Part shown: piece after piece, positions 1 through 64,000 of the stretch | Layout: every line of letters starts with the position of its first letter | Numbering within the stretch: the first letter of the stretch is position 1 | DNA from: Candidatus Saccharimonadota bacterium | GTDB lineage: Bacteria > Patescibacteriota > Saccharimonadia > Saccharimonadales > JACOTW01 | Direction: 5' to 3' | Assembly: GCA_016178135.1 (NCBI GenBank) | Contig: JACOTW010000001.1 | Coordinates: 228-64,227 of the forward strand | DNA: 64,000 nucleotides | Made by a program: the position numbers and the translations under genes | The notes under the pieces: model-generated | What the model saw: only the letters and a program-made list of their open reading frames with translations | Told to the model about the DNA's origin: nothing | The model's database searches: none

Positions 1-51
1 GGCATCCGCCGCATAAAAGCAGTCTTACAATAGGGCTTGACCAAAATCCTC

Positions 52-60
52 GGGGGGGGG
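52..60 (+). repeat. G9 homopolymer upstream of the tail-fibre-like/SGNH gene
   Basis: CGGGGGGGGG at 51-60, between a TTGACC (37-42) and AT-rich -10-like hexamers (71-76, 99-104). Confidence 0.8.
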
Positions 61-106
61 TAAACTCACATATAAAGGATAAGCATAAAAGAGGTGTATA
101 TATTCC

Positions 107-1768
107 ATGGCGAGACTTCCAACTCCTGGTTCAGATAATGGTACTTGGGGAGGCATCCTAAACGACTTCCTCTCCCAATCCCATAACAGTGACGGGTCAT
201 TAAAATTGAGTGCAGTCAGCGCAAGCGGTGGTGCGGCTACCGATGCTTCTGTTGTCCACAACACGGGCGCTGAAACCATTGCAGGAGTCAAAACATTCTC
301 CTCTGCACCTGTGGTACCATCTGCCTCATTCCCGGAAAGCGCTGTCACGAACCTGACGACTAACTTATCTTCCAAGATAGACAAGTCCACAGCCACGACA
401 AAGGGAGACTTGTTTGCTGCTACTACAGCCAGTACCATTGTCCGTGTGGGTGTCGGGACGGATGGACAGATCCTGACGGCAGACAACGCTTCAAGCCCTG
501 GTGTGAAGTGGGCAGCAGCACCGACACCCCCGGTAACGAGTGTTGTTGGCCAGACGGGTGTGATTACGGGGGCGCAGATCGCGGGGGATGGAGCGCTTAC
601 CGGTACGTATGTGCCAAAAGCACGCGCAACATTTCCATCGGGGCGTATTGTCGGATGGGCTGGTGCCTCAACCACCAACGGATCGTCCTCATCTAATACA
701 ACCGTATATTCTTTCCGTGTGGCAGTAAATAAAATTTCTGGATCAGCACGAGTTGCAGGTAACAGTATTAATGGCGGCGTACCGAGTGAGACTTCAACGC
801 AGATCACCGCACGCATTGGAGGTATCATAACCTCTGGTGCGCAGATAGTAGTGATTTGCCCCGACTTTGGTACAAACAGCGCGGGCTCAAGTATTACCCT
901 GGCTCAATTTCAAACCGACATAATTACCTGTGTCACTACTGCCCGGGCAAGTGGCGTACCGGTTATTATTTGCACTACTTTACCACGGGGATCAAGCGCT
1001 GCAGCATCAATACACATCCTCCTGCAAACCTATAATCTCTGGCTACGCGCATGGGCACCGGTAAATGGCGTACCACTGGCTGATACCTTCGGTGCGGTAG
1101 TAGACCGCACGACTGGTTATCTGGCGGCAGCATATGACTCCGGCGATGGTACGCATCCGAATGATGCAGGACACTTAGCAATAGCACAGGCTATCGCGCC
1201 TCAGATCAACGCACTCTATACACTGCCGCCGTGGCCAGTACAATCTCCTGAGCCAGGTATCGGGCTGATCGCCAACCCGCTCATCGACGGGGCGGGCCCA
1301 AATACGTGGACAAACCTCAACGGCTCCTTCGCTAGCCCTACCTTCAGCATCGTGAATTCATCCGGGTCGGACGGGCTGCCGGCTGGACGCTGGCAGGCGA
1401 TGCAACTCGACGGCGTCGGCACTGGCGGCAGTGGCTACCGAAATATGACCAAAGGGATCAGCTCCTCCGGCTGGGCCGTGGGTGACACGTTGCTCTGCTG
1501 CTCATACGTCAAATGCTCAGACGCGAACGGGGTAGGACTCAAACTTCAGTGGCTCAACTCCAGCACCGCCGGTATTGGCATAATACTCGAGACATCTCTG
1601 ACAGGGACACCCGGTCCGATCATGTCGAAATTTGTCATCCCGGCGGGGACGACGGGCCTTTATCTCGCGCTGTCTGGCAGCGCCACCAGCGCCCAGAACG
1701 TCACCTTTTATATCGGCGCTACGCAGGTTTATAATTTGACGACACTTGGCCTTGCCTCGGCATTTTAA
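107..1768 (+). CDS. Tail-fibre-like N-terminal region fused to an SGNH/GDSL-type hydrolase and a beta-rich C-terminal (binding-like) domain; compositionally foreign
   Basis: 553-aa ORF. The N-terminal strings LPTPGSDNGTWGGILNDFL, GAETIAGVKTF and KGDLFAATTASTIVRVGVGTDGQILTAD resemble actinobacterial/actinophage tail-fibre proteins. Central AGNSI, GTN and DGTHPNDAGH blocks fit SGNH hydrolases. The region is visibly far more GC-rich than the rest of the window. Confidence 0.6.
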   Translation: MARLPTPGSDNGTWGGILNDFLSQSHNSDGSLKLSAVSASGGAATDASVVHNTGAETIAGVKTFSSAPVVPSASFPESAVTNLTTNLSSKIDKSTATTKGDLFAATTASTIVRVGVGTDGQILTADNASSPGVKWAAAPTPPVTSVVGQTGVITGAQIAGDGALTGTYVPKARATFPSGRIVGWAGASTTNGSSSSNTTVYSFRVAVNKISGSARVAGNSINGGVPSETSTQITARIGGIITSGAQIVVICPDFGTNSAGSSITLAQFQTDIITCVTTARASGVPVIICTTLPRGSSAAASIHILLQTYNLWLRAWAPVNGVPLADTFGAVVDRTTGYLAAAYDSGDGTHPNDAGHLAIAQAIAPQINALYTLPPWPVQSPEPGIGLIANPLIDGAGPNTWTNLNGSFASPTFSIVNSSGSDGLPAGRWQAMQLDGVGTGGSGYRNMTKGISSSGWAVGDTLLCCSYVKCSDANGVGLKLQWLNSSTAGIGIILETSLTGTPGPIMSKFVIPAGTTGLYLALSGSATSAQNVTFYIGATQVYNLTTLGLASAF

Positions 1769-1812
1769 CTAAGTATATGGTTCATTTGCCACGCTCAATT
1801 TGAAGTCAATTT

Positions 1813-2112
1813 GGAGGACGTTCCTCTAACAGAGAAAGATGATTGTTAGTTTCGCTGACTGTCCAGAGGTTTCTAGAGGACAGTCCTCTAACAGGGAGGG
1901 GATTATTGCGTACTAGTGATCAGTAAGTTCATATTTGATACTTGCAAGTAGGTTACGATGCTGTTCATAGTCGTGTAAGAATAACTTATAGTCCTCGGCA
2001 CCGCTGAATAATTCTAAAATTCTGGCCGGCTTTATCCATAATTCAACTATTTATCATCTGTTAGAAACCAGTCCTCTAGAACCCCTCTAGAACACTGTCC
2101 TCTAGAATCCCT
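1813..2112. repeat. Field of GTCCTCTA(G/A)A repeats (direct and inverted) at the boundary of the GC-rich segment
   Basis: TTCCTCTAACAG (~1821), TCTAGAGGAC (~1872), GTCCTCTAACAG (~1883), GTCCTCTAGAAC (~2071), CCCTCTAGAAC (~2083) and GTCCTCTAGAAT (~2097). Confidence 0.7.
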
Positions 2113-2171
2113 ATATCCTTAGATACGTCGACGGAGAGCAGACAGGTTTTGGACACTTTGGCGCGGAGTGA

Positions 2172-2197
2172 ATTGGTTATTTTGTTTTGGAATGGCT
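2172..2197 (+). repeat. PE-C right-end fragment
   Basis: TTGGTTATTTTGTTTTGGAATGGCTA. Confidence 0.6.
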
Positions 2198-2291
2198 ATA
2201 TAGTGACGCCGAGAAAATATAAACAGTTTGCAGTCAGTTAGACTACGATCTTTTACTGTATGAAAGTGCGAAAGTCCTATAAAGTAAACAT

Positions 2292-2597
2292 ATGACTCAA
2301 ACAATAGCTAATGGTGTAGTACATGACGTACCAGCTGATTTACTAAAAGCTCTGCTATCTGACGAATCTGCCCTGGAAAGGTGGGAAGATCTAACACCGT
2401 TGTCACGAAACGAGTGGATTTGTTGGACTATTACAGTTAAACAACCCAAAACACGCATAAATCACATCGAGAGAACCATCACGGAGCTACGGGAGGGCAA
2501 ACGTCGCCCTTGTTGCTGGGCTGGCTGCCCTCACCGTACAGACAAGCCAATAAACTCAACTCAAAAATGGGTATTTAGTAAGCAATCGAGCAAATAG
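2292..2597 (+). CDS. YdeI/OmpD-associated family protein
   Basis: LTPLSRNEWICWTITVKQPKTRINHIERTITELREGKRRPCCWAGCPHR matches the family signature. The promoter-like motif AAGTCCTATAAA lies 8 nt upstream of the ATG. Confidence 0.7.
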   Translation: MTQTIANGVVHDVPADLLKALLSDESALERWEDLTPLSRNEWICWTITVKQPKTRINHIERTITELREGKRRPCCWAGCPHRTDKPINSTQKWVFSKQSSK

Positions 2598-2616
2598 GGT
2601 CTGCTACAATAAAACT

Positions 2617-2823
2617 ATGCAAAAAATAGCTACAAAAGTTTTCATCTGTGCCTCTGTATTATTCGGTATCTTGGGAATATTTATGGCAATGTCCGGTATA
2701 GATCCAGATAATAATGGCAGCACACTACAGCAAATTGTTGGGAAGCTTTTTCTGAGCACTATTTTCGTTATTTTGCCATCGTTTGCACTTAGCATTGCAG
2801 GCAAATATTTAAAAAGTAAGTAG
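2617..2823 (+). CDS. Small membrane protein (two predicted TM helices)
   Basis: 68-aa hydrophobic ORF in the same orientation as, and tightly spaced with, its neighbours. No recognisable family. Confidence 0.4.
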   Translation: MQKIATKVFICASVLFGILGIFMAMSGIDPDNNGSTLQQIVGKLFLSTIFVILPSFALSIAGKYLKSK

Positions 2824-2830
2824 GACGACT

Positions 2831-3289
2831 ATGAAACGAATTACACCTAACCTATGGTTTGACGGCAATGCCAAAGAGGCAGTGGATTTTTATGTATCTG
2901 TTTTCCCTAAGAGTAAGATAACTTCGACAATTTATTATCCAAAAACCAAAGAAGAAGGCTTGGCTGATTTTCAACTAGAGTTGGCAGGCAAAGCTTTGAC
3001 TATTGAGTTTGAACTAAGCGGCAACCCCTTTGTGGCTATCAACGCTGGCCCAGAGTTTAAGTTCAATGAGTCCGTGTCTTTTTCTATACCATGTAAAGAC
3101 CAGGACGAGATTGACTACTACTGGGGGAAACTTTCAAAAGTACCAGAAAGCGAGCAATGTGGTTGGTGCAAAGACCAGTATGGGCTGAGCTGGCAAATAG
3201 TACCGGAAAACATGGAAGAGTTGATGAAGCGTCCAAATGCCTACGCCAAGATGATGGAAATGCATAAGCTCGTTATTGCCGACTTTTAA
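2831..3289 (+). CDS. VOC-superfamily PhnB-like protein (3-demethylubiquinone-9 3-methyltransferase-like domain)
   Basis: N-terminus MKRITPNLWFDGNAKEAVDFYVSVF and C-terminal CGWCKDQYGLSWQIVP are typical of this family. Confidence 0.75.
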   Translation: MKRITPNLWFDGNAKEAVDFYVSVFPKSKITSTIYYPKTKEEGLADFQLELAGKALTIEFELSGNPFVAINAGPEFKFNESVSFSIPCKDQDEIDYYWGKLSKVPESEQCGWCKDQYGLSWQIVPENMEELMKRPNAYAKMMEMHKLVIADF

Positions 3290-3493
3290 TATGATGTTTT
3301 GGTATACTGGATTTATGGAGAATAAGGTTCGACCTTGAAAGGTGTCAGTCGCTGCAATCTACCTTACGTCTGCTAGTTCGTACTTAATACTTTCCAACAT
3401 TGCTTTATGGTTCTCGTAGTCTTCCAGGGGTGCTTATAAATATACAAGGTTTACCGTATAATATTTCGCATGAGCGATGATCAATTCACTTTA

Positions 3494-3651
3494 CTGGACT
3501 TGCGCAAAGCTCCCCCATCCCCAGACCAACTAATCTCGGCTGGCGGCGGTTTGCCTTCTATCGATGTAGCTAAAGCTACCTTTCCTTCAGTCAAACCACT
3601 CTCAGCTCGAGCTGATTTGCCCTGGGAACGGGTGATTTCGCCTAAGTCCAG
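3494..3651 (+). mobile_element. PE-A palindromic MITE-like element, full copy (gamma subtype)
   Basis: TIRs CTGGACTTGCGCAAA and a mismatched right TIR TTTCGCCTAAGTCCAG flank a near-palindromic core. Flanks are TTTA/TAAA. Confidence 0.85.
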
Positions 3652-3702
3652 TAAAGTACCAGAAAAAAGCGGGCCCACCCTAGTTACTGTGAGCAAAGAC
3701 AC

Positions 3703-4266
3703 ATGAACTCGCAACAAGTTGTTGATCAGGCTAAGGCGAAATTTACCCAAGCCCAGAGTCATTTTCTGGAAGAGTTGAAGAAGCTACGTACCGGACGCGC
3801 TCATCCAAGCATGCTTGATGGAGTAATGATAGAAGCCTACGGCACGGAAATGCCCCTAATCCAGGTGGGGACAGTTAGCACGCCGGAGCCACAGCTACTG
3901 CAAATTACGCCGTTTGATCCAAACAACCTGCAAGCTATATCGACGGCCATTCGCAATACTCAAAATTTGGGTATGAACCCAATGGACGATGGGCGGGTAG
4001 TCCGCGTACCCATTCCGCCGTTGAACGAAGAACGTAGGCATGATTTCGTCAAGCTACTCGGAACCAGAGTAGAGGATTGCATGGTTAGTTTGCGTAATAT
4101 TCGCCACGATGCAATTAGAGATATTGACCAGGCCAAAAAAGCTAAACTAATTGGCGAAGATGACGCTAAACGTCTGGAAAAACAAATCGATGATGCTATG
4201 AGTCAGGCCAAAAAAGAAGTTGAGGTGCAGGCCAAAACCAAAGAACAAGAAATCACGACCCTATAA
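3703..4266 (+). CDS. frr: Ribosome recycling factor
   Basis: 187 aa with full-length RRF-like sequence (LRTGRAHPSMLDGVMIEAYG, RVPIPPLNEERR). Confidence 0.95.
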   Translation: MNSQQVVDQAKAKFTQAQSHFLEELKKLRTGRAHPSMLDGVMIEAYGTEMPLIQVGTVSTPEPQLLQITPFDPNNLQAISTAIRNTQNLGMNPMDDGRVVRVPIPPLNEERRHDFVKLLGTRVEDCMVSLRNIRHDAIRDIDQAKKAKLIGEDDAKRLEKQIDDAMSQAKKEVEVQAKTKEQEITTL

Positions 4267-4596
4267 CCTACAAAGTTTTCCCATCCACTGATCCCGCGCC
4301 AATCTTACTAAATTCGACATATGTAGAATTTACTAAGATTGGCTGGAATTACGTGAAATCGTTTGGGGTAAGCTAGTTACAACCGTTGATAGTTGTGGTC
4401 ATTGATAAGTTGCCCGTTGATAAGTTGTAGCTGTTGATAGCTTTATTCTTCCCATCTGAACAGTCTACCTTCTATCTGAACAGTCTATCTTTCCGGTAGT
4501 GTTCGGGTTCGGATTAGAGTTCAGAGTTGCAGCCTGTTGTGTTACCGCAGTCTATTGCCTACGAAAAATTATAAAAGTCCTATATAATGAATGAAC

Positions 4597-5292
4597 ATGT
4601 CAGAGACTAACACCGTTCCGGTTCACCTCGGATTGATACTCGATGGTAATCGCCGCTGGGCAAAGGCCAATGGTCTGCCGGCTTTTGAAGGTCATCGTAG
4701 AGGCTATGAAAACCTAAAAACCATAGGCAAGACCGCCATTAAACGTGGTGTTAAGTATATTTCAGCCTATGTATTTTCTACAGAAAATTGGCAGCGTAGT
4801 AAGGAAGAAGTGGACTATCTCATGAAACTTCTTTTGTGGGTTGCCAAACACGAAGTTGCGGAGATGAATAAAGACGGCATACGCGTAAGGTTCATGGGTA
4901 GTCGGGATAGATTGAGTGCCAAGATTTTAAGAGCCATAGACGAAGCTGAAATTAAAACCAAAGATAACGTCAACGGCACTCTAGCCTTATGTTTGAATTA
5001 TGGTGGTCGGCAGGAGATAGTCGAAGCTTTTCAGAAAATGGCTGCTAACGATATCGCCACTAATGCTATAAACGAACAAACGATAGCCGATAATTTATAC
5101 CAACCAGACATTCCTCCAGTCGATCTGATTATCAGAACTTCTGGCGAACAGCGTATTAGTAATTTTATGTTATGGCGGGCGGCTTATAGCGAACTTTATT
5201 TTACTGATGTTCACTGGCCAGATTTTAATGAAGCAGAACTAGATAAGGCGCTTGAGGAATACGCTGCGCGCCACAGAAGGTATGGTAAGTAG
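4597..5292 (+). CDS. uppS: Undecaprenyl-diphosphate synthase
   Basis: HLGLILDGNRRWAKANGL and IRTSGEQRISNFMLWRAAYSELYF motifs. The ORF opens at 4591, but a TATAAT at 4583-4588 favours a leaderless ATG at 4597. Confidence 0.9.
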   Translation: MSETNTVPVHLGLILDGNRRWAKANGLPAFEGHRRGYENLKTIGKTAIKRGVKYISAYVFSTENWQRSKEEVDYLMKLLLWVAKHEVAEMNKDGIRVRFMGSRDRLSAKILRAIDEAEIKTKDNVNGTLALCLNYGGRQEIVEAFQKMAANDIATNAINEQTIADNLYQPDIPPVDLIIRTSGEQRISNFMLWRAAYSELYFTDVHWPDFNEAELDKALEEYAARHRRYGK

Positions 5293-6429
5293 ATGCACAT
5301 ATTACTATTGATTTTGGGCTTAATATTATTTATCAGCTTGGTTGTCGTGCATGAACTGGGGCATTTTATTGTGGCGCGACGCAATGGGGTAGAGGTAGAA
5401 GAATTTGGGATTTTCTTCCCCCCTCGTATCTGGAAAAAACGTATCAAAAGCAAAAAGGGCGATTATGACTTCACGATCAACGCACTACCTTTGGGCGGCT
5501 TTGTAAAACTAAAGGGTGAGCTTGATTCTGATACGTCGCCAGGTAGTTTTGGGGCAGCAAAACTATGGCCAAAGGTAAAAATCATGCTAGCTGGTGTAAC
5601 TATGAATTTACTCGCGGCTTTTGTGATTCTGACTTTTACGGCTTTAGTGGGTATTCCGAAACTTATTGATAAGCAGTTTACGGTAAATAGTGATACTCGA
5701 CTAACGAAGCATGCGATACTGATTGGTTATGTTGATCCGCATTCTCCAGCCCAGCAGGCCGGCTTACGTGTTCGTGATCAATTAATTAGTATAGGACTTT
5801 CGGGACAGAGCCAAAATACGATCAATACTCCGGAAAGCTTGCCAAAACTTACTAGGCTATACGCAGGTAAAGACGTAGAGGTTAGGTATCAGCGCAACGA
5901 TAAAATATCAAGTGCCATTTTGCGCCTACGTTCTACACAAGAAGTTGATAATAGTAAAAATACTAACGAACCCAAGGGTTATTTAGGGGTTTCGCCGACA
6001 GAATACGCCCTAAGGCGATCTACTTGGTCGGCGCCAATTGTTGCCGGCGGGCTGATCGAGCAGCTTACCGAATTGACATTTCAAGGTCTCGGCACGATTA
6101 TTGCTAATCTGTTTAGGGGTAATGTTCATGAAGCATCGCAGCAAGTTTCTGGCCCGGTCGGTATTTACGTTATTTTAAGAGACGGCAGTTTGCTTGGCTA
6201 TCAATTTATATTGATGATTATTGCTATAATTTCACTCACGCTTGCGATTATGAACGTTCTGCCGATTCCAGCGCTTGACGGTGGTAGATTGTTTGTAACA
6301 CTTGCTTTTAGAATATCTAAAAAACCTCTTAGTCAGCGTACCGAAGAACTAATTCATGGCACTGGCTTTGTCTTGCTGCTGGCTTTGTTCGCGCTTATTA
6401 CATTTGTAGATGTCGGGCGATTTTTTTAA
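5293..6429 (+). CDS. rseP: Site-2 (M50) zinc metalloprotease RseP family
   Basis: HELGHF zinc motif in the first TM helix, a central PDZ-like segment and a C-terminal LPIPALDGG motif. Confidence 0.9.
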   Translation: MHILLLILGLILFISLVVVHELGHFIVARRNGVEVEEFGIFFPPRIWKKRIKSKKGDYDFTINALPLGGFVKLKGELDSDTSPGSFGAAKLWPKVKIMLAGVTMNLLAAFVILTFTALVGIPKLIDKQFTVNSDTRLTKHAILIGYVDPHSPAQQAGLRVRDQLISIGLSGQSQNTINTPESLPKLTRLYAGKDVEVRYQRNDKISSAILRLRSTQEVDNSKNTNEPKGYLGVSPTEYALRRSTWSAPIVAGGLIEQLTELTFQGLGTIIANLFRGNVHEASQQVSGPVGIYVILRDGSLLGYQFILMIIAIISLTLAIMNVLPIPALDGGRLFVTLAFRISKKPLSQRTEELIHGTGFVLLLALFALITFVDVGRFF

Positions 6430-6433
6430 TTGT

Positions 6434-7237
6434 ATGAAAAAAACTTTGAGAAAATTATATCTGCGTAAGTCGAGTTTATCCGACTTACGCAAAACTATCT
6501 CATTCCCAGATCAATTCAATCCAGCGCTGGTCATTTTAGTTACTATTGGCGTTTATTTCGCTGCTCAAATTATCGGCGGTACATTAATTTCGATTTACCC
6601 AATTGTTCGAAGATGGGATAGGGTTCAAACTATGGATTGGCTAAGCAATTCATTGGTAGCGCAATTTTTTACAGTGGTTTTTATTTACGGATCAATATTG
6701 TTTTTGCTCCGTGTTTTTTTCAAAAAATACGGTGGTGGATTTCGGACTATAGGATTCAAGAAACCAAAATGGACGGATATGGGTTTTGCTTTGGCGGGCT
6801 ACGCCGCTTACATCGTGGCTTACATTGTTATTATAATATTAATTGGCCTGTTTATACCCGAGCTTAATCTTAACCAAAAACAGCAACTTGGGTTTTCTAC
6901 CGCCACAACTGGACCTGGCCTAATACTGATATTTATTAGTCTGGTAGTATTGCCGCCACTGGTTGAAGAATTATTAATGCGTGGTTTTTTGTACACCGGG
7001 CTAAGGGCTAGACTTCATAAAATGCCGTCGGCCATAATAACCAGTATTGTGTTTGCTGTTGGTCATCTACAGTGGGGCTCGGGTAACGCATTGCTCTGGA
7101 CTGCCGCAATAGACACTTTTATTTTGTCTATGGTGCTTGTTTATTTACGCGAACGAACCGGTGGCCTAGGGGCTTCGATTGGCTTACATATGATTAAAAA
7201 CTGCGTAGCGTTCGCGAGTTTGTTTATTTTGCGGTAG
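6434..7237 (+). CDS. CPBP family intramembrane glutamic endopeptidase (CAAX protease-like)
   Basis: Polytopic membrane protein with the EELLMRGF motif and later conserved H residues (FAVGH, IGLHMIKN). Confidence 0.8.
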   Translation: MKKTLRKLYLRKSSLSDLRKTISFPDQFNPALVILVTIGVYFAAQIIGGTLISIYPIVRRWDRVQTMDWLSNSLVAQFFTVVFIYGSILFLLRVFFKKYGGGFRTIGFKKPKWTDMGFALAGYAAYIVAYIVIIILIGLFIPELNLNQKQQLGFSTATTGPGLILIFISLVVLPPLVEELLMRGFLYTGLRARLHKMPSAIITSIVFAVGHLQWGSGNALLWTAAIDTFILSMVLVYLRERTGGLGASIGLHMIKNCVAFASLFILR

Positions 7238-7246
7238 AATTACCCC

Positions 7247-8668
7247 ATGTCCGATAAAAAACAACTACCACCTAAAACTGGCGATTTATCTGATTGGTAT
7301 ACTACGATTATTCAGTTGGCCGATTTAGCCGATTATGGTCCAGCAAAAGGTACAATGATAATTAAGCCTTATGGCTATGCTATTTGGGAGATGGTACAAC
7401 AGGCCATGAATCCTATCATTAAAGCTCGCGGTGTTGGTAACGCCTATTTTCCTTTATTGATTCCAATGAGCTTGCTTGAGAAAGAGGCTAGTCATGTTGA
7501 GGGGTTCGCTCCGGAGTTGGCTGTGGTTACTCATGGGGGTGGAGAAAAATTACAAGAGCCACTCGCCGTACGCCCAACTAGTGAAACGATTATGTATAAC
7601 TCGTTTGCCAAATGGGTTCAGTCGTGGCGGGATTTACCGATTTTAATGAATCAATGGAACAACGTTGTGCGTTGGGAAAAACGAACAATGCCATTTTTGC
7701 GTACTAGTGAATTTCTATGGCAAGAGGGACACACGGCACACGCTACCCATAAAGAAGCGATTGAGATCCAGAAATGGGCCATGGACATGTACGCTAAAAT
7801 CTACCAAGACTATTTTGCTATTGATGGCTACGTTGGGCTTAAGTCATCAACCGAGCGGTTTGCTGGTGCCGATACAACCTTGACCTACGAGACACTTATG
7901 CCAAGTGGTAAAGCCTTGCAGTCATGTACTTCACATGATCTGGGGCAGAATTTTTCTAAACCTTTTGAAATAACATTTCAGGACAACCAAGGCAATGATA
8001 GTTTTGTTTGGCAGACAAGCTGGGGTTTTAGCACCAGATCAATTGGTGGGCTGATCCTGGCTCATGGCGATGATAATGGCCTGCGTCTACCTCCGAAATT
8101 AGCACCAGTACAGGTTGTCATTGTACCTGTAAGGGTAGAGCCAGAGATAATGACCCATTGCCAAGAATTATTAGACAAACTCACGAAAGTTGGCATGCGA
8201 GTAGTTATAGATGACAGAGATGATGAAAGTTTTGGTTTTAGACTTAATAAGTGGGAGGTTAAAGGCACACCAATCATCTTAAAAATAGGTCAAAAAGAAG
8301 TTTCAGAAAGTGTTATTACGGTCAAAAGGCGCTTTGATGGAAAAGAAGACCAAGTTTCTACTAAAGAAGCAGCCGAAAAACTTCAGCAGTTACTTGAATC
8401 AATTCAGGTCATGATGTTTAAGGCCTCCCAGGATTTCATAGCAAGTAATACCCGAGAAGCCAAGGACTACGAGGAGTTCAAAAAGATATTGGCCGAGCAC
8501 AAAGGGTTCATCAGGGTCAATTGGAGTGATAATCCAGAAGTTGAAAAGCGAATTAAAGACGAAACCAAGGCAACCAGCCGTTGTTTGATCGCGGAAGATC
8601 AGCCAGGGCGGAACTTTGTAACTGGGGAACCTACTTCGCAGGTTTGGCTTTTTGCACAAAGTTATTGA
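7247..8668 (+). CDS. proS: Prolyl-tRNA synthetase, archaeal/eukaryote-like type
   Basis: 473 aa with class II aaRS motifs (RPTSET, FLRTSEFLWQEGHTAH, SWGFSTR). TAGAAT lies 6 nt upstream of the ATG. Confidence 0.95.
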   Translation: MSDKKQLPPKTGDLSDWYTTIIQLADLADYGPAKGTMIIKPYGYAIWEMVQQAMNPIIKARGVGNAYFPLLIPMSLLEKEASHVEGFAPELAVVTHGGGEKLQEPLAVRPTSETIMYNSFAKWVQSWRDLPILMNQWNNVVRWEKRTMPFLRTSEFLWQEGHTAHATHKEAIEIQKWAMDMYAKIYQDYFAIDGYVGLKSSTERFAGADTTLTYETLMPSGKALQSCTSHDLGQNFSKPFEITFQDNQGNDSFVWQTSWGFSTRSIGGLILAHGDDNGLRLPPKLAPVQVVIVPVRVEPEIMTHCQELLDKLTKVGMRVVIDDRDDESFGFRLNKWEVKGTPIILKIGQKEVSESVITVKRRFDGKEDQVSTKEAAEKLQQLLESIQVMMFKASQDFIASNTREAKDYEEFKKILAEHKGFIRVNWSDNPEVEKRIKDETKATSRCLIAEDQPGRNFVTGEPTSQVWLFAQSY

Positions 8669-8732
8669 TAACTGTTTTCGCACGACTTGAAGCAAGCAAG
8701 ATATCAATGGTAAAGTGCGAAATTCGTGTATA

Positions 8733-8932
8733 CTGGACCTGTCGCAAAATCGTCCGTTCCCAGAGTGAATTATCTCGCGCGAAAACTGTTTTGTCTGAAG
8801 GAGAGGTAGCCTTAGCTACATTGAGAGAAGAAAAACCGTTTGTCTTCGACTCTGAGGTGAGCCCTCAGGCTCAGACTCGAAGAGTAGCCGATAGAATTCG
8901 ATCTGGGGATGGAGGAGTTTGCGTAAATCCAG
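8733..8932 (-). mobile_element. PE-A element (beta subtype), reverse orientation, carrying a nested PE-S hairpin
   Basis: TIRs CTGGACCTGTCGCAAA/TTTGCGTAAATCCAG with a perfect 4-bp TSD (TATA/TATA). It is the only full copy in reverse orientation. Confidence 0.85.
8843..8883. repeat. PE-S 41-42-bp hairpin element nested in PE-A
   Basis: TCTTCGACTCTGAG...CTCAGACTCGAAGA. The same insert recurs at 33971-34012 and at about 63970 to the window end, at the same position within PE-A. Confidence 0.7.
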
Positions 8933-8990
8933 TATACTAAAACGCAGGTTTTGAGAGACTAAAAGTTCTAAACGGAGTTAATCATAGATT

Positions 8991-9449
8991 ATGAAGAAAC
9001 AATTTTATCTAACCAAACAGGGCATAGAAGAGTTACGCAATGAACTTGACGAGCTACTAGCTCAACGTGGGTCAATTGCCGAACGCATTAAGACTGCCAG
9101 AGAATTTGGCGATCTTTCCGAAAACGCAGAATATAGTTCCGCGCGTCAGGAGCAGGAAAAAGCAGAAGGTCGGATAGCTGAAATTGAACACATTCTCCAA
9201 AACGTTGAGGTGATTGCTAGGCCTAAAGTTGATGGCAAAGTTCGACTTGGTTCACGCGTTATGCTAACCAATAATGGAAAAACCAAAGAGTTCCAGGTAG
9301 TTGGTACAGTAGAAGCCGATCCTTTAAACGGCAAAATATCAGATGAATCTCCAATCGGTCAAGCATTGATCGGTAAAAATATTGGGGATGAGGTTGAAAT
9401 TACCACCTCCGTTGAGACATCTATTTACAAGATTACAGAAATCGTTTAA
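8991..9449 (+). CDS. greA: Transcription elongation factor GreA
   Basis: 152 aa with the GDLSENAEYSSARQEQ signature. Confidence 0.9.
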   Translation: MKKQFYLTKQGIEELRNELDELLAQRGSIAERIKTAREFGDLSENAEYSSARQEQEKAEGRIAEIEHILQNVEVIARPKVDGKVRLGSRVMLTNNGKTKEFQVVGTVEADPLNGKISDESPIGQALIGKNIGDEVEITTSVETSIYKITEIV

Positions 9450-9472
9450 ACGAGGCTTTTGTATATATTGAT

Positions 9473-10975
9473 ATGGCTACATTGAAAGAGCTACGCGATG
9501 AGCGACTACGCAAGCTGGAGGAATTAAAAAAACTCGGTATTAACCCATACCCAGCCAGTTCAACACGTACTCATACCGCAAAAGAGGTAATTGACGGATT
9601 TGACGCATTACAAGGTCAAACCGTTAGTTTGACGGGACGGATAATTAATACGCGGAAATTTGGTAAAATAGCTTTTTTTGTGCTGAAAGATGCCAGTGGT
9701 GAGATCCAGCTTTTTTTAAAGCCTGATAATTTTTCACAATCAAGTTACGAAAATAGCGAGATCGGATTCGAGGAAATTAATCTTTTGGATCCTGGTGATT
9801 TCATCGAGGCCAGCGGCCCTGTTATAAAAACACAAACTGGTGAAATATCCATAGAAGTACATTCATTGCGCGTACTGACCAAAACGCTTAGACCGATGCC
9901 TTTGCCACAAGAAGGCTTTACTGACAAAGAACAGCGTATGCGTCGTCGCTATATAGATATTAATGTCAATAAAAATATTTATGAACGCTATGTTCGGCGC
10001 AGTAGGTTTTGGCAGGCTACCCGCGACTTCTTGTTGAAAGAAGGATTTCTTGAGATCAATGTACCAGTTTTGGAGCACACAACCGGTGGTGCTGATGCTA
10101 CGCCGTTTGTTACCCATATGAATGCCATTGATCAGGATTTTTATTTGCGCATTTCTCATGAACTTCCACTTAAACGTCTAATTGGCGGTGGCTATGAAAA
10201 AGTTTTTGACATTGGTCCGCGTTTCAGAAATGAAAATTACACAGATGAACATTTGCCGGAGCATATTGCTATGGAATGGTATTGGGCATATGCCGATTGG
10301 CAGGATGGTATGCGATTGATCCAAAACATGTTCAGATATGTTATGCAGGAAGTGTATGGCAAGTTGCAGTTCAAGATCGGTGATTTTGACGTGGATTTAG
10401 CTAAAGAATGGGAGCAGATTGACTACGCTAAAATTATCCAAAAACATTTCGGGTTGAATGTTTTCGATTGTTCGCTAGACGAGGTCAAAGAACAGCTTGC
10501 CAAACATAAGATTGAAGTTGAAAAAACCGAAAATAAGGCTCGTGGTATTGATAAACTCTGGAAAAGCATTCGTTCTAGTATTGCTGGACCGGCTTTTTTG
10601 GTTAATACGCCAACATTTATCTCGCCATTATCAAAAACCAGTCCGACTAATCCGGCCATGGTTGATCGATTTCAGCCAATCATTGCCGGAAGCGAGCTTG
10701 GCAATGGCTGGAGCGAACTCAACGATCCAATCGATCAATTAAATCGTTTCAAAGAACAACAGGCTATGCGTGATGCTGGTGATGATGAAGCTCAAATGCT
10801 TGATATTGATTACGTTGAAATGCTGGAATACGGTATGCCGCCAACCTGTGGATATGGTAATTCGGAGCGTGTGTTTTGGGTATTTGAAGGTGTAAGTGCG
10901 CGGGAAGGCGTTCCGTTTCCGCAGCTACGCCGAGAAATCGACACCACAACCAAATCAATCTACCAAATTGATTAG
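9473..10975 (+). CDS. lysS: Lysyl-tRNA synthetase, class II
   Basis: 500 aa with an OB-fold N-terminal domain and class II motifs (FRNENYTDEHLPEH, GGYGNSERV-like). Confidence 0.95.
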   Translation: MATLKELRDERLRKLEELKKLGINPYPASSTRTHTAKEVIDGFDALQGQTVSLTGRIINTRKFGKIAFFVLKDASGEIQLFLKPDNFSQSSYENSEIGFEEINLLDPGDFIEASGPVIKTQTGEISIEVHSLRVLTKTLRPMPLPQEGFTDKEQRMRRRYIDINVNKNIYERYVRRSRFWQATRDFLLKEGFLEINVPVLEHTTGGADATPFVTHMNAIDQDFYLRISHELPLKRLIGGGYEKVFDIGPRFRNENYTDEHLPEHIAMEWYWAYADWQDGMRLIQNMFRYVMQEVYGKLQFKIGDFDVDLAKEWEQIDYAKIIQKHFGLNVFDCSLDEVKEQLAKHKIEVEKTENKARGIDKLWKSIRSSIAGPAFLVNTPTFISPLSKTSPTNPAMVDRFQPIIAGSELGNGWSELNDPIDQLNRFKEQQAMRDAGDDEAQMLDIDYVEMLEYGMPPTCGYGNSERVFWVFEGVSAREGVPFPQLRREIDTTTKSIYQID

Positions 10976-12339
10976 CTTTCGCACAAGCTGATTTGCTCCG
11001 GTGACGAGCGATTTTTGATAACAGTAGAGCCTAGTTTAGCGATATCATTAATGATAAAGTTTCTTATGGTGTTTTGTTCTTCTGGTGTTATTATTCCACG
11101 GGCATTTGATAAAGTTAGCGTCCTGGAAATAGGTTGTGTAGTGGTTATTTGACTCCATTCTACACAATGTTCTACTTTTAAAGATTTGAGTAATAAATGC
11201 AACCATGTGCGATAGAAGGCGCGAGTGTTGGGTGGCGATTGGCTGGCTTTTTCTAGGTCGTCTTTGGATAACTGATTGGCAAAGTGGCCTTCTTCATGGA
11301 ATCGGTAGCCAACTCCTTGGCCAGTTTCTGTGTTCATGCCACGTAGACAATCATAATTTAGGTCTAGGGCAGCCAAATCCATGGGTTTTGTAAGGCCTTT
11401 TTGTTCGGCAATGTAGGTTTTGGTCACGTGGTCAATTTCTCTCCAGAGTAACATGGGGTCACGACGGTAACGCTGTACCTGATCTATGAGCTCCGGTAAC
11501 ATTTCTCGTTCATCGTCTGCCAGTAAATCTTGATGCTTCATAGCTTGGTTAAGCAAGTCCTCTATTACGTCTGTTGGATACAACATTCCGTTATTTGTTT
11601 GTAGCGCTACATTGCCAAACCTACTGTGAGATATTTTTTTGGCAGCTGGTATGACCTCTTGATAAAAATACTTTGGGTATATTCCATTTTCACATAGACG
11701 TAGTCCGATACTGAACAGGCCTAGTGTTGTGGCGGTGGCGCGTGGATTAATGTTCGGGTCGGCTGTAATTTGCAAACGAAATGTATCCTCGCTATCGCCA
11801 TTATGATTTTCGTCACGATCTATTATCCATGGCTTATGAGCTTGGTGAGCCAATTTTGTTATGACATCAGTGATGGCTGAGCCACGTTGACTAGTGCCAA
11901 ACATCACAGTATCTTCTAATAGTAAACCGGTTCTATCGGCCCAGCCGGCACCATTAATGATCATGCAGGCGGTTATAAAAGTACCTAACTGTTCCGCTAT
12001 TTTTGCCCGTGATGTAGTTGCTGTCACCTCAAGATTTATATGAAAACCCCTAATAGTTGGCTCACCGCCCTCACTGTGTCCACGGATACGCCGGTGTATT
12101 CGTTGCGAGTTGGTGCTTTTTGCTATTAGTAAATCACTGACATGAGTGTAGATTGTGGCTTCGGCTATGCCGGCTGTCTCCGGAGTAGCACATTCCAGGC
12201 CATACCCATCCGGATAAGTTAAACCTCCATTTAGCTCCCAGTAAGAGAACCCCCCTGTTTGCGTTAAGTTGTTTTTGACCATGTATTCCATCTCTGTGCC
12301 AAAGATACGACGCTCTGGATTTTCAATACGGTCTATCAT
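10972..12339 (-). CDS. Pup-ligase/deamidase family (PafA/Dop-like) carboxylate-amine ligase homolog
   Basis: N-terminus RIFGTEMEYMV (compare RIxGxETEYG) and NGGLTYPDGYGLECATPE. About 456 aa from the ATG at 12339; the ORF track extends to a TTG at 12444. No proteasome, Mpa or Pup gene nearby. Confidence 0.6.
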   Translation of the reverse strand: MIDRIENPERRIFGTEMEYMVKNNLTQTGGFSYWELNGGLTYPDGYGLECATPETAGIAEATIYTHVSDLLIAKSTNSQRIHRRIRGHSEGGEPTIRGFHINLEVTATTSRAKIAEQLGTFITACMIINGAGWADRTGLLLEDTVMFGTSQRGSAITDVITKLAHQAHKPWIIDRDENHNGDSEDTFRLQITADPNINPRATATTLGLFSIGLRLCENGIYPKYFYQEVIPAAKKISHSRFGNVALQTNNGMLYPTDVIEDLLNQAMKHQDLLADDEREMLPELIDQVQRYRRDPMLLWREIDHVTKTYIAEQKGLTKPMDLAALDLNYDCLRGMNTETGQGVGYRFHEEGHFANQLSKDDLEKASQSPPNTRAFYRTWLHLLLKSLKVEHCVEWSQITTTQPISRTLTLSNARGIITPEEQNTIRNFIINDIAKLGSTVIKNRSSPEQISLCES

Positions 12340-12627
12340 AAATAAATAAAAACACAGATTACACTTATAAACAAAAGCATTTCCCTGATTGATCCCAAGT
12401 ATTTGCAAATGTTGAAATATTATAAAATAATCGATTTGGAACAAAAATCATCACGTGCTGACTTTACGGTTTATTTGGCAAGAAGTCTTTAATTGTGCTA
12501 TGCTTAAGTTAAGCAAGTGGTTACTATACCTCTCCGTTGTCATAATTCGTCCAAAAGACTGAAGTATCATCACCGGTTAGACAATACTAGCGCGGGCGAT
12601 ATTAGTTAAAGAGAGGACAATATTAAA

Positions 12628-12924
12628 ATGGCGATGAAACTTTACGTAGGTGGTCTGGCTTATGCCGTTACCGATAAAGAATTAGAAGACTTTTTCGCGG
12701 GACAAGGAAAAGTAGTTAGTGCAGTAGTCATAAAAGATAGAGACAGCGGTCAATCAAAAGGCTTCGGTTTTGTAGAGATGGAAGATGACACAGAAGCACA
12801 AAACGCAATCAAAGAACTAAATGGTAAAGAACTAAGCGGCCGATCATTAACGGTCAACCAGGCTCGTCCCCAAGAGGATCGACGTCCTGGCGGTAATGGC
12901 GGTAGTTTCCGTAAATCTTACTAG
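12628..12924 (+). CDS. RRM-type RNA-binding protein
   Basis: RNP2 LYVGGL and RNP1 KGFGFVEM motifs with a Gly/Arg-rich tail. Shine-Dalgarno AGAGAGGA upstream. Confidence 0.9.
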   Translation: MAMKLYVGGLAYAVTDKELEDFFAGQGKVVSAVVIKDRDSGQSKGFGFVEMEDDTEAQNAIKELNGKELSGRSLTVNQARPQEDRRPGGNGGSFRKSY

Positions 12925-13035
12925 TTCCGAGTTTTACGTTTATAGACATCACACTCTGATGCCCCATAAAGTCCATGCTCACAAGTAGTGCAAGCCAGCT
13001 ATCCAGCGAACCTGTCAGGGTGAACTGTATCTATA

Positions 13036-13366
13036 CTGGACCTGTCGCAAAGCTCCCCCATCCCCAGACCAATTCATCTCGATTGGTAGCGGTCTGTCTT
13101 CTCTCGATGTAGCAAAGAGCTAATTAACATCTATCTGTCGGCTAAAATCTTCAGGTCTGTCACTTTTATTCTGTTTTTTGTTTTCGGTTCGTACCGATAG
13201 GTACGACCAAAAGCCAAGAAAACAGAATAAAAATCATGACAGCTGCTAAAGATTCGCTATCAACAGATAGATATTAATTAGCTCTAAGGCTACCTCTCCT
13301 TCAGCCAAACCACTCCCAACTCGAGCTGATTTAGCCTGGGAACGGGCGATTTTGCGACAGGTCCAG
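13036..13366 (+). mobile_element. PE-A element (gamma subtype) with nested PE-E
   Basis: TIRs CTGGACCTGTCGCAAA/TTTGCGACAGGTCCAG with flanks TATA/TGTA. Confidence 0.85.
13116..13285 (+). mobile_element. PE-E palindromic element nested in PE-A
   Basis: TIR AGAGCTAATTAACATCTATCTGT / ACAGATAGATATTAATTAGCTCT with a central hairpin GGTTCGTACC-GAT-AGGTACGACC. A second, truncated copy lies at 34046-34182. Confidence 0.8.
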
Positions 13367-13530
13367 TGTAGATACCGAGAACTGAACCAATTCGTCAGAT
13401 AGTCGGATGGTGCTGGTTGTGAGTGCGGAATGGGGGCTATATGTGTATAAAGTGTGAAAGTCGTGTTAGAGATAAATAATTTAAAATAAAGTCGAGCTTT
13501 TTGGTTTGGCTGAGATCGGTATTATTTTCT

Positions 13531-14574
13531 ATGAAAAAAATTGATAAACACATTGAGATAGTGCGCTCCTCTGTGGCTAGTTTTAATTCTATGAGCGGGG
13601 TATCCTGCCATGATGCCCAGGCAGTTTTGGCTAAACACTATGCCCATGTCGGTATTACTATGATTGACAATTTGTCGGACCTGGAAGCTTTAGTGGACCT
13701 AAAGCCGGATCTGGTTTTTTTAGGTATGAAATTTGTGCCCATTGCTCCCGATCTAGGACTAGAAGATCCAAACAAAATTTGGGTAACCAGCTATCTGGAT
13801 GAACACGGCATAGTCTATACGGGGTCAAGCCAGCTCGCACACGAACTGGAACTAAATAAGCATCTGGCAAAACAGCATGTCCATGATGCCGGTTTGGCTA
13901 CATCTGAATTTTTTGTAGTACCCCTAAATCAAGCCATACCTAGTCACAACCTACCTCTAACTTTTCCTTTATTTATAAAGCCAACCAATCGAGGTGGTGG
14001 TGTGGGCATTGATAGTAAATCAGTGGTGCATACGCCTTTTGAATTTGATGAAAAAGTGGCGTTTATTGCAAAAAACTTACAATCGGATTCATTGGTAGAA
14101 AAATATTTGGATGGCCGAGAATTTAGTGTGGCAATTTTGAAACAAGAATATTCCACTGAATATTCAATAATGCCACTAGAATTGATTGCTCCTAAGGATG
14201 AATATGGCGCACGTATTTTGAGCGCACGTATAAAAGCTGCCGATACGGAACGTTTCATGGAGGTTACTGACGAGGATATTAAGTATCGAATTTCAACACT
14301 GGCAATTGATGTTTTTCATGCTTTAGGCGCGCGCGATTATGGACGTATAGATATTAGAATGGACACATTTGGGGTTCCGTATTTTCTGGAGGCAAACCTT
14401 ATACCCAGTCTACTCAAAGGCTATGGCAACTTTCCTAAGGCCTGCCTACTTAACATAGATCTGGATTATGAATCCATGCTTCTTAGTATTGTGCGCCTAG
14501 CTTTCTGTCGTAGCCCAAATAGTACTACTTACGTGCCGTATCTGGCTACTTCGAACATAGCTTACGCAGTCTGA
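13531..14574 (+). CDS. D-alanine--D-alanine ligase family ATP-grasp enzyme
   Basis: ATP-grasp core LFIKPTNRGGGVGI and ARDYGRIDIRMDTFGVPYFLEANLIPSL. The start is taken at MKKIDKH. Confidence 0.8.
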   Translation: MKKIDKHIEIVRSSVASFNSMSGVSCHDAQAVLAKHYAHVGITMIDNLSDLEALVDLKPDLVFLGMKFVPIAPDLGLEDPNKIWVTSYLDEHGIVYTGSSQLAHELELNKHLAKQHVHDAGLATSEFFVVPLNQAIPSHNLPLTFPLFIKPTNRGGGVGIDSKSVVHTPFEFDEKVAFIAKNLQSDSLVEKYLDGREFSVAILKQEYSTEYSIMPLELIAPKDEYGARILSARIKAADTERFMEVTDEDIKYRISTLAIDVFHALGARDYGRIDIRMDTFGVPYFLEANLIPSLLKGYGNFPKACLLNIDLDYESMLLSIVRLAFCRSPNSTTYVPYLATSNIAYAV

Positions 14575-14578
14575 TATG

Positions 14579-14832
14579 CTAGACCAATCGCAAACTCTCT
14601 TTCGGACACGAGTTTCGCACTTTTCCATAGCCCCAGATGACACCTGACAAGCTACAGCCACTCACTCCTCACTCAACATAGGCTATAGCCCAAGCCTCCC
14701 TCGGATTGAACAACTGTAACCAGCCAGCTGCAACCTGGCATCAATGGCTAAGTGCGAAACTCGTGTCGGATAAAAACAGTTTTCGCTCGAACTGATTCGC
14801 CCTGGGAACGACGGATTTCGCGACAGGTCCAG
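14579..14832 (+). mobile_element. Internally deleted PE-A carrying a nested PE-B
   Basis: A degenerate left TIR CTAGACCAATCGCAAA joins directly to the right half ...CTGGGAACGACGGATTTCGCGACAGGTCCAG. It begins 4 nt after the stop of the Ddl-like gene. Confidence 0.75.
14606..14765 (+). mobile_element. PE-B element, full copy
   Basis: TIRs ACACGAGTTTCGCACTT/AAGTGCGAAACTCGTGT with a 3-bp TSD (CGG/CGG). Confidence 0.85.
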
Positions 14833-14876
14833 TATACCGTTACGACAGTTATGGCCATAGGGTGTATTATTAGTTT

Positions 14877-15521
14877 ATGCAAAAGGCGATGTTTGGGGCG
14901 GGGTGTTTTTGGGGAGTGCAGTATTATTTTGACCAAGTACCTGGGGTAAATAAAACTACCGTAGGCTATAGCGGCGGGCATACCAAAAATCCGTCTTATG
15001 AAGAAGTTTGTACGCATACTACTGGTCATGCGGAAGTGGTTGAAATTGAGTTTGACCCAAGTAAAGTCAGCTATGAAACACTTGTAAAACAATTTTTTCG
15101 GATGCACGACCCCACACAATTAAATAGGCAAGGTCCAGATGTAGGCGATAGCTATAGCCATCCCAAAACAAAATGACCATTTTTGTCTGCGCCTGATGAT
15201 CTAAAAACTACTTTTTTGTCTGCAGCATATCTACGGATATGCTTTAGCCAAAGAAAGCTAGTTTTTAGACTCATCATCCATCACTCAAAATTTGGTCATT
15301 TTGTTTTGGAATGGCTATATCGTTCGGCGATTTTTTATTTTGATGACGATCAAAAGCAAATTGCCGGAACAATTAAAGCGACCACGCAAAATAGTTCTGA
15401 AAAGCCCATCGTAACAGAAATAACTCAAGCTATGGAGTTTTACAAAGCTGAAGATTACCACCAAAAATACACCGAACGCACTGGTCGCGGCATGTGCCAC
15501 GTGCCATATAAAGAGGTATAG
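14877..15521 (+). pseudogene. msrA: Peptide methionine sulfoxide reductase MsrA interrupted by a PE-C insertion
   Basis: GCFWGV...[11 protein letters not shown] ends at 15155 and RSAIFYFDDDQKQ... resumes at 15321. The junction matches the conserved GxxYRSAIY. The 165-bp insert is in frame but contains a TGA at 15174-15176. Confidence 0.8.
15155..15317 (+). mobile_element. PE-C element, full copy, inside msrA
   Basis: TIRs TAGCCATCCCAAAACAAAATGACCA / TGGTCATTTTGTTTTGGAATGGCTA with a TA target-site duplication (15153-54 and 15318-19). Confidence 0.85.
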
Positions 15522-15537
15522 CATAGCAACATACAAA

Positions 15538-15559
15538 AAGTGCGAAACTCGTGTATACT
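15538..15559 (+). promoter_or_regulatory. Solo PE-B right end supplying a TATACT -10-like hexamer 7 nt upstream of an ATG
   Basis: The sequence reads AAGTGCGAAACTCGTGTATACT, then 7 nt, then the ATG at 15567. Confidence 0.5.
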
Positions 15560-15566
15560 TCTTTTT

Positions 15567-16454
15567 ATGGCGAAGAAAACTTCTAATAAGGCAAAGATAA
15601 AATCGAAGGTAACTAAGAAAACTAAGACCCGCAAATTAATTACTACTAGTCTGAAAATAACAAGAAAAACCAAACTTGGCTGGGTCAACACTATAGACCA
15701 CAAGCAACTTAGAATACTTCATATATTAAGTGGAGTGTTATTTGTGGTACTTGCCATAGCTGCCGGTACGATTATGAAAACCACTAACTACCAACTGTAT
15801 ACAAGCTACGTTACAAGAGATGAGCTTGCAAGTCGGACAACTACCGTACTAGTGCCAGCGGCGCATAATTTTTATGAACTTGATGTTAGATGGGCCGTGG
15901 TTGTTTTGATGGCTTCAGCTGCTATTATTCCGCTCCTGATGGTTACTAAATTAAAAGATCGTTATCATTCCTGGATAAAGGAAGGTGTTCACCCTTGGCG
16001 CTGGATTGATGTTGCCGTAACTATGGCGTTAACCGTGGGTCTGACAGCACTTGTAAGTGGCGTACAGGATATACTAACGCTGAAATTAGTGGTTGGGCTT
16101 ATTGTTTTGGTGGCTGTACTTGCCTGGCTTTCCGAACGGCAAAATAAAGGGTTAAATAAACCGGTATGGTCGCTGTTTGTAATAAGTTTTATCACTGGTC
16201 TGTTTGTTTGGGCGGTTATTGCGAGTTCGTTTATTAGTACCTATATATGGGGTATGGTGCGTTTTCCGTGGTTCGTGTACGCGGTGGTGACCATGACATT
16301 TATAGGTTTTGGCTTAGCGGCCATCAATCACTACAATTACCTTAGACGTTATGGTAATTGGAAAAATTATATGTTCGTTGAACGTAATTACCTAATCATT
16401 AATCTTGTATCCAAATTTGCTTTTGTCGCCATATTTATTATGGGCTTAAAGTAA
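15567..16454 (+). CDS. Polytopic membrane protein with a Lys-rich N-terminus, unknown function
   Basis: About 295 aa with multiple hydrophobic helices. No recognisable family. Confidence 0.5.
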   Translation: MAKKTSNKAKIKSKVTKKTKTRKLITTSLKITRKTKLGWVNTIDHKQLRILHILSGVLFVVLAIAAGTIMKTTNYQLYTSYVTRDELASRTTTVLVPAAHNFYELDVRWAVVVLMASAAIIPLLMVTKLKDRYHSWIKEGVHPWRWIDVAVTMALTVGLTALVSGVQDILTLKLVVGLIVLVAVLAWLSERQNKGLNKPVWSLFVISFITGLFVWAVIASSFISTYIWGMVRFPWFVYAVVTMTFIGFGLAAINHYNYLRRYGNWKNYMFVERNYLIINLVSKFAFVAIFIMGLK

Positions 16455-16541
16455 ACACGAGTTTTGCTTAGTTTTTTGAAACAATCTGGCATCGATGGCT
16501 AAGTGCACAATGCCTAACCATTACGAAAATCGTGCTTGTGT
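16455..16541 (+). mobile_element. PE-B short variant
   Basis: ACACGAGTTTTGC...GGCTAAGTGCAC...AAAATCGTGCTTGTGT. It begins directly after the stop codon of the upstream gene. Confidence 0.6.
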
Positions 16542-16597
16542 TTACTTGCAGGCCATGAGTATACTGGTAAGCAATATAACAATCTAAGGAAGCATTT

Positions 16598-17263
16598 ATG
16601 CCAGAAGAACATGATAATTCATTATTCCATGAAAGAAGTGCCAACACTTACTCTAGCGCTCCAACACCAGCAGTTTACCCAGAGCCCTTGGAGGGCATGG
16701 TTGCTCCAACGCCGGACTTTACTACTACTAAGCCGGTAACTCAAAGCGTGTCTGACGAGGCCCCTAAAACATTATCCATAACGGATACTCAATCAAACGG
16801 AGATCCCGTACCTGTAGTACGTGTGTTGAGTGTGCGTGGGGTAGAATATTTGATGATGTCATTTGCTCTGTGGCTAGGGGCAGGTTCATTAATCTGGGTG
16901 TTACTTGCCCTGATTAATGGTTACGGTAGCACAACCACACTAGCAATGCCTGGTGCGACAATGATTGTGAGCGTGCCAGTCTTCGCCTTTTTCTTTTTGC
17001 GACTAAGAAAACAGGAGCTGGTCAACTCATCTCTACGTTATGAGCCTTCAAAGCGGCGCCTTACTCAAATAACTCAATTTGTAGCATTTATTACTTGTAT
17101 GCTTAATACTGTTACATTTGTGTATCTCATGATTGCTAAAGTTAGCGGTCAAGATGGTATTGTTCTATGGAAAGCCTTCGCAAACCTATTGATTGTTCTC
17201 ATAGTGGTTGGCGGGATTTTGGCCTATTACTGGGCAGATGAACATCGCACGATAAGGGACTGA
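16598..17263 (+). CDS. Membrane protein, unknown function
   Basis: 221 aa with a Pro/Thr-rich N-terminus followed by about 4 TM helices. AAGGAAG Shine-Dalgarno upstream. Confidence 0.5.
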   Translation: MPEEHDNSLFHERSANTYSSAPTPAVYPEPLEGMVAPTPDFTTTKPVTQSVSDEAPKTLSITDTQSNGDPVPVVRVLSVRGVEYLMMSFALWLGAGSLIWVLLALINGYGSTTTLAMPGATMIVSVPVFAFFFLRLRKQELVNSSLRYEPSKRRLTQITQFVAFITCMLNTVTFVYLMIAKVSGQDGIVLWKAFANLLIVLIVVGGILAYYWADEHRTIRD

Positions 17264-17269
17264 ATATCT

Positions 17270-18121
17270 ATGAAAAAATACTATATAGGTGTTACGATTC
17301 TTATAGCAATAACCCTAGGGCTAACTGGCTACATCTTTGTGGGGGCTACTGCGGAAAAGCAAGATCGACAAACAGAGAAAAAAGCTCAAGAAATCGTTAC
17401 AAAATTAAATAGCCATATTAGAACTTCTCAAAAAATTCCGGAAAACCTTACGGAAGCGGGTATTAAAGACGTGCCATCAACCATTAGCTACTCTAAACAA
17501 TCATCAAGTGAATATGAGTTTTGCACGACCTATAAGTCGTCTAAAGGCTATGGATATAGTGATCCTAGCTCAATTCTAAGTGGCATGGCAACACGACAAT
17601 TGGGTGGTTATGATACAGAATCTTCGAATAGCGTCTATAAGTCCAGTGGTCTAAGTAGTCTATATGTAAACTACACTCATAAAAAAGGTAAAAATTGCCA
17701 AACGGTCAAGCCGTATCTATATAACTATGATTCAACGGATAATTTGTATTATAATAAGCCCAACAATTCCAGTTCCTCGTCCCTGTCATCATCTAGTCAG
17801 GATGTTGAACGAAAGACTGACATAATGGCACTGCAATCACAACTGGAAGATTATTATAATCAGAACGGAGTTTATCCTACGGTTAATGACATTAATAGTG
17901 CATCATGGCGTAGCATTAATATGAAAAACCTAAATAAAGAATATTTACGCGATCCGTTAAGTGGAAGTTATGCACTTACAAGTATTCCAATGAAAAATTA
18001 CTATTCCTATGAGGTATTGGGATCGAATGGAAAGGCTTGTATGTCTACAGACTGCGCATCCTACACTTTAAGTGCCAAATTAAGCGACGGCACTTCGTAT
18101 GTCAAGCAAAGCCTGATATGA
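17270..18121 (+). CDS. Membrane-anchored secreted protein with a pilin/PulG-like C-terminal fold
   Basis: An N-terminal TM anchor and a C-terminal DVERKTDIMALQSQLEDYYNQNGVYP pattern typical of type IV pilin-like domains. It lacks a canonical prepilin G/FTLxE site. Confidence 0.4.
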   Translation: MKKYYIGVTILIAITLGLTGYIFVGATAEKQDRQTEKKAQEIVTKLNSHIRTSQKIPENLTEAGIKDVPSTISYSKQSSSEYEFCTTYKSSKGYGYSDPSSILSGMATRQLGGYDTESSNSVYKSSGLSSLYVNYTHKKGKNCQTVKPYLYNYDSTDNLYYNKPNNSSSSSLSSSSQDVERKTDIMALQSQLEDYYNQNGVYPTVNDINSASWRSINMKNLNKEYLRDPLSGSYALTSIPMKNYYSYEVLGSNGKACMSTDCASYTLSAKLSDGTSYVKQSLI

Positions 18122-18921
18122 ACTATAGGGTGGAGCGTAGCCAACCCTATAAACCTGGGCAAAAAACGTCATTTAAAGTGAGCCGATCAAAAATTGAGCT
18201 ATTCACGCAGTGTCAGCGTTGTTTCTGGTTAGATGCTCGGCTTAAGATTAAGCGTCCCAACGGACCGCCATTTCAAATCAATAAAGCCGTTGATGAATTG
18301 TTGAAAAAAGAATTTGACGGTTATCGTTTGAAAGGCAAGGCTCACCCTGTAATGATCGAATTTGGGGTTGCCGCTATTCCATTCGCTCATGCCAGTCTGG
18401 ATGTTTGGCGAACCAATTTTACGGGAGTGGCTACCCTGTATGAACCTGCGAATTTGCAGGTTTTTGGTGCTGTTGATGATATTTGGGTAAATAGCAACGA
18501 CGAACTCATAGTAGTAGACTACAAAGCCACTGCCAAACAAAGCGATGTTACTCTAGATGCCGATTGGCAGATGAGCTATAAGCGGCAGATGGAAGTTTAC
18601 CAGTGGCTATTACGTCAAAATGGCTTTAAGGTGAGCGATACTGGCTACTTTGTTTACGCTAATGGTCGGCTGGATGTTGATGGGTTTTATAACAAAATAG
18701 AGTTTAGAACAAAAATCATTCCATACACCGGAAATGATGCCTGGATAGAGCCAACCCTGGGGAATATGAAAGATTGTCTAGAGGCTGATATGCCACAAGT
18801 CGGTAAGGCTGCCATGGGTGGCGATTGCGATTTTTGTACCTACGCCAGAGCCCGCTCGGAGCTGACAATAGCGGCACTTAACTGGACTTACGCAAAGCTC
18901 CCCCATCCCCAGACCGACTAA
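18118..18921 (+). CDS. PD-(D/E)XK nuclease, Cas4/RecB-like with a 4-Cys cluster; C-terminus and stop derived from PE-A
   Basis: CQRCFW near the N-terminus, DYKATAKQ core, EVYQW, and C-terminal CDFCTY. The last 13 codons (NWTYAKLPHPQTD*) lie inside the PE-A copy starting at 18882. Confidence 0.65.
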   Translation: MNYRVERSQPYKPGQKTSFKVSRSKIELFTQCQRCFWLDARLKIKRPNGPPFQINKAVDELLKKEFDGYRLKGKAHPVMIEFGVAAIPFAHASLDVWRTNFTGVATLYEPANLQVFGAVDDIWVNSNDELIVVDYKATAKQSDVTLDADWQMSYKRQMEVYQWLLRQNGFKVSDTGYFVYANGRLDVDGFYNKIEFRTKIIPYTGNDAWIEPTLGNMKDCLEADMPQVGKAAMGGDCDFCTYARARSELTIAALNWTYAKLPHPQTD

Positions 18922-19040
18922 TCTCGGCTGCAAACAGTTTTTTCTCTCTCGATGTACCTCCCTGGTACCTCTCCTTCAGACAAAACTGTTTTCGCTCGAG
19001 CTGATTCGTCCTGGGAACGAGGGATTTTGCGTAAGTCCAG
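18882..19040 (+). mobile_element. PE-A element (alpha subtype), full copy
   Basis: TIRs CTGGACTTACGCAAA/TTTGCGTAAGTCCAG with flanks TTAA/TTTT. Confidence 0.85.
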
Positions 19041-19067
19041 TTTTAAGCAAGCCAAAAAGCCATCTTG

Positions 19068-19146
19068 ACACGAGTTTCGCACTTTTCCGTTGCCCCTTGC
19101 AGTTGTGATTTGGCATCAACGGCTAAGTGCAACACAAAAATCGTGT
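19068..19146 (+). mobile_element. PE-B short variant
   Basis: ACACGAGTTTCGCACTTTTCC...GGCTAAGTGCAACACAAAAATCGTGT. Confidence 0.65.
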
Positions 19147-19192
19147 TATCCGTTGTCTACGAAAAAGTTCGAAATTCCTATATACTGTTCTT

Positions 19193-20491
19193 ATGCTAGA
19201 TATTCAGTTTATCCGTGAAAATAGAGAAATTGTTAGAGTAAAGGCAAAACAAAAAGGTTATGATATAGATATCGATCAGCTTTTGGGGTTTGATAGTAAG
19301 CGCCGTGAACTACTCACTGCGGCTGAAGAATTACGCAGAAAACGCAACGAGATTAACGAATCCACAAAAGGTCAGCGACCAAATGACGAACAAATATCCA
19401 AAGGTCGCGAATTAAAAGAGCAATTGGCTAATCTTGAGCACCAACTTAGTTCGGTAGATCAAGAATTCCAAATTCTGTTAAAACAAGTTCCTAATATGCC
19501 CGCAGAAGATGTGCCAATAGGGGATAGCGAAGAACAAAATGTTATAGCCAAAACAGTTGGCGAAGCACATAAATATGACTATGAAGTTAAGCCGCACTGG
19601 GAAATATTAAAAAATCTGGACATGATGGACAAAGAGCGCGCTGCCAAAATATCTGGTAGCCGCTTTGTTTATTTAAAAGGAGATATTGTACGTTTACAGT
19701 TTGCACTCATTCAATATGTTATGGATAAGCTCGGAGATCAAAAAGTTATACAAAAATTAATCGATGATAACGGTCTCAAAATAAGTTCTAAACCATTTTC
19801 GCCAGTAATACCACCAGCAATGTTACGTACTGAACCTTACGTAGCATCCGCCCGCTTAGATGCTGAAGCAGTAACATACAAATTAGAAAATGATGATTTA
19901 TGGCTTAATGCCAGTGCTGAACACACTTTATGTACCATGTATTGGAATGAAACTTTACAAGAAGATCAGTTACCAATCCGTTATCTTGGGTATAGTCCAA
20001 GTTTTAGACGTGAAGCCGGTACATACGGTAAAGACACAGAAGGTATCATCCGCTTACATCAGTTTGATAAACTTGAGATGGAAGTGTTTAGTACGACCGA
20101 AACAGGGTTGGACGAACACAAACTTCTTATTGCCATTCAAGAATATCTAGTTCAACAATTGAAGATTCAATATCAGTATATACAAAAATGTACTTTTGAT
20201 ATTGGTAAGCCGAATGCTCGTGGCGTGGATATAAACTGTTGGTTTCCAGGTCAAAAACGTTATATTGAAACACACACCGCCGATTATATGACTGATTATC
20301 AGGCTCGCGACCTTAATACTAGAGTTAAGAAAAAGGACGGTAGTATAGAATTTGTCCACACCAATGATGCCACGGCGTTTGCTTTGGGTAGAATCCTAGC
20401 TACGATTGTTGAAAATTATCAGGACAAAGATGGTTCTATCTGGATTCCGGAGATTTTAAAAAGCTACATGGGAGGAAAAGAAAAGTTATGA
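19193..20491 (+). CDS. serS: Seryl-tRNA synthetase
   Basis: N-terminal coiled coil MLDIQFIRENRE and class II core. CCTATATACT lies 6 nt upstream of the ATG at 19193; the upstream ORF extension is likely spurious. Confidence 0.93.
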   Translation: MLDIQFIRENREIVRVKAKQKGYDIDIDQLLGFDSKRRELLTAAEELRRKRNEINESTKGQRPNDEQISKGRELKEQLANLEHQLSSVDQEFQILLKQVPNMPAEDVPIGDSEEQNVIAKTVGEAHKYDYEVKPHWEILKNLDMMDKERAAKISGSRFVYLKGDIVRLQFALIQYVMDKLGDQKVIQKLIDDNGLKISSKPFSPVIPPAMLRTEPYVASARLDAEAVTYKLENDDLWLNASAEHTLCTMYWNETLQEDQLPIRYLGYSPSFRREAGTYGKDTEGIIRLHQFDKLEMEVFSTTETGLDEHKLLIAIQEYLVQQLKIQYQYIQKCTFDIGKPNARGVDINCWFPGQKRYIETHTADYMTDYQARDLNTRVKKKDGSIEFVHTNDATAFALGRILATIVENYQDKDGSIWIPEILKSYMGGKEKL

Positions 20492-20859
20492 TAGAAAAAT
20501 TAGAAATCAACGGTGTGCACACAACGGTAGACCAAAAACTTCAAGATTATGTCGCAAAAAAGATCGGTAAACTAGATCGATATATTCCAAAACATGCTCG
20601 TGAATCCGCACACGTCGAGATTTTTCTAAAAGAAACTACCACCAAAACCAAAAATAAATGCGTCTGTGAGGTTGTCATGTATTTGCCTCACGAGGCTATT
20701 ACTACCAAAGAATCTACAGTCAATATGTTCGCGGCCGTAGATATAGTAGAGGCCAAGTTAAAAAACCGACTCAAAAAATATAAAGAAACTCACAGTAGCC
20801 TAAAGCTACACCGCCGAATACTTGCCAGAATGCGTCGTAAGCAAAAAAGCAGTTTATAA
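20488..20859 (+). CDS. hpf: Ribosome hibernation promoting factor / RaiA family
   Basis: LQDYVAKKIGKLDRY...NMFAAVDIVEAKLKNRLKKYKE pattern. Its start overlaps the serS stop (ATGA). Confidence 0.85.
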   Translation: MIEKLEINGVHTTVDQKLQDYVAKKIGKLDRYIPKHARESAHVEIFLKETTTKTKNKCVCEVVMYLPHEAITTKESTVNMFAAVDIVEAKLKNRLKKYKETHSSLKLHRRILARMRRKQKSSL

Positions 20860-20878
20860 ACCACCTTTCTTTTATTAA

Positions 20879-21038
20879 CTGGACCTGTCGCAAAGCTCCC
20901 TCATCCCCAGACCGACTAACCTCGGTTACAAACAGTTTTTCCTCTCTCGATGTACCTCCTGGGTACCCCTCCTTCAGACAAAACTGTTTTCGTTCGAGCT
21001 GATTCGCCCTGGGAACGAAGGATTTTGCGTAAGTCCAG
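20879..21038 (+). mobile_element. PE-A element (alpha subtype), full copy
   Basis: TIRs CTGGACCTGTCGCAAA/TTTGCGTAAGTCCAG with a perfect 4-bp TSD (TTAA/TTAA). Confidence 0.9.
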
Positions 21039-21100
21039 TTAAAGCATATCCGTAGATATACTGCAGACAAAAATGGTCATTTTGTTTTGGGATGACCATA
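21039..21100 (-). repeat. PE-C left half, reverse orientation, abutting PE-A
   Basis: AAAGCATATCCGTAGATATACTGCAGACAAAAATGGTCATTTTGTTTTGGGATGACCA. The break is at the GCTTTA site, which also hosts PE-D at 37591. Confidence 0.7.
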
Positions 21101-21170
21101 TATATGAGGTACAATAGTCTCACACATAAAGACTGCGAAAACCAACTATTACAGGGAGTTAGGACTTAAA

Positions 21171-23774
21171 GTGAAAAAGATTTTCAAACGTGTTCTTGGA
21201 GATCCGCAGGCAAAAACCGTGAAGCGTTTGAGCCGACGTGTGCGTGAAATCAATGAACTATCAAACAAGTACAAGAAACTTACAGAAAAACAGTTAAAAG
21301 ATCAAACCGAAAAACTCAAAGAACGGTTAGGTAAAGAATCCCTAGATAAATTATTGCCGGACGCTTTTGCGGTCGTTCGTGAGGCTGCAACCCGTACTCT
21401 TGGTCAAAGGCATTTTGATGTTCAATTGATAGGCGGTATGGTGCTACATGAGGGTAATGTTGCCGAAATGAAAACTGGTGAGGGCAAGACACTGGTGGCA
21501 ACCGCGCCGGTTTATTTGAATGCCTTGACTGGTAAAGGAGTTCATGTGGTTACGGTCAACGATTATCTTGCTCAACGCGATGCTGGCTGGATGGGTCAGG
21601 TATATCACTTTTTGGGCATGAGTACTGGAGTTATAATTGCTGACCAGTCTTTTATATATGATCCTGAATTTACCAACAAGAATCATACTGACGAACGTAT
21701 GCGTCGCCTAAAACCTTGCACACGTCAAGAAGCCTACGCGGCCGATATTACTTATGGAACGAACAATGAATTTGGTTTTGATTACTTACGCGACAATATG
21801 GTTAGAGAGGTGGATCAACTGCGTCAGCGTAAACTGCATTTTGCTATTGTTGACGAAGTTGACTCAATTTTGATTGATGAAGCCAGGACACCGCTTATTA
21901 TTTCAGCACCGTCCGTTACGAGCGGTAGTGCTTACGCTCAATTTTCCAAAGTTGTTCGTCCTTTAGAGCGGGATAAGGATTATGAAGTAGACGAGAAGCG
22001 TAAATCAGTAATTCTGACAGATGCCGGTGTGGAACGCGTTGAAAAGATATTGGGTATAACGAGCCTATATGGCACCGAAAACATCCGAACCATTTATCAC
22101 CTAGAGCAAGCTCTTCGGGCACAGACTTTGTTCAAGCGTGATAAAGATTATGTTGTGACTGACAGCGGAGAGGTTGTTATAGTTGATGAATTTACTGGTC
22201 GTCTTCTCAAGGGTCGTCGCTATAACGAAGGCCTACATCAAGCTATAGAAGCCAAAGAAAGTGTTGAAGTTCAAGAAGAATCCACGACTCTGGCTACGAT
22301 TTCTTTCCAGAACTACTTTCGTTTGTATGAAAAATTATCCGGTATGACCGGTACGGCGGCGACTGAAAGCGAAGAATTTCACCAGATCTACAAACTCGAC
22401 GTAGTAGAAATACCGTCTAATAAACAAATTGTACGCGAAGACCGAATGGATCGTATATATAAGACGGAATCGGCAAAATTTCGAGCAATTGTTCAAGAAG
22501 TAAAATTATTGCACCAAAAAGGTCAGCCGGTACTTATTGGTAGTGCTTCAGTTGAAAAAAACGAATCCCTAAGCTTGGCGCTTGCTAAGGCGAAAGTTCC
22601 GCACGAAACACTTAATGCCAAAAATAATGAAAGAGAAGCGGCTATCGTAGCAAAGGCCGGTCAAAAAAGTGCGGTTACTTTGGCTACAAATATCGCTGGG
22701 CGTGGTACGGATATTGTACTTGGTGAGGACATTAAAGAACTTGGCGGATTATTTGTGCTTGGTTCGGAGCGACATGAATCTAGACGAATTGATAATCAGC
22801 TACGTGGACGTGCTGGTCGTCAGGGTGATCCTGGCGTAACGCAGTTTTTTGTTAGTACGGAAGATGATTTGATGCGTATTTTTGGTGGCGAGCGTATTGC
22901 TTCAATCATGGACCGCTTAGGTGTTGATGAAGATACTCCAATTGAAAACAGAGTTATCAGCAAAAGCTTAGAAGGTGCGCAAAAAAAGGTTGAAGGCTAC
23001 AACTTTGATGCTCGCAAGGACGTTGTGCAGTATGACGATGTTATGAATCGTCACCGCCGCGCCATATATACGATGCGTCGAGAAATACTGGAAGATATTG
23101 ATATCAAAAAGCGCATAAATGTATTCATAGAAGAAGAATCTAAGCAGCTTGAAGCGTCGCCACTAGCTACTAGCGATCAGTACCAAGACTTAATTACAGA
23201 AGTTGTGCCACTTGATGACGCAACGCTTGACCGTTTGTTTGATACTGAAGCCAGCAAATTCGGCAGTGTGTTATTGACCGAGATGATGGAGCTATATGAA
23301 GCGCGTGAAGTTGCTTTCACGCCAGAAATTATGCGCAAAGTCGAGCGTGATATTTATCTACAGATTTTGGATAATTTATGGATGCAGCACCTAGAGAATA
23401 TGCAGCATCTTCGCGAGGGTATTCACTGGATATCAGTTGGACAGCGCGATCCGCTTGTGGAATATCGCCGTCAGTCACAAATTTTGTTTGACGAGATGCA
23501 GGGGACATTGAGGCATGATGTCGTCAGGGCGTTATTCCATGCCGAGACGGTCAAAGCTGATGAGTTGGAGAGGCCAGTAGAAACAGAATTAACCAGAGCT
23601 GCTCGGCAGTCTGTCAGTAATGCTGACAAGATTATTAAAACAGAAGAATTTGAGGAATCTGATTTTGCCCCTCAAAAAGAAGCGTTACAGATTAAAAAAC
23701 AAGAAAATACCAAGCGTAAAAAGGCCCGCAAAGCTGAACGCAAGCGTCGTTCCGGCGGCAAGAAACGAAAATAG
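21171..23774 (+). CDS. secA: Preprotein translocase ATPase SecA
   Basis: 867 aa, GTG start, GEGKT Walker A motif and a lysine-rich C-terminal tail. Confidence 0.97.
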   Translation: MKKIFKRVLGDPQAKTVKRLSRRVREINELSNKYKKLTEKQLKDQTEKLKERLGKESLDKLLPDAFAVVREAATRTLGQRHFDVQLIGGMVLHEGNVAEMKTGEGKTLVATAPVYLNALTGKGVHVVTVNDYLAQRDAGWMGQVYHFLGMSTGVIIADQSFIYDPEFTNKNHTDERMRRLKPCTRQEAYAADITYGTNNEFGFDYLRDNMVREVDQLRQRKLHFAIVDEVDSILIDEARTPLIISAPSVTSGSAYAQFSKVVRPLERDKDYEVDEKRKSVILTDAGVERVEKILGITSLYGTENIRTIYHLEQALRAQTLFKRDKDYVVTDSGEVVIVDEFTGRLLKGRRYNEGLHQAIEAKESVEVQEESTTLATISFQNYFRLYEKLSGMTGTAATESEEFHQIYKLDVVEIPSNKQIVREDRMDRIYKTESAKFRAIVQEVKLLHQKGQPVLIGSASVEKNESLSLALAKAKVPHETLNAKNNEREAAIVAKAGQKSAVTLATNIAGRGTDIVLGEDIKELGGLFVLGSERHESRRIDNQLRGRAGRQGDPGVTQFFVSTEDDLMRIFGGERIASIMDRLGVDEDTPIENRVISKSLEGAQKKVEGYNFDARKDVVQYDDVMNRHRRAIYTMRREILEDIDIKKRINVFIEEESKQLEASPLATSDQYQDLITEVVPLDDATLDRLFDTEASKFGSVLLTEMMELYEAREVAFTPEIMRKVERDIYLQILDNLWMQHLENMQHLREGIHWISVGQRDPLVEYRRQSQILFDEMQGTLRHDVVRALFHAETVKADELERPVETELTRAARQSVSNADKIIKTEEFEESDFAPQKEALQIKKQENTKRKKARKAERKRRSGGKKRK

Positions 23775-23775
23775 C

Positions 23776-25062
23776 ATGAAACATAAGGTTAACGAAATAT
23801 CACTGGCAAATGGTGCTCGGGGACTTTTGATTGACGTGCCAGACGCTACTGTTATGACTTTTGAGCTGAATTTTAGGGCGGGTGAATACTTGGTAGAGCG
23901 GGAAAAATGGGAGACACCTCATCTCATGGAACATGTATTATTGGGTGCCAACGAGCTCATACCAAAAGCTAGTGCTTTCTACGCTGAATTTGAAAAAAAC
24001 GGTGCTTATAGCAATGCCAGCACGGGAACTTACGATATCAACTACGAGTCAGAATGTGCTGATTTTGAGTGGGATCGTATATTAAGCCTATTATTGGTAG
24101 CTATAGCCAAGCCAAAATTTCTCAAAGAAGAATTTACTGCTGAATTTAGTAATGTTCGAGAAGAGTTAACAGCACGTTCTAATAATCACTTCAGACATTT
24201 AAGTTTAAGCCTACGCGAGGCCTATGGATTCAAGGTCATGACCGATCAAGAACGCATAAAACTCATGACTAACGTCTATTTAGAAGATATTCGTACTCAC
24301 TATAAAAATACTCATACTACTAGCAACTTGCGTTTTGTCATTGCCGGAAAGTTGCCACTACAGCGTCGCAAACACATTGCGCAGGCTTTATCGGCAATGG
24401 AACTACCGAAAGGCGACGGCCGCTTGGAGTTGCCCGAAGAAACACCCAGCAAAATTACGCACCCGCTATATATTCATAATGCAACAGTTGATAATCTATA
24501 TTTTTACATAGATACATTCATGAATCGTCGAATGCGCGATCCGGAAATTGATGCCTTGGGACTCATCAACAGCATGTTAACCGAAACTTTATATTCAAGA
24601 ATTCTTGGTACAGCCCGTGAGCGTGGCCTAGTATATAGTATGAATTCTGGACTTGGACAAACCAAAAACGTTAGCAATTGGTGGTTTGGTACGCAAGTTT
24701 TGCCGGCTAATGCACCGGCTCTTTTTGATATTATCAACAAAGAACTTAAGTCAGTATTTGCTGGTAAGCTCAATGAGGAAGATATTACGGCCGCCAAACA
24801 ATACGCACTAGGACGCTATCAGCGTAGCGGTCAGACCGTGGGCGGCATGGCCTCGGGTTACACTTATCGTTATTTTTTTGACGAACACATTGATGATTAC
24901 TACAAGGTACCAGAACGCATTCGGGCTATTTCTCGTAACCGTATCATTGAAATTAGTAAAGAGTTATTTAGTGAAAATATATGGGGTTTGGGCTGTTTGG
25001 GCAATGCTGGCGAGGATGTAGTAAACCAGCTATATGACCGCATTAAACCTCTCTGGAAATGA
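23776..25062 (+). CDS. M16 (pitrilysin/insulinase) family zinc peptidase
   Basis: Inverted zinc motif HLMEH within WETPHLMEHVLLG. Start taken at MKHKVNEISL. Confidence 0.8.
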   Translation: MKHKVNEISLANGARGLLIDVPDATVMTFELNFRAGEYLVEREKWETPHLMEHVLLGANELIPKASAFYAEFEKNGAYSNASTGTYDINYESECADFEWDRILSLLLVAIAKPKFLKEEFTAEFSNVREELTARSNNHFRHLSLSLREAYGFKVMTDQERIKLMTNVYLEDIRTHYKNTHTTSNLRFVIAGKLPLQRRKHIAQALSAMELPKGDGRLELPEETPSKITHPLYIHNATVDNLYFYIDTFMNRRMRDPEIDALGLINSMLTETLYSRILGTARERGLVYSMNSGLGQTKNVSNWWFGTQVLPANAPALFDIINKELKSVFAGKLNEEDITAAKQYALGRYQRSGQTVGGMASGYTYRYFFDEHIDDYYKVPERIRAISRNRIIEISKELFSENIWGLGCLGNAGEDVVNQLYDRIKPLWK

Positions 25063-25072
25063 GCTATTGTCA

Positions 25073-25087
25073 AAAGTCCTATATAAT
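25073..25087 (+). promoter_or_regulatory. AAAGTCCTATATAAT promoter-like motif 8 nt upstream of the prfB ATG
   Basis: The same motif recurs at 2263-2283, 4574-4588, 26183-26196 and 36414-36436, and forms the PE-D right terminus at 37733-37750. Confidence 0.55.
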
Positions 25088-25095
25088 AAGTTTGT

Positions 25096-26184
25096 ATGCA
25101 GGAATTACTAAAAAAAGTAAGTGCTATTAGTGCCGATGTAGCAGACGCTTTTGAGAAATTAGCAATAAATTCGCTCAAAGATGAGCTCTTACATCTAAAG
25201 ACAGCCTCCCAGGAGGCTAATTTTTGGTCAGATAATATGCGTGCCCAGCAGACCATGAAACGTATTGCTGATTTAGGGGCTAGAGTGGATCCATGGATCA
25301 ATCTTGAAAAAAGTTTGCATGATATAAAGGAACTACTGGATACAGAAGATAGCAGCCTGTCTAGTGAGCTAACTGCGCAATTAAATTACTCGGAAAAAAC
25401 TTTTAATGAATTAAAAGCACAACTCAAATTTACCGGTAGGTATGATGATTTCGATGCCATTATGAGTATACATGCTGGTGCTGGTGGTACTGATGCCCAA
25501 GATTGGGCGCAAATGTTGATGCGTATGTACATCCGTTGGGCCGAGCGTTGCCATATGAGCGTAACGGTCATTGAGGAATCTGCAGGAGAGGAAGCGGGTA
25601 TAAAAAGCGTTACTCTGGAAGTTGACGGTAATTTTGCCTACGGCAAGCTCAAAGGCGAACACGGTGTACATCGTTTAGTACGGCTAAGTCCGTTCAATTC
25701 CGACAATCTAAGGCAGACTAGCTTTGCCAAGGTAGAAGTCTCGCCCAAGATAGATAAGCCAGATTTAATAGCTATTGATGATAAAGATCTTAAGATTGAT
25801 GTTTATCGCAGTGGCGGTCATGGTGGTCAATCAGTTAATACTACGGACTCCGCAGTTCGAATCACTCACTTGCCAACGGGGATAGTCGTAGCTATCCAAA
25901 ATGAACGTAGTCAATTGCAAAACAAAGAAACAGCTATGACAATTTTGCGTTCTCGTCTAGCTCAAATGCGGCAAGAACAGCACCTGGAAAATATTGCCGA
26001 ACTGAAGGGGCCAAATGAGCAAGCTGCTTGGGGAAATCAGATCCGTAGCTACGTCCTACACCCCTACAAACAGGTCAAAGATATTCGTACTCGCCATGAA
26101 ACAAGTGATGCGGACGGAGTTCTGGACGGCAATTTAGACCCTTTTATCGACGCTTATATCAAATACAGTTTTGGTCAGGAATAA
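25096..26184 (+). CDS. prfB: Peptide chain release factor 2, uninterrupted frame
   Basis: SPF tripeptide (LSPFNS) and GGQ (SGGHGGQSVN). A single 362-aa ORF with no +1 frameshift site. Confidence 0.95.
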   Translation: MQELLKKVSAISADVADAFEKLAINSLKDELLHLKTASQEANFWSDNMRAQQTMKRIADLGARVDPWINLEKSLHDIKELLDTEDSSLSSELTAQLNYSEKTFNELKAQLKFTGRYDDFDAIMSIHAGAGGTDAQDWAQMLMRMYIRWAERCHMSVTVIEESAGEEAGIKSVTLEVDGNFAYGKLKGEHGVHRLVRLSPFNSDNLRQTSFAKVEVSPKIDKPDLIAIDDKDLKIDVYRSGGHGGQSVNTTDSAVRITHLPTGIVVAIQNERSQLQNKETAMTILRSRLAQMRQEQHLENIAELKGPNEQAAWGNQIRSYVLHPYKQVKDIRTRHETSDADGVLDGNLDPFIDAYIKYSFGQE

Positions 26185-26195
26185 AGTCCTATATA

Positions 26196-26345
26196 ACACA
26201 AATTTCGCACTTTTCCATCGCCCCAGATGACACCTGACAGGCTACAGCGGCTCACTCCTCACTTAATGGCCCAAGACTCCCTCGGATTGAACAACTGTAA
26301 TCAGCCAGCTGCCACCTGGCATCCGGCTAAGTGCGAAACTCGTGT
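26196..26345 (+). mobile_element. PE-B element, full copy, with its right tip forming the ftsE -10 box
   Basis: TIRs ACACAAATTTCGCACTT/AAGTGCGAAACTCGTGT with a 3-bp TSD (ATA/ATA). The junction creates CGTGTATAAT 8 nt upstream of the ftsE ATG. Confidence 0.85.
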
Positions 26346-26358
26346 ATAATAGGAACGA

Positions 26359-27042
26359 ATGATTTTGCTAGACAGGGTAACCAAAGTTTATAATCGTACC
26401 AATACAGCATTGGACCGCGTGTCTATACATGTAGAAGCAAAAGAGTTTGTGATTATTATTGGTACATCCGGAGCCGGAAAATCTACTCTACTAAAGCTTT
26501 TAACCAAAGAAGAACGCCCAACCGGTGGCAAAATCGTGGTCGGCGGTCTTGACTATGACAAATTACAAGACAAAGATATCCCTTTAGTGCGCCGCAAAAT
26601 CGGCGTGGTTTTTCAGGACTTCAAGCTCCTACCCAATAGAAATGTCTTTGAAAACGTTGCTTTTGCTCTTGAGATTGTTGGTTATGGCAATGGCGAGATC
26701 AAGCATACCGTGCCGCGCGTTTTAGATATAGTAGGATTGAAGGGTAAAGAAAAAAGTATGCCACTTGAATTGTCTGGCGGTGAACGCCAACGAGTAGCTA
26801 TTGCTCGCGCCATTGTTCGTCAGCCAAAAATTCTGATTGCCGATGAGCCGACCGGCAATCTTGACCCTAAACATGCGTGGGATGTTATCAAGGTTCTGGA
26901 GAAAGTTAATCGCTACGGTACTACGGTATTATTAACCACGCACAACAAAGACATTGTTAATAAATTAAAACGTCGAGTAATAACCCTTAAAGATGGTAGG
27001 GTAGTTAGTGATCGTGCTAACGCGGAGTATAAACAGGTCTAG
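26359..27042 (+). CDS. ftsE: Cell division ATP-binding protein FtsE
   Basis: Walker A GTSGAGKST, ABC signature LSGGERQR and Walker B ILIADEP. Confidence 0.95.
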   Translation: MILLDRVTKVYNRTNTALDRVSIHVEAKEFVIIIGTSGAGKSTLLKLLTKEERPTGGKIVVGGLDYDKLQDKDIPLVRRKIGVVFQDFKLLPNRNVFENVAFALEIVGYGNGEIKHTVPRVLDIVGLKGKEKSMPLELSGGERQRVAIARAIVRQPKILIADEPTGNLDPKHAWDVIKVLEKVNRYGTTVLLTTHNKDIVNKLKRRVITLKDGRVVSDRANAEYKQV

Positions 27043-27043
27043 T

Positions 27044-27988
27044 ATGAACCATAAAATCATTACTTTTTGGCGGATTATTAAAGCTGGAACACAAAATTTT
27101 ATACGTAATGCCACGCTTGCCATTGCCGCCATGGCTGTCATGGTGGTTACGCTATCTATAATTCTGTTTTCGGTTATCGCTAATGCCACGCTTACCGATA
27201 CTATCCAAAAAATCACTGACAAGATAGATATTTCTATTTATTTGAAAGATGACGTAACCGAACAACGCCGTAATCAACTGGTTAGCGATCTAAATAAAAT
27301 AGACAATGTAAAATCCATAGACTTTGTTACAAAAGATCAGGCTCTTAGGGATTTTCAAGCTGCCAATAAGGATGATCCGGAGCTTCTGGGAGCAGTTTTG
27401 CAGACCGATAATTATCTGCCGGCCTCTTTACGTATTAAGCCCAAGAATGTCGATAAATTAGAAGAAATTAAAACTTATATAGAAAAACCAGAGATAAAAT
27501 CCCTGCAATCAGCCAAAACTTCTTATTCGGGCGATCAGAAAGAAGCCATTGATAATATATCCAAAGCTACGCAATTTTTACGCGAGGGAGGCATTGCTGG
27601 AGTTATTGTTTTTGCTATAGTTTCGATGTTAATAATTTTTAATACGATCAGGATGGCTATTTTCAACCGGCGCGACGAACTGAATATTATGCGTCTGCTA
27701 GGTGCTAGTTCTGGTTATATTCGCGGTCCATTTATAGTAGAGACGGTCATTTACGGGATTATTTCAGCTGTACTTTCAGTAACTCTGTGCAATACTTTGT
27801 TTGTTGTGTCTTCGTCAGCTTTTCAGGCCAACAGCTTTGGCTTTCTTGATATTCAATATGCTAGCGATTATTTTATAAAACACTTTTGGTTAATTTTGAC
27901 GTCGCAAGTTGCTGTTGGTATACTTATTGGTGCCGTATCGTCCATCATTGCCACGCGGCGTTATCTAAAATTCAAATCAAGCAAGTAG
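27044..27988 (+). CDS. ftsX: Cell division permease FtsX
   Basis: 4-TM FtsX topology with a large first extracellular loop. Lies directly downstream of ftsE. Confidence 0.9.
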   Translation: MNHKIITFWRIIKAGTQNFIRNATLAIAAMAVMVVTLSIILFSVIANATLTDTIQKITDKIDISIYLKDDVTEQRRNQLVSDLNKIDNVKSIDFVTKDQALRDFQAANKDDPELLGAVLQTDNYLPASLRIKPKNVDKLEEIKTYIEKPEIKSLQSAKTSYSGDQKEAIDNISKATQFLREGGIAGVIVFAIVSMLIIFNTIRMAIFNRRDELNIMRLLGASSGYIRGPFIVETVIYGIISAVLSVTLCNTLFVVSSSAFQANSFGFLDIQYASDYFIKHFWLILTSQVAVGILIGAVSSIIATRRYLKFKSSK

Positions 27989-28008
27989 AAATTCATTATT
28001 TTGATGCA

Positions 28009-28096
28009 CTGGAATCACGCAAAGTTCCTCCGCCCCCAGACCAAATAATCTCGGCTGGTAGCGGTCTGTCTTATCTCGATTTTGCGACAGGTCTAG
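28009..28096 (+). mobile_element. PE-A miniature (internally deleted) copy
   Basis: The left arm CTGGAATCACGCAAAGTTCCTCCGCCCCCAGACC... joins directly to the right TIR TTTTGCGACAGGTCTAG. Confidence 0.7.
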
Positions 28097-28168
28097 TGAA
28101 AGGGGGCGGGTATCTTGATAAACCAATATGGTTATGCTAGGATAATTATAGTTAAGCTAAAATCAAAA

Positions 28169-29278
28169 ATGAAAATCAACAAATATAATAGTAGATTCAG
28201 CGTCTTATCCTTGGCGGTAGCGGTTGCCATAACCTTTGGCTTGGTTGTTAGTCCAATGGTTCGGGCCGATCAATTTGATGAACAAATCCGTAATTTAAAA
28301 AAGCAGAATTCCCAAATAGCTGGTGCCGTTAACCAGCTTGAAGTGTCAGCTGTTGACTTTAATGACAAAATAAGCAAATTACAGCAACAAATTGATGCTT
28401 TGCAGGCACAAATCAATCAAAGTAATGTGGAAATTGAGCAAACCAAAACCAAAATTGCTGTTGCCGAAGAAGAACTGGCCAAACAGCGTAAATTACTGGG
28501 CGTCAATATTAAGGCGATGTATCTGGAAGGTCAAATCTCTACGGTGGAAATGCTGGCCTCCAGTAGCGATCTTAGCGACTTTTTTGACAAAGCCCAATAC
28601 AGGAGTAGTGTAAAAGATACAATCACGGGCACTATGGATAGAGTTACGGCGCTTAAGTTTGAGTTAAACGCTCAAAAAGAGCGTTTAGAACTACAAAAGA
28701 AAGATCAAGAAGCTCGTCAGGTCGATCTGGATGGTCAGCGTGCCGAACAAGCGAATTTGCTGGCATTGAACGAGGCAGACAGAAATCGCCTAAATACCGA
28801 TATAAAAAATAATTACGCCCAAATTGGCGAGCTCAAACGTCAGCAACTTATAGCAAACGCTCGTTTCATTGGCGGTACTGCAGGTACTGGACCGGCTTGT
28901 GGTGGTGGCTACCTCGCTAAATGGTGCGAAATTCCACAAGACAGCGTAGTTGACGATTGGGGTATGTATAACCGCGAGTGTGTAAGCTATGCAGCCTTCA
29001 AGGTTGCCGCTTCCGGTCGTCACATGCCTTACTGGGGCGGTTACGGTAATGCCAACCAGTGGGACGATAACGCAAGAAATGTTGGAATTGTTGTTGATGG
29101 TGAACCACGTGAAGGTGATGTGGCACAAACAGATGCAGGCGGACTAGGGCATGTGATGTATGTTGAACACGTGTATGGTGATGGTACAATTTATATCAGC
29201 CAATATAACGCCAGCTTCGATGGACGTTATAGCGAAAAACGGATTTCAGCCGCCGGTCTTAACTTTATCCACTTCTAG
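28169..29278 (+). CDS. Secreted coiled-coil + CHAP-domain peptidoglycan hydrolase (PcsB/CwlO-like)
   Basis: Signal/TM segment, a long Q/E/K-rich coiled coil, and a C-terminal CHAP domain (NRECVSYAAFKV...GHVMYVEHV). Confidence 0.8.
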   Translation: MKINKYNSRFSVLSLAVAVAITFGLVVSPMVRADQFDEQIRNLKKQNSQIAGAVNQLEVSAVDFNDKISKLQQQIDALQAQINQSNVEIEQTKTKIAVAEEELAKQRKLLGVNIKAMYLEGQISTVEMLASSSDLSDFFDKAQYRSSVKDTITGTMDRVTALKFELNAQKERLELQKKDQEARQVDLDGQRAEQANLLALNEADRNRLNTDIKNNYAQIGELKRQQLIANARFIGGTAGTGPACGGGYLAKWCEIPQDSVVDDWGMYNRECVSYAAFKVAASGRHMPYWGGYGNANQWDDNARNVGIVVDGEPREGDVAQTDAGGLGHVMYVEHVYGDGTIYISQYNASFDGRYSEKRISAAGLNFIHF

Positions 29279-29316
29279 TATAATAAGGTGAACTAAAAAA
29301 TATAAATGGGGGTTAC

Positions 29317-30549
29317 ATGGCGCAGAGGGATTCTGATCAAATTGTTAAAAAAGACCGTAAGTTTGGTATAAATTGGGTTAAATCGGCTGCTAATATTTTT
29401 GTAGCCCTTTTGATATTCGTGCTTGGTATTGGGGTGGGTAATGGACGGGTTGCCTTTGGTTCAGACGCCATTTTTCGTAAGAGCCTACAAAAAGGTCTAC
29501 CAAATAACCTTGACTATAGCTCCGTAGAGCAGGTGTACGATTTATTAAAGCTGGATTTTGACGGGCAGTTGGATCAGACAAAGTTGCTTGATGGTCTAAA
29601 GTCTGGCTTGACCCAAGCCAGCGGAGACAACTACACCGAGTATTTTAATCCAGAGCAAGCCAAAGCTTTAAATGATGACCTTAACGGTGCTTTTACGGGT
29701 ATTGGCGCCAAGTTAGGTAAAGAAAATGGCGCGATTATAATTATGTCGCCCCTGCCTGGCTATCCGGCAGAAAAGGTCGGACTGCGAGCCAAAGATATAA
29801 TTGCTAAAATCAATGATGAAACTACCCAGAACATGACTATTGATGAGGCGGTCAAAAAAATTCGTGGTAAAGTCGATACCGAAGTTAGTCTGACAATTAT
29901 TAGAAACGACAAAAAACTAGATTTTAAAATAACTAGACAACAAATTATCGTTCCAAGTGTCGAGTACCAGATACTTGACGGAAATATTGGCTACTTGCAA
30001 ATAACTCAATTCAACACCGATACCACGGAGCTAGCTCAAAAGGCGGCTAATGAATTCAAGCAAAAAAATGTTAAGGGCGTGATGCTTGATATGAGGGGTG
30101 ATCCGGGTGGCTATCTAGATGCTGCCGTGGATGTCGCCAGCCTGTGGTTGCCTGCCGGCAAAACCGTACTGTCAGAAAGACGGGGTGGGGTAGTCATAAA
30201 ATCATACGAAGCTAAAGGTTCATCAACACTCCTGGGGATTCCAACGGTAGTTTTGATTGACGGTGGTAGCGCCTCGGCTTCAGAAATAGTCGCTGGCGCA
30301 CTAAAAGACAACGGCGTGGCAACACTCATAGGCGAAAAGAGTTTTGGAAAGGGTAGTGTTCAGAATATAGAAAAACTTTTGGACGGTAGCGCGCTCAAAG
30401 TCACAATTGCTCGCTGGTACACCCCGAATGGTCAAAATATAGACAAGCAGGGTATTGAACCGGATCAAAAAGTCGAAAGAAGTGAAGATGATTTCAAAAA
30501 CAACCGTGATCCTCAAAAAGATGCGGCTATTAATTTCTTAAAGAAGTAG
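29317..30549 (+). CDS. ctpA: Carboxy-terminal processing protease, S41 family
   Basis: A PDZ segment followed by an S41 core (GGSASASEI, FGKGSVQ). Confidence 0.9.
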   Translation: MAQRDSDQIVKKDRKFGINWVKSAANIFVALLIFVLGIGVGNGRVAFGSDAIFRKSLQKGLPNNLDYSSVEQVYDLLKLDFDGQLDQTKLLDGLKSGLTQASGDNYTEYFNPEQAKALNDDLNGAFTGIGAKLGKENGAIIIMSPLPGYPAEKVGLRAKDIIAKINDETTQNMTIDEAVKKIRGKVDTEVSLTIIRNDKKLDFKITRQQIIVPSVEYQILDGNIGYLQITQFNTDTTELAQKAANEFKQKNVKGVMLDMRGDPGGYLDAAVDVASLWLPAGKTVLSERRGGVVIKSYEAKGSSTLLGIPTVVLIDGGSASASEIVAGALKDNGVATLIGEKSFGKGSVQNIEKLLDGSALKVTIARWYTPNGQNIDKQGIEPDQKVERSEDDFKNNRDPQKDAAINFLKK

Positions 30550-30559
30550 GATAGACGAC

Positions 30560-31741
30560 GTGCGACACTTTCTGCAAAGTGAGGCGTGGCAGCGATTTCA
30601 GCAAGCGCTTGGCAAAGAAGTAATTAGCCAGCGCGGACATGGCTGGTCGTTTATGGGTGTTATTGAGCAGCCTCGGAAACGTGGTGGTCGCTTGAATCGG
30701 CGGCTGTATTTGCCTTATGGGCCAACTTGTCAAGATGAAATTGCTCTTGGGGAGGCTCTCCAGGCAATCAGAAAAATAGCAAACCAAAAAAAAGTAGTAT
30801 ATGTTCGCCTGGAGCCTATTATTCTTTCCGGTCAAACAATTGATCTGAAAAAGTACGGCTGTCAACCAAATAAGCACCCCACGCAACCAGATAGAACTTG
30901 GGTACTGAATCTTGCAAAGGACGAGGAAAATCTGTTGGCAAATATGAGTGGGACCAACCGGAACCTTTGGAATACTCATAAAAATAAAGGACTGTCATTC
31001 CAGATTGATTACGATAAAACGGACTTAAAAGACTTTTTAGCGATGCTACACGCGATGGCTGGGCGTAAAGGTCTAAAAACACACGACGACAGTTATTTTA
31101 AGACGATGGCCAGAAGTTTATTTCCCGAAAAAGATGCCGGATTAGCTATTGCTTTGTTGCATGACAAACCAATTGTGGCGGCAATTTTCTTTGATGATCC
31201 AGTGGCTGGGATTAGATATTATGCCCATGCTGGGTCATTTGAAGAGGCTCGGAAAATCCAGGCCAACTCTCCACTTTTGACTTTTTTGATACTAGACGCC
31301 AAAAAACGCGGCTTCAAGGAGTTTGACTTCTATGGCGTCTCTCCGCCTGGTGACGAGTTACACCGCTGGGCTGGACATAGCAAGTTTAAACGCTCATTTG
31401 GTGGTGTAGACAAAGAATACCTAGGAACCTGGGAGTTACCGGTGAGACGCGATTTATTTATCTTGGCCCAAGTTGCTCGCAAATTCAGTAAACTGGACTT
31501 ACGCAAAGCTCCCTCATCCCCAGACCGACTAACCTCGGCTGCAAACAGCTTTTCCTCTCTCGATGTACCTCCTGGTACCTCTCCTTCAGACAAAACTGTT
31601 TTCGCTCGAGCTGATTCGTCCTGGGAACGAGGGATTTTGCGTAAGTCCAGTAAACCTCTTGCCAAAGCTTCAGGGAGTAAGGTAGTATTTAAAGGAATAA
31701 TAAAAAGAGGTGATACAAGAGGTGGCAAAGCAACCGACTAA
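30560..31741 (+). CDS. FemAB-family peptidoglycan bridge aminoacyltransferase with a C-terminus read through a complete PE-A copy
   Basis: N-terminus MRHFLQSEAWQRFQQALG and the FemAB pattern. From about codon 312 the ORF reads through all 158 bp of PE-A (LDLRKAPSSPDRL...ILRKSS) and on to 31741, overlapping pyrG. Confidence 0.7.
   Translation: MRHFLQSEAWQRFQQALGKEVISQRGHGWSFMGVIEQPRKRGGRLNRRLYLPYGPTCQDEIALGEALQAIRKIANQKKVVYVRLEPIILSGQTIDLKKYGCQPNKHPTQPDRTWVLNLAKDEENLLANMSGTNRNLWNTHKNKGLSFQIDYDKTDLKDFLAMLHAMAGRKGLKTHDDSYFKTMARSLFPEKDAGLAIALLHDKPIVAAIFFDDPVAGIRYYAHAGSFEEARKIQANSPLLTFLILDAKKRGFKEFDFYGVSPPGDELHRWAGHSKFKRSFGGVDKEYLGTWELPVRRDLFILAQVARKFSKLDLRKAPSSPDRLTSAANSFSSLDVPPGTSPSDKTVFARADSSWERGILRKSSKPLAKASGSKVVFKGIIKRGDTRGGKATD
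31493..31650 (+). mobile_element. PE-A element (alpha subtype), full copy, inside the femAB-like ORF
   Basis: Perfect TIRs CTGGACTTACGCAAA/TTTGCGTAAGTCCAG with a perfect 4-bp TSD (TAAA/TAAA). Confidence 0.9.
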
Positions 31742-33326
31742 GTTTGTATTTGTAACAGGTGGTGTACTTTCTGGACTAGGAAAGGGTATTACGGCCGCCT
31801 CCATTGGTAACCTCTTAAAAGCCCGTGGCTTAACAGTCAATCTGCAAAAATGTGATCCATACCTAAATGTTGATGCCGGATTATTGAATCCCCGCGAACA
31901 TGGCGAATGTTTTGTTACCAAAGATGGCGCGGAAACCGATCTAGACCTCGGGCATTATGAGCGTTTTGTGGACGAGGAAATGACTAGTGCCAGCAGCCTC
32001 ATGAGCGGTCGCGTACTACTCAAACTAATCCAGGACGAACGGGCTGGTAAATTTGACGGCGATGACGTTCAGATTATCCCGCATCTAACTGGTGCTATCC
32101 AGGATTGGATATTAAAAGCCGGTGAAGGTTTTGACGTACATGTCGTGGAAATTGGTGGTACGGTCGGTGATTATGAGTCCCTATCTTTTATAGAAGCTAT
32201 ACGAGAACTTGGCGTGCGTGTGGGGCCGGAAAATTGTGTTTATGTACATGTGGTTTACTTGCCATATCTTGGGGCTAGCAATGAAACAAAAACTAAGCCG
32301 GCTCAAAACTCCGTAAGAGAACTGCGCGGACTTGGTATTACGCCAGATATTTTAGTTGGTCGCAGTGAAAAATTAGCTAACGGCAGCGTTAAAAAGAAGC
32401 TTAGTTTGTTTGGTGGCGTAGCCGAAGAAGCCATCGCATTATTGCCAAATGCCCCAAGTATTTACCAGGTACCGTTAACACTGGAAGATACCGGTATTGC
32501 CGATGTCATCACTAGGCGTCTTGGTATAAAAACAAAAAATCCAGATTTAAAGGATTGGCGAGCAGTGGTCAAACAGGCTACTACTAATTACGATAAAACC
32601 GTTAAAATCGGTTTTATAGCCAAATATATGGATAATACCGATACTTATATGTCGGTCTTTGAGGCTCTTAAAGCGGCCGCTTGGTACAATGGCTGCAGTG
32701 TTGATATAAGCTGGGTTGATGCGTCGCAATTTGATGCCAAAGGATCTGATATAAGTAACGCAATGCAGGGCTTTGATGGCATATTGGTACCTGGCGGTTT
32801 TGGCCAGCGGGGACTTGAGGGCAAGATTAAAGCCGCTCAATACGCGATCAAAAGCCATGTGCCTTATTTAGGTCTTTGTTTGGGGTTGCAGGTGGCGGTT
32901 ATTGGCGCCGCTCGTAATAGTGGCATTGTTGACGCGACAACTTTCGAACTTGACCCAGAGGCTAAAAATATAGTAATCAACACTATGGAAGATCAAAAAG
33001 GAAAACACATGACAGGCGGCACAATGCGACTAGGCAACTACGATTGTGTTTTAGAAAAAAACAGCCTTGCCGCCAAGATTTATGGCAGTAAAAACATAAC
33101 AGAACGCCATCGTCATCGAGGTGAATGCAATAACGCCTATCGTGATCAATATAAGGATTGGGGAATCCGTGCCAGTGGCATCAATCCAGAAAATAATCTG
33201 GTAGAAGTAATAGAGGGCATAGATCACCCATTCTTTTTAGCTAGTCAGTTTCATCCAGAATTTAAATCACGCCCAAATCGCCCTCACCCTATGTTTAATG
33301 GCTTTATTCAAGCTTGCCTGAAATGA
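31710..33326 (+). CDS. pyrG: CTP synthase
   Basis: FVTGGVLSGLGKG N-terminus and a GATase domain (GLCLGLQ, HRHRGECN). The start is uncertain (GTG 31710 or GTG 31722). Confidence 0.95.
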   Translation: MIQEVAKQPTKFVFVTGGVLSGLGKGITAASIGNLLKARGLTVNLQKCDPYLNVDAGLLNPREHGECFVTKDGAETDLDLGHYERFVDEEMTSASSLMSGRVLLKLIQDERAGKFDGDDVQIIPHLTGAIQDWILKAGEGFDVHVVEIGGTVGDYESLSFIEAIRELGVRVGPENCVYVHVVYLPYLGASNETKTKPAQNSVRELRGLGITPDILVGRSEKLANGSVKKKLSLFGGVAEEAIALLPNAPSIYQVPLTLEDTGIADVITRRLGIKTKNPDLKDWRAVVKQATTNYDKTVKIGFIAKYMDNTDTYMSVFEALKAAAWYNGCSVDISWVDASQFDAKGSDISNAMQGFDGILVPGGFGQRGLEGKIKAAQYAIKSHVPYLGLCLGLQVAVIGAARNSGIVDATTFELDPEAKNIVINTMEDQKGKHMTGGTMRLGNYDCVLEKNSLAAKIYGSKNITERHRHRGECNNAYRDQYKDWGIRASGINPENNLVEVIEGIDHPFFLASQFHPEFKSRPNRPHPMFNGFIQACLK

Positions 33327-33340
33327 CTATATAGCGTAGC

Positions 33341-33811
33341 ATGAGCGATATAAGGAATAATTTTATGGACAACACTCAACAACCCCAACAGCCTGAACCA
33401 CCAACAGAAAAAATTCTTACTCCAGCGCCCGTAACAGACCCTAAACACCCCAAGAAAATTTTATTGGTTGAAGACGATGATGCGCTGGCCAGTGTTTATG
33501 AAACTCGTTTAACTTCCGAAGGTTTTGCTACGCGTCGTGTTCCAAACGGCGAAGACGCGTTAGCTATAGCATTAGAATACAAACCAGATCTGATTTTGCT
33601 TGACGTTATGATGCCAAAGGTGAGTGGTTTTGACGTTCTGGACATTTTGCGCAACACGCCCGAAACAATGAACATAAAAGTTATTATGTTGACGGCCCTA
33701 AGTCAAGATAGTGATAAACAACGGGCGGAAACACTGGGCGTTGATGAATATTTAGTAAAGTCGCAAGTAGTAATTGCCGACGTAATAGAACACATCAAAA
33801 AACATCTGTAA
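33341..33811 (+). CDS. Single-domain response regulator (canonical receiver)
   Basis: LLVEDDD, the phospho-acceptor context DLILLDVMMP, plus LTA and K (YLVKS). Confidence 0.85.
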   Translation: MSDIRNNFMDNTQQPQQPEPPTEKILTPAPVTDPKHPKKILLVEDDDALASVYETRLTSEGFATRRVPNGEDALAIALEYKPDLILLDVMMPKVSGFDVLDILRNTPETMNIKVIMLTALSQDSDKQRAETLGVDEYLVKSQVVIADVIEHIKKHL

Positions 33812-33819
33812 CAATTATA

Positions 33820-34182
33820 CTGGACATGTCGCAAAAGCCCCCATCTCCAGACCGACTAACCTTGGTTACAAACGGCTTTTCTTCTCTCGATGTATTCTTT
33901 AAGCTCTCCTTCGGATAAACTGGACCTGTCGCAAAACTCCTCCATCCCCAGATCGAATTCTATCGGCTACTCTTCGAGTCTGAGCCTGAGGGCTCACCTC
34001 AGAGTCGAAGACAAACGGTTTTTCTTCTCTCAATGTAGCCAAGAACTAATTAACATCTATCTGTCGGCTAAAATCTTTAGGTCTGTCACTTTTATTCTGT
34101 TTTTTGTTTTCGGTTCGTACCGATAGGTACGACCAAAAGCCAAGAAAACAGAATAAAAATCATGACAGCTGCTAAAGATTCG
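33820..34182 (+). mobile_element. Stack of truncated elements: PE-A left part, a second PE-A left part with PE-S, and a truncated PE-E
   Basis: PE-A #1 (33820-33919) is cut by PE-A #2 (from 33920). PE-A #2 contains PE-S (33971-34012) and then PE-E (34046-34182), which ends abruptly. No right halves are present. Confidence 0.75.
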
Positions 34183-34207
34183 TAAGCAGTAAATAGGAAC
34201 AACAAAC

Positions 34208-34576
34208 ATGACAAGCGAAATATCCCAACCAAAACCTCAACAAGAACTTATAACTGGCATACCCACGCCTGAAGATCATGAGCGTATGGCAAACGAACAA
34301 TCAATAGAAGAAGACACGCTTTCTCTTGGGGCCCTAGAGCGAGTTATAGCCGGTGAAGCGGAAGGGATGCATGCGGCAGACTTAAACAAGCGCCATCCTA
34401 TTAAGCCAAGTTCTATGGAATCACGACCAACAGTGCCGTTACCAGAAGCAGCGTATGAAACACGTGAACCGTATGTTCCTGGACCAGGAGAGGAGACGGT
34501 CTATGGTAAGGAAGCCGCCGATCTTAGAGCCCAAGCAAGAGCAATATACGAAGCTGGACAAGCTACTCAAGAATAA
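34208..34576 (+). CDS. Acidic, low-complexity hypothetical protein
   Basis: 122-aa ORF rich in E/P/A with no recognisable domain; it may be intrinsically disordered. Confidence 0.35.
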   Translation: MTSEISQPKPQQELITGIPTPEDHERMANEQSIEEDTLSLGALERVIAGEAEGMHAADLNKRHPIKPSSMESRPTVPLPEAAYETREPYVPGPGEETVYGKEAADLRAQARAIYEAGQATQE

Positions 34577-34586
34577 ACTTAAGTTT

Positions 34587-34859
34587 TTATTCGACTGTAA
34601 CTTCGCTGCGTTTTACGGATTTACCACTGAAGAGTCGGACTTTTCGGGTGCTGAAGTTAACTATGCCATCTTTGGCAGCGTGAATGGTGAAATTGCGACT
34701 CAAAGTTGTACCAGCTCCGGCGCGCTTAGTCATACCAACCTGCCGAACGATAACCTGACCGGTTTTAACTTTTTGGCCACCATATAGCTTTACCCCGAGC
34801 CTTTGCCCGGGTGAATCATGAATATTTTTGGATGTACCACCAGCTTTAACGTGTGACAT
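34587..34859 (-). CDS. rpmA: 50S ribosomal protein L27
   Basis: MSHVKAGGTSKN...GQRLGVK...G.IIVRQ pattern. Shine-Dalgarno AGAGG upstream. Confidence 0.95.
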   Translation of the reverse strand: MSHVKAGGTSKNIHDSPGQRLGVKLYGGQKVKTGQVIVRQVGMTKRAGAGTTLSRNFTIHAAKDGIVNFSTRKVRLFSGKSVKRSEVTVE

Positions 34860-34875
34860 TACCAGCCTCTAGTTA

Positions 34876-36087
34876 TTATTTTCTTATTAATACTATTAGT
34901 TCACGGGCTACAACTTGATCCGGTCTATGATAAACAAGATCTGCATTACTCACATGAACAAAACTTGTCCGAGTATACCCCAATTCCTCAATAAGTTCAA
35001 GTACGGGGAGGTGCTTGAAGTTTTTTTCTGTGTTCCAGGCTGGCACCGCGATGCATAAACGGGTTCCAGGGCTAAGTTGCCGGGCTAGATTTTTGAGGAA
35101 TTTTTTGATTATGGTGTTCACATCGTGTATGACTCCGCTAAGCACATCAGCGGTTGGTTGGGCAGAGAAGGGGCGGCCAAGATATGTTTCGCAAGCTACA
35201 GTGTCGATTGGTTTAACCCATTCGTTTTGTGTCGCGTCGCCTATAGAAACACGAAATTCTTTCTGGGTAGGCTGAAGCTTATCCATAAGCCACTCCAGAT
35301 TGGTTTGAGAATATTCAAACATACGCCTGTCAATATCCGTGCCGTAGGCTCGGTAGCCCATTATAAGAGCCTCCTGTAAGATCACGCCTGTTCCACAAAA
35401 AGGATCCAGTATAGTGGAATCGTGGGTGGTTTTTGGGCTACAAGCAGGATCGACGGGCTCGATTAGGCCAACAGCTAGGTTGATGATAATTTGGGCTAGT
35501 TTGGGCGGTAACATGCCGACTTTGGCGTCACGTTTTGGTCGGCCACGGTCGCGCAGAGTGTATGATTCAATATCCTGAACAGCTATGCTTTGGGCGATCA
35601 AGGTTTTGGAACCATGTTTGACGAATATTAGCTCCCAGCCCAGCGGACCAGTGAGTTGATTATGCAGGACCTGGGCGCTACTAAGGGCCGTTTCAACGTT
35701 TGGTATAACTCGAACCGAACGACCACTGGCTCTGATTACTTTTTTGAGAGTCAGACCAGTTGCGGCAATCTGCTGCGGTCTCATTGAAAATCCATAGACA
35801 CTTAATCCAAGCCGCATTTTGCCTTCAGGCATATAGTCCAGATGTTGAGGCGTGGTTTCTGCTAGAAATTTTTCAACATGGCGCCAGTTAACGGTGTCTA
35901 AAATGGTTAGTAGTTTGCAAAACTTTACTGTACCGCCTAGGCGAGTGAAATCAATTTGCGCCGGCTCAATATTAAGTAACGCGCCATGTTCGCCAATAGG
36001 TTGAATATTATCACCACCAAAAAGGCTTTCAAGCTCGGCTATTCCAAGTGCTGGCTGCCTTCCCAAAATACAAAATGCCTGATTCAT
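34876..36087 (-). CDS. THUMP-like/class I SAM-dependent RNA (guanine-N2-type) methyltransferase
   Basis: DPFCGTGVILQEA motif and the UPF0020-type layout. The true start is MNQAFCILG at 36087; the 70-aa upstream extension in the ORF track is a PE-A translation. Confidence 0.7.
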   Translation of the reverse strand: MNQAFCILGRQPALGIAELESLFGGDNIQPIGEHGALLNIEPAQIDFTRLGGTVKFCKLLTILDTVNWRHVEKFLAETTPQHLDYMPEGKMRLGLSVYGFSMRPQQIAATGLTLKKVIRASGRSVRVIPNVETALSSAQVLHNQLTGPLGWELIFVKHGSKTLIAQSIAVQDIESYTLRDRGRPKRDAKVGMLPPKLAQIIINLAVGLIEPVDPACSPKTTHDSTILDPFCGTGVILQEALIMGYRAYGTDIDRRMFEYSQTNLEWLMDKLQPTQKEFRVSIGDATQNEWVKPIDTVACETYLGRPFSAQPTADVLSGVIHDVNTIIKKFLKNLARQLSPGTRLCIAVPAWNTEKNFKHLPVLELIEELGYTRTSFVHVSNADLVYHRPDQVVARELIVLIRK

Positions 36088-36100
36088 ACTATCTAGTATA

Positions 36101-36260
36101 CTGGACTTACGCAAAGCTCCCTCATCCCCAGACCGACTAACCTCGGCTACAAACAGTTTTTCCTCTCTCGATGTACCTCCTGGGTACTTCTCCTTCAGAC
36201 AAAACTGTTTTCGCTCGAGCTGATTCGCCCTGGGAACGAGGGATTTTGCGACAGGTCCAG
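36101..36260 (+). mobile_element. PE-A element (alpha subtype), full copy
   Basis: Perfect 4-bp TSD (TATA/TATA). On the minus strand its tip reads GTCCAGTATACT, then 7 nt, then the methyltransferase ATG. Confidence 0.9.
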
Positions 36261-36268
36261 TATAGCTA

Positions 36269-36312
36269 TAGCCATCCCAGAACAAAATGCCCATTGTGTT
36301 TTAGCATAGCTA
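36269..36312 (+). mobile_element. PE-C miniature copy (44 bp)
   Basis: TAGCCATCCCAGAACAAAATG...CATTGTGTTTTAGCATAGCTA with a TA/TA duplication. Confidence 0.6.
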
Positions 36313-36445
36313 TAGCCAGAGTTTTCTCATCCACTCATCCCGCGCCACTCTTACATAATTTTTCACCACCCCAGACCAATCCTGTAAAGCAGGATTACTC
36401 TGGAATTGGTGAAAAAGTACGAAAGTCCTATATAATAAATGTTTA

Positions 36446-37504
36446 ATGGTAGACAAAATCAAGCAAGGTCGCTGGAAACTAGCTCTCAATCTTTTTACTA
36501 TTGGGGCGCTTGTGATTCTTGCCTATGCGCTTAGGCATCAGATATCTGAAACAATTCAAAAACTTGGCGAGGTTAACACCTACGCTCTATTGCTAATGAT
36601 ACCCCTGGAGATTTTTAACTATCATTCACAAGCTAAGCTATACCAGAGTATGTTTAGAATTTTAGGCGACAGGATACGCTATCGTTCACTGTATCGTCTT
36701 TCTTTGGAACTAAACTTTGTTAATAATATCTTTCCGAGTGGTGGAGTTTCCGGATTTTCTTATTTTGGCGTTCGTATGAAAAACGGGGCCAACATAGCCC
36801 CAACCAAGGCAACGCTAGTTCAACTCATGAAATTTATTATGATGTTTGTTTCTTTTCAGGTTATGCTTGCCATTGGACTGCTTATGTTGGCGATTGGTGG
36901 CAACGTCAACAACCTAGTCATTTTAGTTGCCGGATCAATTACTACCTTGTTATTCGTAAGTACTTTTGGACTGGCTTATATTATTGGTAGCAAGCAAAGG
37001 ATTAGGAGTTTTTTTACAATCCTAACACGTGTTGCTAACAGAATAATTCATGTGTTTCGCCGCAGGCATCCTGAAACCATTAATATTGATAAGGCTCAAG
37101 AAAAATTTACCGAGATACATGAAAACTACATGTTGCTCAAACAAGACCTTAACGCACTCAAACAGCCACTGCTTTATTCGCTGATGGCAAACGTGTCAGA
37201 GATACTTACTATCTATATGGTTTATGTTGCTTTTGGTCACTGGGTTAACCCTGGCGCTGTTATTTTGGGTTACGCAATCGCTAATTTTGCTGGTTTCTTT
37301 TCGGTTTTGCCTGGCGGGATTGGGCTTTATGAAGCATTGATGACTGCAACGTTGGCCACTGCCGGTGTGTCAGCCGGACTAAGCCTGCCTGTAACTATTA
37401 TGTATCGAGTACTCAATATGTTAATCCAGCTACCGCCAGGTTACTTTTTTTATTATCGAACAATCCACAAGGGGTCAAATAATCAGTCACGGGCTGTCAG
37501 CTGA
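36446..37504 (+). CDS. Flippase-like / lysylphosphatidylglycerol-synthase TM-region family membrane protein
   Basis: 352 aa, about 8 TM helices, with the typical N-terminal pattern KxxLxLxxxxxLxxLAYxLR and FPSGGVSGF. Confidence 0.65.
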   Translation: MVDKIKQGRWKLALNLFTIGALVILAYALRHQISETIQKLGEVNTYALLLMIPLEIFNYHSQAKLYQSMFRILGDRIRYRSLYRLSLELNFVNNIFPSGGVSGFSYFGVRMKNGANIAPTKATLVQLMKFIMMFVSFQVMLAIGLLMLAIGGNVNNLVILVAGSITTLLFVSTFGLAYIIGSKQRIRSFFTILTRVANRIIHVFRRRHPETINIDKAQEKFTEIHENYMLLKQDLNALKQPLLYSLMANVSEILTIYMVYVAFGHWVNPGAVILGYAIANFAGFFSVLPGGIGLYEALMTATLATAGVSAGLSLPVTIMYRVLNMLIQLPPGYFFYYRTIHKGSNNQSRAVS

Positions 37505-37544
37505 TCTTCTTTCCAAGAAACAACGTGTAGCTACTTTTGCTTGG

Positions 37545-37822
37545 CCTAAAAACTACTTTTTTGTCTGCAGCATATCTACGGATATGCTTTATAGGACTTT
37601 CGCACTTTGTTGCCAATGCCAGAGTGTAGCTGGGTGAGCGAAAACGGTTCAGGTTCTGGAGGGGTAGCCATAGCTACACCGAGAGAACATGGGCCGCTTG
37701 TAGCCACACAGGTTAAGTCTGGTGTGGTAAGAAAGTGCGAAAGTCCTATATAGCCAAAGAAAGCTAGTTTTTAGACTCATCATCCATCACTCAAAATTTG
37801 GTCATTTTGTTTTGGAATGGCT
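37545..37822 (+). mobile_element. PE-C (left TIR missing) carrying a nested full PE-D
   Basis: Colinear with the msrA copy on both sides of the insert. The right TIR TGGTCATTTTGTTTTGGAATGGCT is intact. Confidence 0.8.
37591..37750 (+). mobile_element. PE-D element, full copy
   Basis: TIRs ATAGGACTTTCGCACTTT/AAAGTGCGAAAGTCCTATA, inserted at the GCTT-TA-GCC site of PE-C with TA flanks. It shares the TTTCGCACTTT core with the PE-B TIR. Confidence 0.8.
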
Positions 37823-37851
37823 CTAGGAACGAGGGATTTCGCATAAGTCCA
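37823..37851 (+). repeat. Solo PE-A right-end fragment
   Basis: CTAGGAACGAGGGATTTCGCATAAGTCCAG. Confidence 0.7.
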
Positions 37852-37872
37852 GGTAATGTTACAGTTATTCTT

Positions 37873-38976
37873 ATGCAGGAGTTAGTTTTTTCGCCGAGTG
37901 ATTTTGTTGCTGTTTTGAATCAGACGCTGGAATCTGCCTATCCCGGCGTTATGATTCAGGGGGAGTTGGCTAATTTTCGTGTGAGTAAAAATAAATGGGT
38001 GTATTTTGATCTCAAGGACGAATATTCTTCAGTTAAATTCTTTGGAACGATCTATCAATTAACGGGGCCACTGGAAGATGGACTTATGCTACAAGTCAGG
38101 GGAATACCACGGCTACATCAAGCCTATGGTTTTAGTATTAATGTGCAATCTATACGACCAGTAGGTGAGGGATCGTTACGCAAGGCTGCGGCGTTGCTGG
38201 AGGCTAAACTGACTGCGGAGGGCTTGTTTGAGTCTTATCGTAAGCGAGCGCTACCATATCCGCCGGAGTGCATCGGGCTTATTGCGTCCAGTGAGTCTGC
38301 TGCTTATCATGATTTTATCAAGATTTTAAATAGTCGGTGGGGTGGGGTGATGATAGAGCTTGCCGACGTACAGGTTCAAGGTGATGCTGCTATTGGGCAA
38401 ATTGTTCGGGCTATAGATTACTTTAATCAACATGCCAAAATGCCCGAAATTTTAGTAATAACCAGAGGTGGTGGCAGTACTGAAGATCTGGCAGTTTTTA
38501 GTACCGAACAAGTTACGCGAGCTATAGCCGGCAGTCGTGTTCCGACCATGGTTGCCATCGGCCATGAAGTAGATTTGAGTCTGGCTGAACTAGTGGCTGA
38601 TCGGCGCGCCAGTACACCCAGCAACGCTGCCGAACTACTTGTACCAGATAAAAAACATGAACGCCAGAGGGTTATTACGCAACAAAGAAGTCTAGATGAT
38701 TATCTATCCTACCTTATGAAAAATGCTCGCGAAGCCGTGAAAAATTATCAAAAAGAACTACAAGTTGGCTGGAAAGAATATATTACTAATGCAAAACGTA
38801 CACTTAGCTTGCATCGTCAGGTACTTGCGGTTTTAGACCCTGACACCGTGCTCAAGCGCGGTTATGCGATTGTTCGTAGTAGTAATGGTGTCGTACTACG
38901 CTCAATTAAGCAAGTAGAAGCCGGTGATACACTTAATGTAGTGATTAGCGATGGTAGTTTTGAAGCTAGAGTATGA
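37873..38976 (+). CDS. xseA: Exodeoxyribonuclease VII large subunit
   Basis: An OB-fold N-terminus (GELANFRVSKNKWVYFDLKD) and a catalytic core (ITRGGGSTEDL, IGHEVD). Confidence 0.9.
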   Translation: MQELVFSPSDFVAVLNQTLESAYPGVMIQGELANFRVSKNKWVYFDLKDEYSSVKFFGTIYQLTGPLEDGLMLQVRGIPRLHQAYGFSINVQSIRPVGEGSLRKAAALLEAKLTAEGLFESYRKRALPYPPECIGLIASSESAAYHDFIKILNSRWGGVMIELADVQVQGDAAIGQIVRAIDYFNQHAKMPEILVITRGGGSTEDLAVFSTEQVTRAIAGSRVPTMVAIGHEVDLSLAELVADRRASTPSNAAELLVPDKKHERQRVITQQRSLDDYLSYLMKNAREAVKNYQKELQVGWKEYITNAKRTLSLHRQVLAVLDPDTVLKRGYAIVRSSNGVVLRSIKQVEAGDTLNVVISDGSFEARV

Positions 38977-39051
38977 CACGAGTTTAGCACTTTTCCATTG
39001 CCCCTTGGTCACACCTGAACGGCTGCAAACTTCTACTCCTCACTCAACATA
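38976..39051 (+). repeat. PE-B left portion (right portion missing)
   Basis: ACACGAGTTTAGCACTTTTCCATTGCCCC...CTCACTCAACATA is colinear with PE-B up to the TA where PE-G sits. Confidence 0.7.
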
Positions 39052-39214
39052 TAGCCCCCGCAAAACAAATTCCCGACTTTTCGAATCACCCTCTTTGGCC
39101 CAAAACCGCCTTTCCTCGTTCAACGTATCTAAGGATATGTCTCTCTCGGAAAAATCAGTTTTTGACTCAAAGATCATTGCTTCAAAAACCCACGAATTTG
39201 TTTTGCGGGGACTA
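39052..39214 (+). mobile_element. PE-G element, full copy
   Basis: TIRs TAGCCCCCGCAAAACAAATTC/GAATTTGTTTTGCGGGGACTA with TA/TA duplication. The TIR is related to PE-C (TAGCC..CAAAACAAA). A fragment recurs at about 46840-46866. Confidence 0.75.
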
Positions 39215-39397
39215 TAACGTTATCAGGAATTAAATAGCGAACTGGAGGATATTTTAGTAAAACTACAGTCTGACAGCTTGGATATAGATGAGGCCGTTAA
39301 GTTGCATGAGAGGGGTACGATTATTGTTAAAGAACTTGAGGCGTATCTGAAAAATGCCGAAAACAAGGTTGCCAAGATTAAAGCGAGCTTTGAGTAA

Positions 39398-39889
39398 GTG
39401 ACGCTTGTTTTGCTGGTATTGAGTTTTATTATTGTAACTTTTGGTTTCGTTATAGCATTTGGCGCACCATTTTTACCGACTCTTAAGCCTCAAATTGCGA
39501 TAGCGTTGGATCTTATCGATCTAAAGCCAGAACAGACACTACTAGAGCTCGGAAGTGGAGATGGGCGAGTTCTGGTTGCAGCAGCTGAACGTGGGCTCAA
39601 AGTAGTGGGCTATGAAATTAACCCGCTACTTGTCCTATATTCATGGCTTCGTACCCGTAAATATGGCAGGAACGTTAGGATTATATGGGGTAATTATTGG
39701 AATAAAAAATGGCCCCCAGTTGACGGTATATTTGTATTTTTATTAAATAGATATATGCCCAAACTGGATAAAAAAATTATTCAAGAATCTGATAATAATG
39801 TTAAGCTTGTGAGCTTTGCCTTTATAGTTCCAGGCCGAAAACCAGTCAAAATACGGCACGGTGTTTATTTATATATATACAATGATTGA
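39398..39889 (+). CDS. Class I SAM-dependent methyltransferase with an N-terminal TM helix
   Basis: LELGSGDGRVLVAAAERGLKVVGYEINP motif I/II. GTG start directly after the xseB stop. Confidence 0.7.
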   Translation: MTLVLLVLSFIIVTFGFVIAFGAPFLPTLKPQIAIALDLIDLKPEQTLLELGSGDGRVLVAAAERGLKVVGYEINPLLVLYSWLRTRKYGRNVRIIWGNYWNKKWPPVDGIFVFLLNRYMPKLDKKIIQESDNNVKLVSFAFIVPGRKPVKIRHGVYLYIYND

Positions 39890-39921
39890 AAAAAAACGAT
39901 AAATTAGCTACCATTAGCAGT

Positions 39922-40662
39922 ATGCAACCGAATAATCCACAATCGCCATACCCGCAAGGGCCACAGATGCCAGCGCCAAACTATCCAGGCTTCCAGCCCG
40001 TAGCAGCATCTCAACAGAAGCCTCATTCGCGCGTAATAGTGGCTATTCTTATTATTACTGTATTACTGCTGTTGATGGCCACTGGTTTTGGGCTTTGGGC
40101 ATTTTCCAGAAGTCTGGATTACAAAAATAACTCTGATAAAAAATCTGCCGTGGCAGTATCTAAAGCCGAAGATATACTGACAAAAAAGAAGGATGCTGAA
40201 TTTGCAGAAGCCGAGAAGCAGCCTTTTAAAACCTACATTAGCCCTTCTACGGCTGGAACAATCAATATAACTTATCCTCGTACATGGAGTGCTTTCGTAA
40301 CCGAATCAGACAAGAGTTCTACGCCGGTAGAAGGTTACTTCCATCCTAATTTTGTACCTGGTGTCCAGTCTGGAGTCTCATTTGCTTTGAGATTGCAGGT
40401 ACTAGATCAGAAGTATGACCAGGTTATGAAGCAGTTTGATAGTGCGGCAAAGACTGGCAAGGTCAAAATTGGGCCATTTCGAGCGGTTAAAGTGCAAGAA
40501 ATACTGGGTTCTCGGTTAGACGGTGAAATTGCCCAAAATCAGCAGGGAAGTATGATTGTCCTGCCTTTGCGAGATAAGACTATAAAAATTTTCACTGAAG
40601 CAGGAACATTTACTAACGACTTCAACAACACCGTGTTGCCCAGCCTAACATTCTCTCCGTAG
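39922..40662 (+). CDS. Membrane-anchored hypothetical protein (Pro/Gln-rich N-terminus, single TM, extracytoplasmic domain)
   Basis: MQPNNPQSPYPQGPQMPAPNYPGF is followed by a TM helix. No recognisable domain. Confidence 0.45.
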   Translation: MQPNNPQSPYPQGPQMPAPNYPGFQPVAASQQKPHSRVIVAILIITVLLLLMATGFGLWAFSRSLDYKNNSDKKSAVAVSKAEDILTKKKDAEFAEAEKQPFKTYISPSTAGTINITYPRTWSAFVTESDKSSTPVEGYFHPNFVPGVQSGVSFALRLQVLDQKYDQVMKQFDSAAKTGKVKIGPFRAVKVQEILGSRLDGEIAQNQQGSMIVLPLRDKTIKIFTEAGTFTNDFNNTVLPSLTFSP

Positions 40663-40756
40663 CTCGTACATCGGAGTTGTCCAGTATACTCTGTTGTCTG
40701 CGAAAAAATGCCTAAATCCTGTACACTAATACTGGACTTACGTACAAGAGAGGGTA

Positions 40757-41482
40757 TTGAACGCCGTGGAAGTGCATCGGGAACAAATCGATAAACTATC
40801 TGAAAATACACGTCTTTTGAGGGCACTAGCTGAACAGTTAAAGATTCCTCTTCTTCAAATTGCCCGCCAGACTGAATTGCCAAAGACTACCGAATACATG
40901 TTACAAGATGTCAATGAACAGGCGAGTATGGCACTTAGACTACTTGATGGATATTTATTGAGTACGCAACAGATATCACGTGGCGATCTTGAGCTTCAAC
41001 CGACAACAGTTTCATCCGTGCTTTATGATGCGGCTCATAATCTGGCCGGAATCGCTAAACAGTATAGTTGTGATTTGGAATTAGAGACTCCATACAAACT
41101 TCAACCTGTTTTGGTTCATCGGGAAAGTTTTGAAGCGGCTATTTTGGCACTTGGCTATAGTTTTATAGAAGCACAAGCAACCCAAGATGATAATCAAAAA
41201 AAAGTTATTACACTTGCAGCTCACCGAAGTCGCTATGGTGTTGCTGCTGGTGTTTATGGCCGCCAGGAAGGTCTTAGTACTGATATGTATCGTCGCGCTC
41301 GTTCCTTGTATGGTCGCGCTCGACAGCCATTACCATCACTAACATCGACATCTGGTGCTGGAATATTTTTGGCTGATTCTTTACTGGAGGTCATGAATAC
41401 TCGTTTGCACGTCTCCCACCACCATAAACTGAATGGCTTGGCGGCTATATTATTGTCGAGTAGGCAACTGTCTCTGATATGA
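40757..41482 (+). CDS. Soluble histidine-kinase-like protein with Glu in place of the phospho-acceptor His (pseudokinase candidate)
   Basis: LAEQLKIPLLQI aligns by eye to the H-box SHELRTPL. The downstream layout resembles DHp plus a degenerate HATPase (SGAGIFLADSLLE for the G2 box). Start uncertain. Confidence 0.45.
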   Translation: MNAVEVHREQIDKLSENTRLLRALAEQLKIPLLQIARQTELPKTTEYMLQDVNEQASMALRLLDGYLLSTQQISRGDLELQPTTVSSVLYDAAHNLAGIAKQYSCDLELETPYKLQPVLVHRESFEAAILALGYSFIEAQATQDDNQKKVITLAAHRSRYGVAAGVYGRQEGLSTDMYRRARSLYGRARQPLPSLTSTSGAGIFLADSLLEVMNTRLHVSHHHKLNGLAAILLSSRQLSLI

Positions 41483-41871
41483 ATATTTTACTTATTGAAC
41501 CACATCAATTACTTGCCAGTACATATAAACAAGCTCTGGAAGGTGCCGATCACAGCGTGGCATGGTGCCAAAAGGCTCAAAAAGCACTTCATCTTGCCGA
41601 TAACCATGTACCTGATCTAGTGATCATGGAATTACAGCTTCAACAGCATAATGGGATCGCTTTTTTACATGAATTTCGTTCCTACGCTGAATGGCAAGCT
41701 ATTCCAGTGATTGTACATAGCTTGGTGCCATTTAATCATTATCGAGCTGATAAAAAAAATCTGGAGAGTTTAGGTATTGTTGCGTACCTCTATAAGCCAG
41801 TAACTTCTATTAAACGTTTACTGGATGCCGTTGATCAAATTTCTACCTCGGACTTACGCGCAGTTGCATGA
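41479..41871 (+). CDS. Receiver-domain protein with Glu at the phospho-acceptor position (pseudo-receiver candidate)
   Basis: PDLVIMELQLQQHNG replaces the usual DLxxxDxxMP. The N-terminal acidic pair reads IEPH. Ser (VHSLV) and Lys (YKPV) are retained. ATGA overlaps on both sides. Confidence 0.6.
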   Translation: MNILLIEPHQLLASTYKQALEGADHSVAWCQKAQKALHLADNHVPDLVIMELQLQQHNGIAFLHEFRSYAEWQAIPVIVHSLVPFNHYRADKKNLESLGIVAYLYKPVTSIKRLLDAVDQISTSDLRAVA

Positions 41872-42563
41872 AGTCTCAAATTATTACTACGGGTATAATG
41901 TTGGCTAGAACTGATTTTCAGGAGGCTGATCGGATTATTACGGTACTTACGTCAGATCATGGAAAAATCAGGGCTATCGCCAAAGGTGTTCGCCGCCCAA
42001 AATCTAGGTTGGCTGGTGGCATTGAGCTTTTTAGTGTTAGTAATCTGACCTTTTTGCCTGGTCGCGGTGAAATGCAGACTTTGATTTCCAGTCGGCTAGG
42101 CATCCATTACGGCAACATAGTTAATGATATCAATAAAACCATGTTGGGGTACGAACTACTGAAGATCATGAATCGGCTTACTGAAGATGCAGCCGGTGGG
42201 GAATACTTTTACCTGTTGCAAACCGCTTTAGATGGGTTGAACAACCAAGAACTTTTGGCGGGCACGCTAGAGCTTTGGTTTGATATGCATTTATTGAAGA
42301 TTACTGGCCACGCTCCAAATTTACAGACAGACAAAGAGGGAAATAAACTCAAAGATAATCAACGATACGTCTTTAGTTTTGACGATATGCTATTTGTACC
42401 GATTCAAAATGGACTCCATGACACCAGCGTAATTAAGTTGTTACGGTTAGCTTATGCCGCCAAAGAGCCCAGTTTGCTTGCCAGGGTTAACGGAGTAGAG
42501 GCATTACTGCCAAAATGCCAACAGCTTACAAAGACTATGCTGAACCGCTTTGTTCGGATATAA
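41868..42563 (+). CDS. recO: DNA repair protein RecO
   Basis: An OB-fold N-terminus GIMLARTDFQEADRIITVLTSDHGKIRAIAKGVRRPKSR. Confidence 0.85.
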   Translation: MKSQIITTGIMLARTDFQEADRIITVLTSDHGKIRAIAKGVRRPKSRLAGGIELFSVSNLTFLPGRGEMQTLISSRLGIHYGNIVNDINKTMLGYELLKIMNRLTEDAAGGEYFYLLQTALDGLNNQELLAGTLELWFDMHLLKITGHAPNLQTDKEGNKLKDNQRYVFSFDDMLFVPIQNGLHDTSVIKLLRLAYAAKEPSLLARVNGVEALLPKCQQLTKTMLNRFVRI

Positions 42564-42574
42564 TCACATCCAAT

Positions 42575-43915
42575 ATGAGTAAAAAAGTAAAGATGGAAGA
42601 TATTGTCAGCCTTTGCAAGCGGCGTGGATTTATTTATCAGGGTTCGGAAATTTATGGTGGGCTGGCGGGGACGTGGGATTATGGTCCTCTGGGTGTTGCG
42701 CTAAAGCGTAATATTATGAATTTGTGGTGGAAGATGTTCGTAGAAGACCGCGACGATATGTATGGAGTAGATGCGGCGATTTTAATGAACCAAAAAGTCT
42801 GGCAGGCCAGTGGTCATGTCGATACCTTTACTGACCCATTGGTGGAATGTAGTAATTGCCACGAAAGATTTAGGCATGATCAAGTTCCGGATATTATGGA
42901 ACGAGGTTTGCAGGATGCCCAAACTAGATGCCCAAACTGTGGTAAGCCTGGAGTTCTGTCGGAACCCCGTCAGTTTAATATGATGTTTAAGACCAATATT
43001 GGGCCGGTGACAGATGATTCATCCACGAGCTATTTACGGCCGGAGACAGCACAGGGGATTTTTACTAATTTTAAGAACGTGGTGGATAGTTTTTATCCGG
43101 ATATACCGTTTGGTGTGGCACAAATGGGCAAGGCGTTTAGGAACGAGATAAGTCCGCGTGATTTTGTGTTCCGTAGTCGTGAGTTTGAGCAAATGGAGAT
43201 TGAATATTTTGTTGCGCCAGATAAGTGGGAAGTTGCTTTTGATAAATGGGTGAAAGATATTCAGGTGTTTTTGGAAGCGGTGGGGGTACCAAAAGAAAAT
43301 GTACATCAAGTAGAAGTTCCACCAGCTGATCGTGCTCACTACAGCAAACGTACCGTTGATTTTGAGTTTGATTTTCCGCACAAACGCGACGAGTTGTTGG
43401 GGCTGGCATACCGCACGGATTTTGATCTTCAAAACATCCAGCGGGTAAGTGGCAGGAGTATGGAATATCGTCCAAAAGAGGGCGGAGATGCGTTCATACC
43501 GCATGTCATAGAGCCGTCCTTTGGGGTGGAGCGTGCCATCATGGCAGTACTGGTAAGTGCCTTTACAGAAGACGAGGTAAACGGCGAAAAGCGTGTTTAT
43601 TTGAAACTCCCTGCACATTTAGCCCCAGTCAAAGTGGCTGTTAGCCCATTGCTCAAAAACAAGCCGGAATTGGTAGAGAAGGCTAGAGAAGTGTATGGCA
43701 TGCTGAAGAAAGAACTTGGCAACGTCATGTGGGATGACAACGGCAACATTGGCAAACGCTATCGTCGTCAAGACGAAATTGGTACCCCATACTGCGTTGT
43801 TATAGATTTCCAAACTCTAGAAGACAACACCGTAACAGTCAGAAACCGAGACACCACCAAACAAGATCGTGTTCCCTCCGAAGAGTTAATCGATAAACTT
43901 GGCTATAGGCATTAA
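42575..43915 (+). CDS. glyQS: Glycyl-tRNA synthetase (dimeric class II type)
   Basis: RRGFIYQGSEIYGGLAGTWDYGPLG N-terminus. TATAAT lies 10 nt upstream of the ATG at 42575. Confidence 0.95.
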   Translation: MSKKVKMEDIVSLCKRRGFIYQGSEIYGGLAGTWDYGPLGVALKRNIMNLWWKMFVEDRDDMYGVDAAILMNQKVWQASGHVDTFTDPLVECSNCHERFRHDQVPDIMERGLQDAQTRCPNCGKPGVLSEPRQFNMMFKTNIGPVTDDSSTSYLRPETAQGIFTNFKNVVDSFYPDIPFGVAQMGKAFRNEISPRDFVFRSREFEQMEIEYFVAPDKWEVAFDKWVKDIQVFLEAVGVPKENVHQVEVPPADRAHYSKRTVDFEFDFPHKRDELLGLAYRTDFDLQNIQRVSGRSMEYRPKEGGDAFIPHVIEPSFGVERAIMAVLVSAFTEDEVNGEKRVYLKLPAHLAPVKVAVSPLLKNKPELVEKAREVYGMLKKELGNVMWDDNGNIGKRYRRQDEIGTPYCVVIDFQTLEDNTVTVRNRDTTKQDRVPSEELIDKLGYRH

Positions 43916-43916
43916 A

Positions 43917-43990
43917 CTGGACCCCTTGCAAAATAACTCCGTAACCCACCCAGCAGGTGCCCTTTTTGCCTCAAACCGAGCCAAAGCCTT
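43917..43990 (+). repeat. Degenerate PE-A-like fragment abutting the glyQS stop
   Basis: CTGGACCCCTTGCAAAATAACTCC... follows TAAA, which contains the stop codon. Only the left end is recognisable. Confidence 0.3.
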
Positions 43991-44028
43991 CGCCCCGTAA
44001 CAGATGTTATGCTACGATCGGCAAGAAT

Positions 44029-44598
44029 CTATTTTGATCTGGGTGATGAGCTTTTGGGTCGACTATGATTACGATACGTTAATTCGCCCCGATGTTGATC
44101 CAGCCTTTCGATATATTTTTCAAATCTATTAAACAGGTTGGAATAGTGTCCGCTTGGTGCCAGTAGCTTCAGAAGTTTGCCTTTTTCTTCCAGATACTCA
44201 ACAAGGGTATAGAAATCGCCATCGCCCGAAATAATAACGGCTTTATCATAATTTGGAAGCTCTTTCATTGCCCACAAAACCAAATCAGCATCAATGTTGC
44301 CTTTTACTGGTTTTTTGTCTTCATCAGGGTTATTTACATCTTTGGTTTCTGGTTGCGGTTTGGTGATATCGAAAGTTGGCTTCAATACCACGGCATAGCC
44401 AGCCTCATTAAGTTGTCTGTACATATCTTCAAACTCCGGTACGTAACCGATGAACATGAACGCCTTGGTAACCCCATATTTATCGGCCAGAAATTCCCGA
44501 AATTTTTTCCAGTCCATCTTCCAGCCAAGTTTTCGCGTACTGATATTCAGATTTTGACTGTCAATGAACGCGTAAATTTTTCTATCACTAATATTCAT
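44029..44598 (-). CDS. NYN-domain (LabA/DUF88-like) putative RNase
   Basis: YAFIDSQNL...GNIDADLVLWAM...VIISGDGDFYTLVEYL acidic motifs. Confidence 0.8.
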   Translation of the reverse strand: MNISDRKIYAFIDSQNLNISTRKLGWKMDWKKFREFLADKYGVTKAFMFIGYVPEFEDMYRQLNEAGYAVVLKPTFDITKPQPETKDVNNPDEDKKPVKGNIDADLVLWAMKELPNYDKAVIISGDGDFYTLVEYLEEKGKLLKLLAPSGHYSNLFNRFEKYIERLDQHRGELTYRNHSRPKSSSPRSK

Positions 44599-44635
44599 AC
44601 ACAACAATCATAGCATTATTTCTTTGTGGAATAGA

Positions 44636-44794
44636 CTCGACCTACCCAAAACTCCTCCATCCCCAGATCGAATTCTATCGGCTACAAACAGTTTTTCTTC
44701 TCTCGATGTAGCTAAGGCTACCTCTCCTTCAGACAAAACAGTTTTCGCTCGAGATAATTCACTCTGGGAACGGACGATTTTGCGACAGGTCCAG
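44636..44794 (+). mobile_element. PE-A element (beta subtype) with a degenerate left TIR, abutting the typA stop codon
   Basis: CTCGACCTACCCAAAA...TTTTGCGACAGGTCCAG. The right flank TTTA contains the complement of the typA TAA stop. Confidence 0.8.
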
Positions 44795-44795
44795 T

Positions 44796-46622
44796 TTATT
44801 TGACGCGTTTGCGTTTATTGGGGTCGAGTTCTTTTTTACGTAGCCGTAGAGATTTTGGGGTCACTTCAAGTAACTCGTCATTTTCTATAAAATCCAGACA
44901 TTCTTCAAGGCTAAAAATAGTTGGCGGTGTTAGCTGAACCACGCCGTCAGATGATGAACTACGCATATTAGTCAAGTGTTTGGCCTTGCAGACGTTTATT
45001 TCCATATCTTCCTGACGCTTATTGAGCCCAATTATTTGTCCAGCATAAACTTTTATAGCTGGTCCTACAAATACATTGCCCCGATCTTCGGCGGTCTGTA
45101 GGGAGTAGGGAGTTGTTATGCCAGTTTCAAAAGCAATCAAAACCCCATTTCGCAATTGCCCCAACGGTGGTGCTAATGGGTGCGACCCAATAGCAAGGCT
45201 GTTCATGATTATGGTGCCTTTGGTGTTGGTTAGTAAAATGTTGCGCAATCCCAAAAGGGCTCGGGTAGGTAGTTCGTAAACGAGTTTAGTAACTCCTTTG
45301 GGGCTGGCGAATTGTTCCTTTAGAGTTGCACGGCGCATCCCAAGTTCCATCTGAACAGTCCCGACGTGTTCAGCGGGTACTTCTATAATTAGTTCTTCCA
45401 ACGGTTCCATCGTAATGCCGTTTTCCTGGTGTGTTACTACCTGCGGTCGGCCAACTTCAAATTCAAAACCTTCACGGCGCATGGTTTCTATTAGTACGCT
45501 CAAATGTAGTTCTCCTCGACCAGAAACCAAAAAGCCAATACCATCTTCTTCTACCCGCAATCCAACATTTGTTTCCAGCTCTTTTTGTAAACGTTCGCTA
45601 ATCTGGCGGCTGGTTGTAAACTCGCCCTCTGTGCCCTTGAAGGGGCTGGTGTTGGGGCCGAGATAGATTTTAAGAGTGGGGGCTTCTACCTCTAATACTG
45701 GTAACGCCTCTGGACTTGTCGCATCGGCAACAGTATCGCCAATTTGCGCTTCAGTGATCCCCGTAAGTTGCACAATATCTCCGGCGACTCCACCTGGAAC
45801 TTCGAATTTACTTAGCCCATGACTCATGTAGACATTGTCAACCCTAACCTTAACCATTGTGTTGTCTTTTTTGCACAGCGTAACTTGATCTCCAGGCTTA
45901 ACTTGACCGCGTGTTATGCGCCCGATGGCATATTTGCCTCTAAAACTGTCCCATGCCAGAGCCGTAACTAACATTTGAAATGGTTTGTTAGATTCAATTT
46001 GCGGTGCTGGGATATGACTGATAATAGCATCAAAAATAACTTCTAAATTTGCATCTTCATCTGGATTGACGGGTGGTGTTACCCAGGCTTTACCGCTACG
46101 ACCAACAGCATAATAAACAGGGTAGTGTAGTTGATCTTCATGGACTGCCAGCTCTAGGAATAAATCTGCCAATTCGTCTTCTACTTCCTTGATACGGGCA
46201 GCAGACTTGTCTATTTTATTGATAATAACGATTGGTTTGAGCTCGCTAGCCAACGCTTTGCTAAGCACGAATTTGGTTTGTGGCATAGGACCTTCCTGGG
46301 CATCAACAATCAAAATACAGCCATCAGCCATATTGAGTGTACGTTCTACCTCGCCAGAAAAGTCAGCATGACCAGGCGTATCAATGATATTTATTCGGTA
46401 ATCGTTGTGTTGCACGGCCGTAACTTTGGCGGTGATAGTTATGCCTCGTTCACGTTCCTGATCACCACTATCCATTATAAGTTCCTGGCTCATCTCGGCT
46501 TGATTATCACGGAAGGTTTGCGATTGCTTAAGTAGGCCATCTACCAGCGTTGTTTTGCCATGGTCAACGTGGGCAATGATAGCAATATTTCGGATTTTGG
46601 TGGGGTCTTGTGTTTGGGTCAT
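44796..46622 (-). CDS. typA: Translational GTPase TypA/BipA
   Basis: AHVDHGKTT, DTPGH and NKID G-motifs. 608 aa. Confidence 0.95.
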   Translation of the reverse strand: MTQTQDPTKIRNIAIIAHVDHGKTTLVDGLLKQSQTFRDNQAEMSQELIMDSGDQERERGITITAKVTAVQHNDYRINIIDTPGHADFSGEVERTLNMADGCILIVDAQEGPMPQTKFVLSKALASELKPIVIINKIDKSAARIKEVEDELADLFLELAVHEDQLHYPVYYAVGRSGKAWVTPPVNPDEDANLEVIFDAIISHIPAPQIESNKPFQMLVTALAWDSFRGKYAIGRITRGQVKPGDQVTLCKKDNTMVKVRVDNVYMSHGLSKFEVPGGVAGDIVQLTGITEAQIGDTVADATSPEALPVLEVEAPTLKIYLGPNTSPFKGTEGEFTTSRQISERLQKELETNVGLRVEEDGIGFLVSGRGELHLSVLIETMRREGFEFEVGRPQVVTHQENGITMEPLEELIIEVPAEHVGTVQMELGMRRATLKEQFASPKGVTKLVYELPTRALLGLRNILLTNTKGTIIMNSLAIGSHPLAPPLGQLRNGVLIAFETGITTPYSLQTAEDRGNVFVGPAIKVYAGQIIGLNKRQEDMEINVCKAKHLTNMRSSSSDGVVQLTPPTIFSLEECLDFIENDELLEVTPKSLRLRKKELDPNKRKRVK

Positions 46623-46630
46623 AAAAATTC

Positions 46631-46678
46631 AAAAAGCGCTCTATATGCGAGCGCCCTCACATTCACGTAACATTATAA
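46631..46678 (-). promoter_or_regulatory. typA leader: a TATAAT followed by a terminator-like hairpin and U-run just upstream of the ATG
   Basis: The minus strand reads TTATAAT...GGCGCTCGCATATAGAGCGCTTTTTGAATTTTTATG (6-bp GC stem GCGCTC/GAGCGC, 7-nt loop, T5). Confidence 0.35.
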
Positions 46679-46685
46679 CATAAGC

Positions 46686-46903
46686 GTCAAATATCCTCAA
46701 ACAGTTTCACGAATATGGGGGCTATAGCTGTGGCTACATCGAGGACAGAAAAACTGTTTGCAGCCCCGCATATGCGGGATGAACTGGGGTGATGAAAAAG
46801 TCCGAAACTCGTGTTAAAGATCATCGGCTCCAAAACCCCCGAATTTGTTTTGCGGTGGCTATAATTCACTCTGGGAACGGGCGATTTTGCGATAGGTCCA
46901 GTA
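46686..46903. repeat. Mosaic of element fragments (reverse PE-A part, a PE-B/D-like end, a PE-G end, a forward PE-A right end)
   Basis: GCTACATCGAGGACAGAAAAACTGTTTGCAGCC...; AAAAAGTCCGAAACTCGTGT; CCCCCGAATTTGTTTTGCGG; CACTCTGGGAACGGGCGATTTTGCGATAGGTCCAG. Confidence 0.6.
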
Positions 46904-46958
46904 AAGATTTTTAGGGTGAAGGGTGTATTATAAAACGGTTATGAGCTTTTTCATTTTA

Positions 46959-47153
46959 CTGGACTTACGCAAAGCTCCTCCATCCCCAGATCGAATTCTA
47001 TCGGCTACAAACAGTTTTTCTTCTCTCAATGTAGCTACTGCTACCTCGCCTTCAGATAAAACAGTTTTCGCTCGAAATAATTCACTCTGGGAACGGACGA
47101 TTTTGCGTAAGTCCAGTTTAGCCTGGGGACGGGCGATTTTGCGACAGGTCCAG
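46959..47153 (+). mobile_element. PE-A (beta subtype) full copy plus the trailing right-end piece of a host PE-A
   Basis: The full copy spans 46959-47116 with TSD TTTA/TTTA. It is followed by GCCTGGGGACGGGCGATTTTGCGACAGGTCCAG. The arrangement is paralogous to 62101-62295. Confidence 0.85.
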
Positions 47154-47179
47154 TTTAGTATGTTTACGGGCGGTTTAAG

Positions 47180-48472
47180 ATGAATTTTGATCACTCGATT
47201 TTTCCAAAAGATTTTATGTGGGGCGCTAGTGTATCTGCTCATCAAATTGAGGGAGGCAATGTCAATAATTGGACAGAATGGGAATTGTCGCATGCTAGCG
47301 AATTAGCCAAAGCGGCCGCGAATCGAAACGGCCGAACCCTTACTGGCGATGAAATTCCAAACTGGAAAGAGGTCAAGAATGATGCCACCGACCCCAGTAA
47401 CTATGTTTCAGGCAAGGGTGTAGATCACTACAACAGATACAAGGAAGACTTTAAACTTCTACACCAATTACGGCTTAATTCTTTTCGATTTGGTATTGAA
47501 TGGGCCAGAATTGAGCCAGAGGAGGGCAAGTGGGATGAGTTGGCTATAGAGCATTATCGCGATTATATAGCCGAACTTAACAAATTAGGCATTGAGCCAA
47601 TCCTGAACATTTGGCACTACACAATGCCAACTTGGTTTGCTCAAAAAGGTGGTCTTGTGAGGCATGGCAATTTGCGTTATTGGAGACGTTATGTCCAAAA
47701 AATCGCCGAAGAATTCGGCAAAAACATCAAGTATATCATCACCATTAATGAGCCTAATGTCTACGCTTCATTTTCATATATATTGGGTTTATGGCCACCT
47801 CAAGAAAAAAAACCTGTCCAGGCGGCACGAGTTGTCTACAACCAAATATCGGCTCACAAACAGGCTTACCGCATCCTTAAGCGTGGCAACCCGCAGCTAC
47901 AAATTGGCATAGCGAGCCAGTTAGCTAATATACAGGCCAAGCGCCCACATAATATATTTGATGGATTTTCTACTAAAATTATGCGTTATGTTTGGAATTG
48001 GTTTTTTTTCAAGCGTATTCGTAAATATCAGGATTTTGTTGGGTTCAATTACTATTTTAGTGATTACTACACCGGTATTATGAAGCGTGATAATCCTAAA
48101 GTGCCATATAGCGATGTTGGTTGGTATATGGAGCCGGAAGGTTTGTACCCACTGTTAATCAGGGCGTGGGCACGTTACAAAAAACCAATTATCATAACCG
48201 AAAGTGGTGTGGCCGACAGAGAAGATAAATATCGGCGTTGGTGGCTAGAGGAATGTATTGTGGCTATGGAGCGGGCAATTAGCGAAGGTGTAGATTTACG
48301 CGGATTTCTTTACTGGAGTTTATTGGATAATTTTGAGTGGGCTGAAGGTTGGTGGCCTAAATTTGGGCTGGTGGCCGTTGATCGGGACGATGACATGAAG
48401 CGCACCATCCGTTCTAGTGCCAGGTGGTTTGCTGGAAAAATAAAATCATTCCAGTATATTGACAAACCATAA
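47180..48472 (+). CDS. Glycoside hydrolase family 1 (beta-glucosidase-type)
   Basis: FMWGASVSAHQIEGG, acid/base TINEPN and nucleophile ITESG motifs. Confidence 0.9.
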   Translation: MNFDHSIFPKDFMWGASVSAHQIEGGNVNNWTEWELSHASELAKAAANRNGRTLTGDEIPNWKEVKNDATDPSNYVSGKGVDHYNRYKEDFKLLHQLRLNSFRFGIEWARIEPEEGKWDELAIEHYRDYIAELNKLGIEPILNIWHYTMPTWFAQKGGLVRHGNLRYWRRYVQKIAEEFGKNIKYIITINEPNVYASFSYILGLWPPQEKKPVQAARVVYNQISAHKQAYRILKRGNPQLQIGIASQLANIQAKRPHNIFDGFSTKIMRYVWNWFFFKRIRKYQDFVGFNYYFSDYYTGIMKRDNPKVPYSDVGWYMEPEGLYPLLIRAWARYKKPIIITESGVADREDKYRRWWLEECIVAMERAISEGVDLRGFLYWSLLDNFEWAEGWWPKFGLVAVDRDDDMKRTIRSSARWFAGKIKSFQYIDKP

Positions 48473-48493
48473 ACAATTTAGTATAATACAAAC

Positions 48494-48961
48494 ATGAGTA
48501 AAAGACCTCAAAACGCAACATTAGGACAAAAAGCATTATATAACTCTGGCGCCAAACAACTGGGACCTGACCTTACGGCCGTTTTATCCGATACAGAAGT
48601 CCGCAAAGCAGGCGCGGAACGTTATAGTAGAAGGGTGCTTGGTCTTGTAGCTGTGACGGCCCTAACCGCTATGGGTTCGTATGCTGTGAATAGTAAAAGT
48701 AATGAACAGCAGGGAGACATAGTGAACAATCGGCTTAAAAACATAGGAGTAGTAGCCGAAACTACACCCCAGACGTTGCCAACCATTGTTCATGAAGTCA
48801 AGCCGGGCGAGAATCCTCGAAGTATAGCTGATCAATATAACGCTGATCCTGTTGATGCCGATAACATGGCGAACAGCATTCAGGCACGAGATGGTGTTGA
48901 GGCTCCAAACGGTCAGACATATATACATCCTGGTCAAGAAATCAAAATCACTGGGCGATAG
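48494..48961 (+). CDS. Membrane-anchored protein with a LysM-like C-terminal domain; its stop codon lies in a PE-C terminus
   Basis: HEVKPGENPRSIADQYNA...IHPGQEIKI. TATAAT lies 6 nt upstream of the ATG. The stop TAG is the first 3 nt of TAGCCATTCC. Confidence 0.5.
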   Translation: MSKRPQNATLGQKALYNSGAKQLGPDLTAVLSDTEVRKAGAERYSRRVLGLVAVTALTAMGSYAVNSKSNEQQGDIVNNRLKNIGVVAETTPQTLPTIVHEVKPGENPRSIADQYNADPVDADNMANSIQARDGVEAPNGQTYIHPGQEIKITGR

Positions 48962-49030
48962 CCATTCCAAAATGAAATGACTGGTTTTTGAGTGAGTGAT
49001 GGACGACGATAAGTCTAAAAAACTGTTTAG
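48959..49030 (-). repeat. PE-C right half, reverse orientation
   Basis: TAGCCATTCCAAAATGAAATGACTGGTTTTTGAGTGAGTGATGGACGACGATAAGTCTAAAAAAC is colinear with the reverse complement of 15250-15317. Confidence 0.7.
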
Positions 49031-49054
49031 GTAAGTCGAGTATAGCGTGCATAG

Positions 49055-49114
49055 ATATCCACAACCCACCACATGTTGTGGTAGGTTGTTTATTATTGAT
49101 AAATCTGTGGATAA
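49055..49114. promoter_or_regulatory. DnaA-box cluster
   Basis: ATATCCACA (49055-63, 8/9 match) and TGTGGATAA (49106-14, perfect complement of TTATCCACA), with a CCACA-TGT-TGTGG inverted pair between them. Confidence 0.5.
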
Positions 49115-49150
49115 AGTGTTGTAAAACACGAAGTAGCATAAATAAAAGAC

Positions 49151-49193
49151 TTGCTAGTGGGTGAGTGTGGGTTGTATACTCAAATTAGTGGGT
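49151..49193 (+). promoter_or_regulatory. mraZ promoter (TTGCTA-N18-TATACT) overlapped by three GTGGGT MraZ-box-like direct repeats
   Basis: GTGGGT occurs at 49157, 49167 and 49188 (10- and 21-bp spacing), resembling the GTGGG/TGGGN repeat operators known for MraZ. Confidence 0.6.
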
Positions 49194-49271
49194 AATCGTA
49201 GGTAGACCAAAACGATCAACCTAGACGAAAAAAATAAAAAACCACTACATTAAAAAAATACAGGAGACGCG

Positions 49272-49646
49272 GTGGACTACTTTGAACGTAAGCTTGACGA
49301 TAAGCGGCGGTTAACTATACCGACCGAACTTCGTGCTAAGTTTGCGAGCGGAGCAGTGGTAACTCGCGGGTTTGGCCAGTACTTACATCTTTATCCAAAA
49401 GATGTCTGGGACAATCTTGTCGAGCCAAGGCTTGACGGAGATATCCTAGATGAGCGTATTGCTGATCTGAACGTTCAATTCCGGATGGGAAAAACGGATG
49501 CCGAGCCAGATGGCAAACAGGGTAGGATAACTCTGGAACAGCATCTTCTGGACTATGCCAATATTGACCGAGATGTTGTCGCTGTTGGTGTTGGACGTTA
49601 CTGGCGCGTTATGGCCCCCGAAAGCAAGGACGCCAAAGTTCTTTAA
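49272..49646 (+). CDS. mraZ: Transcriptional regulator MraZ
   Basis: Two DXXXR-type SpoVT/AbrB half-sites (LDDKRRLTIP, DGKQGRITL). GTG start with AGGAG 5 nt upstream. Confidence 0.8.
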   Translation: MDYFERKLDDKRRLTIPTELRAKFASGAVVTRGFGQYLHLYPKDVWDNLVEPRLDGDILDERIADLNVQFRMGKTDAEPDGKQGRITLEQHLLDYANIDRDVVAVGVGRYWRVMAPESKDAKVL

Positions 49647-49938
49647 AAATTTAATCAATAAACCAAACGGCTCGAGATTAGCTATTTGGCAGTCAACAAG
49701 TGGATTTAAGGCAACCACTCAAAAAACCTTTGTACCTTATCTAAAAACACCTCCCAAAACTCCACCTCACACATAAGTCTCTCAAACTTTTGCCCTAACC
49801 AGTGAAGGAAATCCTATGGACTCACCTCCCTAGACTTCTCTCACACACACGGATAGGGCATACAAAAACAAAAACTTACAATAAAAACAAAAAGTTGGCT
49901 GCTGAATAGGTGACCTTGCAAAAAAAAACAAAAATTGC

Positions 49939-50847
49939 ATGAAAAACACAAACAAAAATAACCAAAATGTTCATATACCAGTTCTGCTGGACGCGGTACT
50001 GACATATTTAGATCCGAAGGAAGGTGAAACATACCTTGACCTGACGGCTGGATATGGCGGTCACGCTCACGCGGTACTGGAACGTACGGGTTCGCACAAT
50101 AAGGCGACTCTAATAGATCGTGATCAGACCGCTGTAGATTATCTTAGTAAACGATTCAGCGGTGTTAATGTTTTGCATCAGGACTTCTTGAGCGCTAGCC
50201 AGGGGTTACTGAAGGCTGGCAAGAAATATGATCTTATTTTGGCGGATTTGGGCGTGTCGTCACAGCACCTTGACGAAGCGAGCCGAGGTTTTAGTTTAAA
50301 GTCGAGTGGCCCACTGGATATGCGCATGGATCCACGACAAGGTCTAACTGCTTACGATATAGTTAATAGCTATAGCGAAACGAAATTAGCTGAACTACTA
50401 AAGCGTTATGGTGAAGAACCAAAAGCGCGTACTATAGCACGGTTAATAGTAGCTCGTCGACCAATTAAAACTACAGAAGAGCTCGCACAAATCGTTAGCT
50501 CTGCCTGGCCAGGACATAGTAGGGTTCATCCGGCAACCAGAACTTTCCAGGCATTAAGGCTGGTAGTCAATAATGAACTGGAATTACTCCAGCAAGCCTT
50601 GCCGATCTGGATAGACCTTCTAGCTTCGGGCGGGCGTATAGCGAGTATTAGCTTTCATAGTTTAGAGGATCGGCTTGTCAAGCAAGCCTTTGCTGAAGCT
50701 AGCGGTAAGCGTTATGATGCCATCCTTAACCTTTTGACAAAAAGACCGGTGATGGGTGACAAAGCAGAAATTGTTTATAATCCGCGAGCTCGAAGTGCTA
50801 AACTTCGTGCCGCAGTTAAAATAAAAACAAATGAAAGGAGAAATTAA
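49939..50847 (+). CDS. rsmH: 16S rRNA (cytosine1402-N4)-methyltransferase
   Basis: HIPVLL...DLTAGYGGH...DLGVSS...SFHSLEDR motifs. Confidence 0.95.
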   Translation: MKNTNKNNQNVHIPVLLDAVLTYLDPKEGETYLDLTAGYGGHAHAVLERTGSHNKATLIDRDQTAVDYLSKRFSGVNVLHQDFLSASQGLLKAGKKYDLILADLGVSSQHLDEASRGFSLKSSGPLDMRMDPRQGLTAYDIVNSYSETKLAELLKRYGEEPKARTIARLIVARRPIKTTEELAQIVSSAWPGHSRVHPATRTFQALRLVVNNELELLQQALPIWIDLLASGGRIASISFHSLEDRLVKQAFAEASGKRYDAILNLLTKRPVMGDKAEIVYNPRARSAKLRAAVKIKTNERRN

Positions 50848-50998
50848 TGCCAATTCAGGTAAAAAATCTCTCCAGATCATATAAGGTGAAAGTGCGCGTA
50901 GCGTAAACGATCTTTATATAAAAACCCCCGCATTAACTATTAGCTAATGCGGGGGACAAAGAACCAAACAATAAACATAAACAAAAAACATAAAAATT

Positions 50999-51346
50999 AT
51001 GACATACTCAAATTCAATTGCCATGGGCCGTCAGCGATTTGCTGGCAAAGGTCGTAATACAACTAGTTTCAAGAATAAAGAACGGACTATTGGTCCGGTA
51101 AGTAATACAATCGCACTTATTATATTGGCGTGTTTACTGGGTCTGATGTATCTTACTCAAGTAACTAAAACTAATTCATATGGTTATAAAATTGATGAGC
51201 TACAGACAAAGCATGATTCACTCAAAACCGAACACGATGAACTTGAGGCTACTTCGGCACGTCTCCAGGCCATGGAACGTGTAAGGAGTAGTGAAGTGGC
51301 TAAAAATTTGGCCTCAATCACTCCGACCACTACTGTTTCGAACTAA
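50999..51346 (+). CDS. ftsL: FtsL-like bitopic division protein
   Basis: 115 aa with a single TM helix followed by a coiled coil. The position between rsmH and ftsI fits FtsL. Confidence 0.55.
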   Translation: MTYSNSIAMGRQRFAGKGRNTTSFKNKERTIGPVSNTIALIILACLLGLMYLTQVTKTNSYGYKIDELQTKHDSLKTEHDELEATSARLQAMERVRSSEVAKNLASITPTTTVSN

Positions 51347-51362
51347 TACGCAAGGAGTGTCT

Positions 51363-53159
51363 GTGCAGACCGAAAAACCAAGCACGGTAATAAATATACT
51401 AGGGCGTATACGTGTTTTGTATGCGTTGCTTGTTTTTATCGCGGCCATATTCGTGGTTCGCGCCTTTTATTTACAGGTAATCAAGCATGATTATTATCAA
51501 AAAGCCGCACTTAGTGGACAACTTAAACAGTACGAAATACCCGCAGAGCGCGGAATAATTAAGGTCCATTCTGGTAGCGGGATTGTTCCTATTGTGCTGA
51601 ATGAACCGCGCTATACTTTATTTGCTGATCCTAAATATATTAAAGATCCCAAGGCAACCGCGCTAGTGATTGCCGATACTTTGGGCACTAATGTCAGTGA
51701 GTATGAGGCAAAATTGCAGATGGTTGGTACTCGCTACACCGTACTTGCTAAAAAATTAACTAAAGAGCAGAAACTTAAGATTGATCGTGCGGCCAAAGAT
51801 CGCAATAAAGCTGGTTCGTTATGGAAGGGGATTGGAACGCGAGAGACAGAATATCGTACTTATCCACAGGGCACATTAGCCGCCCAATTATTGGGTTTTG
51901 TCAATGATGCGGGTGAGGGCAAATACGGTATTGAACAATTCATGCATGATGAATTAAAAGGGAAGTCCGGAGAGCTAAAAGCCATAACTGATGCTAGGGG
52001 CGTTCCGTTGGCTGCTAATAAAGATAATCTGGTCAAGGAGCCAATTGCGGGTAAAGATGTGTTGCTAACTATAGATATTGGTATGCAACAACAACTTGAA
52101 GATATCCTAAAAGCCGGATTAGATCAGGCAAAGTCTACATCTGGTGGTGCGCTTATTTTGGAGGCAAACACCGGGGCTATTAAGGCTATGGCAAATTATC
52201 CGACGTATAATCCTGCCGAATTTTTTAAAATTGAAGATGCGAATTTATTTACCAATGGTATTGTCAGCGCACCTCTGGAAGTTGGTTCAATCATGAAGCC
52301 GTTAACTGCGGCTGCGGCAATAGATTTAGGAAAGATCAACAAAGATACCGTATATTTTGATCCGGCGATTTTTAGAATCGATAATGAAGTTGTGAAAAAT
52401 GTTGAAGAAGATGGTGGGCCAGGCAACAGGAGTATCCGGGACATACTACAACTGTCACTTAATACGGGAGCTACCTGGATGCTTATGCAAATGGGCGGTG
52501 GAGAGGTTAATCAGCAGGCAAGAATTGCTTGGCACGACTATATGGTAAATCATTTCCAGTTTGGCAAAAAAACAGGCGTGGAACAGGGTTATGAATCCGC
52601 AGGTTCGGTACCTGATCCATTAAATGGCTATGGGTTGAATATACAATATGCTAACACGGCATTTGGACAGGGCGTAAATATATCGGTACTTCAGACGGCA
52701 GCTGCTTACGCGGCCGTTTTAAACGGCGGAACTTATTATAAACCGTACTTAGTTGATAGGACTATTGACTCAAGTGGCAGGGAAACAGTTAAGCGACCGG
52801 AAATTGTAAAACAAGCTGTCGTCAAGCCAGAGACAAGCAAGGCTATTCAAGAGCTTATGGAATATGTTGTGACGCGTAATTACAGCGGATATAAAATTAC
52901 TAAACCACGTCCTGAATTTATGATTGGCGGCAAAACGGGAACAGCACAAATTACCAAGTCTAATGGTGGCTACTACGACGACCGTTATACGGGTACATTC
53001 GTAGGATTTTTGGGGGGTGATAGTGTGCAGTATATTGTTTTGATTCGGGTTGATAATCCACGAATCGGCGGTTATGCTGGTGCCGGTGCGGCCGCACCCA
53101 TTTTTGGCAAAATGTCCGATATGTTAATAAATAATTCCTACGTAACACCGAAGTTTTGA
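51363..53159 (+). CDS. ftsI: Penicillin-binding protein 2/FtsI-type transpeptidase
   Basis: A TM anchor, a dimerisation domain, and SxxK-type (GSIMKP), SLN and KTGTA motifs. GTG start 6 nt after AAGGAG. Confidence 0.9.
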   Translation: MQTEKPSTVINILGRIRVLYALLVFIAAIFVVRAFYLQVIKHDYYQKAALSGQLKQYEIPAERGIIKVHSGSGIVPIVLNEPRYTLFADPKYIKDPKATALVIADTLGTNVSEYEAKLQMVGTRYTVLAKKLTKEQKLKIDRAAKDRNKAGSLWKGIGTRETEYRTYPQGTLAAQLLGFVNDAGEGKYGIEQFMHDELKGKSGELKAITDARGVPLAANKDNLVKEPIAGKDVLLTIDIGMQQQLEDILKAGLDQAKSTSGGALILEANTGAIKAMANYPTYNPAEFFKIEDANLFTNGIVSAPLEVGSIMKPLTAAAAIDLGKINKDTVYFDPAIFRIDNEVVKNVEEDGGPGNRSIRDILQLSLNTGATWMLMQMGGGEVNQQARIAWHDYMVNHFQFGKKTGVEQGYESAGSVPDPLNGYGLNIQYANTAFGQGVNISVLQTAAAYAAVLNGGTYYKPYLVDRTIDSSGRETVKRPEIVKQAVVKPETSKAIQELMEYVVTRNYSGYKITKPRPEFMIGGKTGTAQITKSNGGYYDDRYTGTFVGFLGGDSVQYIVLIRVDNPRIGGYAGAGAAAPIFGKMSDMLINNSYVTPKF

Positions 53160-53218
53160 CTTACATATATGAGGGCTCTTAACAGAACAAATACTTAAAA
53201 TAAGGTATAATTAGCTAT

Positions 53219-54259
53219 ATGTCGCAAACATTAAATATTGCAATTCAAACAAATACTCTAACTCGGATTTTAATTTTGGCCTGTGCCAGTTTTGCATTAA
53301 GCATGGTTATTACTCCGGTATACACGACATTAGCTTATCGCTATAAATGGTGGAAGCGACAACGTACAGAAAGTTGGAGTGGCGGTTTGGCCACTGTTTA
53401 TCATAAACTACACGAAAAAAAACATCGACGTAACATACCAACTATGGCGGGTACGATATTTGTTGCCAGTATTGCTTTTGTAACTTTGGCAGGTAATTTA
53501 AGTCGCAGTGAAACTTGGTTGCCACTGGCCGGCATGGTTGGGGCGGGAGCTATTGGGTTAATTGATGACTGGCTAAATATTCGCGGTAAAAATAGCAATA
53601 TAGCTGGCATGCGGGCAAAAATTAAGTTTTCATTGCACACGGTTGTAGCTCTAATTGGTGGCTTGTGGTTTTATTACAAATTGGATGTTTCCAGTGTGAA
53701 TGTGCCAGGTATGGGCGATTGGCATATCGGTCTACTGATTATTCCACTTTTTATGTTAGTAGTTATTGCTACGGCTAATGCCGTCAATATTACGGATGGT
53801 CTAGATGGTCTTGCCGGCGGATTACTGACATCATCTTTTGCTACCTATGCAATGATTGCCACACTCCAGGGAAAATATTTTTTGGCAGGTTTTTGCCTGA
53901 CAGTAGTCGGCGCGTTGCTTAGTTACACGTGGTTTAACATTTTTCCGGCACGGTTTTTTATGGGTGACGTAGGATCATTCGCGCTTGGTACGGCACTGGG
54001 CATCATTGCTATGCAAACTGATACGATTTTCTTATTACCAATAATCGGTATAATATATGTTGCTGAAACAGGTTCGGTGATTATTAACAGGCTTTCCAAA
54101 AAACTGCGTCATGGCAAAAAAGTATTCTTATCTTCACCGATTCATCATCATTTTGAAGCTATTGGTTGGCCCGAACCAAAAATAACAATGCGCTTTTGGG
54201 TTATGGGTCAAGTGGCAGCTGTACTGGGTCTTATTCTATTCGTTCTAGGGAGGCTCTAA
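53219..54259 (+). CDS. mraY: Phospho-N-acetylmuramoyl-pentapeptide transferase
   Basis: NAVNITDGLDGLA and the HHHFE motif. TATAAT lies 7 nt upstream of the ATG. Confidence 0.95.
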   Translation: MSQTLNIAIQTNTLTRILILACASFALSMVITPVYTTLAYRYKWWKRQRTESWSGGLATVYHKLHEKKHRRNIPTMAGTIFVASIAFVTLAGNLSRSETWLPLAGMVGAGAIGLIDDWLNIRGKNSNIAGMRAKIKFSLHTVVALIGGLWFYYKLDVSSVNVPGMGDWHIGLLIIPLFMLVVIATANAVNITDGLDGLAGGLLTSSFATYAMIATLQGKYFLAGFCLTVVGALLSYTWFNIFPARFFMGDVGSFALGTALGIIAMQTDTIFLLPIIGIIYVAETGSVIINRLSKKLRHGKKVFLSSPIHHHFEAIGWPEPKITMRFWVMGQVAAVLGLILFVLGRL

Positions 54260-55494
54260 TGGCTTGGAGTGATAGGGGCCGTCGTCAGCCCGCGGTTCTT
54301 TCGCGCGGTATGGTCAATCAACGCCGTCACAAACCTGATTATCAGATACTCTTACTAAGCTCAATACTGCTGTCTATTGGACTTATTGTCGTATATGCTA
54401 TTAGCCCTGGGCTGGCCTCTCAAAAACAAGTAAGTGATAACTACTATATCGGTAAACAAGTGATGGCCATTTTACTGGGTGTTGTGGCTTTTTTGATTAT
54501 GGCTAATGTTCCTGTCAGGACATGGCAACGCTTGCAGCGACCCTTAATAATAGTAGCTACAGCTATTACTATCATGGCTTTAGTGTTGCCGGCAAGTATT
54601 GATTATCCGGCACATCGTTGGATACGATTCGCTGGATTCTCTCTACAGTCTGTAGAGTTTATTAAATTTACGCTTTTAATTTGTTTGGCGAGCTTTTTGT
54701 CTAATAAGGCTCAAAACGGACAAATGGCTGATAAAAATACCATGAAACCTTTGCTTGTAGTTCTAGGGTTACTGGGAGCAGTGGTGGGACTAGCGCAGAA
54801 AGATTTTGGGTCAGCTGCCGTAATAGTTGCTATTGTAGCAACTATGAGTTTTATAGCTGGACTTCCAATCAAGCGCGTATTACTTACGGCCGTATTGATA
54901 GTTGTCGCTTCAATGTTACTAATTTTGCCGTTTTCTTATCGGAGAGACAGAGTCCTAAATTTCATACACCCTGAACAAAATTGCCTGACTAGCGGTTATC
55001 AGGCTTGTCAGGCATTGATAGCGGTTGGTTCCGGGGGTTTATTCGGTAAAGGCCTAGCTCATAGTGTTCAGGCTTATGGCTATCTGCCAGAGGCAGCCAA
55101 CGACTCTATTTTTGCTATCTTTGCCGAAAAATTTGGTTTTGTAGGGGTAACAATCTTGATAGTATTTTTTATGGCACTTTTTACCAGGCTCAAGAATATT
55201 ATGGAGCGCACCTCTGATACGTTCAGTCGTTTAATAGTTACTGGAATTATGGCATGGATAAGCGTACAGGTAATTATTAACATTGGGGCGATGATGGGAC
55301 TTTTACCGCTAAAAGGCATTACATTACCCTTTGTTAGTTATGGTGGCACAAGTGTTCTTTTTGTAATGGCGGTTATTGGCCTGGCATTTAATATTTCACG
55401 CTACACGAACTACACGTCCTTATCTGAAGTATCGCCATCACGCAAAAAAGAAACAGGCTACGCGCTTAATTACTCTACCAGGAGACCATCATGA
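54259..55494 (+). CDS. ftsW: SEDS-family peptidoglycan glycosyltransferase FtsW
   Basis: A 10-TM SEDS pattern (PEAANDSIFA, LPLKGITLPFVSYGGTS). Its start overlaps the mraY stop (TAATG). Confidence 0.9.
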   Translation: MAWSDRGRRQPAVLSRGMVNQRRHKPDYQILLLSSILLSIGLIVVYAISPGLASQKQVSDNYYIGKQVMAILLGVVAFLIMANVPVRTWQRLQRPLIIVATAITIMALVLPASIDYPAHRWIRFAGFSLQSVEFIKFTLLICLASFLSNKAQNGQMADKNTMKPLLVVLGLLGAVVGLAQKDFGSAAVIVAIVATMSFIAGLPIKRVLLTAVLIVVASMLLILPFSYRRDRVLNFIHPEQNCLTSGYQACQALIAVGSGGLFGKGLAHSVQAYGYLPEAANDSIFAIFAEKFGFVGVTILIVFFMALFTRLKNIMERTSDTFSRLIVTGIMAWISVQVIINIGAMMGLLPLKGITLPFVSYGGTSVLFVMAVIGLAFNISRYTNYTSLSEVSPSRKKETGYALNYSTRRPS

Positions 55495-56678
55495 CAATAT
55501 TGCTCACTGGTGGTGGATCGGGTGGTCATATTACGCCAATTCTGGCCGTTGCTGAAGAGCTTAAAGCCATCAAGCCCGACTGCAAGATTGTGTATATTGG
55601 AGAGCGTAGTGGTAAATTTGCATCCTTAACGAAGGAACATACTGCGATCGATGAGATATATACGATTTTTGCTGGTAAGTTTCGTCGATATCACGGTCAG
55701 TCATGGATTGATCGATTATTTGACGTAAAAACCAACGCATTAAACATGCGCGATGCTATCTATGTTGTTCTTGGCTTGGTTCAGAGTCTTCGATTACTTA
55801 GGCAGATAAAACCCAACGTCATTTTACTTAAAGGCGGCTTCGTAGGGGTACCAATAGGCTTAGCTGCTGCATGTGGACGCAGACCCTTTATGACACACGA
55901 TTCAGATGCTCTGCCTGGACTTGCTAATCGTTTGGTAAGTCGATGGGCAAGCTTACATGCTACAGCCCTATCGGCAGAATATTATCCTTATACTGTGACA
56001 AAAATTCGCCCAGTTGGTGTTCTGGTTGAGCCTAATTATCAGCCCGTTACGCCAGAGTTGCAGAAGCAATACAAACACGCGCTAGGTATACCAGAAGATG
56101 CCCCGATGCTTTTGATTACGGGTGGCAGTTCGGGGGCGGAGCGAATCAATCAAGCAATAACGAAGCTAATAGACAGCTTGCTTTCTGAACAGTCTAAACT
56201 TTACGTTTTTCATCAGGTAGGGAAGGGTAAAATGAGTGTATACAGCAATTATACTCATGAGCGTCTACGCGTAGTTGAGTTTCTAAAGCCAATGTATCAA
56301 TATATGGGTGCGGCTGACTTGGTAGTTTGCCGAGCAAGTGGCAATACACTGGCTGAACTGGGCATACAGGGCAAGGCAGTGATCGCCATACCGAACCCCG
56401 ATCTTACGGGCGGACATCAGCTTAAAAATGCGCAGCGACTGCAAGAACAACAAGCCGCAGTCGTTATTTATGAAAAAGAGTTGAATAATTCACAACAACA
56501 TCTATTTGATGCTATTGTTGAGTTACTTGGCGATCGGAGCGCTCGCAAGAAGCTTGGATTAACATTGCAATCAATCACTAAAAAGGGTGCCGCTAAAAAG
56601 CTGGCTTTGCTATTATTAGAGATAGCAAACAAAAAACAAGATGTTCAAACACAAGACTTCACAACAACCGCGTCGTAA
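55491..56678 (+). CDS. murG: Lipid II synthase MurG
   Basis: N-terminal GGGSGGHITP and the C-terminal GT28 domain. Confidence 0.9.
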   Translation: MTILLTGGGSGGHITPILAVAEELKAIKPDCKIVYIGERSGKFASLTKEHTAIDEIYTIFAGKFRRYHGQSWIDRLFDVKTNALNMRDAIYVVLGLVQSLRLLRQIKPNVILLKGGFVGVPIGLAAACGRRPFMTHDSDALPGLANRLVSRWASLHATALSAEYYPYTVTKIRPVGVLVEPNYQPVTPELQKQYKHALGIPEDAPMLLITGGSSGAERINQAITKLIDSLLSEQSKLYVFHQVGKGKMSVYSNYTHERLRVVEFLKPMYQYMGAADLVVCRASGNTLAELGIQGKAVIAIPNPDLTGGHQLKNAQRLQEQQAAVVIYEKELNNSQQHLFDAIVELLGDRSARKKLGLTLQSITKKGAAKKLALLLLEIANKKQDVQTQDFTTTAS

Positions 56679-57537
56679 GCCTGTTGAAGGCCAATCTGCC
56701 AGTGCGTTTACATATTATGCTAGTCGTTCTCGTACGGAAGTACCTACTGGCCGACAGGTCGGACAGTCTATCAACCCAAAAAAACACCAATGGTGGCATC
56801 ATCTACCTACTTTTTTGGCTGCTTTGATTATGATTGTTTGTGCTGGCTATGTATTGACCCTTAATACGAGTCCGCGAGTGGTCTTGTTCTCTGACGCGGA
56901 TGGACGGTATTTGCTTAGGAGTCTCAACACCTATCAAAAAGCCACGAATCAAATTATCAAAAAATCAATATTTAATCGTACAAAACTTACCATTAACACT
57001 AATCGGCTTGCAAAGGAGTTAAAAAATCAATTTCCAGAACTGGGCGAAGTATCTGTAACTATTCCGTTAACTGCCAGACGGCTTGTTTTGGAAATCGAAC
57101 CAACTAGACCTGCCTTAAATCTTAATACTAAGAATGGTGTTTTTGTAATTGATCAGACTGGCAGGGCAGTCATTGGACTAATGGATGTGCCAAAAAAGAG
57201 TAATTTGTCAGTCCAGACCGTAAATGATGACAGTGGTTTAAAAATTGAGGTCGGAGACGTTGCTTTATCGGCTAAAACAGTCAGATTCATCCAAGAGGTT
57301 GCAGTTCAGCTACAGGATAAGAAGCTAACCGTATCATCTATGACGCTACCGGTCATTGCCAATGAGTTGCACGTTCGCATAGGCACTCAACCGTATTTTA
57401 TAAAGTTTAATCTTGAGGCACCACCAAGAGGGCAGGCGGGTACTTATTTAGCAGTCAAGCAACGACTCGAAGCTGATGGTATAATTCCGGCCGAATATAT
57501 TGATGTTCGCATCGAAGAGCGAGCCTATTATAGATAG
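56641..57537 (+). CDS. ftsQ: FtsQ/DivIB-like division protein
   Basis: A single TM helix followed by POTRA-like and beta domains. Its position after murG fits FtsQ. Confidence 0.6.
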   Translation: MFKHKTSQQPRRKPVEGQSASAFTYYASRSRTEVPTGRQVGQSINPKKHQWWHHLPTFLAALIMIVCAGYVLTLNTSPRVVLFSDADGRYLLRSLNTYQKATNQIIKKSIFNRTKLTINTNRLAKELKNQFPELGEVSVTIPLTARRLVLEIEPTRPALNLNTKNGVFVIDQTGRAVIGLMDVPKKSNLSVQTVNDDSGLKIEVGDVALSAKTVRFIQEVAVQLQDKKLTVSSMTLPVIANELHVRIGTQPYFIKFNLEAPPRGQAGTYLAVKQRLEADGIIPAEYIDVRIEERAYYR

Positions 57538-58147
57538 GACTCTCCTATCACTCTCTCCATGTTCGTATTTTGTACGGGTACGCTAAACCCCTAATATTTT
57601 GCAAAAAAACTATACAAACATACAAAAAAGGGCAAAAGTCAAAAAAGGTATAGTAGAGGCTGCAGGGCAGGATATATACAAATAATATAAAATGCTCAAA
57701 AAAGCAAATGTTTTCACGGTTAAGTTGTGGAAAAGTCAAGCGCGCCGAATATCACAACGACAAGCACAATACTTTGGTCTGGGGATGAGAGAGCTTTGTA
57801 TAAGTTCAGTAGAAAACCGCAAGCATAACGACAGTGTAGGATTCGTAATTTTCATGACCAACGGTTCAATAGTCCCCTACAGAAGATGTATAGGCGCCAC
57901 TCTTTAATCGTCCATGATAATATATAGCGAGTCGTAAAATATACATTGTACGACATCTAATGCGTGTCTGCGTTTGATGCCCTGCCGCCATGCTTATGTC
58001 TGGGTTTTTTGTAGATTATTAGTTGCAAACTTTAAATATTGGCTTGCTTACCCTACTAGCCAGGTCAAATGACTTGAATTTTCAAGTTTAGCTGTAACCA
58101 GCTGTTTGTTCCATGGCTGGTTATCTAATGTTCGTATTTTGTACAGT

Positions 58148-59188
58148 TTAGGCTTCAGCAAGAGCGTATGTGGCTTTGGCGACGCGCTTGAATTGGGGTT
58201 TGCCCTGCAAGTTCAGTAGAATTGTGGTTTCTTTAACGTGGCGGCTTTTTAGGACCTGCTTAACGATTTCATCGCGGTGCAAAGGCTTGTTGGCGTTTTT
58301 TAGGACTTCTACAATAACATCAGACACGGTTCCTTTATCGTATCCCCATTCTTTTAGAGCGTATATACCGCGACCAATCAGCACAAATCGCTTGTCTTTG
58401 ATAAGTTCATTATGGATAGCTTGAGTGGTGACATCTTTGCGCTTAAAACTAGAATCTTTTATGGCCTCGGCAATTTCGTTGAAATGCATGTGTTTTCCTT
58501 GCTCGTGCAAAATGACATAAATTTTATCACGAATATTTTTTGGATTGACCATAGGCCATTTTATGAGTCCCCAGCGTTTGTTGAGATTAGCCAGATGTTT
58601 TGATGTGCTAGCTAGCGCTGCTGTATGTTCAGTATCATTATGGCCAACGGCTTCTGCTACTTTCTCTATGTAAGCCGGTTCTCCGAGTTTTTCTATAGCG
58701 GCGATAATTTTATCTACCATATCTTTAATACTTTTTTCACCGTTATTTTTATTAATGGAAATTGCCTGATGATAGTGATCATTATCCTCAATAACCACTA
58801 GGTCGGGGCAAAGTTGAGCGAGAAAAGATATCCTAGATTGTACTAAACGGTTGTTTTCGGTAGATAAATGACTAGCCAAGTTTGTTACTCGAGCCACTTT
58901 TCCCATTTTTTCAATTTCTTTAATAAATAACTCTTGTACCTCTGTAATGTGAGGGATATTCCCTTGTTCTGCTTGGGCTTTCAGTTTTGTTATAACTGCT
59001 TTTTCGAGCTGGCGGACACGTTCACGGGTGATGCCTAAGAGCTCCCCTATTTGCTCGAGGGTTTCCTTGCGATCAAACAGACCAAAGCGACGTGAAATAA
59101 TTTCCCGTTCCCGTTCCTGGTCGATGGTATTTAATACGTCGGTTACAACCTTTGTAATGTTGAGGTTTGTAGTGTTATCTGTAGTCAT
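58148..59188 (-). CDS. DNA-binding protein with sigma-70 region-4 HTH plus two HARE-HTH-like domains
   Basis: REREIISRRFGLFDRKETLEQIGELLGITRERVRQLEKAV is sigma region 4. The C-terminal FVLIGRGIYALKEWGY and PLHRDEIVKQVL patterns fit HARE-HTH. Confidence 0.6.
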   Translation of the reverse strand: MTTDNTTNLNITKVVTDVLNTIDQEREREIISRRFGLFDRKETLEQIGELLGITRERVRQLEKAVITKLKAQAEQGNIPHITEVQELFIKEIEKMGKVARVTNLASHLSTENNRLVQSRISFLAQLCPDLVVIEDNDHYHQAISINKNNGEKSIKDMVDKIIAAIEKLGEPAYIEKVAEAVGHNDTEHTAALASTSKHLANLNKRWGLIKWPMVNPKNIRDKIYVILHEQGKHMHFNEIAEAIKDSSFKRKDVTTQAIHNELIKDKRFVLIGRGIYALKEWGYDKGTVSDVIVEVLKNANKPLHRDEIVKQVLKSRHVKETTILLNLQGKPQFKRVAKATYALAEA

Positions 59189-59381
59189 AATATTTTACTT
59201 TCCTATCTGTTAGTACAGAAGGATTTGTATTATTGTATAACAATAATTTTTAAAAGTCAATCCCTCTTTCAATCTATCGAATGTATGTATTGTAGCATGA
59301 AATAGACATTAATACCCCTAAATGCGATGGTAATATTACTACAAAACACCCTTGCTATGAGGGCAAATTGTGGAAAACCCT

Positions 59382-61670
59382 TTATTTTTTTGTGCGACGA
59401 ACGAAACGTTTTTTGCTTTTTGAGGGAGCTTTTTCTAGCATGGTTTTGGCCTCTGCCTCTGTTAATTTGGTAGGGTCTATGGTTTTATCCAGACGAGCAT
59501 TTTTTTTGCCGTCTGTTATGTAGGGACCGTAAGGACCGTTTACTATATTGATGCCACTCGTAAACCGTTGTATGTACTTATTGGCTTCTTGTTGGAGTTT
59601 TTCATCGTATAATTCCAGAGCTTCTTCCAGCGAGATTTTCATCGGATTATGAGGCTTAATTGATATAAATAGTTTATCGATTACAATATATGGGCCAAAT
59701 CTACCGATGTTGGCTTTTATATCTTTGCCGTCTTTAGTCTGTCCTACTAGCCTAGGTAACTTAAACATTTCGAGTGCTTGCTCAAGAGTAACGTCTTCAA
59801 TAGTCGCGCCATCTGGCATTGCGGCGAAGTCTGGTTTTTCTTCTGATTCGGTTTCGCCACGTTGTAGCATAGGACCATAGCGACCATAACGCGCCATAAT
59901 TGGTTTTTTGGAAGAAGGGTCGTTGCCTAGATGGCGGGTTTGGGTGCTTTCTTCTCTGGAGACATTTTCAGATTCTTTTACCAAAGGATGAAAATCATTA
60001 TAAAATTTTTTGATCATTCCTTGCCACTGTATTGTGCCTTCAGCGATTTCATCAAAACTTCTCTCCACGGTGGCAGTAAAATCATAATCGATCACGCCAC
60101 CAAAGTTTTTAACTAAAAAGTCTGTGGTAACATCTGCCAGGGGTGTAGGTATAAGCTTGCCTTTGTCGGCACCAAAATTTTGGGTCTCTTGGCTAGATTT
60201 AATTGTTTGATCTGTAGTGCGTAAGTCCAGAACGGTGATTTTGCGTTGTTCGCCCTCTAAATCAGCACGCTCAACATAACCACGAGCCTGAATGGTAGAT
60301 ATTGTTGGAGCATAAGTGCTAGGGCGTCCAATACCGAGTTCTTCGAGTTTACGAACTAAGCTGGCTTCAGAATAACGAGCTGGCGGCTTGTTGAAGGTTT
60401 CTGTGGCTTGAATTAGGTCATATGTGAGTTCTTGACCACTCTGTAGATTAGGCAAGATTACATCATCTTTTCCGCCACCGTATACTTTTAGAAAGCCGTC
60501 AAATCTTAATACTTCACCCTTGGCTTCAAATGTTTCCTGGCGATTGGAGATGTTGATAATAACATCCGTTCGATCTAATTCTGCGGCTGCCATTTGACTA
60601 GCCAAAGCCCGACGCCAAATAAGAGCATAGAGCTTTTTTTGTTGATCATCGGAGCCAGCTGATTGTTGGCTAAAATTAGTTGGTCGAATTGCTTCATGTG
60701 CTTCCTGGGCACTACTGTTTTTTGTTTTGTATTGGCGTATTTTATGGTATTTTGGACCATATTCTTTTTGAATAAAGTCTTCGGCAGCCTTAATGGCCTG
60801 ACCGCTCAAAATAGTACTGTCGGTACGCATATAAGTGATGTTACCGCTTTCATAAAGTTTTTGGGCAAGAGTCATGGTTTGTTTGACGCTAAAGCCAAGT
60901 TTACGTGATGCTTCTTGCTGTAAGGTGCTGGTTGTAAATGGCGCTGACGGGTTACGTATTCCTGGTTTTTGGTCGATACTTGCTATTTTGAATATAGCTA
61001 TTTTGCAGTCTTCAAGGAATTTTTCAGCCTCTTTTAAGTTGTCCATGCGTTTAGAAAGTTCTGCCGATAGGCTACCTGCTATAAATTGGGCCGTAATTTT
61101 GTAGTTTGATTTACTGGCGTGGTTTTTGATTTGACGTTCACGTTCAACGATTAAGCGTACGGCAACTGATTGTACGCGACCGGCACTTAGACCAGGACGA
61201 ACCTTTTTCCATAGGACGGGGCTTAGTTCGTATCCCACCAAGCGATCTAGAATACGACGGGCTTGCTGGGCATCAACTAGTTTTATATCGACTGTTCGCG
61301 GTTTTTTAATAGCTGTTTCGATGGCTGTTTTGGTGATCTCATGAAAAACAATACGTTTGGTTTGCTCGGGCTTAATACCAAGAGCGCTACAAAGATGCCA
61401 AGCAATGGCTTCTCCTTCGCGGTCTTCATCGGATGCTAACCAGACTTCTTTGTCCTTGGCGGCGGTCTTTAGTTCTCGCACAACTTTCTTTTTATCGGCG
61501 AGAATGTCATAGGTCGGAGCAAAGTTATTTTCTACATCAATGTTAAGGCCTTTTTTTGGTAAATCTCTAATATGACCAAAACTGCTTTTGACCATAAAAT
61601 CTTTACCCAGATATTTTTGTATAGTCTTGGCCTTAGCCGGAGACTCAACAATAACTAAATTTTTCGTCAT
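59382..61670 (-). CDS. topA: DNA topoisomerase I
   Basis: A TOPRIM N-terminus (LVIVESPAKAKTI), the active-site region and a Lys-rich tail. TATACT lies 8 nt upstream of the ATG on the minus strand. Confidence 0.97.
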   Translation of the reverse strand: MTKNLVIVESPAKAKTIQKYLGKDFMVKSSFGHIRDLPKKGLNIDVENNFAPTYDILADKKKVVRELKTAAKDKEVWLASDEDREGEAIAWHLCSALGIKPEQTKRIVFHEITKTAIETAIKKPRTVDIKLVDAQQARRILDRLVGYELSPVLWKKVRPGLSAGRVQSVAVRLIVERERQIKNHASKSNYKITAQFIAGSLSAELSKRMDNLKEAEKFLEDCKIAIFKIASIDQKPGIRNPSAPFTTSTLQQEASRKLGFSVKQTMTLAQKLYESGNITYMRTDSTILSGQAIKAAEDFIQKEYGPKYHKIRQYKTKNSSAQEAHEAIRPTNFSQQSAGSDDQQKKLYALIWRRALASQMAAAELDRTDVIINISNRQETFEAKGEVLRFDGFLKVYGGGKDDVILPNLQSGQELTYDLIQATETFNKPPARYSEASLVRKLEELGIGRPSTYAPTISTIQARGYVERADLEGEQRKITVLDLRTTDQTIKSSQETQNFGADKGKLIPTPLADVTTDFLVKNFGGVIDYDFTATVERSFDEIAEGTIQWQGMIKKFYNDFHPLVKESENVSREESTQTRHLGNDPSSKKPIMARYGRYGPMLQRGETESEEKPDFAAMPDGATIEDVTLEQALEMFKLPRLVGQTKDGKDIKANIGRFGPYIVIDKLFISIKPHNPMKISLEEALELYDEKLQQEANKYIQRFTSGINIVNGPYGPYITDGKKNARLDKTIDPTKLTEAEAKTMLEKAPSKSKKRFVRRTKK

Positions 61671-61691
61671 ATCGCCTAAGTATACACTCTA

Positions 61692-61736
61692 CTGGACTTA
61701 CGCAAAATCACTCGTTTCCAGACCGAATCAGCTTCA
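61692..61736 (-). repeat. PE-A fragment (reverse orientation, truncated)
   Basis: CTGGACTTACGCAAAATCACTCGTTTCCAGACCGAATCAGCTTC. Confidence 0.65.
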
Positions 61737-61738
61737 GT

Positions 61739-61909
61739 CTAGTCACTGACTATCTTATAGCCAACCCAAATACCGGCAATAGCACCTATAGTACCTAGTA
61801 ATATTCCCCAAAGACCAAAAAAATTACCGTGATCCAGTAAGCTTCCCAGCCAGCTACCAACGCTGGAGCCAACAAAAACCCCCAGATAGATCATAAATTT
61901 ATCGCTCAT
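61739..61909 (-). CDS. Small two-helix membrane protein
   Basis: MSDKFMIYLGVFVGSSVGSWLGSLL...GILLGTIGAIAGIWVGY. On the minus strand GTCCAGTATACT is followed by 7 nt and then the ATG at 61909. Confidence 0.45.
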   Translation of the reverse strand: MSDKFMIYLGVFVGSSVGSWLGSLLDHGNFFGLWGILLGTIGAIAGIWVGYKIVSD

Positions 61910-61973
61910 AACCATAAGTATACTGGACCTATAGTAAAATCCCTTGAGAGTATACAACACAGTTCGAACTAGA

Positions 61974-62295
61974 CTGGACCTGTCGCAAAGCTCCCCCATC
62001 CCCAGACCAATTCATCTTGGCTGGTAGCGGTCTGTCTTCTGTCGATGTAGCTATGGCTACCTCTCCTTCAGCCAAACCACTCCCAACTCGAGCTGATTAA
62101 CTGGACTTACCCAAAACTCCTCCATCCCCAGATCGAATTCTATCGGCTACAAACGGTTTTTCTTCTCTCAATGTAGCTATGGCTACCTCTCCTTCAGACA
62201 AAACAGTTTTCGCTCGAGATAATTCACTCTGGGAACGGACGATTTTGGGTAAGTCCAGTTTAGCCTGGGAACGGGCGATTTTGCGACAGGTCCAG
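61974..62295 (+). mobile_element. PE-A (gamma subtype) host copy interrupted by a second PE-A
   Basis: The left part ends ...ACTCGAGCTGATTAA and the right part resumes TTTAGCCTGGGAACGGGCGATTTTGCGACAGGTCCAG. It is colinear with the uninterrupted copy at 13036-13366. Confidence 0.85.
62101..62258 (+). mobile_element. PE-A (beta subtype) nested inside PE-A
   Basis: TIRs CTGGACTTACCCAAAA/TTTTGGGTAAGTCCAG (a compensated G/C change in both TIRs) with flanks TTAA/TTTA. Confidence 0.85.
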
Positions 62296-62473
62296 TATAA
62301 AGACCTCTTGTTTGCGACGTCAGGTGCCAACCAGAGCATGTCGTACAGCGATAAACGCGGATCGGTTTTTTTAATCTTCTCAAGGGGTTAATTTTTTTTA
62401 GAGTTGCTTGAGCGGCCACATCGCTAGTGAAGCGTACTTTCTGTTTGCAGACATTTCTAGAGTTATTATTCAT
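62183..62473 (-). CDS. Small CxxC (zinc-ribbon-like) protein whose C-terminal ~37 codons and stop come from PE-A
   Basis: The native part is MNNNSRNVCKQKVRFTSDVAAQATLKKINPLRRLKKPIRVYRCTTCSGWHLTSQ. The ORF enters PE-A at 62295 and runs on to 62183. Confidence 0.4.
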   Translation of the reverse strand: MNNNSRNVCKQKVRFTSDVAAQATLKKINPLRRLKKPIRVYRCTTCSGWHLTSQTRGLYTGPVAKSPVPRLNWTYPKSSVPRVNYLERKLFCLKER

Positions 62474-62475
62474 AA

Positions 62476-63351
62476 TTAGCGTAATTGCCAGTGACCGGCC
62501 CCAAGTGGCATAATTTTGCCAGTTATTTCTAGCATGGTTAGTGTTTGATTGAAAATGACGATGTTTAAAGCACTCAAAGCAAGAATTTCGTTACTATCGG
62601 TGATCCCCTGCTTCATGAGATCCAAAATAACCGATTCTTCTTTATTGGCGGCAAATAATTCGGTAGATAGAGGTGATATATCGATATCTAGAGCGTGCAT
62701 AATATCACGAAATTCAGTTACTGGAATGGCTCCAGACTTGATTAGATTATTGGTGCCAGCACTAAGTGGACTGGTGATATTACCTGGTACAGCCATTACC
62801 GACTTCCCTTGTTCAAGTGCAAAGTTTGCGGTGTGCAGGGTGCCACTTTTGACCGCGGCTTCAGTTATGAGTACGCCATCAGATAGTCCGGATACTAATC
62901 GATTCCTTGTGATGAATGAAAATCTTAATGGCGGTGATCCAGCTGAATGTTCGCTGATCAATACTCCCCCACTTTTTAATATACGCTTAGCAAGCTGAAC
63001 GTGGTTCTTAGGGTAAATTTCCGTAACGTGAGATGGCAGAACCGCAATGGTTATGCCATCTGCGTCCAGGGTAGCTTGGTGAGCAAGTGCGTCAACGCCA
63101 AAAGCCAGCCCACTGATAACTACTACTCCCCTACTCGCCACTTCATATACCAACTGGTTGGTGATTTGTTTACCGTACGGTGATACTTTGCGACTGCCAA
63201 CAACGGCTAGCCGTGGCATTTTCAGCAACGGAGCTAAGTCGCCCAGAACATACAGCTCTGATGGCGGACTGGGAATTGTTCGCAATATTTCAGGGAAATT
63301 ACTCTGGTTGTATCTAATTTTTTTGACTATCATGCTAAAAAGTATTGACAT
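62476..63351 (-). CDS. dprA: DNA processing protein DprA
   Basis: A Rossmann-like DprA core (VVGSRKVSPYG, ISGLAFGVDA, TEAAVKSGTLHTA). The start may instead be 63333. Confidence 0.9.
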   Translation of the reverse strand: MSILFSMIVKKIRYNQSNFPEILRTIPSPPSELYVLGDLAPLLKMPRLAVVGSRKVSPYGKQITNQLVYEVASRGVVVISGLAFGVDALAHQATLDADGITIAVLPSHVTEIYPKNHVQLAKRILKSGGVLISEHSAGSPPLRFSFITRNRLVSGLSDGVLITEAAVKSGTLHTANFALEQGKSVMAVPGNITSPLSAGTNNLIKSGAIPVTEFRDIMHALDIDISPLSTELFAANKEESVILDLMKQGITDSNEILALSALNIVIFNQTLTMLEITGKIMPLGAGHWQLR

Positions 63352-63421
63352 TTATAATAATTTTGCTAAAATGGCAATTTGTAAGTTCCGCATAAGCGGA
63401 TTTACGTACCTTACACCCTAT

Positions 63422-63439
63422 TCTAACAAATTTGTTAGA
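63422..63439. promoter_or_regulatory. Perfect 18-bp palindrome TCTAACAAATTTGTTAGA upstream of dprA
   Basis: Read directly from the sequence. Operator-like dyad about 70-90 bp upstream of the dprA start. Confidence 0.35.
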
Positions 63440-63562
63440 TTGTTTTAGAGCTAGAACCTATCTTATGGACTATATTAAAATGATCTGTCAGATAGGTTCT
63501 GTGGATAAAGTTGTTACCCTCCACTTTTTCTTTTTCGCCATAAGGCGGAGGCTCTAAAACAA
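63440..63562. repeat. 123-bp nested inverted-repeat unit (outer 12-bp IR, inner 11-bp IR) containing a perfect DnaA box
   Basis: The outer IR is TTGTTTTAGAGC...GCTCTAAAACAA and the inner IR is AGAACCTATCT...AGATAGGTTCT. TGTGGATAA lies at 63500-63508. Confidence 0.5.
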
Positions 63563-63594
63563 ACTAATCCCTTTAACTAATTCTCTTGTCTATT

Positions 63595-63643
63595 TCATGA
63601 GTTTCGCACTTTTCCATCAACGGCTAAATGTGAAACTCATGTA
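63595..63643 (+). mobile_element. PE-B miniature copy
   Basis: TCATGAGTTTCGCACTTTTCCATCAACGGCTAAATGTGAAACTCATGTA. Confidence 0.6.
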
Positions 63644-63831
63644 TTTTTAGATAAGAGTCCCGAATCAAGGCGAGTTTCCACGATTCCACCTGTCAATTGA
63701 CAAGTGGAGGCACATGTCTTTATGGAGTTTTGGACTATGATGCTTCGCCCCGGGTGGGTTGAAGGGTGTTTCTCTGGCGCGTCCATTTTTTTACGAAATT
63801 CGTAGCAAAAATGGAGGTGCCAAAAAATCGG

Positions 63832-63870
63832 CCTACAGCGGTGCCCACCCCCTCTGTAGGTCGTTTTTTT
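63832..63870 (+). terminator. Rho-independent terminator (usable in both directions)
   Basis: (CGG)CCTACAG-15 nt loop-CTGTAGG(TCG) followed by T7. An A6 run on the 5' side gives a U-run on the opposite strand. Confidence 0.65.
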
Positions 63871-63872
63871 GT

Positions 63873-63923
63873 ACACGCATTTCGCACTTTTCCATCGCCC
63901 CAGATGACACCTGACAGGCTCTA
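63873..63923 (+). repeat. PE-B left portion interrupted by PE-A
   Basis: ACACGCATTTCGCACTTTTCCATCGCCCCAGATGACACCTGACAGGCT. Confidence 0.7.
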
Positions 63924-64000
63924 CTGGACCTGTCGCAAAACTCCTCTATCCCCAGATCGAATTCTATCGGCTACTCTTCGAGTCTGAGCCTGAGGGCTCA
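63924..64000 (+). mobile_element. PE-A (beta subtype) with PE-S, running off the window end
   Basis: CTGGACCTGTCGCAAAACTCCTCTATCCCCAGATCGAATTCTATCGGCTAC followed by TCTTCGAGTCTGAGCCTGAGGGCTCA. Confidence 0.8.

Follow-up and report, generated by a model that had tools for sequence, protein, structure and literature searches.

The window analysed here, a stretch of 64,000 nucleotides from a Candidatus Saccharibacteria MAG, opens with an intact, modular gene (positions 107..1768, + strand) whose 553-aa product is built like a phage receptor-binding fibre or tailspike, with a head, a BppL_N repeat, a neck, an SGNH esterase and a CBM4-like beta-sandwich. Our preferred explanation, to which we assign a probability of about 0.55, is that this is a phage-derived, mosaic, orphan fibre-esterase gene that has been kept by the cell and acts on the surface of the host bacterium. 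The identity of the gene, as phage-derived, mosaic and orphan, is very probable, and the role on the host bacterium's surface stands slightly below even odds. The gene was delimited from the ORF list and from Pfam, PHROG and NCBI matches. Its product is identical to a protein that NCBI labels 'SGNH/GDSL hydrolase family protein' of a Candidatus Saccharibacteria bacterium, and two separate assemblies carry identical copies of the gene. The original prediction, made from the sequence alone, had proposed a Saccharibacteria-like organism and a tail-fibre-like N-terminus joined to an SGNH esterase and a beta-rich C-terminal domain; the origin of the DNA bears out the former, and Pfam, the AF2 model and Foldseek agree on the latter.

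The first ~1.8 kb of the window had been singled out as a foreign gene that is more GC-rich than the DNA downstream, and the compositional contrast holds. The GC content of the ORF is 0.549 (54.9%) versus 0.427 (42.7%) for the rest of the window; no other 1662-bp window has a higher value (mean 0.429, sd 0.0196), and the GC-rich stretch coincides with the ORF itself (GC is 0.44 at positions 1-106 and 0.40 in the spacer at 1769-2291). About half of the excess is accounted for by an amino-acid composition rich in Ala, Gly, Ser and Thr, which make up 47% of the protein versus 26% in other genes; the protein's amino acids combined with the window's own codon usage predict a GC content of 0.499. 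The other half is codon choice, with a GC3 of 0.532 against an expected 0.397 (z=3.9, relative to the 45 other ORFs). The expected deviation in codon usage is therefore significant, but it does not extend over the whole gene. It is concentrated in aa 51-175 and aa 376-553, and stepwise GC3 runs from 0.42 in the head through 0.55 in the repeat and neck and 0.41 in the SGNH domain to 0.69 in the C-terminal domain, with the last step at about aa 370-380. Because the head and SGNH domain have native GC3 (~0.41) and only the repeat/neck (~0.55) and C-terminal domain (0.69) deviate, the gene is an evolutionary mosaic, not one foreign block. It is a codon and composition outlier even inside its own head-bearing family. 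The antisense ORF of 267 aa at 25..828 (- strand), previously described as a shadow, is rejected as a gene and is a compositional shadow, since similar antisense ORFs lie across from homologs at 15 loci of the family and the domain and homology evidence is all on the sense strand.

The N-terminal head (aa 1-40, MARLPTPGSDNGTWGGILNDFLSQSHNSDGSLK; 107..226, + strand) was delineated by profile search and is covered by no Pfam model. It follows the pattern MARLP...WG..LNDFL, in which P5, W14, G15, L18, N19, D29 and G30 are invariant, and its GC3 (~0.42) is native. A query with the 41-aa head alone returned only 2 candidates, and its profile version only proteins of 33-79 aa. The head profile matched 5,196 representative clusters at E<=1e-3, and the gene is a member of this large head family, not a one-off import. 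Among the matches listed, the head match starts within the first few residues of nearly every protein. The enrichment of the head in Patescibacteria is biased, as it comes from a different search, one seeded with this protein's own peptides. A scan with the exact peptides of this protein had indicated that the head is absent from viral contigs, a result overturned by a degenerate profile, which matched 13 viral contigs as well as Streptomyces phages. Among cultured phages, this profile found the head in Streptomyces phages only, which is in line with the actinophage tail-fibre association originally proposed for the N-terminus. Phage contigs of 40-69% GC and a Mycolicibacterium genome carry the head too, and mini-proteins combine it with the Pfam 'Phage tail tip domain'. 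In the siphophage-like viral contig L140 (IMG/VR), a head-bearing tailspike gene comes after the tape measure gene. We regard the head as an N-terminal module of phage tail proteins.

Fibre repeats are the commonest Pfam domains in 75 head-bearing proteins (DUF5907 in 37, BppL_N in 25), and the recognisable enzyme domains are glycan-active (beta-helix lyase-like in 7-10, SGNH in 8, deacetylase in 1). In the Patescibacteria chromosome loci examined, head-bearing genes stand alone, mostly with native codons; the family has a mean GC3 offset of -0.016 relative to its flanks, and its total GC is ~5 points over them. No phage structural genes were found near the six other head-bearing genes with annotated neighbours, and no phage structural family is among the 25 most recurrent PHROG families in 121 neighbour ORFs from 11 further loci. 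No recurring partner gene was found beside head-bearing genes.

The BppL_N motif (aa 45-68, VVHNTGAETIAGVKTF...; 239..310, + strand) matches Pfam PF18338 at 31.4 bits, against a cut-off of 25.8, and contains GAETIAGVKTF at aa 54-64. It is part of a fibre repeat unit that reaches to about aa 91 and recurs almost verbatim in the phage fibres P0026 and P0032. Against the PDB, the profile of the N-terminus gave marginal matches (E 0.007-0.015) to the receptor-binding proteins of TP901-1 and Tuc2009 over residues 27-59. Sequence comparison identified the neck module (aa 95-171; 389..619, + strand), which reads KGDLFAAT...VGTDGQILTAD...GVKWA...PVTSVVGQTG...TYVPK, its first two blocks spanning aa 99-126. 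The neck ends at a conserved junction (S/T-T-Y) where C-terminal domains are swapped; its GC3 is 0.52-0.58, and it is common to the phage fibres P0026 and P0005. The repeat and neck together (aa 44-171) share 85% identity with P0009, which has a different architecture, and are common to fibres in the phage contigs L136 and L137. The STYVPK junction also occurs in the actinophage-like homolog P0002. The AF2 monomer model of aa 1-173 is of low confidence.

The SGNH/GDSL esterase domain (aa 176-370; 632..1216, + strand) was identified by Pfam Lipase_GDSL_2 (3.6e-15), whose alignment starts at aa 186. The original prediction listed GNS, GTN and DGTHPN as SGNH blocks; all three are present (aa 218-220, 255-257 and 347-352), but GNS belongs to block II, and the nucleophile block is GWAGAS, in which S188 (nt 668-670) aligns with GDSIT in relatives. 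Block II (SINGG) provides the oxyanion residues G223/G224, as read from the alignment, and block III (FGTN) the oxyanion residue N257 (nt 875-877). Block V is D347-G-T-H350-P, with D347 at nt 1145-1147 and H350 at nt 1154-1156. In an alignment of 18 homologs, G186, S188, N257, D347, H350 and P351 are nearly invariant, so that the catalytic Ser, Asp and His looked for in the domain are conserved. The domain keeps a complete Ser-Asp-His and oxyanion set and is a predicted esterase. The AF2 model has pLDDT >90 over aa 175-370 and a three-layer alpha/beta/alpha, flavodoxin-like fold, and Foldseek aligned it with many solved SGNH esterases at TM 0.7-0.87 (target-normalised), including sialate O-acetylesterases, acetyl-xylan and acetyl-mannan esterases and a PVA esterase. 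The fold shared with two-domain carbohydrate esterases, together with the appended beta-sandwich, suggests a carbohydrate O-acetyl ester as the substrate. Searches of NCBIfam and PADLOC gave no specific family and no defence family, respectively.

The C-terminal domain (aa ~400-553; 1304..1765, + strand) was defined from the AF2 model and Foldseek. It is all-beta, with pLDDT 81-92 over aa ~400-545, and its structural matches are CBM4-2 (1k42), XG34 (3jxs) and the beta-sandwich of the Microbacterium endo-arabinanase EndoMA1 (8ic1/8hhv), at E 4e-7 to 8e-7. On the strength of the model, we assign it as a CBM4-like beta-jelly-roll and putative carbohydrate-binding module. With a GC3 of 0.69, it is the most compositionally foreign segment of the gene.

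The most closely related sequence to aa ~168-553 is P0002, with 59% identity overall, 73% in the SGNH domain and 66% in the C-terminal domain. P0002 is encoded by a tail-region gene on contig L020, which has 65% GC and a phage tail/lysis context, and whose minor tail and capsid proteins share 38-42% identity with their Streptomyces phage counterparts. A second close relative, P0003, lies among unannotated neighbours on contig L021 (74% GC). Despite its 73% identity to P0002, the SGNH domain has a native GC3 of 0.415. Synonymous sites are saturated relative to P0002, the nearest phage homolog, and a recent transfer from a P0002-like donor is rejected on this ground. The SGNH and C-terminal peptides had no match in IMG/VR. 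PHROG 6102 'lipase' matches at 4e-30 over aa 169-487, and the best fold matches in BFVD are actinophage esterases (Shocker at 3.7e-29), as had been anticipated for the homologs of this protein. For the proposed horizontal acquisition from the host or its phage, the kinship of the esterase and C-terminal unit with high-GC contigs, of which L020 is Streptomyces-phage-like, is favourable, but the gene is a mosaic and not a one-off import. As a whole, the earlier interpretation is partly supported.

Upstream of the gene, a promoter scan identified a promoter-like element, TTGACC-(18 nt)-TAAACT (37..66, + strand), the spacer of which consists of N9-G9, with the G9 homopolymer at 52-60 ending the spacer. 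Of G or C runs with at least 7 bases it is the only one in the 64 kb, where ~0.08 would be expected, and the tract is G9 in both assemblies. The paralog in L007 has a matching promoter layout with G10 at equal distance from the start codon, and the intervening bases are not conserved. This arrangement suggests that the locus carries a candidate slipped-strand phase-variable promoter. Neither this poly-G promoter pattern nor the upstream edge had a match in IMG/VR. A Shine-Dalgarno-like AAGAGGT (89..95, + strand), read directly from the sequence, lies 12 nt 5' of the ATG, and its GAGG is conserved at the matching position in L007.

The left edge of the window holds the last 10 codons and stop codon (1..33, + strand) of a 46-aa tRNA_SAD (AlaRS/AlaX-type) gene fragment, recognised by a PF07973 match at L001:136-276. 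The fragment starts 108 bp ahead of the window, and a stop codon in a palindromic repeat truncates it on its upstream side; no intact copy of the gene is present within the window. An inverted-repeat search found the palindromic 15-mer GAGGACGTTCCTCTA at 1814..1828, a perfect inverted partner of TAGAGGAACGTCCTC, located 109-123 bp upstream of the window start, so that the pair flanks the tRNA_SAD fragment and the esterase gene. The 15-mer GAGGACGTTCCTCTA is unique across the 138 loci compared and has no second site in the 64 kb. Related palindromes and half-sites cluster at 1868..2113 (TAGAGGACAGTCCTCTA at 1874-1890; GTCCTCTAGAA at 2071 and 2097), with 27-nt inverted arms (1868-1894, 2058-2084) and 26-nt tandem repeats (2062-2113). 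The spacer 3' of the gene folds more stably than shuffled sequences (z=-2.5), positions 1-4600 contain no Rfam family, and no tRNA genes were found in the window. A truncated minus-strand ORF, MPSRNVTKEQAPDSYYHVYARGSNRQK..., is visible for 27-28 residues at the L001 edge. A possible likeness to REP-associated or IS200-like transposases, which would fit the palindromes, is not supported: these 27-28 residues matched nothing in Pfam, NCBIfam or plasmid tblastn.

The neighbours of the fibre-esterase gene are the AlaRS-type gene fragment, OmdA, a PhnB-like gene, frr and uppS, which are housekeeping genes without phage genes among them. Within the window and the 243 bp upstream, the most available in any assembly, we saw no phage structural genes near the gene and identified no integrase or transposase at its flanks. 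The gene lies at the contig edge in both assemblies, both of which break within 350 bp upstream of it. Relatives keep the frr-to-aspS block and lack the whole stretch upstream of frr, including the gene, although these relatives are distant (frr 55-76% identical).

The position at a contig edge leaves room for a different account, in which a prophage or mobile element, possibly decaying, lies just beyond the upstream contig break and the gene, as its terminal tail-fibre gene, serves a phage of the Saccharibacterium, or of both partners, and not the cell. We consider this unlikely, although several observations are in its favour: both assemblies break just upstream, the truncated AlaRS-type fragment and the bracketing 15-bp perfect inverted repeat resemble an insertion scar, head-bearing genes do exist beside the tape measure gene in real phage genomes, and phages common to Saccharibacteria and Actinobacteria have been proposed (PMC10746230). 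Against it, a promoter-like element of its own precedes the gene, the genes that come after it are non-phage, and what separates it from the contig edge is a cellular gene fragment, not a tail gene. The neighbourhoods of the other head-bearing genes are equally free of phage structural genes, both around the six annotated ones and among the 121 ORFs of the 11 loci, and the native average GC3 of the family argues for long residence in strongly streamlined genomes. A suspicion of similar origin, that a high-GC phage or actinobacterial fragment was misjoined to the end of a Saccharibacteria contig, draws on the edge position and odd composition of the gene and is scarcely credible. We reject it because the junctions on both sides of the gene are identical in two assemblies that differ at 10 positions elsewhere; in addition, L001 runs 243 bp further upstream with native GC, and the high-GC3 segment is internal, lying between the native-GC3 SGNH domain and a native spacer.

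In other bacteria, it is well established that surface-modifying genes under homopolymer control alter sensitivity to phages. The G9/G10 promoter tract conforms to this pattern, and a phase-variable esterase could deacylate the Saccharibacterium's own surface glycan and so alter its susceptibility to phages, by receptor editing or superinfection exclusion. A host-derived phage binds intrinsic features of the TM7x surface (PMC13578794), and the homologous esterase of phage Footloose is encoded in a lysis cassette, which implies action on the envelope of the encoding cell. We nevertheless judge this quite improbable, as a fibre-type N-terminus (head, BppL_N and neck) is needless in an enzyme that edits its own cell wall and no acetyltransferase partner or glycan-synthesis genes are nearby; the problem of export is equal to that of our main explanation. 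The simplest possibility is an ordinary native lipase or esterase, secreted or cytoplasmic, with high GC as a by-product of amino-acid composition and neither transfer nor a phage link. The share of the GC excess due to composition (about half), the tendency of the family to lie ~5 GC points over its flanks with no shift in GC3, and the plain NCBI label of SGNH/GDSL hydrolase are compatible with it. It is very improbable, and the results on GC3 and homology already refute it in large part: GC3 exceeds expectation by 0.13 (z=3.9) and climbs to 0.69 in the C-terminal domain, the N-terminal modules are common to phage tail proteins, and the enzyme unit has its nearest relatives among phage genes. 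The stretch is also missing at the syntenic position in relatives, albeit distant ones (frr 55-76% identical).

For the preferred reading, a phage-derived fibre-esterase gene kept by the cell, we hypothesize that recombination at the conserved neck junction exchanged its modules, in a phage pool which, to judge from published work, Saccharibacteria share with their actinobacterial hosts, and that the gene would then have been retained by a Saccharibacterium cell. By analogy with BppL, the protein would assemble as a fibre, probably a trimer. The beta-sandwich is predicted to bind cell-wall polysaccharide, from which the SGNH domain could strip O-acyl groups, most probably O-acetyl ones, in the manner of phage tailspike esterases. 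When the cell attaches or the surface is remodelled, the partner (host) bacterium's glycan coat would be the likeliest target, and expression may toggle on and off through changes in the length of the G9 tract in the promoter spacer. Judged by eye, the protein has no apparent signal peptide, membrane anchor or cell-wall sorting motif, which counts against the preferred reading and leaves the host-surface binding and deacylating role a prediction. Actinobacteria include the known hosts of cultured Saccharibacteria, and because the closest relatives of the enzyme are in phages of this group, the lone fibre-esterase may serve the parasite in recognition or remodelling of the host surface. Spacers of Actinobacteria co-target predicted Saccharibacteria phages and shared phages have been proposed (PMC10746230), and a host prophage adsorbs to TM7x (PMC13578794).

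In the choice and holding of hosts by ultrasmall epibionts, published work implicates type IV pili together with glycans of the host cell wall, and such glycans matter for the binding of TM7x, whose close-range adhesins are unidentified (PMC11623550). The gene and its large unannotated family provide concrete candidates, as intact, predicted phage-type fibres for glycan binding or modification that stand alone in streamlined genomes. In addition, the gene bears the clear mark of gene flow linking a Saccharibacterium with actinophage-like elements, which fits the evidence of host phages interacting physically with epibionts (PMC13578794, PMC10746230). The ~40-aa head is a recognisable domain, undetected by Pfam in this protein, that marks >5,000 protein clusters, and the neck junction is a natural point for module swaps. 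If phase-variable, the poly-G promoter would represent a contingency locus of a kind unreported in the phylum as far as our searches found; if the gene were only a prophage remnant, the finding would be an ordinary one. A more general scheme, which we put forward as doubtful, is that Saccharibacteria and other Patescibacteria have domesticated the receptor-binding proteins of host phages, as standalone chromosomal genes that keep the head, fibre and neck scaffold and swap glycan-active tips (esterase, lyase, deacetylase) through recombination with the shared phage pool, some of them under phase-variable promoters. The epibiont would use them as fibres for close-range host recognition or remodelling of the host surface, taking over keys that evolved in its host's phages, and the head would dock on an epibiont structure.

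Among known systems, the two-domain carbohydrate esterases (the CEX acetyl-mannan esterase 6HFZ, the Axe2 acetyl-xylan esterase and sialate O-acetylesterases) have the same catalytic fold and an appended beta-sandwich, but they share 15-24% identity with this protein, are free secreted or periplasmic enzymes without fibre modules, and their specificity is not transferable. BppL of TP901-1 and Tuc2009 (PF18338; PDB 2F0C, 3EJC, 4V96) shares the VVHxTGxETIxGxKTF motif. Only these ~25-30 residues are in common, and the head domain, neck and receptor-binding tip are unrelated.

Phage tailspikes and tail fibres with SGNH deacetylase domains, such as those of coliphage G7C (gp63.1), Vi-antigen-specific phages and Pectobacterium phage PP99, de-O-acetylate a surface polysaccharide receptor. 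They share with this protein the logic of a virion adaptor at the N-terminus, then a fibre or neck, then an SGNH esterase, and the PP99 tail spike is among its fold matches, as is a Bacillus phage 'tail fiber esterase'. The likeness seen here is one of design and fold; the tailspikes are virion components encoded in tail modules, whereas the gene described here is alone in a cellular chromosome, and a CBM4-like tip and MARLP head are not features of these tailspikes as far as compared. The actinophage 'esterase' proteins of PHROG 6102 share the two-domain unit of SGNH esterase and C-terminal beta-sandwich. They include Microbacterium phage proteins Footloose gp27, Shocker gp30 and Jacko gp52, Rhodococcus phage proteins E3 gp84 and ReqiPine5 gp21, and those of Gordonia phages Clown and Lambo, and tblastn against this group gave 26-29% identity over aa 222-550. 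Unlike our protein, they are without the MARLP head, BppL_N and neck, and their genes are in phage genomes, either beside the lysis cassette or amid genes for virion proteins and hydrolases. These esterases of cultured phages are far less similar than P0002 (59%), which is known only from an uncultured Streptomyces-phage-like contig.

The tail proteins with a MARLP head, namely the L140 tailspike and gp41 of Streptomyces phage Alone3 (and BRock), have heads 49-67% identical over aa 1-35. The Alone3/BRock protein is annotated as a 'collagen triple helix repeat-containing protein' and its gene in Alone3 lies in a tRNA-rich accessory region, whereas the L140 gene comes after the one for the tape measure. 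At the C-terminus, these tail proteins carry a pectate-lyase-like beta-helix where the 553-aa protein has an SGNH domain and CBM, and the design is alike in all of them, a head and then a glycan-active domain.

The 553-residue protein encoded at the start of the window (107..1768, plus strand) has a five-module architecture, a full catalytic set, and carbohydrate-esterase- and CBM-like folds. It is a mosaic in which every module is of phage provenance, and its gene has an orphan chromosomal setting. The N-terminal 170 residues are phage tail-fibre modules: a head of about 40 residues, a BppL_N motif (Pfam, aa 45-68, 31.4 bits; cut-off 25.8) and a neck (aa 95-171). No Pfam match covers the head itself (aa 1-44). 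BppL_N is the N-terminal motif of the receptor-binding protein of lactococcal phage TP901-1. In homologs the head is strictly N-terminal and follows the pattern M-A/S-R-L-P-x-P-G-x-D-x-G-x-W-G-x-x-L-N-D-F-L...H-N-x-D-G-x-L-K; it is followed by at least one BppL_N-type repeat, the neck (KGDLLAAT...VGTDGQILTAD...GVKWA...PVTSVVGQTG...ALTSTY) and interchangeable C-terminal domains. The BppL_N repeat and neck recur almost verbatim, under different heads, in the fibres of two phage contigs, one encoding holin, RusA and methylase (L136) and the other sheath, tube and baseplate (L137). In the second, myovirus-like contig (L137:4033-8923), a 516-aa SGNH protein is encoded two genes downstream of the BppL_N fibre, then comes an IS605 OrfB/TnpB-like (Cas12f-like) gene, and the sheath, tube and baseplate genes lie further downstream.

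When 1.84 billion representative proteins were scanned with the 45-aa head, 5,196 clusters matched at E<=1e-3. Nearly all of the listed matches start within the first few residues, and the proteins range from 46 to 1,655 aa. Pfam annotation of 75 head-bearing proteins identified fibre repeats (DUF5907 repeats, 37; BppL_N, 25) and enzyme-type domains (pectate-lyase-like, 10; Beta_helix, 7; NosD, 3; SGNH, 8; polysaccharide deacetylase, 1). Some mini-proteins of 68-75 aa (P0321, P0327 and similar) consist only of the head and a 26-aa Pfam 'Phage tail tip domain' (PF24243), and one named short match is from Mycolicibacterium agri. An apparent absence of the head from viral contigs was rejected as an artefact of querying with a single exact peptide, since 13 IMG/VR contigs (GC 0.40-0.69) matched a degenerate profile of the head. 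In one viral contig (L140), genes for scaffold, major head, major tail and tape measure precede a head-bearing tailspike. Of 50,697 cultured phage genomes, only those of Streptomyces phages (Alone3, LuckySocke, GiJojo, pSt2308 and BRock) encode the head. The actinophage flavour originally attributed to the N-terminus is therefore supported. These sole cultured-phage relatives are 'hypothetical' proteins of ~115-kb phages.

The catalytic domain matches Lipase_GDSL_2 (Pfam, aa 186-356, 3.6e-15), and PHROG family 6102 'lipase' spans aa 169-487 (4e-30). In an alignment of 18 homologs, G186, S188, G192, N257, D347, H350 and P351 are almost invariant, and the nucleophile block GWAGAS188 lies opposite GDSIT of the relatives. 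The catalytic Ser, Asp and His (S188, D347, H350) are thus conserved; the 'GNS' of the original prediction is not block I and belongs to block II (SINGG). The AlphaFold model is alpha/beta with pLDDT above 90 over aa 175-370 and all-beta over aa ~400-545 (pLDDT 81-92); it is poor over aa 1-173, as expected of a monomer model of a fibre. PDB fold matches of the catalytic domain are sialate O-acetylesterases, acetyl-xylan and acetyl-mannan esterases and a polyvinyl-alcohol esterase. Those of the C-terminal domain are CBM4-type carbohydrate-binding modules (1k42, 3jxs) and the beta-sandwich of a Microbacterium endo-arabinanase, in agreement with the predicted pairing of an SGNH esterase with a beta-rich C-terminal domain. 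The best viral-model matches to the two-domain unit are actinophage 'esterases', among them those of Microbacterium phage Shocker (3.7e-29), Rhodococcus phage ReqiPine5 (gp21) and the Gordonia phages Clown and Lambo.

The GC-rich stretch coincides with the esterase ORF, which has a GC content of 0.549 versus 0.427 in the other 62 kb and is the maximum among all 1662-bp windows (mean 0.429, sd 0.0196); its flanks are at 0.44 (106 bp upstream) and 0.40 (523-bp spacer downstream). Milder highs of 0.47-0.48, more than 2 sd over the mean and far weaker than the esterase gene, occur at ~35001-36000, 43001-44000 and 45001-46000, and mild lows of ~0.37-0.38 at 17001, 19501, 27001 and 58501. Ala, Gly, Ser and Thr make up 47% of the protein versus 26% in other genes, and its amino-acid composition combined with the window's own codon table predicts a GC content of 0.499. 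The excess beyond this is codon choice: GC3 is 0.532 versus 0.397 expected, an offset of +0.135 (z=3.9) relative to 45 other ORFs (0.001 +/- 0.034). Windowed GC and codon usage therefore both set the gene apart, although only about half of the GC excess indicates the foreign origin that had been proposed. A 267-aa antisense ORF (25..828, minus strand) was rejected as a gene and is a compositional shadow, as first suspected: equivalents occur antisense to homologous genes at 15 further loci, and the homology is wholly on the sense strand.

The mosaic build is evident from the closest relatives of each part. Residues 44-171 are 85% identical to P0009, a homolog in which an unrelated domain and another type of SGNH come next, and residues ~168-553 are 59% identical to P0002 (73% in the SGNH domain, 66% in the beta-sandwich), with similarity to P0002 beginning at a common S-T-Y-V-P-K junction. 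GC3 is 0.42 in the head region (aa 1-75), 0.52-0.58 in the repeat and neck, 0.32-0.48 in the SGNH domain and 0.64-0.76 from ~aa 376 to the end, the last switch coinciding with the domain linker. Third positions versus P0002 are saturated in the SGNH domain and beta-sandwich alike, so no recent donor is identified. Because drift to host composition is complete in the SGNH domain but not in the beta-sandwich, we infer different residence times of the segments and recombination within the gene.

The P0002 gene lies on a 48-kb, 65%-GC contig, downstream of genes for a 1,457-aa protein, an NlpC/P60 protein and an SLT-type minor tail protein, and upstream of a capsid-like gene and an amidase. The 1,457-aa protein has no Pfam match and, from its length and position, is probably the tape measure; the minor tail and capsid proteins share 38-42% identity with Streptomyces-phage counterparts (e.g. 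FlowerPower, Immanuel3). Another homolog, P0003, is on a 74%-GC contig where the adjoining genes lack annotation. Full-architecture relatives with the head (P0006 and P0008, 37-39% identical) and other head-bearing genes sit in cellular contexts. Their neighbours include GluRS; CysRS and RecR (310-kb contig); giant PA14 and Kelch proteins (830-kb contig); SmpB and PKD proteins (412-kb contig); and acetate kinase and phosphoketolase. The 18 loci returned by a GTDB scan belong almost entirely to Saccharibacteria and other Patescibacteria, an enrichment biased by seeding with the protein's own peptides. The head family is compositionally native, with mean offsets from the flanks of +0.047 in GC and -0.016 in GC3 over 23 loci, among which the window gene is an outlier (+0.124 GC, +0.13 GC3). 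No neighbour gene recurs beside family loci. The 25 most recurrent PHROG families among 121 neighbour ORFs of 11 loci are of housekeeping type (clamp loader, EF, RF-1, ABC) and include no tail or head families, single-ORF families falling outside this count and isolated phage genes being possible. Head-bearing genes also occur as tandem pairs (L024:2676-6050, adjacent SGNH-type members of 493 and 610 aa; L006:3178-5560), which suggests local expansion of the family.

The exact protein is present in NCBI as 'SGNH/GDSL hydrolase family protein [Candidatus Saccharibacteria bacterium]', and its gene lies at the edge of two contigs, of 34 kb (GCA_016196105.1) and 96.5 kb. These assemblies show 10 differences in 11.8 kb. 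Since none touches the gene or either of its junctions, a chimeric join is ruled out and an assembly chimera is essentially excluded. All 10 differences fall within 74 bp (2994-3067) inside a PhnB-like ORF (2831-3289), a local divergence patch due to either recombination or strain variation. After the 523-bp spacer, the region 2292-3702 encodes an OmdA-like protein (101 aa), a 68-aa membrane protein, a PhnB/3-demethylubiquinone-methyltransferase-like protein (152 aa) and a 78-aa ORF, and is followed by frr, uppS and rseP. Distant relatives identified by their frr (55-76% identical) retain the frr-uppS-rseP-rce1-proS-greA-aspS block but share nothing with the window ahead of frr, and window 1-3700 is thus a non-conserved stretch.

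Upstream, a 46-aa tRNA_SAD (AlaRS/AlaX-type) fragment (FEICGGPHV...GIRRIKAVLQ*) spans L001:136-276, where L001 is a copy of the locus that reaches 243 bp upstream of the window, and its end is window 1-33; no intact copy occurs in the 64-kb window. The fragment ends upstream at a stop codon inside the palindrome TAGAGGAACGTCCTC (L001:121-135), whose exact reverse complement lies at 1814-1828, 46 bp past the esterase stop codon, so that gene and fragment lie between the two halves of a perfect 15-bp inverted pair. Related palindromes or half-sites cluster at 1874-1890, 2071 and 2097, with repeats at 1868-1894 and 2058-2113; their consensus is GAGGA[A/C]N1-2[G/T]TCCTC, often extended to TAGAGGAC.GTCCTCTA, and the spacer containing them folds more stably than shuffles (z=-2.5). 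Neither the rest of the 64 kb nor 137 other loci contain members of the palindrome family. These elements look like rearrangement scars or REP/MITE-like elements; an operator and a recombination site are further candidate roles. No recombinase was identified at the flanks. An ORF running off the contig edge (L001:83-1, minus strand, ~160-243 bp upstream of the window start, MPSRNVTKEQAPDSYYHVYARGSNRQK...) may resemble the N-terminus of REP-associated/IS200-like transposases; the 27-28 residues at hand have no match in Pfam, NCBIfam or plasmid tblastn.

The gene is preceded by a sigma-70-like promoter element (37-66; TTGACC-AAAATCCTC-GGGGGGGGG-TAAACT, 18-nt spacer) in which a poly-G tract (G9, 52-60) forms the 3' half of the spacer. 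Apart from G9, no run of G or C in the window reaches 7 nt (~0.08 expected). In another genome, a family member that follows an MsrA-like gene is preceded by TTGACA-CTCCCACC-G10-TACACT (L007:595-625) at an equal distance to the start codon, and only the -35, G tract, -10 and Shine-Dalgarno are conserved between the two. Slipped-strand phase-variable promoters classically carry a homopolymer tract in the -35/-10 spacer, and the G9 element is thus a candidate phase-variable promoter. No report of phase-variable poly-G promoters in Saccharibacteria was found in the literature.

We favour a cellular role for the family, because streamlined ~1-Mb genomes keep it intact, with native codons and conserved heads. 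This role is most likely the binding or remodelling of the partner bacterium's glycan coat. Such a role agrees with published work in which Saccharibacteria binding depends to an important extent on glycans of the host cell wall and the adhesins acting at close range have yet to be named (PMC11623550). The protein would be a fibre, probably trimeric by analogy with BppL, with the beta-sandwich binding cell-wall polysaccharide and the SGNH domain removing O-acyl groups from it in the manner of tailspike esterases. No signal peptide is apparent by eye. The gene may have been acquired from a phage pool shared between host and epibiont, given that TM7x is adsorbed by a host prophage (PMC13578794) and that Actinobacteria spacers co-target predicted Saccharibacteria phages (PMC10746230).

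Two alternatives to a partner-directed role were considered. The gene could be the last of a prophage beyond the contig break, as its position at both contig edges would allow; head-bearing relatives sit beside cellular genes. It could also be a phase-variable editor of the epibiont's own surface, a reading that the candidate promoter fits. An ordinary native esterase, for which the compositional half of the GC excess speaks, is essentially excluded by the GC3 excess and the phage homologies.

SGNH-bearing phage fibres, actinophage esterases and the generic annotation of this gene were already known. New are the chimeric architecture, present as a lone gene on the chromosome of a Saccharibacterium, the very large and previously undescribed family that the head defines and to which the gene belongs, the stepwise composition within the gene and its poly-G promoter; a literature search found no description of any of these. 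Among cultured actinophages, the homologous esterase gene comes after endolysin and holin-like membrane genes in Footloose and lies among hydrolase and virion genes in Shocker. The head is joined to a pectate-lyase fold in Alone3 gp41 (L152:7001-8398), which is encoded in an accessory region with a tRNA array, beside a peptidase and outside the tail module. In the PDB, the N-terminal profile matches only the TP901-1/Tuc2009 receptor-binding proteins, with which it has a stretch in common at their residues 27-59 (marginal E of 0.007-0.015).

Follow-up and report, generated by a model that had tools for sequence, protein, structure and literature searches.

Repeat elements in a Saccharibacteria window

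The window, by which we mean the whole 64-kb stretch of DNA analysed here, comes from a Saccharibacteria MAG. NCBI labels its proteins Candidatus Saccharibacteria, in agreement with the CPR-like host that a sequence-only reading had proposed. The window contains ~36 repeat copies and fragments, ~150-170 bp in size and palindromic over their whole length, which were assigned to families PE-A, PE-B, PE-C, PE-D, PE-E and PE-G. Together they span 4.3 kb (6.8% of the window), and 45% of all intergenic bases belong to them. The elements occur in both orientations and are mostly intergenic, and many lie directly 3' of genes. Most intergenic gaps had been said to be occupied, and an element was indeed present in 19 of the 29 gaps of at least 40 bp. 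The broader claim that the repeats saturate the genome holds within this 64-kb window, for which alone it was shown.

The repeat motifs named in the sequence-only reading were found in their places, with 6-20 matches per end motif in the window versus 0-0.2 expected. The PE-A end CTGGACYTRYCGCAAA had 20 matches (0.18 expected), the PE-A right arm CTGGGAACGNNNGATTTTGCG 10 (0), the PE-B end 16 (0.18), the PE-C end 6 (0), and the PE-D end 11 (0.20). Both ends were present in 13 PE-A copies, starting at 3494, 8733, 13036, 14579, 18882, 20879, 28009, 31493, 36101, 44636, 46959, 61974, and 62101. This is the number reported earlier, while we counted ~8 additional PE-A fragments instead of ~10. Elements and fragments outside the nests and the gene-start ends listed below were located as follows.

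2174-2198, plus: solo PE-C right end, 1 mismatch to the PE-C end motif
3494-3651, plus: PE-A, 158 bp, flanks TTTA/TAAA
6460-6510, no strand: PE-A end mini-palindrome and left-arm fragment, codons 9-26 of an annotated Rce1-like gene
8713-8729, plus: solo PE-B end adjoining PE-A
8733-8932, minus: PE-A, 200 bp, duplication TATA; 42-bp internal palindrome 'PE-S' at 8844-8885
13450-13466, plus: solo PE-B-like end, upstream of ddl
15155-15317, plus: PE-C, 163 bp, TA duplication, within msrA
18882-19042, plus: PE-A, 161 bp, duplication TTAA; site empty in the sister strain and L076
19068-19145, plus: PE-B internal-deletion derivative, 78 bp
20879-21038, plus: PE-A, 160 bp, duplication TTAA, in both strains
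21044-21100, minus: PE-C deletion derivative
26196-26345, plus: PE-B, 150 bp, duplication ATA, beside a decayed PE-D end
28009-28096, plus: PE-A internal-deletion derivative, 88 bp
31493-31650, plus: PE-A, 158 bp, duplication TAAA
36101-36260, plus: PE-A, 160 bp, duplication TATA
36269-36316, no strand: mini PE-C, 48 bp
44636-44794, plus: PE-A (A2 subtype), 159 bp, flanks TAGA/TTTA
61692-61733, plus: solo PE-A left end
63595-63642, no strand: mini PE-B, 48 bp, two ends only

Families, tips and target duplications

Judged by their sequences, PE-A, PE-B, PE-D, PE-C, and PE-G form one superfamily with a homologous core and differing tips, and PE-E is a family apart from the others. At least seven families had been proposed; the repeats are real, but the five families are not independent, since they have this core in common, and PE-S is probably no element of its own. 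The PE-S palindrome was found inside one PE-A subfamily only and always at the same position, so it gives no sign of independent insertion.

PE-A and PE-D have IS701-family-type ends (C/T-x-GGACTTnCGCA) and 4-bp TWWA duplications, mostly TATA. The five perfect PE-A duplications described before were present (TATA at 8733 and 36101, TTAA at 20879, TAAA at 31493, TTTA at 46959), as were the 3-bp duplications of PE-B (CGG at 14606, ATA at 26196). PE-C and PE-G have ends TAGCC..CAAAACAAA and TA duplications, like IS630/mariner-type elements, and TA/TA flanks were seen in 4 PE-C copies. A TA duplication had also been assigned to PE-D, whose flanks are instead 4-bp TWWA in 7 of 8 copies (TATA/TATA in 6, TAAA/TAAA in 1). 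The ends and duplication lengths common to PE-A and PE-D, and those common to PE-C and PE-G, fit the suggestion that a few trans-acting enzymes are involved.

In many metagenomes, 29 of 85 distinct PE-A copies had identical flanking 4-mers, compared with 8.6 expected and a maximum of 17 in 2000 permutations; perfect duplications were thus seen in only 34% of copies. Among the non-palindromic matches of these 85 copies, 13 were direct and 5 inverted.

Presence and absence of elements between strains

The sister strain GCA_040960765.1 (contig JBFOMR010000010.1) is 0.48% divergent over 49.6 kb. The empty-site check proposed in the sequence-only reading yielded four clean filled/empty pairs against this strain, in which the empty site is a single copy of the duplicated bases. 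PE-A at 18882-19042, which takes the place of the last 7 codons of a PDDEXK gene and whose right end has two extra bases (TT), is absent from the sister strain, where a single TTAA was found. PE-C at 15155-15317 breaks msrA into two ORFs of 99 aa and 112 aa; the sister strain has a single TA and an intact 159-aa MsrA, and the site is likewise empty, with MsrA intact, in the Logan contigs L076 and L077. PE-E at 13117-13284 is absent from the sister strain, in which its host PE-A is present. At a TA around window positions 37750-37752, the sister strain carries a 163-bp PE-G that the window lacks, and at the site of the 46959 locus it has an A3-type PE-A. There were seven element-associated structural differences per ~236 substitutions in the 49.6 kb. 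The effects on genes were the split of msrA, one replaced C-terminus, and one C-terminus lengthened in frame. PE-A at 31493 and its duplication amount to 162 nt, or 54 codons, through which a FemAB-like ORF continues in frame, close to its 3' end and beyond its conserved domain.

Collapsed or chimeric repeats in the MAG could in principle give such patterns. Compared with both public assemblies, the window is without ~146 bp at 34170-34182 and ~107 bp at 39216/39217, both inside repeats, and in related MAGs the short-read contigs end at PE-A copies. However, the same junctions were found in the short-read MAG GCA_016196105.1, in the 654-kb contig of GCA_040960765.1, and in Logan contigs of six or more runs. 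Homologous elements were also found in unrelated studies, and exact reading frames are restored at the empty sites. The concern about chimeras was dismissed, since the same junctions in independent assemblies and Logan contigs rule them out, and the likelihood of an artefact is close to negligible. The clean filled and empty sites indicate that the repeats are recently mobile MITEs, neither RNA genes nor assembly artefacts.

Nests and composites

Many elements lie within or against each other, as listed below.

13036-13366, plus: PE-A (A3 subtype) hosting PE-E, flanks TATA/TGTA
13117-13284, no strand: PE-E, 168 bp, ends GAGCTAATTAACATCTATCTG, at the central TAA of PE-A; absent in the sister-strain copy
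14579-14832, plus: internally deleted PE-A hosting PE-B
14606-14766, plus: PE-B, 161 bp, duplication CGG (CAG/CGG in the sister strain)
33820-34182, plus: rearranged nest of, in this order, a PE-A left part, the left half of another PE-A with internal palindrome, and PE-E; shorter than in both public assemblies
37546-37823, plus: 5'-truncated PE-C hosting PE-D
37592-37748, no strand: PE-D, 157 bp, flanks TTTA/TATA
38976-39051, plus: left half of a PE-B-like element broken by PE-G; right half in both public assemblies, absent from the window
39052-39214, plus: PE-G, 163 bp, ends TAGCCCCCGCAAAACAAATTC, TA duplication
46798-46901, plus: fragment cluster of PE-B end (46798-46814), PE-G right end (46816-46864), and PE-A right end (46865-46901)
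46959-47153, plus: PE-A A2 (46959-47116, duplication TTTA), then host PE-A right end
61974-62295, plus: PE-A A3 hosting PE-A A2 (62101-62258), inserted at host TTTA
63873-64000, plus: PE-B left part, then PE-A with internal palindrome, running off the window (complete version at L082 17238-17485)

The nestings of B in A, A in A, D in C, G in a B-like element, and E in A were found as described, whereas S in A gave no sign of being an insertion. The PE-A at 62101 splits the host sequence GA-TTTA-GCC, so that the nest itself provides an internal 'empty site'. Nesting followed by recombination between copies would produce the composites, deletion derivatives, and solo ends. For some nestings at a recurring site (E in A, A2 in A3), the spread of composites or gene conversion may be responsible, in place of separate insertions.

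Ends in common with IS701-family insertion sequences

As noted before, the window has no transposase; no called gene carried a transposase domain (Pfam). The sister-strain loci and the loci of other Saccharibacteria MAGs (146 kb) yielded none either. Three other Saccharibacteria MAG species also carry PE-A, and it was found in 37 metagenome loci, among which PE-C and PE-D were present too. Across the metagenome loci bearing PE-A (0.7 Mb), the only transposase was on contig L133. Its positions 417-1494 are an insertion sequence of 1078 bp with CTGGACTTACGCAA[AG]G at its borders, and the IS701-family transposase that it encodes has 343 aa (NCBIfam NF049921, E 4e-108). Relatives located via the protein and not the DNA (L195, L196, and L197) have the same ends. 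The PE-A ends CTGGACTTACGCAAA match the ends of IS701-family insertion sequences in non-CPR contigs at 15 of 15 bases. An IS5-like enzyme had been suggested for PE-A, but its ends are of the IS701 family instead. IS701-family duplications have been reported as 'exactly four bps', with the end consensus ---YACT-Y--YR (PMC2266710); PE-A and PE-D agree with it at ACT (5-7) and YR (12-13).

L133 carries succinate dehydrogenase genes and is probably non-CPR, and close relatives of its transposase are found in non-CPR contexts as well. The two insertion sequences with readable flanks had 5-bp duplications (ATTAT, CGAGT), and those of their short derivatives, located in non-Saccharibacteria loci rich in either GC or AT, were 5-6 bp. 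PE-A duplications are 4 bp, so the enzyme acting on it can at best be related to the one found. Only the ends of PE-A are in common with the insertion sequence, with no internal similarity, and the search for a partner of PE-B, C, D, E, and G found none. A resident or visiting IS701-type enzyme making 4-bp staggered cuts could move PE-A and PE-D.

Alternatively, the elements might be relics that no longer transpose by cut and paste and are gained or lost only through homologous recombination or gene conversion between copies, or through a non-DDE mechanism (REP/RAYT-like or IS200/IS605-derived palindromic elements). The Saccharibacteria sequence searched had no transposase, the nestings of E in A and of A2 in A3 were each seen in identical form at two loci, the subtype replacement at 46959 is as expected from conversion, and solo ends and deletion derivatives are many. 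However, conversion cannot explain how new copies entered unique DNA, in msrA and at the 3' end of the PDDEXK gene, with target duplications of 2 bp and 4 bp, REP/RAYT and IS200/IS605 derivatives have neither inverted terminal repeats nor duplications, and the ~160 bp size and 16-25-bp inverted ends suit DDE-type MITEs. We consider movement as relics quite improbable.

Hairpin folds of the elements

A long single hairpin is the predicted fold of every family, with z-scores of -3 to -15. Among the 35 consensus pairs of PE-A, 9 were preserved by double changes across 34 copies of diverse origin; the central stem position was U-A in 19 copies, G-C in 7, and C-G in 7. Such strong whole-length folds, the compensatory changes in PE-A, and the mostly intergenic copies, many just after genes, would also be expected of immobile sequences under selection, either genes for structured RNAs or hairpins with a cis-regulatory role as terminators or processing sites. 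This explanation is very improbable, as it is contradicted by presence and absence between near-identical strains with target base duplication, a copy interrupting msrA, copies nested in each other and in both orientations, ends identical to insertion-sequence ends, and a search of Rfam at gathering thresholds that gave no match. An RNA hairpin role may exist secondarily, on top of mobility. These results make it very probable that the repeats are recently mobile MITEs of one superfamily, with a common hairpin core and at least three kinds of tips.

Element ends at gene starts

Hexamers resembling -10 boxes had their positional peak at -14 to -12 relative to the start codon, where 19 of 58 genes had one versus ~4.5 expected. 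Nine genes of the window have the hexamer immediately next to an element end (OmdA, uppS, heliorhodopsin, serS, RF, ftsE, methyltransferase, LPG synthase, and hyp56). The hexamers of heliorhodopsin, serS, methyltransferase, and hyp56 are within the peak, and in two more genes the hexamer is at most 7 nt from an element end. The solo and decayed ends were as follows.

2263-2280, plus: solo PE-D end abutting -10-like TAAAGT; OmdA ATG 11 nt past the element end
4576-4590, plus: decayed PE-D end AAAGTCCTA fused to TATAAT; uppS ATG 14 nt on
15538-15554, plus: solo PE-B end fused to TATACT; heliorhodopsin ATG 13 nt on
19164-19181, plus: solo PE-D-like end fused to TATACT; serS ATG 12 nt on
25075-25089, plus: decayed PE-D end fused to TATAAT; release-factor ATG 14 nt on
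36414-36431, plus: solo PE-D end fused to TATAAT; LPG-synthase ATG 15 nt on

Likewise, the right end of PE-B at 26196-26345 is fused to TATAAT with the ftsE ATG 14 nt on, and the left end of PE-A at 36101 forms with its duplication TATACT, 13 nt before the minus-strand methyltransferase ATG. The solo PE-A left end at 61692-61733 lies, on the minus strand, just upstream of TATACT, with the topA ATG 14 nt on. On the basis of position and the -10-like hexamer alone, element ends abut a predicted -10 box at about half of the leaderless-type promoters in the window. A sigma-70 -35/-10 scan showed no enrichment, and the AGTCCTATA end was not a general promoter motif of Saccharibacteria.

With a preference for TATA/ATA targets, the elements would land in -10 boxes of leaderless genes. 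The duplication would rebuild the box, so that the insertion is tolerated and the element end is left fused to TATAAT or TATACT. Alternatively, PE-B, PE-D, and PE-A ends may have been domesticated as promoter modules, with the element supplying the promoter. This is consistent with the TATAAT/TATACT-fused ends 11-15 nt before 9-12 start codons that have no Shine-Dalgarno motifs, with solo gene-proximal ends kept while the remainder of the element decayed, and with the promoters carried by Correia and other MITEs (PMC10969869). However, the reconstructed pre-insertion site at 36101 already had TATACT (TATA duplication plus CT), element-free genes have the same hexamer at the same distance, and TATA target preference alone predicts the pattern. 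Domestication is possible but unlikely.

Comparison with known systems

Hairpin MITEs of ~160 bases without a transposase gene are a familiar kind of element, not previously described in a Saccharibacteria/CPR host. Correia elements (NEMIS) of Neisseria are similar, at ~100-160 bp with inverted ends and many, mostly intergenic copies, a TA target duplication as in PE-C and PE-G, sigma-70-type -10 boxes at gene-adjacent ends, and a genome without the transposase (PMC10969869). In contrast, our elements comprise several families with 2-, 3-, and 4-bp duplications, extensive nesting, and a CPR episymbiont host, with neither an IHF site nor RNase III processing among the features observed; the likeness is structural, and no sequence relationship is claimed.

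Rickettsia palindromic elements (RPEs) are likewise multi-family whole-length palindromes of ~150 bp in a reduced genome, with no transposase known and some copies read in frame within protein genes (PMC10969869), as is PE-A at 31493 (54 codons in the FemAB-like ORF). Here, one read-through, one C-terminal replacement, and one disruption were found among ~36 copies and fragments, and, unlike in most RPEs, clear duplications and strain polymorphism point to current mobility.

IS701-family insertion sequences match PE-A in 15 of 15 end bases, the 4-bp duplication, and the ACT/YR consensus (PMC2266710), whereas PE-A lacks both a transposase gene and any internal resemblance to them. The copies with readable flanks have 5-bp duplications without TWWA preference in non-CPR genomes, compared with the 4-bp TWWA of PE-A. 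Coxiella burnetii QMITEs and cyanobacterial MITEs (for example Nezha and the Anabaena MITEs) also form multi-family populations affecting ORFs, promoters, and small RNAs (PMC5896051, PMC10969869). Their hosts and sequences are different, and the present families have a common core with differing tips and take up 45% of the intergenic DNA of a 64-kb window in a genome of ~1 Mb.

Mobility of the palindromic elements

The window was compared with its counterpart in the sister strain, the 654-kb contig JBFOMR010000010.1 (GCA_040960765.1), over the stretch lying between window segments 1-6261 and 56696-64000. Exact-protein queries with the response regulator and DprA matched no record, and those with GreA and the FtsQ-like protein did not lead to this strain. 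The two strains differed by 0.48% over 49.6 kb (~236 substitutions). We found seven element-associated structural differences, or one per ~34 point substitutions. Four of these were clean insertion/empty pairs, which bears out an earlier claim, made from the sequence alone, that the short repeats flanking the elements are footprints of transposition. One PE-A copy (18882-19042) was absent in the sister strain, where the empty site reads ...GGCACTTAAGCAAGCC...; the filled site reads ...CACTTAA/CTGGAC...GTCCAGTT/TTAAGC... (slashes mark the element ends), with a duplication of TTAA. At this site, 13 element-encoded codons stand in place of the final 7 of a PDDEXK gene. A 163-bp PE-C copy (15155-15317) was located at a TA within msrA, with TA duplicated. 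The sister strain and two Logan contigs (L076 and L077) encode an intact 159-aa MsrA (GAT AGC TAT CGT TCG), and two further contigs (L078 and L079) also carry the insertion. PE-E 13117-13284 was missing from an otherwise identical PE-A of the sister strain, which also carried an extra 163-bp PE-G at a TA beside a PE-D end near 37750-37752.

At 46959, the PE-A subtype differed between the two strains. This difference is explained by insertion of subtype A2 into the TTTA of a subtype A3 PE-A (intact at 61974-62295), after which the two left ends recombined. The filled/empty pairs and the subtype difference at 46959 rule out both chimeric assembly and non-mobile RNA genes as explanations of the repeats. 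The whole window was also without an Rfam match at gathering thresholds, and two ORF-free stretches searched at permissive thresholds gave nothing meaningful. The elements provide high-resolution strain markers.

Element load and gene content

The window sequence is that of JACPYE010000014.1 from position 244, joined to JACPYE010000010.1, in the MAG GCA_016196105.1, and NCBI labels its proteins Candidatus Saccharibacteria. The window's G+C content is 41-48%, and its housekeeping genes include frr, uppS, proS, lysS, serS, secA, the dcw cluster, topA and dprA; a tRNA search of the window found none. Self-alignment gave 25 repeat-bearing intervals and a repeat search 17 families. About 36 copies and fragments, with units of 150-170 bp and mostly intergenic, were counted in 64 kb. 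By the public gene calls, the elements take up 4.3 kb: 6.8% of all bases in the window and 45% of the intergenic ones. Of the 29 gaps 40 bp or longer, 19 contain one. The dcw cluster (47.2-61.6 kb) is element-free. ORFs inside the elements were short repeat-derived hypotheticals, with no transposase ORF among them. The public annotation places the following hypothetical-protein calls of 45-91 aa wholly or mostly within PE elements.

3470-3706, hypothetical protein
8707-8940, hypothetical protein
36171-36446, hypothetical protein
44624-44803, hypothetical protein
46941-47183, hypothetical protein
62097-62339, hypothetical protein

These are very likely spurious ORFs arising from stop-free palindromes, and such calls are one practical effect of the elements on annotation. 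Another is that short-read assemblies of these organisms break at elements. Compared with both public assemblies (the sister strain and GCA_016196105.1), the window lacks ~146 bp at 34170-34182, comprising the rest of a PE-E and a PE-A right arm, and 107 bp at 39216/39217, comprising the right half of a PE-B-like element together with the xseB ATG and first 4 codons. Each gap lies between short imperfect direct repeats and represents either a genuinely deleted variant or a collapse during assembly.

Several further features were observed. A 44-bp repeat (…TTTTCCCATCCACTGATCCCGCGCC…) outside all named families is present at 4271-4314 and 36317-36360. An ORF-poor, G+C-rich stretch at 63650-63872, with a terminator-like hairpin and then seven T at its end, had no credible Rfam match and may be an unannotated small RNA. 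The first 4 kb of the window, with a G+C of 0.48 against ~0.42, contains a GDSL/SGNH-like ORF of 553 aa (107-1768) with abundant Ala, Gly, Thr and Ser, and is possibly acquired DNA. This Saccharibacteria genome also carries a Pup-ligase-family gene (10972-12339) and a heliorhodopsin gene (15567-16454).

Structure and kinship of the families

Every family has inverted ends of 16-25 bp, is palindromic over its whole length and folded into an end-to-end hairpin (z -3 to -15). In a 34-copy PE-A alignment, 9 of 35 consensus pairs were retained through double changes; these reflect few independent events because many of the 34 sequences are close relatives. The PE-A central stem differs by subfamily (GTAGC/GCTAC, GTATC/GATAC, GTACC/GGTAC). 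The end motifs named in the sequence-only reading occurred far above chance (6-20 occurrences vs 0-0.2 in shuffles), and its 13 two-ended PE-A copies and its nestings of one element in another were recovered; ~8 PE-A fragments were counted, against ~10 in that reading. Its separate 42-bp family, PE-S, did not hold up: this palindrome occurs solely inside PE-A at one fixed position and is thus a subfamily feature.

Global alignment revealed whole-length similarity between families (A-D, z ~10; B-D, 8.5; C-G, 9.3; A2-G, 8.5), and a core, ...CTCTCGATGTAGCTAnGGCTACCTCTCCTTCAG..., is common to the A, B, C, D and G families. These families therefore form one superfamily, to which PE-E was unrelated in the same alignments. 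The superfamily members differ in their outermost 7-9 bases and, with those, in duplication length.

Target-site duplications

Flanks of PE-A were analyzed in 85 distinct copies (modal length 158 bp) from the window, three other Saccharibacteria MAG species and 96 metagenome loci. Identical 4-mers were present on both sides in 29 of the 85, compared with 8.6 expected and a maximum of 17 in 2000 permutations. The preference was TATA > TTTA > TAAA, TTAA, and non-palindromic matches were direct in 13 cases and inverted in 5. A TA or 5-bp duplication for PE-A was ruled out, with 29 matches at k=4 and 3 at k=5 (lengths 3, 5 and 6 gave 0-3). The five perfect 4-bp PE-A flanks and two 3-bp PE-B flanks reported earlier were found again, the latter being CGG (CAG/CGG in the sister strain) and ATA. 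PE-D had been assigned a TA duplication; its flanks are TATA/TATA in 6 copies and TAAA/TAAA in 1, and its duplications are therefore of 4 bp. PE-C has TA/TA in four copies, and the empty sites of the TA-duplicating elements read AGC-TA-TCG (msrA, PE-C) and CCTATA-TA-GCC (PE-G).

Search for the transposase

As claimed previously, the window holds no transposase; none of its called genes has a transposase domain. Scanning metagenomes for the PE-A end yielded 96 loci, in most of which the end pairs were 140-160 bp apart. One metagenomic contig (L133) carries a 1078-bp insertion sequence at 417-1494, both ends of which are CTGGACTTACGCAA[AG]G. Its 343-aa protein matched the NCBIfam IS701-family model NF049921 (transpos_IS701_2) with an E of 4e-108, and the same CTGGACTTACGCAA[AG] ends were found on three contigs carrying homologues located via the transposase protein (L195, L196 and L197). 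The IS701 family makes duplications of "exactly four bps" and has the end consensus ---YACT-Y--YR (PMC2266710). PE-A and PE-D agree with both the 4-bp duplication and the ACT/YR end consensus, and are best filed as IS701-type derivatives.

The surroundings of the PE-A-ended insertion sequences are non-CPR in character (succinate dehydrogenase, sulfatases and PAS/GAF kinases; G+C reaching 0.61), and the readable flanks of these insertion sequences are of 5 bp (ATTAT, CGAGT). Insertion sequences together with 100-137-bp derivatives, both with C[TA]GGACTTACGCAA ends, were present on GC-rich and AT-rich non-CPR contigs (L195, L197, L172, L196, L142 and L117). Outside Saccharibacteria, elements with these ends make 5-6-bp duplications with no TWWA preference, and the Saccharibacteria copies make 4-bp ones. 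No transposase was detected by tblastn in any Saccharibacteria sequence examined. From the non-CPR contexts, the 5-bp flanks and this negative search, we infer that the enzyme acting in Saccharibacteria is a relative of the PE-A-ended IS701-family transposases.

For PE-B, PE-C, PE-D, PE-E and PE-G, no long-spaced end pairs that would mark autonomous partners were found in ~1 Mb of loci. IS630/mariner-type enzymes typically generate a TA duplication, as seen with PE-C and PE-G. Among viral contigs, matches to the PE-A end were 14 isolated chance hits with no homology beyond; a single transposase protein gave nothing, and a profile gave one insertion sequence (L197). A contig with a glutaredoxin gene between PE-A-like ends (L145) was rejected as a composite element, its ends being degenerate and a duplication absent. 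At 4103-5173 of another contig (L023, JAYTXD010000038.1), a VapBC-like PIN toxin/antitoxin pair is bracketed by PE-A ends in inverted orientation, one belonging to a 73-bp mini PE-A and the other solo. The whole may be a MITE-bounded cargo unit.

Association with promoters

Hexamers resembling a -10 box (TAnnnT) peaked between positions -14 and -12 relative to annotated starts, in 19 of 58 genes against ~4.5 expected; 14 of the 19 match TATAAT at five or more of six positions, and most of these genes have no Shine-Dalgarno motif. The position of the peak indicates frequent leaderless transcripts, and leaderless mRNA seems to be one of this genome's major modes of expression. Nine genes have an element end running straight into the hexamer (...AAAGTCCTA/TATAAT, ...CTCGTGT/ATAAT or ...GTCCAG/TATACT), and two more, as well as xseB of the public assemblies, have an element end within 7 nt of it. 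A scan with the sigma-70 -35/-10 consensus showed no enrichment and missed the element-end promoters. The idea that AAGTGCGAAAsTCsTrT or AGTCCTATA is a promoter or operator motif general to Saccharibacteria was rejected, as 146 kb of loci from other Saccharibacteria lacked it. Matches to the same end motif outside the window were ends of full PE-D copies in 8 of 10 cases, the other two being isolated. The hexamer-fused ends are lineage-specific element remnants and not a general motif.

Element ends may have donated promoters to these genes, as Correia elements do (PMC10969869). Alternatively, and this is the reading we prefer, the elements would have inserted into existing -10 boxes: the TATA/ATA target preference would steer insertions into the box, and the target duplication would then restore it. 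At 36101, the reconstructed pre-insertion site already contained TATACT. The tie to leaderless-type promoters would be a case of transposon target choice sparing expression under the preferred reading of insertion into existing boxes, or otherwise one of promoter donation.

Effects on genes

PE-A 31493-31650 and its TAAA duplication add 54 codons that are read through in a FemAB-like ORF. This ORF has 393 aa, of which its 305-330-aa orthologues span just the first 79%, indicating that the element lies beyond the conserved domain. In the Rce1-like/CPBP protease gene (6434-7237), a PE-A end mini-palindrome and a left-arm fragment occupy 6460-6510, codons 9-26 as annotated, and encode the annotated N-terminal sequence …LRKSSLSDLRKTISFPD…. 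Either the element supplies the protein start or the true start is further downstream. MITEs have knocked out or remodelled msrA, the PDDEXK nuclease and the FemAB-like enzyme.

Classification and comparison with known systems

In the data examined, the 64-kb window and fragments of relatives, the elements are short, many-copied and without a transposase ORF, and have inverted ends and duplications verified at empty sites. These are the features that define bacterial MITEs, bar a cognate autonomous element in the same genome, none having been found in the Saccharibacteria sequence examined. CPR and Saccharibacteria genomes are usually pictured as streamlined and poor in mobile DNA, and we found no description of MITEs in either group in the literature. 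Here, almost half of the intergenic sequence consists of MITEs. Points of some interest are their density in a ~1-Mb genome, ongoing activity, shared core with different tips, promoter association and missing transposase, which raises the question of the mover in an obligate episymbiont. We consider it unlikely that one structured hairpin core of ~70-100 nt, having repeatedly acquired new tips, would be mobile through three or more transposase specificities (4-bp TWWA, 3-bp and TA), home to leaderless -10 boxes rebuilt by its duplication, and stay active in an episymbiont without a cognate transposase, mobilised by an enzyme from outside (the host cell or a transient element).

No RAYT-like gene was present among the called genes. 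REP/BIME sequences with RAYT are 20-40-bp palindromes without inverted terminal repeats or duplications, associated with a tyrosine transposase, whereas the elements described here are ~160 bp and have both. In Rickettsia palindromic elements (RPEs), in-frame gene insertion is the common state; here, there is one read-through copy (31493) and one gene disruption. The elements work like Correia elements and RPEs, yet belong to neither family.

Follow-up and report, generated by a model that had tools for sequence, protein, structure and literature searches.

Insertion at a TA dinucleotide with duplication of that TA is a hallmark of the IS630/Tc1-mariner transposons. In the biochemistry of ISY100, the TA duplication was established as the signature of IS630-family transposition (PMC2170065). 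The element that interrupts the msrA gene in the DNA analysed here resembles MITEs derived from IS630/Tc1-mariner transposons in its length of 163 bp, its 25-nt terminal inverted repeats, its lack of coding capacity and its long hairpin, and also in TA insertion and duplication, in nesting and in having mostly intergenic copies. It departs from them in that a cognate transposase with matching ends was not found for it, that it is lineage-bound in the scanned collections, barring two solo ends (L011 and L014), and that its host appears to be a small-genome Saccharibacteria-like bacterium. Compared with ordinary insertional inactivation by an IS or a MITE, the msrA case is alike in being strain-specific, in having an intact empty-site allele in close relatives and in introducing a premature stop, and nothing essential sets the two apart; the sole oddity is an added length divisible by three.

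By preserving the reading frame, the insert recalls the Rickettsia palindromic elements (RPEs), which encode an open conserved peptide frame (PMC10969869). Both the RPEs and the msrA element are palindromic mobile elements of about 150 bp that reside in a housekeeping gene and preserve its frame; however, RPEs have an open frame, are translated and are retained in orthologs, whereas the msrA element has stops in six frames, is predicted to truncate MsrA and is missing from sister strains. Programmed bypassing offers a further comparison, and the known cases, phage T4 gene 60 and the yeast mitochondrial ‘byp’ elements, involve a gap of about 27-55 nt; T4 gene 60 has a stop adjoining its take-off codon and a gap that does not exceed about 50 nt. 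The msrA element likewise forms a hairpin between identical in-frame codons (TAT...TAT), but its gap amounts to 165 nt and no stop stands right after the take-off codon.

In the window, that is, the whole 64-kb stretch of DNA that was analysed, msrA (14877-15521, + strand) is interrupted by the 163-bp element together with a duplicated TA, which make up 165 bp or 55 codons. A sequence-only reading of the window had described this arrangement as msrA split by an in-frame 165-bp insert, and both the structure and its coordinates were confirmed. The 5′ part of the gene (14877..15154, + strand), delineated by its ORF and translation, consists of codons 1-92 plus the TA of Tyr93 and has the same sequence as the intact alleles in the DNA alignment; it holds the catalytic GCFWG motif, so that the active site was rightly placed in the N-terminal fragment. 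The 3′ part (15320..15521, + strand) begins with the third base of Tyr93 and runs from Arg94 to the stop. The borders of the insert are a TA at 15153-54, the element itself (TAGCC...GGCTA, 15155-15317, 163 bp) and a second TA at 15318-19, after which the host sequence resumes at the Tyr with RSAIFYFDDDQKQ. Removing the insert and one TA yields a joined protein of 159 aa, which covers all profile positions of Pfam PF01625 (PMSR; 1-153/153, E = 1.2e-64) and has MsrA structures as its best PDB matches; the continuity of MsrA across the insert, also proposed from the sequence, is thereby borne out.

The added length keeps the frame, but the described TGA 19 nt into the element was found at 15174-15176 (+ strand), and it is the single in-frame stop within the insert. 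The ORF at 14877-15176 reads ...QGPDVGDSY, continues with the element-derived residues SHPKTK and then meets the TGA, ending MsrA after residue 93 and six element-encoded residues. Past this TGA, the msrA frame has no other stop, passes through ...EWLY RSAIFYFDD... and ends at 15521. An uninterrupted msrA ORF is accordingly absent from the filled-allele genome, where the gene is split into ORFs of 99 aa and 112 aa. The C-terminal fragment had been called unstarted; it is indeed split from the N-terminal part, but an in-frame TTG at 15183..15185 (+ strand), 7 nt after the TGA, opens the 112-aa ORF that includes the msrA 3′ part, and the 112-aa gene starting at TTG 15183 is an entry in the gene table of GCA_016196105.1. 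A translation restart at this TTG is conceivable, possible though unproven, and would give two fragments, one of them with 45 foreign N-terminal residues. For annotators, this carries a warning that the 99-aa and 112-aa ‘PMSR’ genes of GCA_016196105.1 are two halves of one disrupted gene.

Searching with the joined protein retrieved an intact 159-aa MsrA (P0001), 100% identical to it, plus a 155-aa version (P0002). The sequence-only reading had suggested comparing msrA among related genomes, and five independent assemblies turned out to carry the uninterrupted syntenic gene: GCA_040960765.1 (654-kb contig), GCA_040960095.1 and the Logan assemblies of SRR25508621, SRR25508638 and SRR25508618. 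In all five (L003-L007), the empty site reads GATAGC-TA-TCGTTCG, which equals the window minus the element and one TA; a single TA thus occupies the target site in every empty allele, in the place of the left duplication copy at 15153..15154, and the comparison with these alleles also sets the right copy at 15318..15319. Gene order is shared between the window and all empty-site contigs, running through the Pup ligase, an RRM protein, a Ddl-like ligase, msrA, heliorhodopsin, DUF5671 and onwards. The sister population is ~99.4% identical in DNA, with the flanking DNA 98.8-99.8% identical to the sister genome over about 40 kb, and the joined msrA differs from the empty alleles at one synonymous site in 480 nt, leaving the MsrA protein 100% identical. 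That site lies 10 nt downstream of the insertion and carries C in 5/5 empty alleles and T in all filled alleles. The 120 homologs listed with lower identities (73-89%) are without exception of normal length for MsrA (152-171 aa), which indicates that intact msrA is ancestral.

The filled allele is present in the window and in GCA_016196105.1, a genome that matches the window over 20.3 kb at 100% identity; its left junction was recovered in a 550-bp contig (L002) of GCA_030841465.1, and its right junction in the Logan assemblies of SRR12113388 and SRR12113417. None of the samples with the filled allele yielded an intact one, and the filled allele may be common and tolerated in them. The insertion is very recent, because msrA is still intact, with a single TA, in the closely identical sister strains and both halves of the interrupted gene are undecayed; recent inactivation, one of the options raised beforehand, is strongly supported by these observations. 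The suggestion that the locus might be an ordinary decaying paralog does not hold, since it is orthologous to, and syntenic with, the intact gene, and no second msrA was found in the 64-kb window.

Whether the TGA within the element ends translation depends on the genetic code of the host. The window encodes release factor 2 (prfB, 25096..26184, + strand), whose product contains the SPF and GGQ motifs, the former being the RF2 motif. TGA also terminates 13 of the 48 long ORFs. An alternative code in which UGA is a sense codon was ruled out by these two observations, and the TGA at 15174-15176 is, on the same grounds, a genuine stop in this host.

The primary product is therewith predicted to be a 99-aa fragment made of residues 1-93 and six foreign residues. 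Such a fragment keeps the catalytic Cys of GCFWG but is missing 66 residues at the C-terminus, which amount to about 40% of the fold. The element entered between Y93 and R94, two residues that do not vary among 30 homologs and that correspond to the conserved QYRS motif in alignments with solved MsrA structures. The Tyr in QYRS contributes to sulfoxide binding. AlphaFold modelling of the intact protein (pLDDT 84) puts the insertion site where a long loop (77-95) ends, immediately ahead of strand 96-99 and not inside a strand; confidence is low for residues 87-92. Were the stop read through, the product would have 55 foreign residues separating two invariant positions in the region of the active site. 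Considering that the in-frame TGA would yield a truncated protein without about 40% of the fold, msrA is most likely inactivated, its loss of activity being deduced from the sequence.

These observations are best explained, with high probability, by a recent insertion of a MITE, specific to one strain lineage, at the TA in codon Tyr93 of msrA, which most likely inactivated the gene. The 163-bp MITE entered the TA within this codon in one strain lineage and duplicated it, adding 165 bp; the TGA 19 nt from the left end of the element would then stop translation after residue 93 and six foreign residues, and MsrA activity would be lost with the truncated product. That 165 bp is a multiple of three is most simply a coincidence with a one-in-three prior, and the preservation of frame is irrelevant because the TGA in the element would truncate MsrA anyway. 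The other genic strain-specific insertion in the window (18881-19043) is also 165 bp long, and both inserts contain in-frame stops; with n = 2, these lengths are no evidence for selected frame preservation.

Other readings of the locus fit less well. A repeat misplaced inside msrA by the assembler is a negligible prospect: it is true that assemblies break at the element, as the 550-bp contig L002 stops midway through the hairpin and two Logan contigs (L030 and L031) begin in the right terminal repeat, but the junctions were recovered independently in five datasets, and both agree with the empty site at every base and show a clean TA duplication. The sequence-only reading had named such an artefact as what would overturn it, and the filled allele in five other datasets or assemblies, including the independent junctions, speaks against this. 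The intact alleles might alternatively be revertants of a reversible on/off switch that works by precise excision, which we hold to be very improbable. Exactly one TA remains in the empty alleles, a state that fits precise excision and a never-occupied site alike. However, the filled alleles carry T and the empty alleles C at the linked synonymous site, the two come from separate sample sets (SRR121134xx vs SRR255086xx), and their genomes are ~0.5% different throughout, which together argue that filled and empty alleles mark separate lineages and not switching variants. Excision would, moreover, be expected to leave a footprint and not to restore the site exactly, and all of the more distant homologs are intact, pointing to the intact state as ancestral.

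The remaining readings seek a functional MsrA from the filled allele. An insert tolerated in the manner of the RPEs, with 55 extra codons translated and MsrA functional with an extra surface module, is extremely improbable. The exact addition of 55 codons with a single stop in the frame used, and the modelled position at the end of loop 77-95 outside the strands, are in its favour; yet a TGA stands in frame in a genome that encodes RF2 and uses TGA as a terminator, no frame is open in either orientation of the element, the invariant QYRS residues Y93/R94 are pulled apart, and the sister strains without the insertion give no sign of retention under selection. The analogy with Rickettsia drawn in the sequence-only reading is therefore not upheld, as the element has stops in six frames, its TGA is a genuine stop and the insertion is not conserved among relatives. 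Expression might also be rescued, either by UGA read-through or by ribosomal bypass from the TAT at 15153-55 to the TAT at 15318-20, which would restore wild-type MsrA; this, too, is a very unlikely course. The two identical in-frame TAT codons lie at the hairpin base, where each completes a duplicated TA with one further base, the element's first base on the left and the following host base on the right, and the 163-nt hairpin would bring them together. UGA followed by C is a weak termination context in E. coli, and the stop here is UGA then C. In-frame stops with apparent read-through have been reported as widespread in bacteria (PMC7918605). On the other side, the codon after the take-off is AGC and the stop comes six codons on, so that the two are not adjacent; the gap of 165 nt is beyond known cases; a matching codon would arise by chance in roughly 1 in 10 TA insertions by our own estimate; and the allele is too young for conservation to be informative. 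The related proposal that a ribosome hop over the 165-nt MITE, or the UGA stop followed by the TTG restart 7 nt on, gives some functional MsrA is highly doubtful; if true, a bacterial chromosome would here have its own equivalent of the mobile ‘byp’ elements known from yeast mitochondria. Nothing in the sequence speaks for the excision or the recoding on which expression was earlier suggested to depend. Even taken together, the exotic readings remain improbable, and insertional inactivation by a MITE is the preferred explanation. The knockout itself is of little import, beyond showing that one population of an episymbiont-like lineage can lose msrA.

The element, labelled PE-C in the sequence-only reading, occupies 15155..15317 as a near-perfect hairpin without an open frame and is absent from the five sister assemblies. 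Its ends, TAGCCATCCCAAAACAAAATGACCA...TGGTCATTTTGTTTTGGAATGGCTA, have a TA on either side. The left terminal inverted repeat (15155..15179, + strand, 25 nt) is TAGCCATCCCAAAACAAAATGACCA, and the right one (15293..15317, − strand, 25 nt) has 1 mismatch to it; the terminal repeat is given by TAGCCATYCCAAAACAAAATGACCA, and the paired arms reach 39 nt at 85% complementarity. Folding predicted a single 163-nt hairpin of −76.4 kcal/mol, compared with −27.5 ± 3.7 for shuffles (z = −13). Stops occur in all six frames, leaving no coding capacity. A search of the protein collection with the peptide encoded by the element, aimed at genes with translated copies, gave no candidates, though it also missed the known 112-aa ORF. 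A simple scan detected no terminator-like signal in the element. A self-splicing intron or structured RNA was considered and rejected, no Rfam family reaching its gathering score anywhere in the window. With its terminal repeats, TA duplication, hairpin, lack of an ORF and multiple copies, the element is a typical MITE, that is, a non-autonomous DNA transposon, and its family is previously undescribed. The clean pair of filled and empty sites at msrA fixes precisely where this new MITE family begins and ends, as well as its TA target.

The terminal repeat (25 nt, ≤3 mismatches) occurs 6 times in the window, against 0 expected, and the 64 kb contain one full copy of the msrA element, one nearly full copy and four fragments. 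The nearly full sister copy (37546..37825, + strand) has lost about 49 nt on the left, and what it retains of the element matches the msrA copy at 99-100% identity. A MITE of a different family, roughly 160 bp in length (~37590-37750), is nested at a TA inside this sister copy and has the ends TAGGACTTTCGCACTTT; this end motif is also present in L011. An internally deleted remnant (21040..21101, − strand), common to the sister strain, retains the centre plus one terminal repeat, and a short palindromic remnant (36266..36315) keeps two degenerate terminal repeats. A diverged end fragment (48958..49021, − strand) is ~77% identical, and a right-end fragment (2130..2201, + strand) combines the same terminal repeat with different inner sequence. 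The latter fragment and positions 4355-4444 of L011 share about 90 nt that end in the same terminal repeat and are ~93% identical. L011 is a distant Candidatus Saccharibacteria MAG with an RRF only 63% identical, and the shared fragment lies upstream of frr in both genomes; it may derive from the end of a parent element common to both, or it may be a fragment that was exapted and conserved.

Outside the window, solo ends were found twice, in L011 and at the end of a metagenome contig (L014), both flanked by TA. The other matches in the terminal-repeat scan of the genome, metagenome and viral collections were almost all chance matches of 17-24 nt, and the source species evidently lies outside the collections scanned. 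From the TA insertion and duplication together with the terminal repeats, we infer that the element was mobilised in trans by an IS630/Tc1-mariner-type transposase. No transposase was found among the long ORFs scanned or annotated in the window, nor did terminal-repeat scans of the genome, metagenome and viral collections, in which the source genome is not contained, reveal a full-length IS with matching ends.

At the level of the whole window, the genome is MITE-rich: repeats make up about 3.9 kb (6%) at 23 sites, and only the msrA copy lies in a gene body, the other 22 being intergenic or at gene ends. Comparison with the sister genome identified at least four strain-specific insertions and one absence. 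The insertions are located at 13121-13284, at 15155-15319 in msrA, at 18881-19043 and at about 47052-47166. The third belongs to another family with the ends ACTGGACTTACGCAAA and is absent in GCA_040960765.1; it lies at a TTAA in a PD-(D/E)XK nuclease gene, 7 codons short of the stop, and replaces the C-terminal tail. Conversely, the window is without 107 bp at 39216/39217 that are present in GCA_016196105.1, otherwise identical, and in the sister genome (L022 617-723, L023 692-796); this absence may reflect a true deletion or may stem from assembly. The missing 107 bp comprise a MITE remnant and codons 1-4 of xseB, the gene for the small subunit of exonuclease VII, and in the window xseB appears as a 39-aa TTG ORF (39278-39397) instead of a 63-aa protein. 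The strain-specific insertions and the 107-bp absence indicate that several MITE families have moved within ~0.5% sequence divergence. A literature search found no published accounts of MITEs in Saccharibacteria or CPR bacteria, and several families moving within such a divergence in a small Saccharibacteria-like genome are a modestly useful observation.

Further MITE-like families, at least 4 or 5, reside in intergenic regions, with ends that share ...GGAC(T/C)T..CGCA... or GTGCGAAA; their sites include 14600-14838, 15536-15554, 13027-13376, 33813-34182, 46816-47158, 61967-62305 and others. The upstream region of msrA contains a full element, and the gap between this gene and that for heliorhodopsin has a solo end. 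The short-read assemblies of the filled-allele genome are fragmented by MITEs, and the two contigs of GCA_016196105.1 that span the window, JACPYE010000014.1 and JACPYE010000010.1, end and begin inside the MITE cluster 33813-34182, at about 33900-34200.

The heliorhodopsin gene (15567-16454) is on the same strand as msrA and starts 45 nt downstream; if the two are co-transcribed, polar effects on it could arise from the early stop in msrA and from the long hairpin there. Heliorhodopsin, DUF5671 and a Pup-ligase homolog are Saccharibacteria-like traits of the window, as is the RRF, 63% identical to that of the MAG sharing the element ends. At the beginning of the window, a GDSL-lipase-domain protein (107-1768) carries an N-terminal phage lower-baseplate (BppL_N) motif and lies in a 2-kb block of 52.7% GC vs ~42% in the rest of the window; this block may be foreign or prophage-derived DNA.
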